Positions 1 through 55,840 of a stretch of DNA of 55,840 bases are shown piece by piece. Positions within the stretch are counted from its first letter, which is position 1; each line of letters begins with the position of its first letter. The stretch lies in contig JAAPAO010000188.1 in NCBI GenBank assembly GCA_013115145.1, positions 1 to 55,840 of the forward strand, read 5' to 3'. This stretch comes from Perkinsus chesapeaki ATCC PRA-425. Its lineage: Eukaryota > Protista > Perkinsozoa. The notes under the pieces were generated by a model. It saw only the letters and a program-made list of their open reading frames with translations. It made no database searches and was not told the origin of the DNA. The position numbers were made by a program, and so were the translations under genes.

Positions 1-2
1 CT

Positions 3-1025
3 CCGCAAACATTCGTCATCTCCAACGACACGTTATATAATGGGAAAGCATGCAATGGAAGCATTTATGGACTTTACGAGTGTCACTTGCCATGTTTGTG
101 TAACAAATTGGAAGAAGTGGAATTCCGTGACGGTAGAAAGACGGATATCGTTGATCATAGCGCTGACTTAAAGCTTGGAGACCATACGGTTTTGGACGTC
201 CAACTCGGTATAGTAAAGAACTACACCGCTCCGGGGCATTCGCCTCACTCTTCACTAGGACTAGGACCGGTAGCTAGTTCAAGAGGCTATGTTCCCTTGT
301 TGGATCAGCTCGTTACCAAAGGCATTATAAAGACTAAGGAATTTTCAATCTATTTCCACACTGAGAATAGAAATGAGGGAGAGCTCCTCCTCGGCGGAAG
401 CGACCCCAGAAAGTACCATGGAGAGCTGGCACCAGTCCCAGTGAGAGATGAATATAGATGGATAGTCGAACTGGATAATATAAGGATTGCTGGTACACTT
501 GTGCTGGGAGCACCGTACCCGATTCTCTTTGATACTGGAACTGCTTTCCTTGCTGCCCCACTGGAGGTTTTGGATACAATCATTAGGCATATTGAGAAAT
601 CGGTCAGACATGGCAGTGGCCACGAAATGGTGTGGCATTGGCTAGAGGGAGTTCCATATTTACACGACTGCAATGACCTTGCATATTTCCCTACGATTGA
701 ACTCGTGCTCACAGGACTTCCTGATGGAGACAACGTTAGGCTCTTGGTTCCACCAGATTTGTATACTGCTAAAACACCAAATACCGGAACATGCATTATC
801 CTCTTCCTTAGAATCCCGGCTGACCATGAGATCGTCATAGTGGGAATAACTCTACTTCGGGACTATTACATTAACTTCAATGTAGACAAACCTCAGATCA
901 GCATCGCGAGGACTGTCAACGTATCGCAGGCCAAGCATAGCTTGCGACCCCTTATGAATAAGAAGAGGTCTCCACCTGCTTTGAGCCTTTATCCATACGA
1001 CAACCTTTCGGGCATCCAGTTTTAA
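3..1025 (+). CDS. Pepsin-like (A1) aspartyl protease, 5' end outside window, intronless here
   Basis: Frame is open from base 3 (PQTFVIS...). It has the second catalytic motif LFDTGT, GELLLGGSDP, a W(I)VELD segment and C-terminal IVGITLLRDYYINFN, all typical of A1 proteases. Confidence 0.88.
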   Translation, partial: PQTFVISNDTLYNGKACNGSIYGLYECHLPCLCNKLEEVEFRDGRKTDIVDHSADLKLGDHTVLDVQLGIVKNYTAPGHSPHSSLGLGPVASSRGYVPLLDQLVTKGIIKTKEFSIYFHTENRNEGELLLGGSDPRKYHGELAPVPVRDEYRWIVELDNIRIAGTLVLGAPYPILFDTGTAFLAAPLEVLDTIIRHIEKSVRHGSGHEMVWHWLEGVPYLHDCNDLAYFPTIELVLTGLPDGDNVRLLVPPDLYTAKTPNTGTCIILFLRIPADHEIVIVGITLLRDYYINFNVDKPQISIARTVNVSQAKHSLRPLMNKKRSPPALSLYPYDNLSGIQF

Positions 1026-1419
1026 TAATAGGAATTATGGTGTTACTGTAGCATGCGGAGTGCCAGCTACTATTGCTGTGTGTATCCTTAATATGTGCTG
1101 AGTTGTTATCCGTTCAATTGTGTATTGCAACATGTGCTTGTTTCCAAACACAACAAGTACACATGTGCGGGGAGCAGCTTCGGCCGACCACTAAAGAGTC
1201 CGCAGTCGATTCAATCGACGATGGCCTCCGAATTTTGTAGTTCGAAACATCAGGGAGCTACCCCGACCCTCTTCAGTCACTCGGCCAAACAGTCACCGCG
1301 GAATTTATGCTCGCAGGCTCCTTTCTGCTAGGCACGTCCTATGCATTGAAAATCATGGACCGTAGTCAGTGAGGATTTCTGAGCAACATCTGCAACCGTG
1401 GAGTTGCACTCGTGCAGTG

Positions 1420-1800
1420 CTGCAAAGCACACTACAAACTGCACTGCGCAACGCACTTCACATTTCAGTGAAATATGAAGTTGCGGGCCAAAACGGGAAA
1501 TTTTTTACCGGAATTTGGGCCAAAAGCGCGGGGGGTATTTGGTTTGGGGGCAAATCGGATTTGACACCCCAATGGCCATTGGGGTGTGGAGGTTAAAAAA
1601 ACGTAANNNNNNNNNNAAACATCTCCACCGGTGTTTTTCATCTGGTGCTGTTCTCAAAACAAAAAAAAAAACCCCCCTGCCAAACCAATTAAATTTTTAT
1701 TTAAATTTTTTTTTGGCCAAATTCCCTTTAATTTTTTTCCGTTATTGGGCGCAACTACGCGCTGTGGTAAGTGCTTTGGGCGCAATAGCGATTTGCACTC
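1420..1800. repeat. Degenerate inverted repeat flanking a 10-N gap (foldback/MITE-like, or low-quality contig ends)
   Basis: Left arm gaagttgcgggccaaaacgggaaattttttaccggaatttgggccaaaa (~1477-1525) aligns by eye at roughly 70% to the reverse complement of ttttggccaaattccctttaatttttttccgttattgggcgcaactac (~1710-1757). Weaker symmetry continues inward and outward. Confidence 0.35.
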
Positions 1801-3621
1801 CGAATGCGCATTGGCGATGTGCAGTAAAAGCATCGTACTTTAGGCAATTCGCGCTTTTCATTGCTACAGTGCACGCAATGCGGCGGCATCTCCAGCGATT
1901 TTCATATGCACGGTGCATAATGCACCCTCGTTCCCGTTGGTGTGCACTACATAGTATTCGATTTAAATTAAATTGCATCATAATTTAATTATGAATTATC
2001 GTCATTAACGTATAAAACGTTAGTATAACGTTAAAATGGTTATTGAATCATTTAATATAGAAAACACAAGTTATCCCGATTAATGATGGGAACGTAAAGG
2101 CACGCATGTGAGGGAAGACAATGCATCGTTCTCGACGAAGAGCTCACTGGGTCAATGGCAGCAGTGATGCATTCATAAAGAAGAGTATATTCTTGAGCAT
2201 ACTCGGGATCCGTAGCAGCAGTCATGATGCCAAGCGGGGAAGTTCCGAAGAAACGTTCGATCCCCCAAGCTATGGCATCAAAAAGTGGGCCATACGTCAC
2301 CTAATGTATCTTGTCAAATATCAGACATGTCTTGATTGAAAACCGGAAATATCAAGTGAGCATGGAATGCAGAAATGACTGGAGGAAGTACGACATATAA
2401 AATCTGTTGTGGAGTCTTGAGGGAGCGATTCCTGGTGGTTGCTGGTCAGGTAAGGGCCTCGAGCTCTGAGACGCGGCTTTAATTCGGTTTTGGATGCATT
2501 CTGCAGCCAGAGGGGGTTGGCTGGCGCCGCGCCAGTGGCGCGCACTGCGCGCTCTAAACTGAGCTTGAGACGCCGAATCTCTTTGCTTTCCTACCCCGTA
2601 CGTGTCCTTGTGACGCGGATGCTCCGCTTTTTTTGCTGATAGCTATACTTTTCTTAACTTTGGTATTTCGATGCTTCCCTTCACACTGGCCGGTGCTGGG
2701 AAGTGCTTGCCCGCCGCGTCGTTCCGGCAGGAACACGCGCCTTGGATGAAGGAACTCCCGCAGGATGATTTTTCGCTTAAGTAGTACTACTTTTTGAGGC
2801 TTTATATGAACAGTTCATGATGAACTTCATTTGCAAGTTAATCCAATTCATCGTCTTCGCTGTGGGAGCTCGTCAGCAGATTATCGCTCACCTTTTCCGA
2901 ATTCATTTCTTTAAGGTGTTCTCTGTACGCAGTTTTATACTCATACCCGTCCACATGATCCACATGGTCTTCCCGATTATATACTATCACTTGGTCATTA
3001 CCGTCGACACCACTGAATAAAAACTCTCTATCTGGCTCAGATGTGATGGTCGGCCCAGGAAAGTTCGCAAATTCCAATACAAGGTGAAGGAGGCGTCTGA
3101 TCATGTTGTACTGACCGCCGACGTGACTGATAAAAGATATAATAGACTAGTCGGAGTATTCCGCAGAACATGCCCTGGTTTATCCTTTGACGACAACGAC
3201 TTCAAGGAGTACAAGTGGGAGGAGAAGTATGACAAATTGGTGATGACTCTCGCCGACAAAAAGTACGATTTGCCAAAGCTGGCATTCTGAATCAGATAGT
3301 CGTTGAAGATCGTCATGTATCCAACATGTATCGATTGTTTCTTCTAAAAAGTGATTTCTCAAGAATCTCGGGTGAGTGTATCACGTACCTCACTATACTC
3401 TCACAACATACTTATGTTGGCAATAAGCTGGTTAGCTAATAACTTAGTTGGCTTAAGTCCCTTGAGTTTTTATTATTAATATATTAAGTCAATATATTTG
3501 GGGAAGCTCTTCTTTATTTGGTGGCCCTATCTGAGATTGAACCTTTGGCATCCCTTATCATATATATTTTGACTGGATTTCGTCTGTAGCAACATAATAC
3601 ATATTAATAGAGCTGTAGCCT

Positions 3622-4340
3622 TCAATAAAAGAACCGATAGCTGAATGTTCTGGAAGAGAAATTGAGATTAAACAAGTAATAGTAAATCCAAACGGTTAAA
3701 GTGCTGTAGCAACTTTTCGACATCGCTGCGATGTCATCGCACGGAATAATCGTGATATTCCGTCGGTTCATTTGACGCAAACTCTTCAAGAGCGTATCCC
3801 ATCGAAATATCCTATCATTGACTTTGTGCACACGCAACACACACCGATGGCAAGAAACACTTCCGATTGTCTGCTGGCGAGTACGTGTTAAATCGACGTG
3901 GTGGAACTCCGACGAGGTTGAGGACCTCTGAGATAATACAAAACCATTTCAGCCAAACCTTTAGAAAACAACTTCTTGCTTGTTAGCTGACTCTCATGTG
4001 TGTAAATAACAAAGCAGTGAATTTGTAATGTACATTTAGAGAACGGGAAGCTGTTGTGTGTCTCCCACTGATTATTCTAGCGATTTGTGATCCATAAACT
4101 CGATCGTTAGCTTCCTCACAAGCTATCGGTCCATCACATATCGGGCACCGAGAACTCCTGTCCAGCCACTCGGCCAAGCAGTCACCACAAAATGTATGCC
4201 GACATGCTTCTATCTCCACCGGGCTCTCCATCGATTCCTGTTATAAAAATATGAACCATAGCGTAACCAGTAGGAGCTACCAAGCAAATGCTGCAGCAGT
4301 GTTCATCACATGTTTCTTCTTTCCCTGGAGTATTCACCAT
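3622..4340 (-). CDS. C3HC4 RING-finger protein (multi-exon; 3' end uncertain)
   Basis: ATG at 4340. Splicing a 43-nt GT-AG intron (4238-4280) gives CSICLESMESPVEIEACRHTFCGDCLAEWLDRSSRCPIC, a canonical C3HC4 RING. Confidence 0.78.
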
Positions 4341-6019
4341 AGCAGTTGAATTATTAGTGTCAGTCTTGGAGCTTTGAAAAATGAAGCCGATCGGCGGCGA
4401 TGCTGAAAACTCGGAAAGGGACAAGTAAATCTTCCTGAATTTACTGGAGATGTAAATAGTGTCTCCTGATGACAGTTTTGCTGATTCGTCACGTCGAATC
4501 TTTTTCATGCATTTAAACCGCGGGTCGACCAGCGTGCCACCCCAACTTCTACTGGTCAATCGCCATACCTCTGAAAACTAATCTTTGGAAGAAACTGCCC
4601 GAATTAGGGACCCCGATTTCGCAACACATTTTGGAAACATAGTCCGACGAACTTCGACACAGACAGCCGCAGTAGTGGTGACACAGGATGGAAGTGATGG
4701 AAAAGACGTTATGTCGTCTACGTTGGCAAGGATCGTAAAACTCTAGTCAGGTTCTTCGTGCCTCTGGGGGAAAAGGTATCGATTACTCAAGTTAATTTGG
4801 CGGCAGAATTTTTGGGGAAGTCCACAATATCTCTCGGTCCCATGACAACTTGTGAAGCATCGTGGTTGCCCTTAGAAGCTTCCAGGAGAGCTTCCGATTT
4901 ACCTTCAAGATTTGAGGAAGTTGATGATAACTCAAACTGAAATCGTGCAACATACGGTGATTCAATTGTTACCTGAAATAACAAGAATAAATAAATCCAG
5001 CATTCCCTCTACCAATACGGAAGACTTGAGCTCAAAACAAGTATCATATGATCGATCTTCTAAGTATGTCCCCATCTCCCACTGCGATATAAACGCTGCG
5101 GTCGCTGTAGTTTTATACATCTATTTCGCGTATGAAACGGCTGATCTATTTTATATACCTCGGGTGGTGATGTATAGCTCGTGTTTGCGACACGTACAAG
5201 CCAAATCACGAAGAGTGGTCTCTCAAGAGCAAAGTGTTATGACCAGGAATTCACTTATCTCGACATTTAACAATGTCGCAACACGGAGATGCAATGGAGA
5301 CTTGAAAATACGTTCCTAGGCCGGGAAGAAATGAAGAGCGCATCCCTTTTGAGAGCATCTCAGGTTAATCCTTAGTTTTGGCAGTTTAATAATCCTTACA
5401 TCGCAAACACGTGCGGAGGTCGGAGGGAGCCTTCGACCGACTCTAACACATACGTTCGGTTCGAGGCGGATATCTTCACAGTAATCACGATTAAGTGATG
5501 ATAATAACGATGCAGTCATGACAGGGACAGCAGCAGCACACAATCCAACTAACGCGGATGTGACAGTGTGATAAAGTAACAGTATTTTCATAAAAGCATC
5601 TGCGACTCTCGAGTAAATAACGATCTCAAAGAATGGTTCCGATCATCTTTCAAATACACGCTCAATCACACAGTCCAGCGTTTCGCTGGGAAAATGAATA
5701 CTATCGGAAGTCCCATGGCATTGGCCTATCACGAAGCTCATGAGCACCACATAGAAGCGTAGCTGAGCCACCCCGGAGGAATCCTCACTGCGAGCTCTCT
5801 AGTAGACTTTAGGCAAATATATGAGCACGTCCGTAAAAAAGTCTCTTATTAGTGGCTTGGTTGCAGTCTCCGTTGAAATATTATATCCCGTACCAACTTT
5901 TCGCCAACTCTATGGTGAATACTCAGTCAACTTAACAACACAAGCAACTGTATAGGAAGAGTCTCTGAACACACAGTATTTTAAATGATCAAGAATCAGA
6001 TTGTCAAGCCGCACAGCAT

Positions 6020-7890
6020 TATTCGTTTTCAGCTTCAAAAGGAACCAGTCCAAATCGGATAAGAGTTTCCACCCACGGTTCGACATGCCTGTCCTTCGCA
6101 GTATCGTAAACGTGTCGCTCCCGGTCGCGCTGAGTTGTCACGAACGCTGATTCCTAAAAAAGGTAAATCTAATACAGACAAGGGTTCCAGAGGGCCACTG
6201 AACAAGGAGGAATGCAGCTAATCGATATTCACAATATCTTCTATTTTATCTCGACATTACCAACAATTTCCGACCACCTAACAGGTTTTTAATACAGCAT
6301 CTAGCATACCATTAAACCAGGACGAACCGACGTCAAAACATCGAAGTCCAGCTCACCTTAAGCAACGGACTCCAGTGATGCGTCCTCTGTACTGCAGCGT
6401 CCATTCCTGACCGGGCGAATACATCCGTATGAGCGTTCCGAACATGAATTGAATGCGAGACACATTCATGGACGGTAACCTAAAAATGACACTTGCCGGG
6501 ATCGAACCTGCGTCGCTCTACCAACCTGTGTATCGTGATGCTCATGATTGAGCGTCTGCTTAGTAAGCATGTTGCTCAATAGCTCCAGAACTTCCGGCAA
6601 TGTAACCTGATAAAAATTCTCACTTTCATCTCTTTTCCGAGCCGTGGATCTCTGGAATTTACGCAACTATCAAATTCTAGATGGCAAATTGAAGTTCTGC
6701 TAAACGACGTCCTACATGCTGGCATTCCCGCTTGAAAGTATACGATCGACTAAATTGTAATTATACTTATTAATTTCCTTTGATGCAGTTTCCAAATTTC
6801 TGCCAACGACTGCTATTCGCTACGACTCTGTATGAATTCAGAATGAGGAAATAAGAGTAAGCTACGGACGAGCAACTGATTTACTATACTAAAGATAAAT
6901 GGTAATACGATCAACAATATACACAAGCACTTATAACTTATTTCATCATCAGAGACAAAAAACACAGCTAACATATTTTTTCGTGGAACCGTTTCCGCTC
7001 GTTCTAGTATTCGGCGCGATAAGGGTAAGTTGGTTCACGTCCGTAACGAACTTAAAGATCCGTTACGAAACTCACATTATTCTGTACAGCTCCTCTCATC
7101 GCCACGGTTGGGGTACTCTGCTTAAATTGACCATCCCTCCACAAAGTAAATACACCTTGGTGAGTCAATGATTGAACACCTGACAAGAAGGAAATGCCGA
7201 AAAGGAGCCACTGAGCTAGCCTCGTTCAGACAAGTTCATTTCATCAGTGTTTTATTCGTAAAATATTAGCAAGTCCCCAATTACTTTAGTATCGGCGTTG
7301 GGCGGTTAGAAAGATCAAGAAATAGGACAACTTCCACCTATCAGCGATAGAGAAGAAGATTTAAGAAGGTCTAGAAGATACTTTTCCAGACCTTCGTGCA
7401 GCATCGCACTATTAATAAATTATATTATGTCTTAACATTTGTTGTGGCTCTGGTTACAAAGGCATATTCTTCAACATGCTATTCGACAGTAATATACTCG
7501 AAGGCGATTAATTCTTGTCATGACCATCTCATCACATCTGATCAATTTATTGGCGAGTGAAATCTCCACGAACACACACAGTGTAAATTTTACTTAACAC
7601 GTTATATTACAGTGATGGATACAAGCAACGGGCAGTCGGAAGTGGAGGCTCCCCATCATTCAGGAGCAACATTTCACATACTAGTAAAAGCGAATGAAAC
7701 GATAACGCGCATGCAGTACTAAAGATATCTTACCGCACTCGAAAGAATACGGCTAGATAGGAGGTAAACTTACCCACTAACAAATCAGTTACAACTCTGG
7801 ACGCCAAGGCAGACGTGAAGAGATTCAGGGCGAATCCAGCAAACTGTGACGAGAAATGGGCCTGAGAAATAACAAAGATTTTGACCTATT
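6020..7890 (-). CDS. Multi-exon hypothetical protein (possibly the 3' continuation of the 8031-12712 gene)
   Basis: In-phase exons with GT-AG borders, e.g. AHFSSQFAGFALNLFTSALASRV, DGQFKQSTPTVAMRGAVQNN, VTLPEVLELLSNML...HDTQ|VTVHECVSH...WSPLLK|ESAFVTTQ...AENE*. Confidence 0.5.
6480..6525 (-). other. 46-nt spliceosomal intron made of a tRNA-like D-loop + T-arm + 3' acceptor strand + T-tract
   Basis: GTTGGTAGAGCGACGCAGGTTCGATCCCGGCAAGTGTCATTTTTAG. Phase-0 splicing joins two open exons, and retention gives a stop. Contains the A-box-like TTGGTAGAGC and the B-box GGTTCGATCC. Confidence 0.7.
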
Positions 7891-8030
7891 TCCCCTTACG
7901 ATTTTTCGAAAAATAAAACTATATAAATGCATAATATATAATTTCTATAAATTTATAAAAATTTATATAGAATATTATTGTTCTATAATAATATAAAAAC
8001 TATCGCCTATATATAAAAATTTCTAAAAAT

Positions 8031-11000
8031 TCACGCCTCGGAAAAAAATCCAAATTCCCGGAATAATCCGAGATAGATTTCACTTCGCTTTTGTCTCACC
8101 TGCAATAGTTTCATAAAGTATTCCAAATCCATTATAACAGCCTGAACTTTATCATCACCAAGTTTTCCATGAACAGAACCGTTGAATGCGCTAAATATTA
8201 ACATACGACCAACCAATCTATCATGGATCAACTCGTATTCCTCTGGAGTACCTGACAACGCCAACACTCTTCATAAGATACTCTTCGAGCTGACAGGAGG
8301 AGCTGCATTTTTTGCTCTAAAAAACGTTCGCCATTTTACCACTCGATTACTTTCGGAAATTTTATTATTTTTCCCTTGAAATTTCGTCAGGAATTGTTTT
8401 TCGAACTTACTATCTAAACCCACTTACCCGAAGAAATATCCAAATTCACCCTCAACAAACTTTTCCGAGTTACTTATCTCCCGAAATGTCATTCAAATCC
8501 CCAACGTTACCAAAATTTTCATTTTAACTTATCCACTCTCGCTCACCAACTGCGAAAATGTACGGAAATTTCAATAGTTCTAATTTTTCCCAAATTCAAT
8601 TTCAAGTCACCCCTCACCAGTCTGTATGGTCGTCTCAGCTCTCAATGCATTCGCGCATCCTTGAGAATATCCAAGCCATCCCCATTCCGTGTCGGGGTCA
8701 ATTTTACGGACAGCTTCGATAACCCTTCTTGCATTGTACTCCAACGAACGACCAGTACCAGTATCAGCTCTGAAATAGATTAAAATCTTTCTAGTGCGTA
8801 AATGCTGAGACTCTTCCCGGTGCGCAATGATACTAGACACCTCATGGATGTGTGAAGATACTAAGCGTAAACACCCGAGAACCTTCAGGAAGTTTGAAGA
8901 TTCCAAAAATATCGATTTTTTGGCGATACTTACTATCGATACTATCGATACTTAACAACTCTCTGGTGCGTCAAGATACTTGAAATCTTCCCAGTGCGTC
9001 GAGATACTTAAAATCTTCCCAGTGCGTAAAGATATGTCGGATATCTGCTCACCTAACAATCTGCAATCCTCTCTTTTGATGCATCCTATGGAATGTCTCA
9101 GCCAACTCTGTTCCTTCAGCTCCCTCAGATATGACACCCATTGCCGATACCAATGCCAACTTAACGTGTCCTGAAATGTGGAATAATATAACTCCAACAG
9201 CAGCTCCTGCAATTTCACAGGCATCCTCAGCGTTCCCAATGGCTGAGAACGTGCTAATGAACTAAACAAGAATTGCGATCTTTCTGGGCCTCACCTCTCA
9301 TTTTCAGTATGATTCGCTTGGTTCAAGATCCCCACTAAATCTATTCACACCAAATTTTCCCTCATTTTCCCTAATTTTTCCTTGAATTCTCCTAAATTTC
9401 CTACACTTTTTTTCTGAATCTTTACAGAATTTTCCCCAAAAAACTCCCTGAATTTCCCCTCACCTTTAGGATTCCTCAACATCAACTTCGTCAAAGGATC
9501 ATTCAATATCCTCTCCCGGTCATCCTCATATCGATACAACGACCTTAATACCAGCATATAATTTCCTGGCGCGTGACTTTTCATCTTACTTCACAATAAC
9601 CTCCACCAATTGAACAGGGTCATCCGGCAACTTGTCCGTTCCCGCCAGAACCATCAGCCATTCCCTCGACTCCTCAATATCCGGCACAACTTCATCGTAG
9701 ACCGACAACACCTAAAACGGTAAACAAAAATCGCTTCGCTCCGCTAAAAGAGAAAACTCACCATAAAAGATTCATAGCTTCTCAACATGAACTCCTTGCA
9801 CCAATCACGATCAACAATTCTGCGGTCGGCTGAAATTGCCTTCCGGCAAGCAGCAAACGCGTTCTCTGAGAAAAAATGAAAGATTTTTTTCGTGAAGGAA
9901 ACACAGATCCCGGAGCTCCCGGTCTCATCTACGCAGCTGATCGGATGCAGCTGATGCTTGTGAGCTCATCTCACTCCCCATCCGAACCCTCGTGCCAAAC
10001 GAGCGGGGCCCAATTGGCGTTTGTTGTGACACAAAAACTGTCCCACATTTGCTACAGGTCAGAAAAGCTTGTCCTTCGGAAATCAAGCTCCTGGAGCATT
10101 TTATAAAGGTATCCATGTCACGAGCGTTCCTATACCTACGGACCTCAGACCATGAGCTGCGCCAGATTGCGCGCAGTCTTCATTCATAAGAACATCTATC
10201 CGCACAATTACGATCTAGCGAATTCTCTTTCCAATGAAAAGGACAATTCACTTATCATGGTAAATGATAATGCTTCTACTATAACTCTGCTCCCTCCCGA
10301 TGGTCATAATTGTTGCTACTATAACCAGTATATTAGAACAATGTCAAATTGTCAATATTATCAACTTACCAAAATCCTCCTTAGTAGCTGTTGACTCCTT
10401 AGTTGGTGCGATCGCCGCTATCGCTTCATCCTCGAGCTCACGGACTCCATCAGTGAAGGGTGCAGTGTAAGACATCCTACCAATACAAAAAATATCATTT
10501 TTCGCGGAAGATTTTCCGACGAAAAAATTTGCTCCTCAAAATTTCTCGGCGTTATTGCATAACAGAAATTAAATAATTATATTTCCACCAAGAATAAAAA
10601 AATAGAAAAAAAATCCATTTTGAGCTACAAAAAATTCCCAAAATCCCAAAATATCTCATCCCAATCCTTCTCTCTTGGAAATTCCTCCCTCTACTTGCCT
10701 ACCTATAACAGACAGTTAACCTGTTTTTAACGGCCAAGTATTCATCCATATTTTCTTTTAATATTTTACATGCCAACACATTCAGTGCATGATAGTAGCT
10801 ATCACGAGGCTTCTTACCACCAGCCATATAATCTGTCCTGCGAGGAACTGGGTACCTACAGCTAGAGGTGTCAGAAAAATACGAGGAACAGCAGATAGCG
10901 TATCTCCTTTCAGCCCAGTTAGCCTATTTTTCGCATTAAAAATTTCCCCACCCAATATGCCGACTACTAACAGCGCAGCTTTTTTCCAAGATTTCCCCAA

Positions 11001-12712
11001 CGGACTTTTTTCCGCGAAAATTTCACGAAATTTCAAAATTTTGCAGCGTTTATATTTTCGCGCCGAAAATGTTTTTCCTCTCAAGAAAGCTCCTTCTTCC
11101 ACTATGACGAATTTCCTTCCAGGCTCATTCGGAATCAACTCTTCCTCATAAACTCGGTTACCTGGCAACCGTCATCCCACTTACCCCAATTTCTCTTCCA
11201 ACAACGCTGCCACATCGATACGATGAATCGCCCTGTCTTGTGGAATCTCCAGCAACCTCATCAATATATTGGTCAAAGCTCTCGCTGAACCATTTTGAGA
11301 TGACTCACAAAGAACTGCTATGACATACCTGAAAACGATACGGAATCCACCATGAAGGCGTCAGGAGCCTTGGCAGGCAGCTTCAGATGTCAATATCCCC
11401 AGACGGACCGCGCCTATTTTCTCTCTATCATGTCGAATAACTTTTACTACAGTGCCATTGCGTTTGTTGGGCGACAAGTAGGTTAAAGAGATATACCTAT
11501 AACCCTCAAGATTGCAGCTTATTTCCATCACTAACGCGAAGCATTCAATTTCAACCAACTTGCCGCCCAACAAAACCGAACTGTAGGCCTGCGACTTTGA
11601 CCGATTTCGGAACTACCAACTGCGAAAATAAATAGATATTATTATCAATTGGATTGACCGATTTCTTTCTGAAGAAAGACTGTAGCCAGTATAGAGTTGC
11701 TCAGTTGCCCACGAAAAGGCCGGACCCCGTCAAATTCAGAAATATCACTATATACACTCAAATGCCATAATCGCCGTCGTATAGTTTTCCAGACAAGTTG
11801 GCCATCCCCCTACTCTTTAGGTTGTTGCTTCTGCAATAGCATCTCCAACAACATCCTAGTGTTACTCTGGACAACAGCTCCTGCCCATGGAGCCGCCAGA
11901 CACGAGGCCAACATCGATGCTACATCTGATGGACCTGATGATGAAAAATAACAATATAAAATAACTTATAGTATTTTACATAACTAAATCAACATTGCAT
12001 TATTTATACTATTAAATAAATTAATTCGTGAGTATGCCTATCGAACTCAGTCTCGATAATAATTTTCAAATTCCGAAAAATGCCATCAGCGAGCTCAGAT
12101 ATTCCAAATCTACATTCTCCAACCACTCCCACTATACCCACAAGACGCCGTCGATATCAATCCCCGAAGACAAAATAAAAATCTTTCTGCTGCGCAAAGA
12201 TACTTACCAAGTAAAGTAAATGGCATTCCAAGCCACCGGCAAGCCGCTACATCCGGCAGACCAATCTCAACTGCCCTCGATGAAGACTGCACAGGAGAGG
12301 TCATTCTACGTAGACTTCCACGTAGAAGCGCCTGAAAGGGGTACACCAAGTTCTCAAGGATATCGGAGAAAAAATCGGTATGACGATCAAGTGAAAATTC
12401 GAATGATATGCCAATCGAAAAATATTACCAAAATTCCGCTAATCACATTCTCATTAAAAATGCCTCCCCCCTGGATCGAACCCACGACCTCGCCCTTACC
12501 TCATGATCCACAGGTTTCATCTGCAGCGTCATCCTATGCAAGAAGCCTTCCGGTATAAACCCTCCTTTCGTGAACTTCGGTTGTTGCTCCTCTTCAACAA
12601 CCGAATCCACCGCACTGTCGTCTCCGCTACTGCAAGTGCTGTACGCCTCGGAACAGGAACTTCTCTCGAGCTCGGATTTAGCTGATAACATTTCAGCGCT
12701 ATTTCCTGACAT
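8031..12712 (-). CDS. Large multi-exon protein with an alpha/beta-hydrolase (lipase-type GxSxG) region
   Basis: Exon ~8610-8770 encodes EWGWLGYSQGCANALRAE (nucleophile elbow). Many in-phase exons run from MSGNSAEMLS (12712) through NLVYPFQALL, GPSDVASML, YVIAVLCESS, ENAFAACRKA and FISTFSAIG. It could be two genes. Confidence 0.55.
8960..9035. repeat. Intronic 28-bp tandem repeat (~3 copies; degenerate copies at ~8780-8835)
   Basis: The unit gtgcgtcaagatacttgaaatcttccca starts at 8966, 8994 and 9022. Confidence 0.75.
12456..12499 (-). other. tRNA 3'-half-like sequence forming the 5' end of intron 12353-12499
   Basis: GAG|GTAAGGGCGAGGTCGTGGGTTCGATCCAGGGGGGAGGCATTTTT. Phase-0 splicing joins ...KPVDHE to NLVYPFQ..., and retention gives a stop. 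Confidence 0.7.
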
Positions 12713-12849
12713 ACAAAAACTGTACGAATTTTCAAAAGAAATTTTTTTACCAAAAAATTTATTTTTCGGTAAAATTGAGATGTAGATGATGGCAAAAGCG
12801 CGCCACAATTGGAGAAATTACTAACGAAAATAAATATGAAAACAATCGC

Positions 12850-15800
12850 TAAATTTCAAATGGACTTAGAAATTTTCTTCCCCTACTTCGACGCTCTTTA
12901 ATGCTCATTCTGAAACATACGGTTAATAACTACGTCATTCACGAAATCACTATCTTTCCCCTTCATCATAATCCTCATCTATTTCTCATGTACCAATAAT
13001 AACCTTTTTTTGTGCAAGTTTTCCTACATTTTTCATTTCAAATAATCATGATAAATAAATATATCCAATAATAACACCACTTACAAAATTTCAATTTTTT
13101 TCTCTTTCGATTTTTACCAATTTTTTCCGAAATTTTCCATCTAACTATCAGTGCTAAAATAATTTCAGAAACTTTCCCAAATTCACTTTTTGATTCGCCC
13201 CTCTCGCCTTCTCACCAGTATCTTCATTATCCTCTCGCCACTCAGCAGCGGCCTTCATAGAGTCAAATCCTTGCCTTTTAGCAAGCTCCTGTTCAACTCG
13301 CACAACATCGGCCAAAAATAAGCCAACAACTCTCGATTGCGGTACAAATGCCAGGCCACCATAATTCTCAAAAATGGTGAAGGCGAACCGTTTGAGAGAC
13401 AATATATACCTGAAATATTCGAAAAAATTTGGAAAATTCGGGATAATTTTCGCGTAAAAATGATCTATTTTCCCCCTTTTCTTATCGTCTCACGTGTCTG
13501 AAAGATATTTCCTGGACGACCTCGCTTATAGTTATAAAATACAAAATTTTCTGGAAACTGACATTAAAATTTTCTAACAAAAATTCATCACATCAAACGT
13601 GCGTTTTTCTGAAATGATTTTTATCAGTACAAAATACGTCTCGAGCTCGAGTACCTTGAAAGATACCTCCCCAGCTTACTCCAACTTTCGCCTCTCCTCA
13701 TCAGAATATCCAAACTCATCTGCGTGATCAACCAACCATGCAACTTGGGCAGTTCGAAGATACGTCGCAACATTCGCTGCCCGATGGTCCCCACTGAAAT
13801 GAAAAATCAGAGATTTGGCAATTTTTTTTTCATAATGTGATAAACGAGCGAAAACAAAAAGGAATAATTTCCAGAAAAGAATATAGGAAATCTTAAACAA
13901 ACAGGAATTGAGTGATTGCTCGATGACAGTGAACTTTTCCATTTGTTGAAGAATGTTAACAAATTATATGATTATTATCCAATAATAACAGATTATTAGG
14001 ATTAGTATGATTATTATATAAATTATTATCACTCACATCGCATTTGCTTACTTATACAAATCGCTAGCACTAGGCAATCTGTCCAGGCCTTCAACTCTAA
14101 TAGATGGATCGGTTGATACTGGATCTTGCCACTTTGGGGGTTTTAGACCAGGAGCTTCGATGGGCTTCGCTGGCGCTAATATCTGATAGAATAATAGGAA
14201 AATATGAATTAGGGAAGCTCAACAGGGAATACAGTAGGAGGATGAAACCAGTGAAATACAGCACCAGAGATTTGCTGAGAATTTTCCACTAGAGTAAAAA
14301 TGCGAAATGAAAATCAAACCGAAATTAAATTCATTAACTTTATAAACTTATTTATTATTTACTAACAATACGATTCTAAAAGAGTACAAAAACTCTCTTG
14401 TCGTGATAAAAATCTCAAATCGATCGTAATTTCTCTTACCTTCCCCAAAACAAACAAGACAAATTCGGTCGGGTCAAGTTCGTATCTTTGCCATAATGGA
14501 TCTGTCGGATCTTCAACATCACAATTATTTTCATTTTCCTCCTCCCCATTGGACTCGGTAACATTCAACGGCAAGAACATATCTTTCCACTCTTCGATGA
14601 GCTCGCGACAAGCGGCTTTATCAAGACCATCTCCTTCGGTAACCTGACAAAAATTTCGAAAAATTTTACTCTGTTTTTTTCAGAAACAAAATTTTTTTCT
14701 TCAGCAACGAAATGAAGAAAGCTTCTGTACCTTTTTCCAGCTACAATTTCAGCGGAGAGCTCAAAAATTCATGAGACAAGCGCGCAGTTGTTTTCACGGA
14801 TGAATGTGAGTGAAGAAAAATATAAGAAGGGAAATGGATCTTTTCCAGAGCTCAATAAACCTCCAGATTGTATATAAAAATCGCTTTGGGCTTGCGCGCA
14901 GTTCCACCCGTGCAGCTAGCAGCAAATCGCGGTAATGAAATGCTAGTCTCACCTGATGGAAGATATTGCTGATTCTCTCAGTTCTGGAGTCATCCTTGAA
15001 GAGGAGTAAACTAAGTAATCGTCCTAGTTTACTATTAGGGATGACATCAAGTGGCGCCGTGACCTGAGAAAATGATGACAGTACAGTGGGTGGGATAGGT
15101 CTCTTCATCAACTGCCCACAGATATCGAATGGATAATATTTCAACTTTATGGGAAATTAAAAGAAATAGAGTTATTATTTCACGACTTCAGTGACACCAG
15201 TGGAACATCTGAAGATGTTGAGCTGAGATAGAAAGCATTCCATGTCAACATTTATAAGCATGATCATTCACGCTGTCAAAGCACTCACTAAAACCACTGT
15301 CATTAATAATATGCATTCTAACGAACCAGATAGAACCATATATTAATCTGTTCCGGTAAGCAGCGCTTAAACTGCTTACCATTAACACCGTTATCATCAT
15401 TTCCAATATATATGTTCACATACTCTATCGATCGCCTACTGAATCTTACCTTCTCTTCCTCGAGAACTCTCTTGGCTCTCTTGAATTCATCCACAATTTG
15501 CCACATAAATGAATGAAGGGAAGGCACCATCACTTTAATAACCTGACACCATCAAGCTTGACAATTTTTGGGCGCGCGAGATTTTAGCAAAAAATAACAA
15601 TACCGTATAATAAAAGGTGCGGTACATATTTTCTCAAGCAATGATGACTTTTCTGTAGTGGTTTTTCTCATCTCAGCAGTTCTACCAAAACACCCCCGTC
15701 CAACTGCGCCAGTAGAAAATTGAAGTGAAAAGTAATTTCAAAAAAGTTTAACACACCTGTTCCTATCTGCGAACACGCCTCGAAACGGTCTCGTATTTCT

Positions 15801-16230
15801 GTGGATCTACATATTGATCTTCAACTTTCACTTCTCAGTTAAAGTACAGTAGAAGCGAGGATTACAAGTCCAGATGTAACGCATTAAAGAGGTTCATACG
15901 AGACATGACAGATTCCGAGACTAGTACCTTACAAAAATGGGGACGAAAATGAATATATTTTACAGTGATATTTTTAGATTACTTTTTGTATTTTTTACGA
16001 TTTACAAACAGATCGTTTCTAGTTCTCAACATTTCTTCTTACCCCATCTAGATCGTCTCTCAAGCTGGCTATCAGTTCGTCCTCCTCGCCGGCTTTAATC
16101 TTATCCAGCGTATTTAGGAACACCGCACCTCGAATATCCGGTCGAAGCATCGCTCCAATGATAGTCTCACCACAATCGATACCACCAACAGGACTGAGGC
16201 AAATAAAGATATCCGACAAAGTCTGTCCTG
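12850..16230 (-). CDS. Multi-exon hypothetical protein(s) with AT-rich introns
   Basis: Exon-like segments with GT-AG borders: LSDIFICLSPVGG..., VIKVMVPSLHSFMWQ..., KYYPFDICGQ..., MFLPLNVTES..., YQILAPAKP..., AANVATYLRTAQ..., LSLKRFAFTIFENYGG. No family recognised. Confidence 0.5.
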
Positions 16231-16703
16231 AATGATAGAAGAAGTTAAATCTTGAAACTGCTCATCAAATCATGCGCCGTTGTTTAATTTATCTGGATCA
16301 GTCCAACAAGGAGGAGCTTACTGAACCTTGCCGCGAAACCCAGGAAAAGCCTATTAAATTCCTTCTTATTTTACCGCAAAAGTACGACTCTATGAAACAT
16401 GTCTCTAAAAAGACGAAACCGATTGAACGTAGAAACACGTTGAAAGAAATGTAACTGAAATGCAAGCGCAAGACATGACTCCCCAATCGATACAGTAAGC
16501 CAGTGTCGAAAATATTACAGTTTCATCGCAAACTAGCGAATCACCGAAAATAATAAATAATTATGTTCGAATGAAACCTACAGTGACCTATGAGTATCTG
16601 AACCTCCTCGTAAAACAACAACAACACCACCTCTACAAAAGTGTCACATGACAGTCAATCTCCATGTATCCCCGCGAAGCTCTCTAGACTTCCCCCCTCC
16701 GAA

Positions 16704-19700
16704 CTATATAATATATAAAACCATTCCCAACACCAATCCAACTGCCCCATCTTGCCTGATACTAACCGGCAACGTGAATGCCCTCAATCTCAGCGCCGCC
16801 GTGCCCTCTCCGTTGCTTCCCGAAAAATGCAAGTAAGTGTCGTCCATAGTCACCACCATATCAGTCTGGGCCAGCCCATCATATCCAACATGTAGCATAT
16901 TAATAACGCCCTTCAGATGACTCCTCGACGGCAACACAACTTCCCTCCTCAAAAATTTAGCACGCACCGGATTCGACACTTCCAAATCGATCACAGATCC
17001 ATCGCAAGATACTCCTCTTCTACACACCCGAAAGATTCCGTCTCCCGACACTCTCATCGACCCTCCAATCGTTATCTTGTCATTCTCAGACATGTTCAAC
17101 TCAGGGAAAACCGGTAGCGGCAGAATCGTCGCAATCGCCAACGGGAACGCATTATCAGTTCTTGCGCGCCCCGAAATTGTAGCCCAATCCCCAAGGCCCC
17201 GAATGGTCTCATCCGCATCGATCTTTCCGCGAATCGTGAAATTTTTCGCCGTGCCAAAAACTTTTGCCAGTCCATCATCAATGAGGGCATTTCTCATCGA
17301 CATCACCGCCGAATATGTAATGTGAACCTCCGGAGATATCTTATCAAATACCTTATAGATCGAATCGCTCTTCACCTTTGCCTCCGCATGACCGTTCAAA
17401 ATGAAGCTGGAGAGTTCCATCGGACACTCGACGCCCCCTCGAAGCATCGGATTGGAGTAGCTCACCGACATCTCGATCGGTTGGGATAATATTTCTGACT
17501 TGTCCATATCGACCTCGAAAACTCCATCCACAGCAGATCCTTTTTTATCGAATTTTTTCCCACGCCATTTCGCCGACAACACCGATGGAGAATCTTCACC
17601 AAATTTAACCTCGTCAATCGACACAGCAATTTCATCATCCTCATTCACATACGAGCCATCTGCACGCATGTACATAGTTTTCGGACCCCCAGCTTTGTGA
17701 GAAATCGTCGTCCTTATCACGGACAAATCTGCCAAGCTGCTCGACACTTCAACTTCCGGCAGGAAGACTCGACAACTGGTCGAAAATTTCCCACCAGTCA
17801 CCAGCTCCGAGATCTCCTTCACAATCTCATAGGGCTTCTCATCAACAACTATCTTGCCACTATTACTCTGCACACACGTATGGTTCCCCGCAGCCGTCGC
17901 GAAGTATCCAACCAAATCCAACCTCGCCAGAGGAATCGGTATGATCTCCTCCGGAACAACTATATCTCGAAATGGCAATCGAATTAGCCCTCCCGCGAAC
18001 GATATGAACCCATTGAAGCTGAGCCTCAGCGCTCCATGGCTTCCAGGAGTTGTCAAGGACTTTGCGGATGAAAGGCAAATAATTATTCCCAATTTTTCCA
18101 TCACTTCGAAGCCCCAACTGGCGAGGCTCAGAATTTTACCGCGAAAGGACTTCTTTTGAGGCTTGGCGGCGATATCATTGTAATTACGAAGAGCACGCCT
18201 GAAGCAAAGATACGTCCAACATATGAAGAGCACGCTTGAAGCAAAGATACGTCCAACATATGAAGAGCACGCTNNNNNNNNNNNNNNNNNNNNNNNNNNN
18301 NNNNNNNNNNNNNNNNNNNNNNNNNNNNNNNNNNNNNNNNNNNNNNNNNNNNNNNNNNNNNNNNNNNNNNNATCCAACATATGAAGAGCACGCTTGAAGC
18401 AAAGATACGTCCAACATATGAAGAGCACGCTTGAAGCAAAGATACGTCCAACATATGAAGAGCACGCTTGAAGCAAAGATACGTCCAACATATGAAGAGC
18501 ACGCTTGAAGCAAAGATACGTCCAACATATGAAGAGCACGCTTGAAGCAAAGATACGTCCAACATATGAAGAGCACGCTTGAAGCAAAGATACGTCCAAC
18601 ATATGAAGAGCACGCTTGAAGCAAAGATACGTCCAACATATGAAGAGCACGCTTGAAGCAAAGATACGTCCAAGAAATACTTCTCTTTTTTTAACAAAAA
18701 TCAGGCAAGTGCTCAGAATTATACCAGTCCGAAGTGTGACAAAAAGTATTCCGAAAATTCCAGAAAAAATATTTCCCTTACGAAAATGATTAAACAATTC
18801 CACTCCTCAGCCGTACGAGGCAAAAAATAACCAATGGCCACCTATTTGCGTGCAAAACGACCAAATGAAACTCGAATAGGACCGTTCCGATAAGGCCTCC
18901 AGAATTTTAAGCTGCACTGATTCTTGACCCAGCTGAGCTAATCCGGCTTGAAAAATCCCACTTCTTTATTACACGAATTTTCCACACAGTTCCACAAGCC
19001 TCTAGAGTATATTTTCTTAACCACAGAACTATCACACAAAAACTGTCCCCCTTGAGGAGTTATGATTCTTGTTAGGAGCAGAACTATAAGAAGTGAGTGA
19101 TAAATAATAATAATTATTAATAACAGAATGTCAATAACGATCCGATAATGCTTGAAATGGTTCCGTTTTAATGAAAAAAAAACTAAAGTGAAATTCGTAA
19201 AAGTAGTCACGCTGCTGTTGCCTTCAACTTGAAAGTTCAAACAATGCTCCCTCCTCCTCCTTCTCCTTTATCCCTTACTTTATATCATACAGAGCTACTG
19301 GTTTAGTCAACACCAACTTGATAGATTCCATCATATTATGCCCGACAGTAACATCGATCAACGCAGCGGTATCTTTGCCGATCGCCAAACCCAGTCCGAT
19401 GCCAGGGATGCGGCGAAGGCCACTTGATAAGGACAAGCTGGAGGTGACCTAAAATGTGAATAGTTTTCTATTGATGTCTATCTCGAGATTAACCTACACG
19501 ATTCATGTCGAAAGTAATAGGTAAAAAATCAGGGGAAAAAAGATTTCGATATTTTCCGAACTGAAAGAGGCGCGGAAATACAAATGTAATGAAAACACTT
19601 CTTTTAAAAATAAAAGCCAAGCAAAAACAGGAAAATTTTGCGTAATAATATACAGCCGAATTTTTCAGAAAAATACGACGCTTTATCATTATTACTGGTA

Positions 19701-20035
19701 GATACTTATATTCGGAAAAGTGTATATATAAAGTAAACCAATTCTGAGCAACTAGCTGACACTACCGAAATTCGGAAAATATTTACCACAATAAAATCCA
19801 TCATCACATCTCAGTGTGAGGTTCTATTACCTTTGCACTTTGTAGCAGTCTCAATGGGTTGCATCCTTCATGACCAATCTTAACTGCATTTGGAGGAGCA
19901 ACAACAAATGCATTACCCGGCATGGCATCTTTATCTTTAGAAAAATCATGACACCTAAAAAAGTAAATCTCAAACATCCAAAAGCTAATGCAACCGATCA
20001 TGACAAAAGCATCAACGAATAAGTCCTCCCACTTG
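16704..20035 (-). CDS. Large beta-strand-rich hypothetical protein; main exon ~16720-18060 (family uncertain)
   Basis: About 450 codons of stop-free, non-repetitive sequence with alternating hydrophobic/polar beta pattern. Upstream exons at ~19290-19450 (VTSSLSLSSGLRRIPGIGLG) and ~19800-20035. Confidence 0.6.
18188..18673. repeat. 37-bp minisatellite (at least 10 visible copies, spans an N gap)
   Basis: Near-perfect tandem unit gaagagcacgcttgaagcaaagatacgtccaacatat, period 37, with no spacers. Confidence 0.95.
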
Positions 20036-20192
20036 CCTCTATATAAAAGACGAGATCCGAAATTGCCAACTCTACCGTTAATACCTCTCCCATTTCTAAT
20101 TGCCCTATTCTAAAACCTACTTCTTAAAACTAGTTTCAATTACTCTGACTATCAACATATCCACTTAAAAATATTTTCAAAATTAGCAACAC

Positions 20193-20501
20193 CAACCTCT
20201 AAAGCCTATCTGTTCTATTTCAACTTACAACCTCTAAAGCCTATCTGTTCTATTNNNNNNNNNNNNNNNNNNNNNNNNNNNNNNNNNNNNNNNNNNNNNN
20301 NNNNNNNNNNNNNNNNNNNNNNNNNNNNNNNNNNNNNNNNNNNNNNNNNNNATTTTAACTTACAACCTCTAAAGCCTATCTGTTCTATTTTAACTTACAA
20401 CCTCTAAAGCCTATCTGTTCTATTTTAACTTACAACCTCTAAAGCCTATCTGTTCTATTTTAACTTACAACCTCTAAAGCCTATCTGTTCTATTTTAACT
20501 T
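20193..20501. repeat. 35-bp minisatellite (at least 6 visible copies, spans an N gap)
   Basis: Unit acaacctctaaagcctatctgttctattttaactt; tgttc recurs at 20381, 20416 and 20451. Confidence 0.95.
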
Positions 20502-20639
20502 ATCATAATAAAACATCTCATTCTCATGTAACAACATCTTTTCATTTCTCTAAATTATCAACATATGAGTCATTCTTGTTGAATACAGCAGCAAGCAGCA
20601 GCAGCCAAGTTCAGATCTTCAAGTGTTGTTATATTGACA

Positions 20640-22038
20640 AGTTGTCCAGGTGATGATTCTTAAAACCGATTCTAGCCTTTAACTGAGCCCAGCGCACTCC
20701 TCCAGAAGTTTGATAATCCTGGTAAAATATCATCTATGACTACTTGATAATTAAATTGAATAATTTGTAAATAAAGCGTTGATTTACACAAAACTACTCC
20801 TAAAGCACTTTGGAAAATTACTACCACATTTCCTACAAATCTCCTCCACAGACGAAACCGTCAAACGCCAAAAGCTTCCCTGTCTTTATTACAATTTAGC
20901 TTTAATTTTGCAGCCATCTTTAAGGCTGTCTCGCTGCGGCACGCCTTCATTCCGGGTTTGGGATGTAAATATCTGAGAAAAGACGTATTTTATTTGATAA
21001 TTTTACTTAACACTTAAACATTGGAATGAATGATGATATCTGTTCAACGTCATGCATATAACAGTGATGATCTTATACGCTATTAACACAACTGCTATTA
21101 CAGAGAAAACTACTTTTCCGAACCATAATAAGTTTCAGCATCGTCGACCCTCAAATGTTCAGCGATACTCCGCGCAAAACGCCCCCCCGAAGCTGACGTG
21201 TCATATTAACTCTCTTCAAAGGAATGTGATTAAGTTAGGGCTCGATCAAGACATACTTGAGGGGAGCGGTGGTAAAGTTACAGCAGCGGGCTCCCTACGA
21301 AGCCAATCTATATTAATTATTATATAAAAAATAATATTCAGTTGAGCCATAAATAGTACTACAAATCATACAACATATTTAATTGTAAATAAAACCACGC
21401 TCCTTCCAACTTCGGCTTCAACTCGTAGGGATACCTTTATTAAGCATTGCCCGGCGGTAAAGCTAGTCCCTATAAATTATGATATATAACAAATATAAGT
21501 GTAAAACCCAATAAAGCTATAACTGTGGTATTATAAACAAACCAATATAGATCAACGCCGAGAAGTAAACCCTTCTCTTCCCCGAGCTTACTGCGCTTAA
21601 TAAGGTGATAATACCAGTTATTATTTTCCATACGAATTGAAATTGCCACACCAGAAATAAGTTGAAGTATTTATTAGAGAACACGGGATAAGGTTTGGCC
21701 AGCTTGGAGGGCACCGCTGCCAATCTTGCCGATGGTTTTGTATATTCCACTGTCATTGTGGTTGGCTAGACAAAAAAGAGTAAGAGACTGGGACTGTGAT
21801 TATTAAAATGTAAAACATGAAGCGCTTCGCTCCGCTGTGACGCGCGATCGAATTGTACATTAGCCGTGATTGTGTGATTAATAAGCAATTTGAAAAATAA
21901 TGAAAATGATTCTTCATGTTGGGAAAAACTGAAGCCGAAAAGTGGTGTGATAAACTGGCTTTTAAAAGTGTATAATAAGTCCGAAAAACACGATGGTTCC
22001 GAAAAAGAAAAGATTTTCTGGAGTATTGAGGGCGCCAT
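20640..22038 (-). CDS. Multi-exon hypothetical protein
   Basis: ATG at 22038 preceded by TTTTTAG. Exon-like segments MAPSILQKIF, PTTMTVEYTKPSARL, YLHPKPGMKACRSE and DYQTSGGVRWAQLKARIG. The joins were not fully resolved. Confidence 0.4.
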
Positions 22039-22067
22039 TCCGACCTAAAAAGTATCTTTGATTAACT

Positions 22068-25000
22068 ATGTCTATTCCTGATAACTCCAACTCGGGGGAA
22101 AGCTCTGAAGAGGAGGAATATCACAAACCATCGACTGACTTAACGACAAACAAGATTCTCCATGTGTCGATTTACAGGAAGCTCGACGCCTTTATTAGGG
22201 GAATGCTCTTTGTGGCCCTCTTTGTCACATCAGCGCCCTTTATATTCACATTGTTGGCTATGGTATCTATAGGTCGAGCGTGCAAGATACGAAATAGGTT
22301 GACTTCAGGTCTACTTTCTGCCAGAGAAAAGTCACTTAAAGAAGCGTGTTCGCGCATATTGCTGCGTTGGAGTTGGAAGAATGGCGATGGCTGCCACCGG
22401 AGTTGAATTATCCGTGCAGAATCAAGAAGTAAGGTAGAAACCGATACTGATTTATTATAAAAAGGAATGGCTCCCTCGGAGGGGGATATAAAATATTGTC
22501 AAATATTTCCAAACCGAGAATGCGGAAAATGATACTCCAGTCGGGCCGAGATAATTTCGTTTAATAACAACCTCGTAGTTGGGTGCAAGGGTTGTGATAC
22601 AATAATGAAATTAACAATCATGGAATTCGACACTTGCACCATCTCCGAGCTTGGGATTGCAGAGATCTCCCTCCGCTCAGTTGCTGAAGTTGTGAAAATA
22701 AGACGTTTTGACCGAAGAGGAATAGTAATCGATATTACGTTAAAAATATTGCTCGGCAATATTGTCGAAAATAACTGAAATCCTGTAATGTGTGCAAATT
22801 GATGGAATGAGTATTATCTTCGTATGGTGATGATTTGTCAGATGCTTGAGAAACTACCTCATATGGATGATAACGGCGTATTAATGTTATTCACTCACGC
22901 TAGTAATCTTGATGGATTCGCGGTGGCTGCGTGCTTTAATATGTTCTCAAAGGTAATAATAGGCGGCTTTATGACAACCCCTAATAGAGTAGTCTAGTCG
23001 TCACTTAACCATTATTCCCTAAATTCCCTGTCATCTATCAACCCCTTATATAGTATATTTTTCTCAGTATCAACTTCCCCTAGGCGTTGTCGCCAAGAAG
23101 AGCCTCTTCAAGATACCCATTTTCGGTACGCTCTTTCGCTTAACTGGCGTTGTTGCCCTTGATAGTAATACCGTTTTTTTCTCATTTTTGTTTGATTTTT
23201 TCTCATCAGGAACCAAGCACACTGAAGCCATCAACTCGCTGGATTCCGCGGTAGTTCACATTGATAGCGGATATGTCGTTGGAATCTCACCGGAGGGAAC
23301 TCGCCGAAGAAGTAGTAACATGGCCCGAAAATGCGGAAAAATTCTGGCTTTTCTGACACGGAATTGATTTTTCCCGTCTTCTAATATTGCCACTGGAAAT
23401 AAATAATTCTCATCAGTGCCGAAGTCGGCTCAAGCATTCATCAGTGAAAGTGGACGGGAAAATGGTAAATCAAAATCATTTTGTTATTTTTGTAACCTCG
23501 TCCGTATTGAGATTCCGTTTACCACTTTAAAAATAAGGCACCAGTAGGTTGTCTTGAGATACATTTTTTCAGAGGACGCCTGTATTTAATATTACTAGAT
23601 TAGATTATGGTTAATTTCATTCCGAAGTGGTTATTAATTTTCGTTGATTTTATTATTCGTATCACCTTGATCACTTAGCCGCACTATTTGTATGATAGTT
23701 TGTATGACACTCAATGTCGGATAATGATAATATATACTTTTAAATATATATGATTTATTTTACTTTGTTGAAATTCTTACGTAGCAATATAATTGACAGT
23801 ATTATATATGTAACATACAGACATGTTTATATATGTTATTCGGCTGAGAAGTCGAACTGCGCTTTTTGCCCTCCCCTTTGTGACACGGGAAGTTCATCAA
23901 GTTTGTTCGGCTTCATCCTCGCCAATGGTGGGTTCAAGGTTGGAGTAATGTAGTGTGAATATAGAAATAGTTCTAATATTATGTATATGTAGTTTATCTA
24001 CAGGGCGTCCCCCCAAAAATGTGCTTTTTTGAATAACTTTCTCAGGAGGGCGAATATTTCAACGACACGTGCGACGTTCGAAAGCCCTCGAGAAGGACCT
24101 CCTAACGGTATACGGCCCATGATGATATTCGATTGGGTTGGCGAGAATTTCGAATCTGAAAATTCCAAAAAAATCGGTTTCAATGGAAGAGGTCAGATTT
24201 TGCCAGTTGTAAAAGTTGTTTCATACCCTGCTGAGAGGTTGGTAATAGATAATCTTCAGCTGTCAGCGGTGAGATGTCCACTTTAAAGAAACTCTAAAAT
24301 GAAGCACATACACAGGAGACACACACTGACAGGGAGTCACCGCCTCGAAACATATTCTCCAGAGAGGGGAAAGTGTTCCTAATACGGAGAAGATATAATG
24401 CAAATTTTGGTAGATAGCAATATGTTTCCACGTCATCATCAAAAGGATGATGCGCCTTCTGTCTGACCTAGCATCCGATCATCCTGCACATATTGGTGAT
24501 GGCGGACCTGTGTGTATATTTCAAGAGGTATAATTGTTATACATAATAATTATTGCCTTGAAACTGCCGTTCTGGCATGTCTCTGAGAGACTACGCTTTT
24601 GAATAGAAATCGACAAGCGGTTGTAATTTTCGAAAGGTTGTTATCTTTTCTTCAGCTCCATCTTGGGGGCCGGACCAGCTGAAACCGTTCAAGAAGGGGC
24701 CCTTCCACATGATAAGACAGATTAAAAGCAAGACGTTCATGCCTGTGGTAGCGACGTTTGTTTTAGGTTATTTTTGTATCGGTTGTTTTTAGACTTTATT
24801 TGGCGCTAACGCAGCGTGGCCACCGGGATGTCTGTTTCCAATTCCAGGATCGAAAGTTACTGTTAGATTTGGTAAACCTATTAAAGTTGATCCAAGTAAA
24901 GACGTGACGGAGGTGAGAGGAGGTGAAGGGTGAGATGGTGTGAATTATATTTCATTTGGTAATGCTGACTCACTTTTTAGCGGACCATGGTGCGCGCAAG

Positions 25001-25247
25001 TGATGTTTAGCAGCACAAGTTCGCACAAGGGCTGTAAAGCGGACAATTTCCGCCTAAAGATTTCGATAAATCTACGACTTATAGCATTTGGGTTGGCCTC
25101 CTCCTCCGCTTTAGGGAGCCGCGGTGTGCTGCTGGCTTTGAACCGAGATGGTTTTTAGTATACCTGTGTTCGTGGAAGCGTTTGATGTGGTTAAGTATTC
25201 TTGTTAGATACAAAGCGAGGCGCGAGAAGTTTTCAAGCAAGAGATAG
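22068..25247 (+). CDS. 1-acyl-sn-glycerol-3-phosphate acyltransferase (PlsC/AGPAT family), multi-exon
   Basis: N-terminal TM segment, motif I HASNLD (~22896), VVAKKSLFKIPIFG, motif III ISPEGTRRR (~23290), then after a 1344-bp intron PSWGPDQLKPFKKGPFHM and KVTVRFGKPI. The last exon is approximate. Confidence 0.8.
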
Positions 25248-25639
25248 TAGCCGGCATGGCGAATAAGCCATATTCTCAAGAATTGGCGTTTAGTCTAGGC
25301 AAGAGGATGCCACGTCCGCTCCTCTGGGCTAGCACTGGGCTACTTTACCTACCCCTACTGGCTATCTGCATATCGGTGATAGTTGTGCGTCATCATCAGC
25401 GGTAATTGTTGTTAAGTAAAAAGAAACCATTGAATACTTAGTGTTTCTAGTCATGTGGTGCTGGAGTGGTGTTTGCCATGGTTATTGGTGAGAAGCTAGT
25501 ATCATATATGTTTCACGGTCCAAGGCTTATATTGTCCAGAGCTATACATGAACGATGGGTAGTATATACTAGCCTAGTATTACTAGGTATACAGTATATA
25601 CTGAGTATATACTACGATTGACCCGGGTCAATCGTTGTG

Positions 25640-26400
25640 TGCTGCTGTCCCCTCCTTTGTGCATGCGTGCACGGGTTATTCATCTGGCTGGTGTTGTCAC
25701 AACACTGTTGTGGGTCCAGATTGATCCCCATCTTGTTAAATTGCTGGTTTCCAAGCAACCTGTTATGTCCCGAAGGACCATCTGATGTATTAAACCTTCG
25801 CCATTCCCTTTATAGCTGTCGAGCCGGTACAAGTATTCGGTACATCACGTTTCAAGATGTTTCAAGGCTCGTGTTGCATATCAGGAACAGTTCAGCAGGA
25901 GAGATTGCAAGTGTGTTACTATTATTATTATTTTCCTCGAGAGAGATCCCTCTTCGATATCCGGTCGTCGAGGTGAGTCTTCTATGTTGAATTCATCCGA
26001 CTTCTTTAATCCAAGCGTGTTTCACCCGAGTCGCTGCGTACATTCCATGTCACTGAAGATGGGACTTTCCTAGCGTGCTTATCTTCTGTCTATATGCCTA
26101 AACTTTGCCCCTGGCCAGCTTCTAGTAGGAGCCTCCTTCTCCTGGAACACTGCTTCTGAAATGCCTCTTGCTCGTACCTGTCTGCCATCGGCTATTCGAT
26201 TATCATTAACGGAGTTGTTCCAGTATTTCTGCTGGTGGGTCGATACACTAGCCTTGAGAGCTTTGACTATTAGTTGGTGTAGACCTTTCTGCAGATGTTG
26301 CGCCTCGTAGTAGAATGATCCTAGGGCTGCGGCAACGAGTGACACAGGACGATTAAGCAGTTTACGGATGGTCTCAAGGAATGCTCTTCTTCAACATTCG
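25640..26400 (-). mobile_element. Possible degenerate non-LTR retroelement C-terminal fragment
   Basis: Intronless, stop-interrupted reading (...HQQKYWNNSVNDNRIADGRQVRARG...HGMYAA) loosely resembles the post-RT region of LINEs. No RT core motif is seen. Confidence 0.25.
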
Positions 26401-26718
26401 AATGAGCGAATTGATGATGATTTACTGGGTGATTTGATTATCTTGTATATAATTATATATCCTACAATAACCGAACCACATCTAACAACAGTTGTGTATG
26501 AATGCTTTTGGGTTGTCCCTTCGTTATTGTAAAGTTCTTGACAACTCTTCACTTTGTGTTGGTCTTTGTTAACTCCTCTGCTGGTGAAACTGCGTCAACT
26601 GACTCATATGGTAAACTTGGTTATCTTGATGAAATAGATATCTGAGCCGCACCCAACAACAGTTTCATACGAGTTCATTTGAGTAGCTCATTTGTTAGTG
26701 TAACGTTGTTGTTTCACT

Positions 26719-28263
26719 ATGGCATATCGCCTCCCTCTTCTTTGGGGCTACCTACTGCTCTACATCACATTAGCCGTCTTCGCCATCCTAGCATACATCC
26801 TTCTTGTGTTTCGCTATAAGTTCATGAAAGAGTCCTCCACAGGAACTGATTCGCAACAAGATTTCTACGTCGCTCGAAAACGCTTTACTTGGTTGTGGAT
26901 TGGAATGTCGTATTTCGCCAGCGGCATGGGGACGTGGGTCGTGTATGCTGCCCCGGAGGTTGGCACATTCCTTGGTTGGTGGGGAGTCATCGGCTACGCT
27001 TTGGCATGTATCTTACCGTTGGCTTTGCTCTTGATCATCGGAGTGAAAATCCGGGAAAATATCGATAAGTTGATCGGTGCCGATAGTGGTTATGCAGCAA
27101 CAGATTGGATACTCGCCAGGTTCGGGCGAGTTCTCCAGGTCTACTCTGTCCTTGTTTCGATCTTCATAATGTGGATCGGCATAGTCGCCGAGTACACTGC
27201 TGTTGGGCAAGTGCTGGAGATGTTCACTGGCATTCCCACGTGGCTCACCAGCCTTTCTGTTGCCGTTGTGACTCTCAGCTACACTTTGGTCTCGGGTCTA
27301 CCGATCTCGATTTTAACTGATATGGCACAGGGCTTGGCCGCCATTGGCCTTATAATATTCGCTGTCATTGCTACTTCATCTCAAGTAACGGTCACCCAAC
27401 CTGACTGGGAAGCAGTAGCGAACTGGAGCACTCTGGGCTTTGAAAGTCTAGTCACACTCATCTTGGCGATTCTGAGCGCGCAATTGTTTGATATGGTCGT
27501 CTGGCAAAGAGTTTGGGCTGCCAGGAATGACACTGACTTAAGATGGGGCTTGCTGTATGGTGGCACGCTGGTCTTTCTCACCATGATGGCCTTTGGTGTG
27601 TTGGGTATGTTGGCAGAAGCTCAAGATCGAGCCCGGGCAGCGCCACATCTCACCATCGACCCGTATACCAAATACTTGGCCTTTTTCGATCTCCTTAGCG
27701 CACTGCCCAACGCTGCTGTCGGTTGTGTTCTGGTGCTTGCTGTTTGCCTCTCTACTTCGAGTGTCGACTCCCAGCAATCCGCTCTTTTATCGGTCTTTGC
27801 CGCCGAGTTCGTTAAACGGAATTGGAGTCTACATTGGGCACGCGTGCTACTGCTCGTCATGAACGTGCCAGCAGTTATCCTAGCAATGCGGCAAATATCC
27901 GTCCTCAATCTTTTCCTCATCGGAGACCTCATCGCGGCAACAGTATGTCTCCCTGTCTACTGTGGCCTTCATCCAAGCATCACTTCTCTTGGGGCCGTCT
28001 CTGGTGTTGTTGCTGCTAACCTGACGGTTCTTGTTTGTGGTTGGAGTTGGTATGGCACTTTCCTCGGAGGTTTCCAGATGTACGCGTTGCCCGCAGGCTT
28101 GTACTCGTCTGCTGCTATGATTGTTTTTATCGTTGTTATGTTGACAAGCCTATTCGTTACTGTCGGCGTTTCCGTCCTACAAATGAGATTCTATCCCTCT
28201 TCCGAAAGCTTCCTTTCTTGGGGTAGGCTCATGGCATGTCGAGTGCAAAGCGAGAGCAAGTAA
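26719..28263 (+). CDS. Sodium:solute symporter (SSS/SLC5-like) family transporter, intronless
   Basis: 514-aa multi-pass membrane ORF with DFYVAR..., MSYFASGMGTWVVYAAPEVG, SGLPISILTDMAQG, WQRVWAA and STSSVDS motifs. Confidence 0.9.
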   Translation: MAYRLPLLWGYLLLYITLAVFAILAYILLVFRYKFMKESSTGTDSQQDFYVARKRFTWLWIGMSYFASGMGTWVVYAAPEVGTFLGWWGVIGYALACILPLALLLIIGVKIRENIDKLIGADSGYAATDWILARFGRVLQVYSVLVSIFIMWIGIVAEYTAVGQVLEMFTGIPTWLTSLSVAVVTLSYTLVSGLPISILTDMAQGLAAIGLIIFAVIATSSQVTVTQPDWEAVANWSTLGFESLVTLILAILSAQLFDMVVWQRVWAARNDTDLRWGLLYGGTLVFLTMMAFGVLGMLAEAQDRARAAPHLTIDPYTKYLAFFDLLSALPNAAVGCVLVLAVCLSTSSVDSQQSALLSVFAAEFVKRNWSLHWARVLLLVMNVPAVILAMRQISVLNLFLIGDLIAATVCLPVYCGLHPSITSLGAVSGVVAANLTVLVCGWSWYGTFLGGFQMYALPAGLYSSAAMIVFIVVMLTSLFVTVGVSVLQMRFYPSSESFLSWGRLMACRVQSESK

Positions 28264-28345
28264 CTTTGTTATTTAATATTCCACAATTTCTTTTCATTCT
28301 TTCTCGTGTTTTGGCTCCGGGTTATTCTTCTCCTCAGCATTTGTC

Positions 28346-29929
28346 ATGTCGAAAGATGCCCTAGGTTTCAGCATTGACAATGCGACAGTCTATGCTCTTT
28401 TAATCCCGGTATTTTTCTCATTCGTAACTGCTGCGACCGTCTATGCTATGATGAAACGGTTCAGGAGCTCCTCAAACGCCTTGGACTTCGCTGATGACTA
28501 TTACACGGCTCGAGGTCGATTCTCTGGTCTTACAATTGGTCTGTCTTTCTTCGCCAGCAGTATGGGGTCTTGGGTCGTATTTGCCGTCCCTGAGGCTACG
28601 GCCACTATCGGTTGGTTCGGTCTTATTGGCTACTCCTCCTCATCTGTAGCTGTGTTAATAATATTCATGTTTCTAGGCGTGGAAGTGCGTACTAGAATGA
28701 AGGAGTACGCATCTGCTGGTTATACTTCTCATGAAGGCTTCGCTTTAACTGACTGGGTGTTGGCTAGATATGGCCATGGTATGCAGTATATAACAGCGAT
28801 AGCTTGTCTATTTTATCTCTGGTGTCTTATGACTGCCGAGTATACAGCTTTCGGTTATCTGATAAGCTTGCTTTGTACCATTCCAGTATGGATCGCACAA
28901 TTACTATTATGTCTAACAACAGTCCTTTGTACCCTAATAGCTGGAGTTGCCGCTTCTGTTGTTACCGATGTTGTACAAGGATTCTGTATTGTAATTCTCA
29001 CCGTTGTCGCCATTTGTATGATTGCCACACAAGTCAGTATCGTCTCTGATGATTGGCAGTCAGTGGCCAACTTCGATTCAACTAATATTGTAGCTGGAGG
29101 TTCACTATTTTTATCTGTTATTAATGCCGAACTGTTGAACATGATATCTTGGCAACGAGTCTGGGCTGCAAAGAACCCCAAGCAACTTCGCTTGGGTTTG
29201 GTCCTCGCCGCTGTCCTGACTTTTGTAGTCATCTTCGCATTCGGTCTTATTGGGATGCTGGCAGCTGCGGAAGACCGAGGGCGTGTTGAACCACTACTGG
29301 AGAATAAGTCGCTGGCATTCTTAGTGTTGTTGCGCTCCCTGCCAACCGCGGCTGTTATCACGGCGATCTTGTTGACGATATTATTCACCACGTCTACGGT
29401 GGACTCTGCTCAAGTTGCCGTTATGACGCTGGCGGCTTCTGAGCTTCTGAAATTTGGTAAAAGCTCTAAGTGGGCGCCAATCATTCTGATACCGTTAAAC
29501 GTGTCGGCGCTACTTGCTACTATGTTAAATGTATCAATATTGGACTTGTACTTGATAGCAGATTTGGTACTGACTACTGTATGCCCCTCGTTAATGCTTG
29601 GTCTTGATCCGTCCATGACGCCATTGGGCGCCTTGCTCGGTGTAATAGCAAGCAACTTATCTATTATGGTATTCGGGTGGTGCAGTTTTGGTACGTTCTT
29701 GGGTGGCTTCAAGATGTACCTTATCCCCGGTGACTTTTACTCTGTACAGACTGTGCTTCTGTTTCTTATAGCTATGTCTGTTGGGGCTTTTGTGACCCTA
29801 GTTGCATCTCTAGTGCAAAGGGGCTATTATTTATCTTCTGTCGGCGTTCTTGGCCAAGGTTCCTTTACAGAACGCTTGGTCTCCGCTCATGTGGAGAACT
29901 CCCAGTACAGAGCACCGTTCAGTATATAG
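28346..29929 (+). CDS. Sodium:solute symporter family transporter, tandem paralog, intronless
   Basis: 527-aa ORF with matching motifs (DDYYTAR, LSFFASSMGSWVVFAVPE, AGVAASVVTDVVQG, WQRVWAA, TTSTVDS). Confidence 0.9.
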   Translation: MSKDALGFSIDNATVYALLIPVFFSFVTAATVYAMMKRFRSSSNALDFADDYYTARGRFSGLTIGLSFFASSMGSWVVFAVPEATATIGWFGLIGYSSSSVAVLIIFMFLGVEVRTRMKEYASAGYTSHEGFALTDWVLARYGHGMQYITAIACLFYLWCLMTAEYTAFGYLISLLCTIPVWIAQLLLCLTTVLCTLIAGVAASVVTDVVQGFCIVILTVVAICMIATQVSIVSDDWQSVANFDSTNIVAGGSLFLSVINAELLNMISWQRVWAAKNPKQLRLGLVLAAVLTFVVIFAFGLIGMLAAAEDRGRVEPLLENKSLAFLVLLRSLPTAAVITAILLTILFTTSTVDSAQVAVMTLAASELLKFGKSSKWAPIILIPLNVSALLATMLNVSILDLYLIADLVLTTVCPSLMLGLDPSMTPLGALLGVIASNLSIMVFGWCSFGTFLGGFKMYLIPGDFYSVQTVLLFLIAMSVGAFVTLVASLVQRGYYLSSVGVLGQGSFTERLVSAHVENSQYRAPFSI

Positions 29930-30339
29930 GGTTTCTATAGACTTATTGTATCTTACACTAGATTATGTGACCCTTTTCGCTGCTAATAGCAGCTTGTGAG
30001 AGCTTTCGCGGCCCTCTTCAGAGTTATTTCGGGAAGCTTATCAAGTCTTTGACACGTGCAATGTCTACTCGTACTTGGTTTACCAAAGTCAATGTTGGGT
30101 TGAAGATTTAGTGTTTATAAAGCCATACCCGACGGACTCTCATTGTCTGAACTCAAGGCACGACAGTGGGAGCAGTAGACACGCATAATGCACACCCGGT
30201 GAATCGCAAACTAACTAGTGTACACCTTTTCAACGCCTATTTCGACAATAGTAACTTCTATTTCGACAGGCGAGCGAAATTTATGTTAAGATTCTCGTTT
30301 AGTAATTTCAATGTACCATGGGAGGTGCTTCACTAACTT

Positions 30340-30420
30340 CAATTTCGCTACACTTGTCTAGGAAATACAATTTCGCAACTTTAGTGAAAACAATTTCGCA
30401 TGTAGGAAATTCAATTTCGA
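30340..30420. repeat. Short spaced array of (TAGGAAAT)xCAATTTCG motifs
   Basis: CAATTTCG at 30340, 30368, 30391 and 30412. The last three are preceded by TAGGAAATA, TAGTGAAAA and TAGGAAATT. Confidence 0.6.
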
Positions 30421-30798
30421 CGCATACTCCCAAACTCGATCTCTCATCACATCATACATCATATCTCACATCTCACATCTCTGATCGATTCTTGAGCACC
30501 TATTGACATTCCTTACGAATCTAACGTTCAAGTGCGCTCCAGGGATCTTAAGCTTGAGAAGGAATGTGCCAACCGGAACATGAACTTTGAGAGAATTTCG
30601 GGCCCCCATTCAGTTCATCACTGTTGGCAAGGAGTTTGGCAGCCTAACTCCCTCTCTGGAGCCTCTTGCGGTATAGTTAGTTGATAACTAATAGTTATTA
30701 TCAATACCACTCATTGCTTCAACTCAGCTTAGTTGTTTCTCTACCCTCAAAAACCACGAACTGCTAGGAACAATTTGTGCTCAGTATTACTCTCTCAA

Positions 30799-33050
30799 AT
30801 GGACACTGACAAAGTTACGCTAAGTTCGGAGCAACCTTGCCTTCGCGATGCCGAGGCTGTGCCAAGTTCACTGAACCAGAACACAAACGATTGTCCCGAT
30901 AATTCGGCTGACTTCAACGAGTTGGTCGAAGAAATCGACGGGCTGATCAGAGAACGACAGATGAAGTTCCTAGGCGATAAAGCAATGAACGCGTCAGGGA
31001 AGAATGCAGGCATCGATCTTAACGACCTGAAATTCCCAGACCAAGTGGAAGTCTACTTGGCACCGGATGTTTATAACTATTTCCGCATCCGCATTCCTAC
31101 ATCTGCAACTTGTTCACAGTTCGGCTACGGCTTGAGGTTGAGGGTGGGAATACGGTGCCATGCAAAAGATACTCGGGTTTGGGCCTATGGGAGCCACATA
31201 AGCTATAAACCCTCCGCGAAGAACAACTGCTGTTCCATAGAAGATAAAGAGCTCGGTGTGCTGACTTGGGTAGAGTCCAATAGTAACATCAGTGAAGCCG
31301 ATGAAGATGAGACAACTTTCACAGTAGCTGTTACTCTGAAGAGACGCGAATCTCCAAACGAGAAAGAGTTCGGCAATGAAAACCGGCGAAAAGTAGTTCT
31401 CATCACGCAGGCCGATAAGATCCATTTGGGACTGGAGTGGCGGAGCAGTCGAATCACGCATGGAACCGAGCTAGTTAAAGACAAGGAGGCAAGGTGGAAG
31501 CGCGGTCCCAAAATATTTGCCCAGAGCAGGTCGAGGAACGCGTCGCGAGGATTGTAGCTGCCAAGAAGGAGCGGCAACGGAAGGCCAGTCGAGCCAGTGG
31601 CGATAAAGTGAAAGAGAACGCTAAAAGGTGTTCGGCCCAAGATCCGATTGCACGATGGATGGCGCAATGCGAACGAACCATTAGAAGGGAAATGAGGTGA
31701 ATTCGTTACGTAGGGCTGAGATGTATAATCTCTCGGAAATCTCGGCTTACGTTTCGGTTCGAGTGATATGATGCCTGGCATTATGTTCAGTCATTCTGTT
31801 TGGCTTGTATCATACTGAGTGCAGGTGTAGGAGTAAGAGTGGGTTAGGACTCCTATCTCCTAAATCAGGGGATAGCAGCCTCCTTGCATTTAGACATTAC
31901 ACGACCGCCGAGAGACGCAAACTCCTACTGAAGAGTAAAGAGGATGAAAGAAACCAACGATTAGAACGAAAGGCTGCTCGACATCCTGGCATAGCAGAAA
32001 TAGGTGGGCTCTCGTCGTGACGGAAGCGACACCGCGAATGTTGATAGAGTAGGGCGGCCTCTTTTAGTAGCAAGCGCCTCGACAGGTATGGATCAGTTGC
32101 TGAAAGCCAGGCGGCCTCTCACACAAAACTCTTATGACAAAGTGACCCTGAAATTCACTGCGGTACACAAGGCGTTAATGACTTTGTATGCGATCGTGGG
32201 CATGGTCGAAATGCATGCTCTATTAAAACGTGAAAATAAAAGGAAAAAACAGGAGGCTATACGAGAGTGCGCCGCAAAGAAGATCCAGGCATCATATAGA
32301 CGATTGGTACATGACAGGAGAGTTGAAGCGCTGCGGACCAACGTAGTGCGGCTCAAAGTAGCTGTTAGAGCATTTGCGAGGATCGGGCGGCTTAAGGATG
32401 AGATTGAACATGCCAAACGTTTGAGAACATTTTTAATCGGAAGTCTGGCAAAGGACGGTGACACGGGGCCTGAGCGAAGGGAGATCAGGAAGGCGATTCG
32501 GATGTACTTGTCGAAAGTAAGGCGCAGAAAACAAGAACGTCGACCCATATATTTCCGATCAAATATTTACGGTACATGTGAGCCAGGCGTAGAGGATCAT
32601 AGTGTTATCTGGAAAGGAATCGAGAAAAGTCTATCAGGAATTTTCTTGGAGTAGAAGGCTTTCACCTTCTGTATGTCCCCAACAGTTGTGGCAATTTCAT
32701 GATAGTACACCCTATTATAGTAGATTTCGTACTTCATTGGTATAGGAATCTTCATTTTAGCTGTGGGAGCCTTCCTGTAGCCCTCGTATTCTAGAACAAA
32801 GCGCACCCTTCAGATCAAACTAGTACAGAGGCGATGGCGTGCAACGTTGCAGACACGAAAAGCAAGAGTAGAGATTCTACGATGGAGGGTGGAACGGATG
32901 GCTGCAAAGGGAACTGAGAATCAGGAAAAGTCACTTCAGGTGGGGAAATATATTACACACGTCATGCTTATTAGTATCAGATCGCTCCACAAGGCCGAAG
33001 AAGGGTGTCATCGTCAATGTTCGAATCTGTTATCGACATCCCTGTTGTGA
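30799..33050 (+). CDS. Multi-exon hypothetical protein with IQ-like motif and coiled-coil region
   Basis: Long first exon from MDTDKVTL, followed by further exons (VEARSQ..., DSSLLAFRHY..., CAAKKIQASYRRLV = IQ-like). The 3' end is approximate. Confidence 0.6.
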
Positions 33051-33599
33051 GGAGAACGATCAGGGTAGACGTCATGGAAGGGTAAGTATTGAGGATGCTT
33101 TGCTGCGATCACTTGCGGTCTCTGATTGACGAGGAAGGTGCCGCGGCAACTGGAGTAAAATTTACTCAGTAAATCACCATAGCGGTATCCGTGTACGTAA
33201 TGCTCCATTAGACTAACTTAGTGGGCAGCAGCAAGTCATGATTGAGTTACCAACTAATCTGGATTTTATACAACTTCTATGCTTCAACAAAACCTTGCTC
33301 AACACCCTGTAAAGACTTTTGTATAAGACGAATCTTTATAGACCCCCGATCACGTCATCCGCGCTCCGGCAATTTGAGACTGCCATTCTCTTAGCCTTCC
33401 GACGTCATTTTGTGGGAGTCTGGTCAACGAAGCCTATCTGTTATGAACACGCTTCGCCAACAGTCTCATTTTTTGCCGATCTTCGTGTCAATTTTTCGGC
33501 AATCTCTGTGGCGCTTCCAGATCTCAATATCGGATCAATGTACGGAGCCACGGGCTGAGGTCCATAGAATTAATGCCCACTAAGTTCCTTAGGGCACAT

Positions 33600-35100
33600 C
33601 CCTCTCGGAGCATCAAGGAAATAATAGAGTCGTCACCTTTGCTAATAACGCGGTATGTACTCTACAAATACGTGGTAGCTCTACAGAAGATGGAAATAAA
33701 GGATGCACGATCGTCGATGAGGTAACGAGTAGTGATATGCCACATGACGTGAATCAGCGATTCAGAATCGACATATGCTTTTAGGCGCCGAATGATGTCT
33801 CAAAGGGGCCACGAAATGGACTGGACAGTTGCAGGCAAGTGTGCTATGTTTTAGCGTAGAGAGTCTACATGCTGGGGGGCGGGGCTCGTTCTCTCTGGCG
33901 GCCACGCAGAGACTGAAAGAGTGGTTAGTACGGAAGGCTGTGTATGAAGGTCACAGTGAAACTCGTCTCTCGGTATGGCATATATCGAAGCTCAATCTAA
34001 ACGGAACTCGTGCATCCATTGAGCAGCCTGTTCATCCTCGCTGTTCGTCCCCATTCCTCCGGGTGTTTCAAAGAGTTATCCCGAGCACGGTGGCGTCTAT
34101 CACCCAATCTACTTGCACTATATAGTCTATGTCACCCGGGCGTCACTAACGCGATAAACCTACCTACACTGGACGTTGAGTCTTACATGCTCCCTGTAAA
34201 GATATGCTTTCCGTATAGGTGCTCCATTTGATATAACCACCTCACCCTCTGAAATTGTTAATTACGACTCTGCCAGTGATGTTCGAAGCGAAGTAAGAAA
34301 GTACCACGATGCGTTGAATGAGTCCAGCACACCACGCAAATGGTGCAATAATCCTCGACACGGTCGGGCTGTCGTTATGCCATATCACTTATACCGCTAA
34401 AGCCGGGAAAATTGCCGGTCCCTAGTTTCGACCCGGAGCTTCAAGGTATAGCTCGACACCTAAAGGTTTCTTCTACATAGTTGAAAGCCGTAGCTTACAT
34501 CATTTCATCCGAATGATATTGTCTCGATAAACTTTAATAAGATTCCCCTCAGGCATGGATGAAGTTCCTACGCGGCGAACAAGACTTTTCGGATACCCTT
34601 GTTTCACTCCTTACCTTCTACAAAAATGGAAAATTATCTAGTAAGTTCCACAAGCACAAGTGAGCAGCTCTCACAGTCCGTGAGCAATTATGAGGGTGGA
34701 GGCTATCGCCCGGAGGTTCCTTTTAGATGCTCATGAAGGCCACTGCCTCGCGAATATCCTTCGAGTTGACGACTCGGAGCTAAAATGGCTAATGGAGCTT
34801 CAGGATTTCGCCATGCAGTCCCGGACATTCAAGGTCGGATGGTGTGTGCAATAAATCTACGCCCAACAGTATGACTTGAAGTTCGCTCGCTGAGCCTGCT
34901 TAACTCGACCATGACGTTTTTATGACGCTCGACCCAGTCATTGTCTAGCTGCTCAATATCTCAGGATATGACTCATCGTTATATCTACACTTGCCGGAAA
35001 GTTGTACTGAAATGGAGGAGTATGGCTCGCTCCCGACAGAGAGTACCGAACCAAAACCGTCAACGAGCAACTAGAACTGCAGAATTGAGAATGAAGGTCT
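33600..35100 (+). mobile_element. Possible decayed Ty3/gypsy pol remnant
   Basis: Stop/frameshift-riddled segments resemble RNase H (LAATQRLKEWLVRKAVYEGHS) and the integrase Zn-binding region (RRFLLDAHEGH). Similarity was judged by eye only. Confidence 0.3.
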
Positions 35101-35584
35101 TCCATAGCACTTTATTGTAGTGTTCACTTCCGTGTTGTGTAATACTCAATTTTAAGGTGAGTCGGGACACCCTGGAACGCGTGACTACCCAGCAACGAGC
35201 GATACAGGAACAGCAGAAGTTTGGCCAAAAAGAAGGAACGTTCTTCGTGTTTCATTTCGGTTGAATAACACTTGTGATCCCTGTTCTGCTACTCAGCAGA
35301 CCTACTAGGCCAGTAGCACTAAGTGACGCTAGCTCAACTGCATAGTGTCAGCTCATCGTCAGCTCAGCCTCGCGCCCTCGTATCCACAAGGGGTCCTAAA
35401 TTGTATGCCTTGTACTGTCACAGTACTACTGTGTGACTACAACTCAGTTGATAAATTAGTGGAAAATATCTGAAGCGACCTGTGACAAAAGTAATAATAG
35501 TTGATGATAGTTGCTGTATCATACAGCCTGTATGTGATAAGGTAACTAATAGAGGTGAGAAATGCCGCAATGGCTGAAACATCT

Positions 35585-36326
35585 TTACACAGGACAAGTC
35601 GGTACATGATTGCAAACTTCTTTTTTTGCAAGGTGGTATTGTTCCCCATTCCCCAATGATAGGATCATATAAGGTTCCTTCCAGTCTTCACGGTGAGTAA
35701 TGGTCCAAGGGGCGTACATATATGGGAATTTATCCTTGCTCCAACCGTCGGCCACGATAGTCTTGTCGCTCGCGAGCGTCGCGTTACAGAAGGAAACCTT
35801 GAAGACTTCGACCGTTCTCGGGCCAGTACGAAGATAAGAGAGCATACGGGCATCAAATTGGCCATCACTGTACATTGTCACATGAACTCGAAAACCGATA
35901 TCATCATTTGAGTAACAATATAATACGCTCCGGAGGAACGGCTTCGGGGAACGAAGCGCGCAGGGGAGGATGGGAGCCCAGTACCTCTGTGAAAACGTGT
36001 GGCTTCTGAGGGTGATGCTGAAGAAGTACGGCATCCTTCTTCTTTGTTTTATACGTGAGATTGAAACCTGGATCGATGTAGGGGAAGTAGTTGATGAAGT
36101 CAGAGCGGTTCATGATAATGTCGAGACCATGGGTCTTGTATTCGGCGAATGGTAGCGAATAGAACATGTTTTTGGTCCGGAGCACTAGCTTCAAAGTGTC
36201 GGGGTGATAGTCGAAGGTCATGGCCGAATGTATCTCTCCATCATAGGCGTAGAGGTACTGCTTGCGCTGCTTCTCGATCTCCTGGCCAGCGGCGAGGACC
36301 AGCAAAAGAGTGCACGATGACAACAT
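35585..36326 (-). CDS. Secreted two-domain protein of a lineage-specific multigene family, one 43-nt intron (35942-35984)
   Basis: Signal-peptide-like MLSSCTLLLVLAAGQ. Splicing GTACTG...CCCGAAG joins KPHVFTE to PFLRSVLYCYSND in frame. The LTY-KKDAVLL motif resembles LTY-AKDEVLL in 45144-45905. Confidence 0.65.
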
Positions 36327-37918
36327 TACCACAAGTGTTATTAAAGCCTGCTTTGGAGTGTTAGCTTTGGAGGGATCCTTACTCAGCCTGAGTTCGCGTA
36401 CCGCGTCGCCTTCTTCCTGTGATAACCACACAATGAGCAATGTCCATATTCACTCATCTGTCGTGAACCTATTGTTGTATGTTTCAAGCTTATAAGAAAT
36501 TGTCATGAAGCTGCACTAAGCATTTGTGTGGTTGTTTAATGGCTGCTAAGTTGTTTCTGATAATCTGATCCTTCTTTTAACACAACCTTGAAGCTTCACG
36601 CACATGCTCACCCTGCACGTCCGACATGAGCTGTGCCACCGTGTGGCAAGGCGTACGCGAGTCGATGTGCACTTGTACATTAACTCGGTTCCGGCGAACA
36701 AGCCCGTAAAGAGTCTGCCTTATGGGCATGCACATCCGCTTGCGTTTATAGGCTTTGTGTTATTCTATTTTCACGAGAAACGAACAACTTAAGGCTCACG
36801 CACTGCGTCGCATGATACGTATCCCTTAAAGGTTCAGAGCCGAGCTCTTCGTCGGCGCGAGATATTCTTAGCAATCGCAGCTTAAAATGCACGCAAAGAC
36901 TCCCACTTTGTAAGAAAGAATATTAAGGAGGTTCATTAAGGCTACGCCAGGTACGTCGGTCAGAAACATCCACTACTAAATGACATGGGATTCTCAACTG
37001 AGAATAGCCCCAGCCAGGCGGACTATGCTTGGTGGACTAACCTAACAGAACCAGTCACCAGCGTTTCGCTGGCAACTTACGTTTTTGAAGCTGTGACTGC
37101 TAAAGATATGTTGCGCAGCGTATACAGTACTGAAGCTCCGAATTCAAAGAAAGGCTCTCTGGGGTTCGAACCCGCGCCGAAAATATCACATGGATAATGA
37201 GATTTTGGTTTATCGCTCTCCTCGTTTCACTAAAACGCCTCTTAAGTTCAAGCAAAAGAATCAACCCGGTGAGTCACCGGCGGTGACCCTCGACTACCAG
37301 TAACTGACATTTTCTTTCACAATTTCCTAACCATCAGTTACTCGTTGTTCTCGAAGCGGTCCTCGTTGTACCATAATTTGACAATAGTATTAATCGCCTC
37401 TCTCAACACTAATCCCTATTAAACTGACAAATGTGTCCATAATCTGGACATGTGTTAACCATCACAAACTTAACAGATCAAGTGAGGCTCGAATTTACAC
37501 TCAATCATAACATTATCATCGATATTCAGTTATTTACATATAACGATCTTGATTGAATTCATATCAATACTCGGCGGTCTCAATCTTCTAAGTCCTCCGA
37601 ATGATTCTGTAGCCTTGGTGTTCTCTGTGGTATCTATTTTATAATGTGCATTATGTCCCTCTGTGGGGCAACTTCGGAAGTCTCTTGCCGGTCTTCCGAC
37701 TCTCTTCGCTTAGGACGCAATGTGGCTGACCACTTGCATTTTGCTATCGACGCTTTGCTGTGCTATGCTACGCTTTGCTATTTTGCTATGGGCGAGCTAG
37801 TTCTGCTCGATATCGACGCTCTTCCATAGGAGGTTGTATCTGCGCTTCAAAGATCGTACCCCTCAGTAATGGTTCAATCGACCTGGTTAAGTATCTTTAC
37901 ACTCAGTTGTCGTTACTA

Positions 37919-39553
37919 ATGAGCTCTGATTCCTCCCCTTCAACAGCTTTGAAGGTCGCAGCTGCCGGTGGGGCACTTTTGGCCACCTCGGCGTATCTTT
38001 ACTATGTTTGGTCAACTCGACCTCTCCCGGAAGATGCCTCTTGCGGGTGTTGTTCGAACGAAGATGATCAGGAATCTTGCGGGTGCGGTGGAGAATCTTT
38101 TACAACTACTACTGGTATGCCGGAGCTTGAAGATTTGGATCTGTCGGCGGACTTGACGCCTGTAGCGAGCCGAAGGTCAACGAGGACTGCCGAGGTTGCT
38201 CGCAAGCGACCTCAAAGGGAATCTTTAGAGAGAGACGAAAATCTTCCGGGTGCGGGTCAAAAGATATTCTTCAAAACTTTCGGGTGCAGCCACAACACCA
38301 GCGACTCGGAATATATGATGGGTCTCTTGTCGAGCTATGGATACGATTTTACAAAGCAAATGTCGGAGGCGAACGTCGCGGTTTTAAATTCTTGCACCGT
38401 GAAGAATCCCAGTGAAGATGCTTTGGTCACCCTGGTGAGAGCGGCGGAGAAGGCAGGTGTGCCTTCGGTTGTGTGCGGATGTGTCCCGCAGGCTGATAAG
38501 AGGAATAAGGCACTGCAGAAATCGAGTTTGGTGGGAACAAGTCAGATTGATAGGATTGTGGAAGTGGTTGAGGAGACGTTAAAGGGGAATCGAGTGACAT
38601 TGTTGCATAGTAAGAAATTGCCAGAGCTCCGGGAGCTTCCGAAGATTCGGCGCAATCCGCTGGTCGAGATTGTCCCGGTCAACACGGGATGTCTGGGAAA
38701 ATGCTCATATTGCAAAACTAAGTACGCCAGGGGGTCCTTGGGGTCCTATAGTAGGCAAGATATAGTTGCACGCGTGCGCATGGCTCTGTCGGAGGGGGTG
38801 CAGCAAATCTGGCTCACATCAGAGGATTTAGGGGCGTACGGATTGGATATCAATACGAACATCGCGGAGCTGCTGAAGGAGATCGTGGTCGAGCTGGAAA
38901 AGTATCCTGAGTCGATGATGAGGTTGGGCATGACGAACCCGCCTTATATTTTGGAACACGCTGAGGAGGTAGCTAAGATTCTTGCGCACCCGCAAGTTTT
39001 TGAGTTCATCCATATCCCAATTCAATCCGGCAGCAATGACGTGCTGAGGCATATGATTCGGGAATACACCGTCGAGGACTTCGATCGGCTTGTGGGTATC
39101 TTACGGGCTCGAGTGCCGAACTTGACGGTGGCGACGGACATCATTTGTGGATTCCCGACTGAGTCGGAGGAGAATCATAAGGAGACGTTGGACTTGATAG
39201 AACGTCACAAATTCCCGGTAATTAATATAAGTCAGTTCTACGCGAGACCGGGGACGTCGGCCGCCAGAATTCGACCGAGAATCCCAGGGAAGATCATCAA
39301 GGCTCGCAGCACTGAGGTGACGAATCTTTTCATGTCTTACTCTTTAAATGACAGCCTTTATCGAGTCGGGGAGATCCTGGATATCTGGTTTGATGAGTTG
39401 GACAGCAGAAGGGGACAGACAATTGGGCACACAAAGAGGTATACTAAGGCGATAGTGATTGGAGAAGAGAGCGGTATGATCGGGAAGCGGAGGAGAGCTC
39501 GAGTGGTTGACAACAGCTCCAAATGGCACATTGTAGTATCTGTAGTTCACTGA
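37919..39553 (+). CDS. CDKAL1: Threonylcarbamoyladenosine tRNA methylthiotransferase (radical SAM, MtaB/CDKAL1 type), intronless
   Basis: UPF0004 motifs TFGCSHNTSDSEYM, NSCTVKNPSE and GCVPQA; radical-SAM CLGKCSYC; DIICGFPTE; C-terminal TRAM-like region. First in-frame ATG at 37919. Confidence 0.93.
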   Translation: MSSDSSPSTALKVAAAGGALLATSAYLYYVWSTRPLPEDASCGCCSNEDDQESCGCGGESFTTTTGMPELEDLDLSADLTPVASRRSTRTAEVARKRPQRESLERDENLPGAGQKIFFKTFGCSHNTSDSEYMMGLLSSYGYDFTKQMSEANVAVLNSCTVKNPSEDALVTLVRAAEKAGVPSVVCGCVPQADKRNKALQKSSLVGTSQIDRIVEVVEETLKGNRVTLLHSKKLPELRELPKIRRNPLVEIVPVNTGCLGKCSYCKTKYARGSLGSYSRQDIVARVRMALSEGVQQIWLTSEDLGAYGLDINTNIAELLKEIVVELEKYPESMMRLGMTNPPYILEHAEEVAKILAHPQVFEFIHIPIQSGSNDVLRHMIREYTVEDFDRLVGILRARVPNLTVATDIICGFPTESEENHKETLDLIERHKFPVINISQFYARPGTSAARIRPRIPGKIIKARSTEVTNLFMSYSLNDSLYRVGEILDIWFDELDSRRGQTIGHTKRYTKAIVIGEESGMIGKRRRARVVDNSSKWHIVVSVVH

Positions 39554-39587
39554 AACGTATTGGAGGTATTTTCCGAATGATAAGGTT

Positions 39588-40065
39588 TTAGTTGCATTCT
39601 AGAGGGAGGGCTTCATTCGGGGAGCTGGTGGTCTGGAAATTAATTAGATTTAGGGAAGTATATTTTGGTAACCTCATAGGGATTGCCAAGAGTTCGTAAA
39701 GGATCGGCAGGAGTTGGGCATGTATTCCATGTCTACTCTTGCTCTTATATCCTCTTATCTGGAAACGCATCTGTGAGGTTGGCGCTTGAATAGTTATTCA
39801 GATCATTGTAGGCTATTGCGGAAGTTCACGGTGAGCCCATTTCGAGCTCACCAATGGGGTAAGTATCAGGCATAAATCCGTCGTCCACTTGTGGGAGCTC
39901 GAAGCTGGGGGTGCAGTTTATGTTGCTGGATTCCTCATAACGATAATTTATATTGAGCTGAGTGTCGCAATTCAAAAGATTGAGTGAAGGCCTGAATTCT
40001 CTTTGTAGCGTCCATGTTGCCTCAGTTTCATTATTATGATTTCTAAGCTCACATCGTCGACGAGA
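39588..40065 (-). CDS. Hypothetical protein fragment, convergent with CDKAL1
   Basis: Open exon-like segments (RCELRNHNNETEATWTLQ...PDTYPIG| and HGIHAQLLPILYELLAIP) with splice-like borders. Confidence 0.3.
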
Positions 40066-40389
40066 CTGTCATATGGGGGAGTGATGCGATTGAGGTACTA
40101 GTGGAGATTGAACGGGGAAATGTCCGCAAAATTCCTGGAAAAATTATTGGAAAATTTTTAGGTTTTTTGAAAACAAACTTCATGAAATAAGGCGGAGGAG
40201 GTAGTTGCTGAGCGAATAGTGGAAGATATTTTCTGGGAAATTTTCGGAAATTTCTGGCTCAAATGGGAAAATATAAAATTCGTTCCAGCCGAAAAGTACT
40301 TCTTAAATTTCGGTGCATTTCTCATACCGATTTTTCTTCAAAAAAGGTAGCGGGCATACTTCGATTTCCCGTGAATTTTTTGCCGAGCT

Positions 40390-43300
40390 TATTTTTAGTC
40401 GCGTCTTGCGAAATGAAGCTGCCGTCGCTGTTGAGGTGCAAACCAGAGATTGGGTGTCTCAAGTTGAATATGAATCTCTAGATAGTATCATTAATACCGC
40501 CTATGCGATGGCGAAGGATGATAGGGATAGTTTTAAAAAGGTACGTATATCACGGAGCATTTGCTTCCTCGGCCGGGCGCGAAAGTTTTCTCACGGATTC
40601 GGAAGTCTAGGAAATGGACGGCTCGCAGAGCCACCATGGCTGTTGGATGCCTTGGATGAATTTCCCGAAAAATTTTCGAGAAGTTTCTGGAGATTTTTTT
40701 GGTTAATTGTATCATATGATCGAGGGTAGGAAATATCTATCGCCGGGACTTCCGGAGATATTCAATAGCCTGAAGTGATTTGCCAAAATGACAGTTCTAC
40801 AGAGTCTGGAGATCGAGCTTCAAGTGTTGTAGAGGTGACCCTTTTCTTTCTCTTTGGGCTGTCTTGGGAAGTGTAGGAAAATGTTGCGCAAAAATGTCGG
40901 TACCGGCGATTGAACCTCTAAGACCTGGACGGTCTTAGTCGAACTGATAACTCCTGAAGGACGGGATATGGCTATTTCAGAGGATCGTGCCGTTGATTAA
41001 TAATCATCATTCGTTGTCGGCTCACCACGCCTTGGTGTTGTTATCGATGATGAACGAGAATGGCTGTGTTGATAGAGTAATGGGTGAAAAGATACTCGAG
41101 GCTGTGGAGAATAGGTAGGAGCAAGTAAGATACAAAATAGGTTAAGTTCTGGACATCTCAGGTATTTCTCATCGGAGACGTTCTTTCCTCCGAGAGAGGC
41201 GGATCCGCGGCAGGCTGAGTGGATAAGGGGGATGCTAGTGTCGCAAATGCCAGGTGAGAAGCGAAAGGCCGTGGGTTCAAATCCTGGTGAGGGCATTTCA
41301 GGTGAATTTCAATCCTTTCCGGATTTCCTTTCCTTTGTTCGACCTGATCAACTAGCTAAGCTCATCATTGCAGACGATCTTCGTCTTAAAGATGACTACA
41401 GGGAGCCTCTGAAACATGTAAGAGCTATTCGTTTGCGTAAAGTAAATGATGATCTTTCTCGTGCTGAGTCGATGTGGTGGTGAAGTCGCCGGTTCGATTC
41501 CCATGTTCGGCATTTTTATCGAGAAACAACGAACGGGATTATTGGAAGGAAATTATAAAGTTTTGACTCTGTAAAGAGAAACTAACAGATTGCTCCATGG
41601 TCACTTGAAACGGCAACGTTGGGTCACGGTGTGGCTTCATTATGGCAAGTGTATTGTCAGAGACCGCAGTCAACAGTGCCGTCGAAGGAGAAGGTCACTA
41701 CACGATGGAAAACAATGGACCCAGTGGATATGGAGGTAAGTAGCTGAGCAGGTAGAGCAGCCTGCTTCATATGTGGAGGTCGGTGGTTCTATTCCTGGTC
41801 ATGGTATTTTAGGCTTGGGAGAGGGATAGGTTTTTAAAGGCGCAAATTCCCTTCAAAAGGATGCGACATGTCGAAGCAGATGCGCAGAAATGGAGGATGC
41901 GACCGGGGAACAGGTAGCCAGTTGTTTAGTAATCTTTGGTAATTCCGGAGGTCAGATTGAGGCCAGCATTGGGAGTGCAACTCACCGAGCTGATCGAGAA
42001 GAGCAATAATATCGTCACCTTAGCGCACTTGATGTCGCCTATCTGTTATGTGAGCGAGTAAAACTGCCGAGTTCCGGGATCGAACTTGGGACCTTTGGGT
42101 TGGTAGACACTCTCTCTTCCGAGGGGACTATAAAAGAACTGCAGCGGACGTGTGCGCTAAAGCTGTTATGAAGATGCAGAAGAAGAAGTTGGAGTCATGC
42201 ATTGTGGTGATTGCACTGGTAAGTGACTTGGGAAACACTGTAAGTGTTAGAAATTACAATTATCTAACTTATGAAAGGTCAGAAGGGATTCTCATCTCTC
42301 TGGCGCGAAGTGGCATAAATCATCCTTCTGAGGATCTGATTATCATGCCTGGTAATCTTGCTCAGTCACTCTCACGGTTGTCCTTAACACCGGATCTCCA
42401 CAAGGTTTGGGATGCCGTACTCTTGCCGTCTATTGGCAAGTTGAAGGTCAAGGATCTCACGTCACAGGTGACGAGTGTCTTCGCGTCACGTCACACGTAT
42501 GCCATCCCTGTCAGGCCGTCTTACCCCCGCATCTTCGACTGAGCTCGTCGAGTTCGGTCGAGTTTGATTTGTCAGTTCTGCTCTTCAGAGCATTGGTTCA
42601 GTCTGGGTTCGTACCGAGGACGTCTACGGGCATTGAGGTGAGGTCATCGCCTCGCCGACGTGATCGATTGCTCTGCAGAAAATCTGCGGGTTGCTAAGTA
42701 AAACGTTGAAGTCAAGTGAGGTTGTCCGAGTCGAATCAGTGTCGATGCTGGTTCGTTTAATGTTGAGGGCGGAGATCAACCATAAAGGTTTGAGGGAGCT
42801 GCTTATGGGTAGTTGTCCTCGGTGGGAACCGAAGGAAGCTAATTCGAAGGTAAGGGTGGTACTTTACACCGATAGTCGCGGGCACATGGGCTTAATGCAG
42901 TGCGAGGCGTAAAAAGGGCCGCGTTGTTTCGCGTGCTTGTTAGTTGTTCCGAATCTCTTACTGGCCTCACTTGGGAGGAAGGTGTGCTCCTTTGCCAATA
43001 ATAGAAAGTCTGATACCTCGCTGGAAGGCGCTTTCGGAGAGCCTTCCTGATAGTTGCCAACGTTTTGGTGAAGTTGATGTTATCTCAGTTGCTTGTTTGT
43101 AACTTGTAAGTATCTTGGCAGAGCGATAAAATTGTAATTATAAATTTTGCAGAAGCTGAGGATCCATGAAATTCAAAGAATGTTCGCTGCCTAAAGTTTA
43201 GTGATTTTGTGGCGCGCGACATTTTGGGAGCAGTTGCCTTGGTTGAAGTCAGTAAACCGTGGAGGAATGCAGATTCAATTTTTCTTGAGGAGAAGATTTC

Positions 43301-44150
43301 CCATCTGTATTCATATAATATCTCCTCATTAGTAACAAACTTTAACGGTGAAAGTTTGTTGCGAGATTGAAAATTTCACTCTCAGAGATCACACTTCCGT
43401 GAGACGTGGGTCCACTGTTGTTGGTGGGCACTGCCCAGGCATGTTTATGATAGGAAATGGCAGTAGCAACTGGCTCGTTGATATTCTTGAGAGTTCATTT
43501 CGATAAGAAACCTTTAACGAAGAAGGAGCTTGAAACAGTGTTGGCCTTGTGGAACAGTTGTAAGACGGCTGTGGACGACTTGGCTCAGGTGAGGTCGTTG
43601 GTTCGATCCCGGGGAGGGGTATTTTAATTGTATTTATTCAGGGTGAAAGGCTTTTATTGTTGAACGCTATTCATGCTACGGGTCACCCAGATATACTAGA
43701 AGGCGACGAAGACTACGAAACTGCACTGAGAAGGCATCTTCTTCCGAAGTACTCATACCGCTCTCTCGATTTCTTCTTGAACTTTGTCGGTATACCGCAC
43801 TCGGCACTTTTGGTTAGGCAAACAGCAGCCGTTATTCTTCCTTTTCAGCCCGGACTTCTCGTTGGAAAATCTTGGACAAGTCGGTACATGGCAGGAAGGA
43901 GGCGGCTTAGAGCATTGAGCAACTGTGCATGATTTCAGCGATGTGTTTCTGAATAATGCTTCCTGAAGCTTTGAGTTTTCAAGTCGAGAACCGCCCGGAT
44001 TGAGACTTGAACAAGCGAAGTATTACGGGCCGAACACCTACCAAGTAGCCTAGCCGAAAGGCAACGGACACTTCTATTCGACGAACTATACAGTGGCAAC
44101 CGCAGTACGGGTATCGAACACACTCCTCAGTTGCACGCATTGCCTGAATA
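40390..44150 (+). CDS. Long multi-exon helical hypothetical protein; host of six tRNA-like intronic elements
   Basis: Hand-spliced continuous frame: PEVICQND...VVE|RIVPLIN...ENR|YFSSETF...MPG|EFQSF...PLKH|IAPWSLE...DME|AWERDRF...GNR|LRPALGV...; KPLTKK...LAQ|GERLLLLNA...; last exon ...TPQLHALPE*. The start is uncertain. Confidence 0.65.
40890..40945 (-). other. Antisense tRNA-like 3' end within intron ~40835-40980
   Basis: The minus strand reads CTAAGACC-GTCCA-GGTCTTAG (8-bp hairpin) then AGGTTCAATCGCCGGTACCGACATTTTT, with T54-A73 spacing of 20 nt. Confidence 0.5.
41254..41301 (+). other. 48-nt probable intron made of a tRNA 3' half
   Basis: CAG|GTGAGAAGCGAAAGGCCGTGGGTTCAAATCCTGGTGAGGGCATTTCAG|G has strong splice sites, but it is in frame and stop-free, so retention cannot be excluded. 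Confidence 0.6.
41462..41517 (+). other. tRNA-like fragment inside intron 41418-41588
   Basis: TGCTGAGTCG...GAAGTCGCCGGTTCGATTCCCATGTTCGGCATTTTT, with T54 (41493) to A73 (41512) spacing of 20 nt. Confidence 0.6.
41736..41812 (+). other. 77-nt intron = GTAAG + tRNA body (positions 8-73) + TTTTAG
   Basis: GTAAG-TAGCTGAGCAGGTAGAGCAGCCTGCTTCATATGTGGAGGTCGGTGGTTCTATTCCTGGTCATGGTA-TTTTAG. The phase-0 join is DME|AWE, and retention gives an immediate TGA. Confidence 0.75.
42061..42130 (-). other. Antisense full-spacing tRNA-like body (positions 8-73) within an intron
   Basis: Minus strand TAGTCCCCTCGGAAGAGAGAGTGTCTACCAACCCAAAGGTCCCAAGTTCGATCCCGGAACTCGGCAGTTTT. T8, G18G19, C32T33, A37A38, AGGTC and GTTCGA all fall at canonical offsets. 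Confidence 0.7.
43589..43641 (+). other. 53-nt intron starting with a tRNA 3' part
   Basis: CAG|GTGAGGTCGTTGGTTCGATCCCGGGGAGGGGTATTTTAATTGTATTTATTCAG|G. The phase-0 join is LAQ|GERL, and retention gives a stop. Confidence 0.72.
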
Positions 44151-44299
44151 GACTAATTCAGCCCTGTTCAGCGCTGCACAGTGAACTCACAGCGCGGCAG
44201 AGAGGCTTTATCGAGGTTGAAGATTCCTAGTGAAATAATCCCCAAAACCTCTGGGTTTAGAAGCATATGGGCCCAAGTAGTGGTAGTCATATCGCTGGA

Positions 44300-45000
44300 T
44301 GGTGAGCTCAACATATCGTACTATTTTGCAGGGCTACTGCCATGCTCGTGAACATGCGCCTGTCGGAACTCTGGTGAAGCACAGTCGGATGCGAACAATT
44401 ATTATAAGACTGTTTGTTTCGACAGTTGAAAGTAACAGCTTTCACCTCGTTAATAAATTCATCTTTTACTTGCCAGACGGCGGCAAACGAGGCACGTACT
44501 TTGATAAGGGATATACTTACGTCAATTATCAAGATTGATTCTGGCCTAATATCGACCTTATTCGACGGCACAGCAACGAGAACCAATCTCGAAGGCTCTC
44601 CTCCCACTAGCGACAACATAACTGCTCTGTACTTGTCTCTCGATGTCCTGAAACAGGACAATAACAATCATCCATAGATAGCTTGCCTGCACACTTAGTA
44701 AGTGGTGTTTGGCGAGATAGTGTTTAGCACGTACCTTGGTTCAAGGTCCTTGAACACACCGACGTGGTATAAAATACTCAACTTCGGTACGCAACCTGCG
44801 TCACGCCAAATCTGCATCAGAGCTGAGTCACATTCAGGCACCACAAACGAATACGATAAAGCCCGTTCCATCATACCAATGCGTGGCATGCCGGGCATTA
44901 TCCTCAGAGACATGCTGACGCCCTTCATCAGCCATCAATGCGGCGGACGATCAAATAAGGGACAAATCGTTGGTCACAGCACTGTGACGTATTAGTTAAG
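44300..45000 (+). mobile_element. Possible gag-like retroelement debris
   Basis: Short intronless helical ORF (FRQLKVTAFTSLINSS...LIRDILTSII) among broken frames. No diagnostic motif. Confidence 0.2.
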
Positions 45001-45143
45001 ATGCGGCTTGATTAGTAGCGTTGAGTGTACGCGAGCGATTCCAGAGTAGCACTCGGGCCTACCGCTGTACCGACTACCATGGTATTTAGAACATACTGCT
45101 TCAGAGTATTCGTGAACCCTGTTTGATTATTCTGCATTTTACA

Positions 45144-45905
45144 ATGATCCACGCCTTGTTCATGTGGTCTATCTGCTGGTGGATTTGCAACTGTGCCCAC
45201 CGCAACCACCAGATACGAGATGGGACATATTTCAACCAAGAAGCAGGGATTTGGGTGTATTTCAACCATGGGAAAGTATCAGCTCTCCTTAATGGAGGGA
45301 TGAGCATATTCAAGATGGACTACACTACTTACAAACTCGACGAGAAGACTGGTTTCATCACCATTGATTCCCCAGCTCTTCGTGAGGATGCCTACAAGTC
45401 ATTTCCTTTTGTTAAGCCACTTTGGAACTTAACTTACGTCAAGGCCAAAGATGAAGTGCTACTCAATTACCCAAAAGCTAAGGAACCTATTCACCTTACG
45501 AAGGATGGCAGCCAATATGTAAAGCATCATCGTCCCGGTAACTTAACTTACAAGACTTTCTGTGCATCTACTGATCAAAAAAGGCAGGATGTGGATGCTA
45601 CTATCATGTTCGCGCATCCTACTGCGCCACTCGGTGTATTGACGCTAACAAAAGGTATGTGGATGAGCATGCACGGTGACTATCAGCTACGTGATGGTCC
45701 CTCTGAAGAGCTCAAGCGTATTTGGACTGAGACAATGGACAATTATACTACTCTCGATGATACCCCTTTCATGGAATTTTCGACAATAATGTATTATAAT
45801 ACTAAATTGGATGTTATCAACATGAGCAGCAAATCATCTAACGACTTTTGGATTTTCGAACCTAAAGACATGTCTACCTGTACTCCGTGGGGGGTTGCCC
45901 AGTAG
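45144..45905 (+). CDS. Secreted protein of a lineage-specific multigene family, intronless
   Basis: Signal-like start MIHALFMWSICWWICNC (acaATG at 45144) and an intact ORF. A paralog lies 1.65 kb downstream. Confidence 0.8.
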   Translation: MIHALFMWSICWWICNCAHRNHQIRDGTYFNQEAGIWVYFNHGKVSALLNGGMSIFKMDYTTYKLDEKTGFITIDSPALREDAYKSFPFVKPLWNLTYVKAKDEVLLNYPKAKEPIHLTKDGSQYVKHHRPGNLTYKTFCASTDQKRQDVDATIMFAHPTAPLGVLTLTKGMWMSMHGDYQLRDGPSEELKRIWTETMDNYTTLDDTPFMEFSTIMYYNTKLDVINMSSKSSNDFWIFEPKDMSTCTPWGVAQ

Positions 45906-46788
45906 AACAGGCTTTAGAATAGTCGACTCCTGTGAATGTCACGAGTGTATGGCAATTGTAAGTCGACTAAACAAGTCAAGTCCTTAAATTATTGTCAGAT
46001 CAACAACATAATATCACTTCTTTGTATCCCTATTAAACTTCTTCTATGACAAGGATTGGAATTTGAGTTCAAAGGCGAATAATCAAGTATAAATCGAATA
46101 CGAATACTCTCTCCGACATACCATAAAAATACATGATCTTTCTTGGAGGTATATCACTCCGGCATTGTGCAGGGCACATTGCTCGACAACAATGACTGAA
46201 AACGGGAATTTCGGTTTGAGTTATCGGAAGCAGGCTTTATATTTTTAGAGTCCCATTGAAAATAATATCTAACAATTAAAGACTATGTAACGGTTAGATA
46301 ATCTCTACTAGCCTAGACAGAGGCTAGTTACTAACCTAGTACTGTACTTATAGTGTAGTAGCAGCTGTTCATGCACCTACATGACAACGTGAGATACAAT
46401 TGTTGCCGCGAAATCCGTTACGGCATGTTTCTATCAGATCTGTCACATAGAACCGGTGCCACATTGTCAAGCAATTCTGAATGAACATTGAGCAAATATC
46501 TATCACTGATCCAACGATCGGTTACGGAGCTTACAAGAGAAGCTGGTTGCCAAAAGCACTGTTTGGCAGCCTTAGTATCATATATTTGCCACGGACTTGG
46601 AGTCGGGAGTCGTAGTGTTATCAGCTCTTTCTTCTATACATGCACTACCCGGGTTCCTCTCTGGAGTCCAGAGAAGGACGTGGGTAGTGCACGAGAACTG
46701 CCCAGTCAAAGCGTCCGCTGCGCTCAAGTATTTTGAATGTACTTTTTCAGAGCATTTATCAATCTGTTTAAATATAAAGGGTTCCACA

Positions 46789-47523
46789 ATGATCCGCGCT
46801 TTGCTCATGTGGTCTATTTGCTGGTGCATTGGCTACAGTGGCCACCACAAGCCCCCGATAAGCGATAGAGTGTACTGTAACAGAAAGTATGGGGCTGAGG
46901 TGCATTTCGCTAAAGGGATAGTGTCGCCCTCTCTTGACGGAGAGAAGATCACCTTCGGCCAATACCAAACCGATTACAAATGCGACAAGAAGACTGGTTT
47001 CATCATCATTAATTCCCGAGCTCTTCGTGAGGATGCCTACAAGTAATTTCCTTTTGTTAAGCCACTTTGGAACTTAACTTACGTCAAGGCCAAAGATGAA
47101 GTGCTACTCAATTACCCAAAAGCTAAGGAACCTATTCACCTTACGAAGGATGGCAGCCAATATGTAAAGCATCATCGTCCCGGTAACTTAACTTACAAGA
47201 CTTTCTGTGCATCTACTGATCAAAAAAGGCAGGATGTGGATGCTACTATCATGTTCGCGCATCCTACTGCGCCACTCGGTGTATTGACGCTAACAAAAGG
47301 TATGTGGATGAGCATGCACGGTGACTATGTGCTACGTGATGGTCCCTCTGAAGAGCTCGTATTTGGACTGAGGCAATGGATAATTATACTACTCTCGATG
47401 ATACCCCTTTCATGGAATTTTCAACAATAATGTATTATAATACTAAATTGGATGTTATCAACATGAGCAGCAAATCATGTAAGGACTTTTGGATCTTCGA
47501 ACCTAAAGATTATCAAACATTTT
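46789..47523 (+). pseudogene. Pseudogene paralog of 45144-45905
   Basis: Same start (MIRALLMWSICWCI). It has a TCA>TAA nonsense at 47044-47046 and a 4-nt deletion (ctcaagcgta>ctcgta) near 47358. Confidence 0.88.
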
Positions 47524-47678
47524 TCTCCCATCGCGTTAATTAGTGTTTGAGTTCGGAGGAGGGATGTCAATAAGAATACAAACAACGAACACTATTTTCG
47601 ACATACGGCAGAAGACACATGATCGTTCTTCGGAGGTGAGCATTTCCCTGTGTAGGTATAATACCTGATAGCCATGAT

Positions 47679-48095
47679 GTGAAGCCGCAACCCATAGGTG
47701 TTCTTACGCGTAACAATGCAACCGCCCATACCCGCTTGTCGAGGATCTTTAGAGCTTATGATAAGACTGAGGATCGATTACTACTCAAACATCCGAATGG
47801 CAAGGAAGCAATTCTTTCCAAACCAAGTCAATGTGGTTACCCGAGTCACGGAGGGTCTCGTTGTATAGTCAAACAGGGCAGTCCCTTCGTTGAATCATCC
47901 CGTGCTTCACCGGAACAAATATCCAAGTTTACAGATATGCATTTGAGATGGATTGGGAAAGGTTTCTTCGACCCTTTAATCGGCAGAAGTCTATTCTGGA
48001 ACTGCGCGGGGAATACGAGCTACGCAACGCTTCCTTATTCGAGCCTATCGCTCACAGCTGTCAACGCTTTTCTCCGTTGTTATCATGTTGTATAG
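47679..48095 (+). pseudogene. Probable fragment of another secreted-family paralog
   Basis: YDKTEDRLLLKHPNGKEAILSK parallels YVKAKDEVLLNYPKAKEPIHLTK. No signal peptide is found in frame. Confidence 0.4.
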
Positions 48096-49185
48096 TTCAA
48101 GGCTCAATTCGTTAACGACTAATTATTCCAACACCAGGGAGCATTATATCCTTCAAAATCTGATCGACAAGGCGAGATAGCGTCGCGTTGTCTGAGAATA
48201 TAGTACAGGCAGTTTGATCCCAGCTACACTGTTAGCCGAACCATCCAGTGAGCAGAGTAGAACCAGCTTTTGTACTTGTGCGAGTCGAATGCCGGAACGG
48301 CTTAGTCTGACAACCAACTCTATGCACTTGTACTGGAGGGGTTTGATCGAATTATCTGTTTATCACTCTATTGTTCCCCAAATAAGAACGTAACAGGTGT
48401 CTGGCACTGTCATGCAAATGTGCTTTTGCACACCCCTTTCGAACTTCGTGCAAGATGATGGGCTTTTGCTCTCTGAATGACTCAATGCACTCTTGAGCCT
48501 TCTAGGGGCGGGATTTACTTGCCCATGCCTGCCAGTGAGAGCCATAATTAAACGAAATATGCCAAATGTGCCAGACTGAACATCTGATGTGTTCATCGGG
48601 ATGGATCCACTTATTTTCACATGAGAGTTTTGCTGATACTCGACCTATAGTCAGCTACGATATGGACATTAGTGTCCTCGACAACAGTCCTCGCAACTGT
48701 TCTTGGACTCCAGGCCCTGGAGTTCAGGGCAACACAAGCCCCAAAGAGAAAGAACCACCTTTTGATAAGTAAAGATTAGGGGATCAAACTTTTGTGATGA
48801 AAGCGTATCACATATCGCCGTTGCTGGCAGCTTCTTATATTAACTATCATCATGGAGTTTTCTACTCTGTCATAATGATGACCCTTTGCGTTGTGAGGAA
48901 CATTTCCCTTAACGCTGTTATGCTGCAAACGCAATTTTTTACAGCCGATGTGGAAATGAGAACACTTACACGCTTTTCCTCAGGTGTTAGCCTATGACTA
49001 ACGCCTGACAACTTTATCCATAACGTTCAATCGCTCTAACTCAAGGCTATATAAAGTCTCACACTGACATGCATGATTAGAATAATGAATGCTGAATCGG
49101 TAACCGACACATGAGTTGTTGATTATCCCAGTTTTAGGGGGCTTAAGAAAGAATACAAAACGAATGACGGAAAACAAATTAGTGT

Positions 49186-50491
49186 TTACTTGCAGTAGGG
49201 GCTGCCACAGAGCTGATCACCCCCTTGGCACGTCGGAGGGTCCTTCCACACTTTGCAATACGAACCTATGCCATTCAGCGCAGTACAAATAGAAGAGCAG
49301 TCTTGCAGTGTATCGTCAGAGTCATTGGACAGTATTACCGAACATGCACTGCTGTCACCACAGGGTTGATTACCTCCTTGACAGACAGGGAAGGCTGTCC
49401 ACGACTTGCAGTATGACGCGGGGCCGTTCAGTGACTTACACATGCCGTCACAGTGACGCTGCTGCGCCTTGGTGGAAGTCGAACTATGAATTTGTGGTGC
49501 AGTGGTTGAAATGTCAAGAGACTGGCAATTCGCGAGGGAACCACATGGTTGATTACCATACTGGCATACAGGCGAAGGAAGCCAGTCCTTGCAATAGGAT
49601 GCCGGGCCATTAACATGCTTGCAGTAATGACCACATACAAGACGACTATCTACGGTGGAAACATCAATTGTTGTAGTGGAGAGCGTAGCTGGCCTAGTGG
49701 TTGATGCTGGGGACGTTGCACTCATTTCGGCTCTAGTTGTCGTACTTGTTCTAGTTGTTGTGGTACTTGTTCTAGTTGTTGTGGTACTTGTTCTAGTTGT
49801 TGTGGTACTTGTTCTAGTTGTTGTGGTACTTGTTCANNNNNNNNNNNNNNNNNNNNNNNNNNNNNNNNNNNNNNNNNNNNNNNNNNNNNNNNNNNNNNNN
49901 NNNNNNNNNNNNNNNNNNNNNNNNNNNNNNNNNNGTAGTTGTTATGGTACTTGTTCTAGTTGTTGTGGTACTTGTTCTAGTTGTTGTCGTACTTGTTCTA
50001 GTTGTTGCCGTGCTTTTCCTTGTAGTGACAGTTGATGTAACGAAGTCTGTGGAGGGATGCGAAGTACTGGGAATTGGCCCGCTAGCGCACGGTTGATTAC
50101 CGAATGCGCAGAAGTTCCCCAGCAGACTTGTGGACAGACAAAAGCTCGCTGGACCATTCAGATCTCTGCAAAATCCATCCCAGGCCTCCGGTGGGAGAGT
50201 TGGAGTAACCGTGGTTGCAGGTGCACTGGGAGGCATCTCAGTGGTGACAGGTGAGGCTGCGGTCGTTGGGAGACGAGTCGTATACGACGGTATACTTCCA
50301 GAGCCGCATGGTTCGTTACCGAATGCACAGAAGTCCCCTAAGAGCTGAGTTTTCAAGCAGAAGCTACTTCCGCCGTTCAACGCGCGGCAGTAGGCATCCC
50401 AGTCTGCTTCCGCGGCAATCCGGCGCTGGTAGGGAGGAGATTTCTGTGCGTCACCGAATGACAAGATAATGAAGACGCCAAGTGTGTACAT
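49186..50491 (-). CDS. Secreted mucin-like protein with five Cys-rich modules and a Thr-rich repeat (spans an N gap)
   Basis: Signal peptide MYTLGVFIILSFGDA; five repeats of C-x3-NG-x2-S-[FY]-C...C-x2-G-[ND]-[QE]-x-C; TSTTTTR array. The ORFs on either side of the gap are taken as one gene. Confidence 0.8.
49733..50010. repeat. Coding 21-bp tandem repeat (TSTTTTR)n, spans an N gap
   Basis: Unit gtacttgttctagttgttgtg repeated on both sides of the gap. Confidence 0.9.
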
Positions 50492-50897
50492 TGGCCGAGT
50501 GAAGAGGAGTGAATATTATACTGCGGAGTAGAGTTTGCCCCTAAGGTTATTATTGCGAATGATGGAGCTATACGAAATGACAAGGAAGGCGTTGGTTCGA
50601 GGCCCCCGCCTGGCCGTTTCATCGCAGCGCGGCTACGTACCGTTACTTAGAAAGCGCCCCGTTTGCCCACTGCAGGAGAGGATGCCTGATGTTTGACAGA
50701 CCACAGCGATCGGTTGCACTTCCACAGGCTAATTTTTCAGAAGAATGGAGATAAATTCGATTAGATTCGATGGAGCATATCCTAGGCGACCGTTGCAGAT
50801 GATGAAACGGCTGGGTGCGCATGCGTGCAACTACAGAAGCTGCGCGCTTCTTTGATGCAAGTCAGTGTAGAGCTCCTCTTGTAGTACATTACTTAGT

Positions 50898-52337
50898 ATG
50901 CCCTTTAAGCAAGTGAGAATCATTCTCATGGCCATGGTCATCGGCCACTCAGTCAGCGGTGTTTATGTGGACCCGGTTGAACAGGAGGAGTGGGACTACT
51001 ACTGTATGGGGAGGTCCGGCTCGATATCATTCAAGTGTAACTTCAGTACTCTGTTATGTGAGGGCACATCGCTGCCTTGTGGAGACTCCAAGTACCTCAT
51101 GCCCAACACTACTGCTACGCCTAGTACGACTGAGGCCTCTTCAACCTCGAGTACTACTGAGTCTCCCAACAACACGACTACACCGAGTAGTACGGAGTCT
51201 CCCAGCAACACGACTACACCGAGTAGTACGGAGTCTCCCAGCAACACGACTACACCGACTAGTACTGAGTCTCCCAGCAACACGACTACACCGACTAGTA
51301 CTGAGTCTCCCAGCAACACGACTACACCGAGTAGTACTGAGTCTCCCAGCAACACGACTACACCGAGTAGTACTGAGTCTCCCAGCAACACGACTACACC
51401 GTTGCCCACCACAGCATTCAGCACCCCTGCATCTACTACAGATAGATGCGAATGCCCGCCAATCCCTATACATTGTGTGACTACTACTTTTGCTCCGTCG
51501 ACCACTAGCACTGGCCCGACTTCCGCACCGTGTAACACTACTGCAGGTCCCACTGAGGCCCCATCTAACAGTACTGCAGGTCCCACTGAGGCCCCATCTA
51601 ACAGTACTGCTGGTCCCACTGAGGCCCCATCTAACAGTACTGCAGGTCCCACTGAGGCCCCATCTAACAGTACTGCAGGTCCCACTGAGGCCCCATCTAC
51701 CACTACTGCTGGTTCTACCGAGGCCCCATCTAACAGTACTGCTGGTCCCACAGAGGCCCCATCTACCACTACTGCTGGTTCTACCGAGGCCCCATCTACC
51801 ACTACTGCTGGTTCTACCGAGGCCCCGTCTAACAGTACTGCTGGTCCCACCGAGGCCCCGTCTAACAGTACTGCTGGTCCCACCGAGGCCCCATCTAACA
51901 GTACTGCTGGTCCCACCGAGGCCCCATCCAACAGTACTGCTGGTCCCACCGAGGCCCCATCCAACAGTACTGCTGGTCCTACTGAGGCCCCATCCAACAG
52001 TACGTCAACTACAACTGCGTCAACTAGCCCTGTTACCACCACTACGACCTCGTCGTGTACTTGTGAGCCATGGCCTGAAAACTGCACCACTACAACTTAT
52101 CAACCGACAACGGCTAAAACTACCACTACCACTAGTACAAGTACTACCACTACAAGTACTACTAATACAAGTACTTCCACAGTTACCAGCGATAGCACGA
52201 CCGTGGCTCCAACCACCGCTGGCACTACTAGTGCGCCTCCTGAAACTGTGACAGTACCGGCACGTAGTGATGCCTCAGGTTTAAAGGCATCCTTGACGGT
52301 GCTTGTGATGGCAGCAGCGACTGCTTTGGTTTACTAA
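50898..52337 (+). CDS. Mucin-like surface glycoprotein, probably GPI-anchored
   Basis: N-terminal signal, Cys module, S/T/P repeats with many N-x-S/T sequons, and a C-terminal small-residue site followed by a hydrophobic tail (RSDASGLKASLTVLVMAAATALVY). Confidence 0.88.
   Translation: MPFKQVRIILMAMVIGHSVSGVYVDPVEQEEWDYYCMGRSGSISFKCNFSTLLCEGTSLPCGDSKYLMPNTTATPSTTEASSTSSTTESPNNTTTPSSTESPSNTTTPSSTESPSNTTTPTSTESPSNTTTPTSTESPSNTTTPSSTESPSNTTTPSSTESPSNTTTPLPTTAFSTPASTTDRCECPPIPIHCVTTTFAPSTTSTGPTSAPCNTTAGPTEAPSNSTAGPTEAPSNSTAGPTEAPSNSTAGPTEAPSNSTAGPTEAPSTTTAGSTEAPSNSTAGPTEAPSTTTAGSTEAPSTTTAGSTEAPSNSTAGPTEAPSNSTAGPTEAPSNSTAGPTEAPSNSTAGPTEAPSNSTAGPTEAPSNSTSTTTASTSPVTTTTTSSCTCEPWPENCTTTTYQPTTAKTTTTTSTSTTTTSTTNTSTSTVTSDSTTVAPTTAGTTSAPPETVTVPARSDASGLKASLTVLVMAAATALVY
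51156..51400 (+). repeat. Coding 36-bp repeat, 7 x TESPSNTTTPSS
   Basis: Directly visible in the DNA and in the translation. Confidence 0.9.
51534..51995 (+). repeat. Coding 33-bp repeat, 14 x (N/T)(S/T)TAG(P/S)TEAPS
   Basis: Directly visible; two unit variants are interspersed. Confidence 0.9.
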
Positions 52338-53035
52338 TTCATTTGTATTGTAGATGACATGACACCTTTTCTAACTTCACTGTCAAAAACTCTGTTAATG
52401 CACACTGTTCATGGTTATACCTTAAACGCTGCCTTTTCGGTGGCTCAGTACCTTACCATCGACTATACGTTAATAGTCTCTTATTTACATCCTGTCTAGT
52501 TCATCAGCCACCACCAACAACACTATACAGTATAAAAGACTAGACATGGTCTAGAAATGACAACATTGATATAATTCTGCTGCTACTCAGCTAAGTCAGC
52601 ACGCTAATCATCATGCAAATGAAGTTATCAGAATAGTAACTAACACTGTACATGTTATTATCCCATACGCGTCATTATCATGCAAAAGTGTAAGGGAGGA
52701 ACCGACTCCAGGTCCAGCTGTACTTCCAAGCGCAAGTGTTTTTCCAATTTAGCGACACTTGGACTCTCCCTAACTCTTACCTTGGGAAAGTGAACATACT
52801 TTGCAAACTGGATGAACTAGGTATACTCGTTGGCGTAGAAGGTGTAATTCACCTATGACGAATGTTTTATGATACACAGTTTTCATGAGCCGATTCTTGT
52901 TACACAACAAATTAGGACATGCGCGGGAAACATTCATGCACATCATCCTACTTGGGAGAGTCTGGTTGTATTAACCAAGTGACTTTGACATTCACTCTTG
53001 TCCAACTCAAGTTTCAAGGAGCGATGTTGAAACGG

Positions 53036-55468
53036 TTACTGTAGAAGTCCAGACACACATGGGTTGTTATTAGCTAGCTCCAATAAACATAGACGTTGTT
53101 CTTCGCTGCCACCTATTACATACCAGTTGTCCTTCAAGGCAAGTAAACGATTTCGAGATGACGATGAAGGAGCTGATAGAAACAAAACGAGCGGTGCTAG
53201 ATTGATATTATAAGCTTATAAAACAGGATTGTAGTGAGTGAATAGTTTTGAAATGTACCGATTATTGGAACTAGAAGACGAATACCTACCATGTGGGAAT
53301 CACGTCCGACTATATCTGTACGCAAGTGTATGTAATAAAACGCAACTTACGGAAAGCATGACCCGACCGAAGTCCGAAACATGTCGCGATTCTTGCAGTC
53401 TTAAAGTTAGACCTTCCTATTGTTATTCAACCGCCAAGGTATATACGATGATATTAACAACAGCAAAAAACGTAGACACAATTAATTAGATTAAGGAGCT
53501 ACAAGTTTCTTATCAGGAATAACTGAACAAAATTTCAGTAATTCCGAGCACATTTTTCCACCCTCGTTTCGATTCTCAAGCGGTTCGACTGAGGCGAACT
53601 GGCAGATCTCCGAAATTATATCTAATCACAGTAAGCATGTTACTCAGGCAGCATCCATAAACGGCCTCGGCAACTTTAAACATGACCTCGGACTTCTCAG
53701 CCTTGATCGATCCAACCTAATCAATATACAATATCTCGGTCAGAAGGTCGAGCTTACAAGGACAGAAGCATCTTCGAGGAAGTCGGCCTCTATGAGTCCC
53801 CGGATTAGGAGAATATCGAGCAGCGAGTCCACGTGGGCCAACCACGAAGGAGCTGCTCGGGCGACTGATGCAACCGACTTCCATCGAGGTTTGAGATCTA
53901 TCGGTGAGACCTGACCGAGACGATGACAAACAGTGGAGTAGAAGCGTTCACGTCATCAGCTTGACGACTCTGAAGTTTCCAGAGTAAACCAAGCGCGTTA
54001 ACGAGCACTTGCTCATCCATGAGGTTGTCGGCGGTGAACATGCCCTCCGATGCTTCACGGCCCTTCCACCACAGATTGGTGTCGAAAATTCTCACTAGGT
54101 CGAGAAGTTGGCACTTGGAAGTTTTCGGTCCTTACATGCTCCGCGCAGATCGCCGGTCTCCACGAGAACGAGTGCCCAATGCCAGAAGCAATGCGTGTAA
54201 ATGAATGGATGAAGCATATCTCGACGAGTCTCCCAAGATTGGTGATATTTTTCAAAAAACTCAATGGCGTCTTTTTGCCGGTCTTTGCCCTGAGATGAAC
54301 CCATACAGTTGTAGCGACCAGAAGCAACCACCTGAAAGTACAGACTGTGAGCCAATGCATGGTCAAGCCAGATATCGTCATCGGTTACGCCATCACAGCC
54401 ATCGTAACCTTCACGAGCCACTCGCTCCGCGCCGGTGTAGTCCCCAATCTGCTCAAGTCCGAAGGAGACCATCCCTGCCATATACGGGCTGATAACGAAC
54501 GTGATGACTTCCGCATCCGAGTTGGTTACATGGGGAACTGGTTGTTGTGCATTTCATACAGTTTTGAAATGGCGTCGTAAATCAGGTCTGATCGGCCGCA
54601 CTTCAGTGCCATCACCTGTGAACCAAGTTGTGGAAGTAATCTAGTGGCACCCTATTACGTGTGCTCTTTTCAATGGAAAGAGGTCGTCCTGGTCAGGGCT
54701 GGTCTCCCAAGACCGATAGAAGTGTCCATAGGCGGTCTAAGCAATTGCCTCTGTACGACAAGGTGGCATTCTCTTACTAGATAATCGGCGCTGTCAACGC
54801 ATGCTTGATACGCCTTTAAAAGGGATGAAATATATCTTGGTCGATTGGCGTTCAAGTTGACTAACCCTTCTGCGGTTCTCAGTAGTGTCTTGGCCTTATC
54901 GGTTTGCTTTGACCACGCAAAGTAGTCCACTGCCAAGAGGCTCGCGGTGACACCCAGATCCTGCGCAAGTACGACTCTGTTTACTGACAGTTCCTCGGTA
55001 CCCTCTTGGCATTCAGATACCGAGCACATTTCGAGGGCGAATCGGCCCGTGACTCGCTAACGTAGCAATTAAAGAAAAATTAACAAGTGCAAATTCGTCC
55101 GTATTAAGCCAATTGTTCGGAGTGATAATACTAATATTATAATAATTAAAATCTCCATACAGAGTGTATGTCACAACTGTAGAATATGATATGTAATATT
55201 AGAGGCGTGCCATGAGCGCATACTCCGGTCACTGGAGCCCGGTGCAAATGATCTCACAGATGAAGCGGTAATTTTACCAAGTGGCACCACTCCACACTGA
55301 AGGCGGAAAACGAAGGGATCTTTTTCTTACTGTCGATCTGACTTTCGGGTCCATAATGGCCTCCTCCGCAATTGGAACTATTTTCCTCCACGATGACCAG
55401 TTAAGATATGCTAACACTGAGTGTTTGTAGGATTTGATTGCAGTGGCTATTAGGAGACTATTTTGCAT
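53036..55468 (-). CDS. TTC38: Tetratricopeptide repeat protein 38-like, multi-exon
   Basis: Spliced segments DLFPLKRAH|VMALKCGR, LAGMVSFGLEQIGDY, DIWLDHALAHSLYFQ, HPFIYTHCFWHWAL, NALGLLWKL and C-terminal IGGSEEQR match the TTC38 pattern (HA.AH, H.WWH.AL, GGS.AQR). Both ends are approximate. Confidence 0.7.
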
Positions 55469-55840
55469 TGTAATAGAACTATGTCAAACTTACAAGCTTA
55501 ATAGTACTTTTGCCAATGTAAGTGTTAATAACATTAACAAGTGAGTCTATATTGAGTAATATTAACTCAATATTACTAAATACAGACTCAAAGCTAAGTC
55601 TGTCAACATTTAAGTAGGAAGAATCGCCTTAAGCTAAGCTACGTATTAATTACTTCTCCGTAATGTGCCACACAACAATTTGTGCGCATGCGTACAGGTA
55701 TGAACGCATGCGCATGATTTTTCAATTGAGAAGTAGCGAGTGTGCAAGATATCTCTGAGACGAGACAGTGTGGCGTGCGAAGGCTCACCGCCGTTCTCGC
55801 TCGCCAAGATATCTTTTTGTGTAGAAGAAACCGCTAGGCT

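Follow-up and report, generated by a model that had tools for sequence, protein, structure and literature searches.

Host gene and location of the elements

The window is a 55,840 nt stretch of DNA from Perkinsus chesapeaki ATCC PRA-425 (GenBank contig JAAPAO010000188.1, positions 1 to 55,840), and the features relevant here are listed in Table 1. Eight short elements share a layout in which a tRNA-like variable-loop/T-arm motif is followed by 14 nt, an A and an oligo-T run. Six of them lie in one gene, which predicts a protein conserved in Perkinsus. The gene model was built from tblastn blocks against a syntenic P. marinus locus, designated L001, which was reached through a CDKAL1-like ORF that is 77% identical between the species. 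All 13 introns are found at the same positions and in the same phases in the window and in L001, and splicing yields one uninterrupted ORF that has 72% amino acid identity to P. marinus. No RNA contigs covering 40300-44100 or 6300-12299 were recovered from two RNA runs.

Table 1. Positions and properties of the elements and the gene that carries most of them. Strand is that of the relic or gene in the window.
Feature	Position	Strand	Description
Host gene	~40382..43918	+	Conserved Perkinsus protein, ~540 aa as spliced; 13 GT-AG introns
Intron 1 relic	40890..40945	-	Antisense to host gene; inside intron 40541-40980 (440 nt), 35 nt from acceptor
Intron 3	41254..41301	+	48 nt, phase 1; sense relic from variable loop to T-run; acceptor is CATTTCAG
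Intron 4 relic	41462..41517	+	Sense, mid-intron; intron 41418-41660, 243 nt
Intron 5	41736..41812	+	77 nt, phase 0; near-complete tRNA-like body; GTAAGTA in place of 5′ acceptor strand
Intron 7	42058..42106	-	49 nt, entirely antisense relic; relic terminator GTTTTAC is the GTAAAAC donor on the + strand
Intron 12	43589..43641	+	53 nt, phase 0; donor GTGAGGTC overlaps AGGTC variable loop; then T-arm, A and T-run
Relic 12456	12456..12499	-	Sense relic at 5′ end of a probable ~175-nt intron; donor GTAAGG at 12499
Relic 6480	6480..6525	-	Best T-stem (4/5 pairs); D-loop-like GTTGGTAGAGCG; ends GT...TTTTTAG; candidate intron
Intergenic B box	37157..37176		Palindromic, GGTTCGAACC; T-run absent; ~755 nt upstream of CDKAL1-like ORF

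The preliminary description had placed all eight elements inside introns. This holds for the six in introns 1, 3, 4, 5, 7 and 12, which were confirmed against P. marinus, and is plausible for 12456-12499, where the intron is predicted solely from open frames before the GTAAGG donor and after the TTTCAG acceptor. It is less certain for 6480-6525, for which no verified host gene was found. Intron 3 is stop-free and in frame in both species, and its splicing is deduced from its GT-AG ends and from protein similarity breaking off within it. Intron 5 must be spliced out to hold the frame (77 nt in the window, 98 nt in P. marinus). The boundaries first given for the element in intron 7, 42061-42130, were wrong and overlap coding sequence, as the sequence from 42107 onward encodes the conserved EHSLFRGDYK. 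Two assembly gaps, 18274-18371 and 20255-20351, fall within arrays of 37-nt and 35-nt tandem repeats, respectively; they are at least 5.8 kb away from every element and affect no element or host gene.

Derivation from tRNA genes

The locations of all eight elements were otherwise given correctly, and each matches G-TTC[AGT]A followed by 14 nt, A and (G)TTT, with CCA absent throughout as stated. The expression proposed for this pattern has 8 matches in the window, where second-order Markov shuffles predict 2.8 and reached at most 7 among 100 runs, and the stricter GGTTC[AG]A.{14}AG?TTT has 6 against 0.12 expected. The elements derive from tRNA genes and not from mature tRNAs, as the preliminary description had proposed. 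They include an AGGTC variable loop, a T-arm, a 3′ acceptor strand, A73 and an oligo-T run; the presence of this terminator and the absence of CCA agree with a gene or a primary transcript as source. They are referred to here as relics.

None of the relics is a functional tRNA gene. ARAGORN found no tRNA gene in the window and returned only noise at low threshold, and the Rfam tRNA model matched nothing at the gathering threshold anywhere in the window, nor at E values of up to 10 in 38000-46000. The tRNA fold is eroded: the 5′ acceptor strand is missing, only 1 to 4 of the 5 T-stem pairs are left, and 8 of 9 sequences fold no better than shuffles. Intron 5 folds into a hairpin without a cloverleaf (z -3.6).

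The A and T-run are at exact tRNA spacing in all eight relics of the window, including those at 40890 and 41462, neither of which is at a splice site. Such regularity would be expected if the relics were still small Pol III units, promoted by the B box and terminated at the oligo-T run, that produce short RNAs from introns. Five of 7 P. marinus relics also retain the A at +20, and a T-rich trailer is retained as well. However, A-box-like sequence occurs in only 2 of the 8 elements (intron 5 and 6480-6525), the one in intron 5 is not conserved in P. marinus, and the P. marinus relics in introns 1 and 7 have lost the T-run but kept the B box. Transcribed units of this kind are therefore improbable.

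A tRNA-derived SINE or other repeat family was considered and rejected, as the copies are alike only at tRNA consensus positions. Pairs of elements agree at 7 to 21 of 31 positions, what they share is the consensus of the variable loop and T-arm, and their acceptor strands are all different. The SINE-like or introner-like family suggested earlier is thus not borne out. The tRNA SINEs and pseudogenes found in animal and plant introns do resemble the relics in being B-box tRNA sequence scattered in non-coding DNA. However, a SINE has a tRNA-related 5′ head carrying both the A and the B box, then a body and a LINE-like or A-rich tail, and belongs to a copy family, whereas the relics represent only the 3′ third of a tRNA gene, end at their own terminator, have neither tail nor family, and fill introns of 46-77 nt.

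Conservation of the B box in P. marinus

The B box is conserved between the two species in both orientations. This is the main result and was not anticipated by the preliminary description. The comparison covers two species and five orthologous pairs, all in the host gene, and the B-box consensus GGTTCGAnnCC was compared in an alignment of 15 relics. GTTC[AGT]A is present in the same orientation in P. marinus for 5 of the 6 relic-bearing introns (chance 4.8e-8), the P. marinus relics having been located partly by motif search. Identity between the species is 82% over the B-box core, G53 to C61, and 71% (25/35; p 2.5e-8) at core positions outside the search anchor, versus 26% (39/151) at four-fold degenerate sites, which are saturated. 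The remainder of the relic-bearing introns is not alignable.

Retention is longest in intron 7, where the 17-mer CCGGGATCGAACTTGGG, on the antisense strand, is shared unchanged by P. marinus. Among the other P. marinus introns, intron 3 (54 nt) retains GGTTCGATCC, intron 12 (55 nt) retains GAGTTCGATCC and the A at +20, and intron 1 (58 nt) is largely an antisense relic. Orthologous relics are not significantly more alike than non-orthologous ones (16 versus 14.3 identities of 31; p 0.19), so that what persists is the generic motif. Saturated divergence, common intron positions and five common relics together show that the relics are not recent, and survival of the B box in the same introns of a distant sister species indicates that it is probably still in use.

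The relics might instead be functionless pseudogene or SINE-like litter in non-coding DNA; in favour of this, tRNA gene copies number in the hundreds in P. marinus, which also contains Dada transposons that target tRNA genes (PMC3706591). Apparent conservation might then arise from ascertainment, given the partial use of motif search, or from gene conversion with real tRNA genes, and the likeness of orthologous relics being no closer than that of others would fit. However, motif and orientation agree in all five orthologous introns, at the chance level given above, and the non-anchor core is far more conserved than neutral sites while other intron sequence cannot be aligned. Furthermore, the shared tracts are 11-17 nt, which is short for gene conversion. 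Neutral debris is accordingly a very improbable explanation.

Four of the six relics in the confirmed host gene are sense and two antisense, in agreement with the strands first reported. Since the B box is kept regardless of the strand of the host gene, it appears to act as a DNA motif, and erosion of the T-stems together with the two conserved antisense relics argues for selection at that level. The B box in DNA and the T-loop in RNA are a single consensus, and the case for a DNA-level role consequently depends on these two antisense relics and the eroded stems. Were selection instead to act on RNA, a tRNA enzyme (RNase P, RNase Z or a pseudouridine synthase of the Pus4/TruB type) would recognise a T-loop-like GUUCNANNC in the host pre-mRNA and thereby affect splicing or processing. 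The conserved G53, U54, U55, C56, A58 and C61 are those of the T-loop consensus and four of the six host-gene relics are sense, which fits this reading. However, one of the two conserved antisense relics is the best conserved of all, that of intron 7, and copies exist between genes. The T-stems are also reduced, the 5′ acceptor strand is missing and folding is no better than in shuffles. With eroded stems and two antisense relics, GUUCNANNC does not form the T-arm-like stem-loop in the host transcript that a Pus4/TRUB1-type mRNA target has. Recognition in RNA is therefore highly unlikely. Use of A58 as a branch point was rejected by reasoning only: the motif is unlike yUnAy or CTRAY, and the proposal fails for antisense relics.

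Relation to introns and splice signals

Perkinsus introns have been reported to be mostly under 100 bp, with a minimum of 39 bp (PMC3101222). The preliminary description proposed that tRNA-derived sequence had been captured as ready-made introns, such that tRNA-gene DNA or pre-tRNA cDNA inserted in coding sequence was instantly usable, with splice sites provided by the ends of the relic. Introns 3, 5, 7 and 12 and the candidate intron at 6480-6525 barely exceed their relics, and several splice signals are made of relic sequence, namely the acceptors of introns 3 and 5 (T-run plus AG) and the donors of introns 7 and 12. The T-tract had been reported to directly precede the acceptor AG in three short introns. 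It does so in introns 3 and 5 and at 6480-6525, whereas in intron 12 it is 16 nt upstream of the acceptor. Absence of CCA and presence of the terminator suit the gene or primary-transcript source envisaged, and later selection on the B box is compatible with such an origin.

However, other observations do not support capture. All 13 intron positions are common to both species, and no gain can be dated. Intron 4 is present in both, with a relic only in the window and none found in the 65-nt P. marinus intron, and the intron 1 relic is 350 nt from the donor of its long intron. Introns of this gene that lack a relic are equally short (41-47 nt), the relic copies form no repeat family, and B-box relics are also found outside introns. 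For the host gene, the proposed comparison of intron presence and absence across species returned shared introns in P. marinus, with the relic matched in 5 of the 6 that carry one. The proposed relation to splice sites stands in part, in that relic ends serve as splice signals in several tiny introns. A constrained relic of 35-40 nt would fill a minimal intron through shrinkage alone, and an origin of these introns by insertion is doubtful. Around the intron 4 relic, a weak 7/9 match resembling a target-site duplication was seen by eye.

Introners, known from Micromonas, fungi, dinoflagellates and others, are like the relics in that a short insertion can constitute an entire intron and carry or generate the splice sites itself, in some cases in either orientation (PMC9860276; 10.1101/2020.10.14.339549). 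The element equals the intron and supplies its splice sites in introns 3, 5, 7 and 12, and at 6480-6525 if this is an intron, but does not equal the intron in introns 1 and 4 or at 12456. Introners are also near-identical, recent copies that vary between close relatives, whereas the relics are ancient, occupy introns common to both species, and include neither near-identical copies nor recent variable gains. A survey of introners makes no mention of tRNA, SINE or Perkinsus, and no published description of tRNA-gene relics filling introns was found.

Dada transposons of P. marinus, which insert into tRNA genes, show that Perkinsus tRNA genes are present in many copies and that mobile DNA is linked to them (PMC3706591). 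However, they are transposons of 4.7-11 kb within tRNA genes. No Dada sequence was found beside the relics, and no link between the two was found.

Relics elsewhere in the window and outside introns

For the first 26 kb of the window, which include elements 6480 and 12456, P. marinus was walked upstream from an SSF gene to a further locus, L002, and no translated similarity to the window was found. At 6480-6525, a weak GH99-like match reads through the element (Pfam E 0.002, below cut-off; human MANEA E 0.4). This coding reading was rejected as probably due to chance, because no orthologue of the ORF was found among 1.8 billion representatives, no further GH99-like exon was found nearby, and the match is lost when the part encoded by the element is removed. 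The intergenic B box in Table 1 has a counterpart of similar position in P. marinus, where a B-box relic is located ~750 nt upstream of the CDKAL1 orthologue. Outside introns, B-box relics occur in L001 at 6962, 9247 and 11751.

Putative B-box-only sites

The most likely explanation, with a probability of about one half, is that the relics are old, decayed 3′ parts of tRNA genes in which the B box is under selection as a DNA motif, probably as an ETC-like TFIIIC site. The relics comprise a variable loop, a T-arm with the B box, a 3′ acceptor strand, the discriminator A and a Pol III oligo-T terminator, and are older than the split of this species from P. marinus. The tRNA fold has decayed while GGTTCGAnnCC and some flanking bases appear to be held by purifying selection on either host strand, and the putative role is docking of the Pol III factor TFIIIC at a B box alone, as at ETC sites in yeasts. 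As introns were compressed to ~41-50 nt, a constrained relic would come to fill its intron. Its ends could then be co-opted for splicing, the T-run plus AG as polypyrimidine tract and acceptor, and an antisense T-run as a GTAAAA-type donor. The comparison establishes the origin of the relics from tRNA genes, their place in introns, their age, the conservation of the motif irrespective of orientation and the decay of structure, whereas binding of TFIIIC, and any effect on chromatin or the host gene, is inferred.

At ETC sites, TFIIIC is bound without polymerase, and these sites serve as chromatin boundaries (PMC3395662). The relics resemble these sites of yeasts, and the B-box-only TFIIIC sites of fission yeast and mammals, in that the B-box consensus stands in isolation, with no functional Pol III gene around it. 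In both, the motif is conserved across species amid diverged surroundings, here with an 82% identical core against 26% at four-fold sites and in 5 of 5 orthologous introns. ETC sites also act at the DNA level, are indifferent to the strand of the neighbouring Pol II gene, and in some cases, like some relics, are near gene starts. The relics differ in that their derivation from tRNA genes can still be seen, with the acceptor strand, A73 and terminator remaining in register, and in being mostly in tiny spliceosomal introns with six clustered in one gene. Of the TFIIIC subunits, only Tfc1 and Tfc4 have been reported as detectable in alveolates (PMC1540719), and no report of the B-box-binding subunit in alveolates was found, which speaks against TFIIIC docking.

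If the B boxes are bound, dead tRNA genes would have been kept as regulatory or architectural DNA in introns of ~45-80 nt. This would provide a second, independent example of the ETC type in an alveolate, a group remote from yeasts and animals and with barely known Pol III factors. A broader proposal can be offered tentatively, in which dead tRNA genes have left Perkinsus with a network of B-box-only sites for Pol III factors, kept by selection mainly in minimal introns, and insertions of tRNA genes also founded at least some of these introns. If true, it would link tRNA genes, control of chromatin or transcription, and intron make-up in a manner undescribed in any eukaryote. The relics also contribute a concrete case to the debate on intron origin, with a Pol III terminator making splice signals in either orientation. 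As Perkinsus is culturable and P. marinus transfectable, the idea is directly testable. A model with ETC sites only does not call for the T-rich trailer or the A at +20 to be kept, as both partly are in P. marinus.

Composition of the tRNA-gene relics

All eight tRNA-derived elements that the preliminary description placed between 6480 and 43641 are present at their coordinates. On the sense strand, each consists of a variable-loop-like RAGGTC, approximately 4 bases and the T-loop sequence GGTTC[AGT]A, which is followed by 14 bases, an A and a run of TTT to TTTTT (GTTTT in one element). CCA is absent from 8/8, as previously stated, and a terminator in register without CCA excludes mature tRNA as the source. 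The regular expression suggested earlier has 8 matches in the window against 2.8 expected from shuffled sequence, and the stricter GGTTC[AG]A.{14}AG?TTT has 6 against 0.12 expected. ARAGORN and Rfam searches detected no tRNA in the window, and a search of the window with a profile of the relics revealed no further strong copy. Judged by sequence, the eight elements are tRNA-gene fragments rather than tRNA genes, and their tRNA-gene origin is clear on this basis. Two assembly gaps within the span of the elements fall in 37-nt and 35-nt tandem arrays and have no bearing on the finding, as they are kilobases from any element.

Host gene and intron positions

The CDKAL1-like ORF at 37919-39550 (544 aa) predicts a protein with 77% identity to one from P. 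marinus ATCC 50983, all other matches being ≤61%, which places the window in a Perkinsus species distinct from P. marinus. Synteny with the P. marinus locus around this gene (L001, on contig GG678922.1) covers 26.7-54.6 kb of the window. Translated comparison of the window with L001 identified 14 conserved coding blocks at 40382-43918 (+). Joining these blocks requires 13 GT-AG introns, equal in position and phase in both species, and the spliced host gene, which carries six of the relics, is a single continuous ORF with 72% amino-acid identity to P. marinus. The frame is kept only if I5, I7 and I12 are removed. I3 could be read through in frame without a stop in either species, and is called an intron on its GT-AG ends and the collapse of protein similarity within it. 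The element originally drawn at 42061-42130 does include an intronic relic but was drawn too long, as the true intron is I7 and the sequence from 42107 onward encodes EHSLFRGDYK, with only third-position changes between species.

Introns of the host gene in the window and in P. marinus
Intron	Window position	Window length (nt)	P. marinus length (nt)	Relic
I1	40541-40980	440	58	antisense in both
I2	41115-41161	47	48	none in either
I3	41254-41301	48	54	sense in both
I4	41418-41660	243	65	sense in window, none in P. marinus
I5	41736-41812	77	98	sense in both
I6	41914-41955	42	97	none in either
I7	42058-42106	49	47	antisense in both
I8	42219-42365	147	1226	none in either
I9	42468-42514	47	47	none in either
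I10	42638-42678	41	52	none in either
I11	42850-43453	604	67	none in either
I12	43589-43641	53	55	sense in both
I13	43749-43848	100	165	none in either

I1 and I11 are larger in the window than in P. marinus, and the larger P. marinus I8 (L001 13393-14618) is probably due to an insertion. The P. marinus gene call (L001 12615-15481, 370 aa) begins at an internal ATG, and because conserved coding blocks reach ∼590 nt upstream of it, from L001 12029, the public model is probably 5′-truncated. Window segments 43106-43139, within I11, and 12174-12207 (-) both read GTAAGTATCTT(G/T)GC..., an extended donor-like motif shared by the two. The former continues with TGGCAGAGCG, which is similar to a tRNA D-loop/A box, and may be either one more decayed relic or an exon boundary missed within this 604-nt intron.

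The element at 12456-12499 lies at the start of a candidate intron of ∼175 nt on the - strand, in which an open frame runs to a GTAAGG donor and another follows a TTTCAG acceptor; from these signals, it plausibly begins an intron. The element at 6480-6525 has GT...TTTTTAG bounds with open frames on either side, but a host gene could not be confirmed at this position. An ORF running through it (6466-6666, -) gives a weak ungapped alignment to GH99 endo-alpha-mannosidase over NEWHEGTQIE...YLDYRP (E 0.002 with Pfam and 0.4 with human MANEA). No orthologue and no GH99 exons nearby were found, and the match, which is lost without the element-encoded part, is probably due to chance.

Conservation between species

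GTTC[AGT]A recurs in P. marinus, with its orientation preserved, in 5/6 relic-bearing introns (I1, I3, I5, I7 and I12), and the joint chance of the motif when these five introns are shuffled is 4.8e-8. In the host gene, four-fold degenerate sites are saturated (39/151 identical, 26%), and the remainder of each intron is not alignable. The B-box core (G53-C61 in tRNA numbering) is 82% identical between species, and the seven core positions not used as anchor agree in 25/35 cases (p 2.5e-8); A58 is invariant and position 57, variable in the consensus, varies. In I7, a 17-nt block, CCGGGATCGAACTTGGG, is identical in both species. Orthologous relics share 16 identities of 31 versus 14.3 for non-orthologous pairs (permutation p 0.19) and are thus no more alike than others, indicating that a generic motif is retained and not the individual sequence.

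B boxes are also present outside introns. The relic-profile search located a palindromic B box, GGTTCGAACC, at 37157-37176, ∼755 nt upstream of the CDKAL1-like ORF, and a P. marinus B-box relic (L001 9227-9259) is ∼750 nt upstream of the orthologue, in surrounding DNA that is not alignable. P. marinus relics at L001 6962 and 11751 have no counterpart in the window. Hence, relics are not restricted to introns and there has been some turnover.

The T-stems retain 1-4 of 5 pairs, often just the two inner pairs that are part of the B box, and the 5′ acceptor strand is absent from the relic alignment. For 8/9 sequences, predicted folding is no stronger than in shuffled controls (z +0.5 to -1.6); the whole-tRNA-like I5 has a stable fold (z -3.6), forming a hairpin rather than a cloverleaf. 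Two conserved relics, including the best conserved, lie on the strand opposite to the host gene. Collectively, these features argue that constraint acts on the DNA sequence and not on a pre-mRNA fold.

Origin of relic-filled introns

Capture of the relics as ready-made introns, as first proposed, would be a less likely origin. The I1 relic fills the 58-nt P. marinus intron but is distant from the donor in the window, and I4 is common to both species with a relic in the window only. The copies do not form a repeat family, and from two species no intron gain is datable. A full-text literature search on Perkinsus and on tRNA-like sequence in intron gain found no description of such relics. Neither tRNA nor Perkinsus appears in a pan-eukaryote survey of introners, and the closest paper specific to Perkinsus concerns Dada transposons, which insert into its numerous tRNA genes (PMC3706591).

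The most economical account combines old relics, B boxes maintained as DNA sites, and minimal introns. Perkinsus introns would have been squeezed towards a minimal size of ∼41-50 nt, and a constrained 35-40-nt relic would end up filling an entire intron because of this pressure on size. Relic-free introns of the host gene are as short as 41-47 nt, and Perkinsus introns from 39 bp upward have been reported (PMC3101222). Relic ends would then be recruited as splice signals, giving the acceptors CATTTCAG in I3 and TATTTTAG in I5, the I7 donor GTAAAAC as the complement of the terminator, and the I12 donor GTGAGGTC, which overlaps the variable loop. The best-known analogue of the relic B boxes is the extra-TFIIIC (ETC) site, a TFIIIC site with a B box only (PMC3395662). 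By analogy, TFIIIC may bind the relic B boxes; only Tfc1 and Tfc4 homologues have been reported in alveolates (PMC1540719).

Other features of the window

Two tandem sodium:solute-symporter-like ORFs (26719-28263 and 28346-29929; weak Pfam SSF matches) correspond to a locus with a single called SSF gene in P. marinus. At 9714-9749 and 10856-10860, contig depth reaches 1240 versus ∼65 in DNA run X2 and many contigs join or end, as would be expected of a short dispersed repeat present in many copies. Tandem arrays occur at 50898-52337 (period 33/36 nt, within a 479-aa ORF), 49694-50047 (21 nt), 18141-18742 (37 nt) and 20182-20526 (35 nt), and 3/4 assembly gaps fall within such arrays. Segments of 300 nt and 152 nt at 45329-45868 and 46974-47509 are repeated with 96-98% identity at a spacing of ∼1.64 kb; they overlap ORF 45123-45905 and look like a recent tandem gene duplication.
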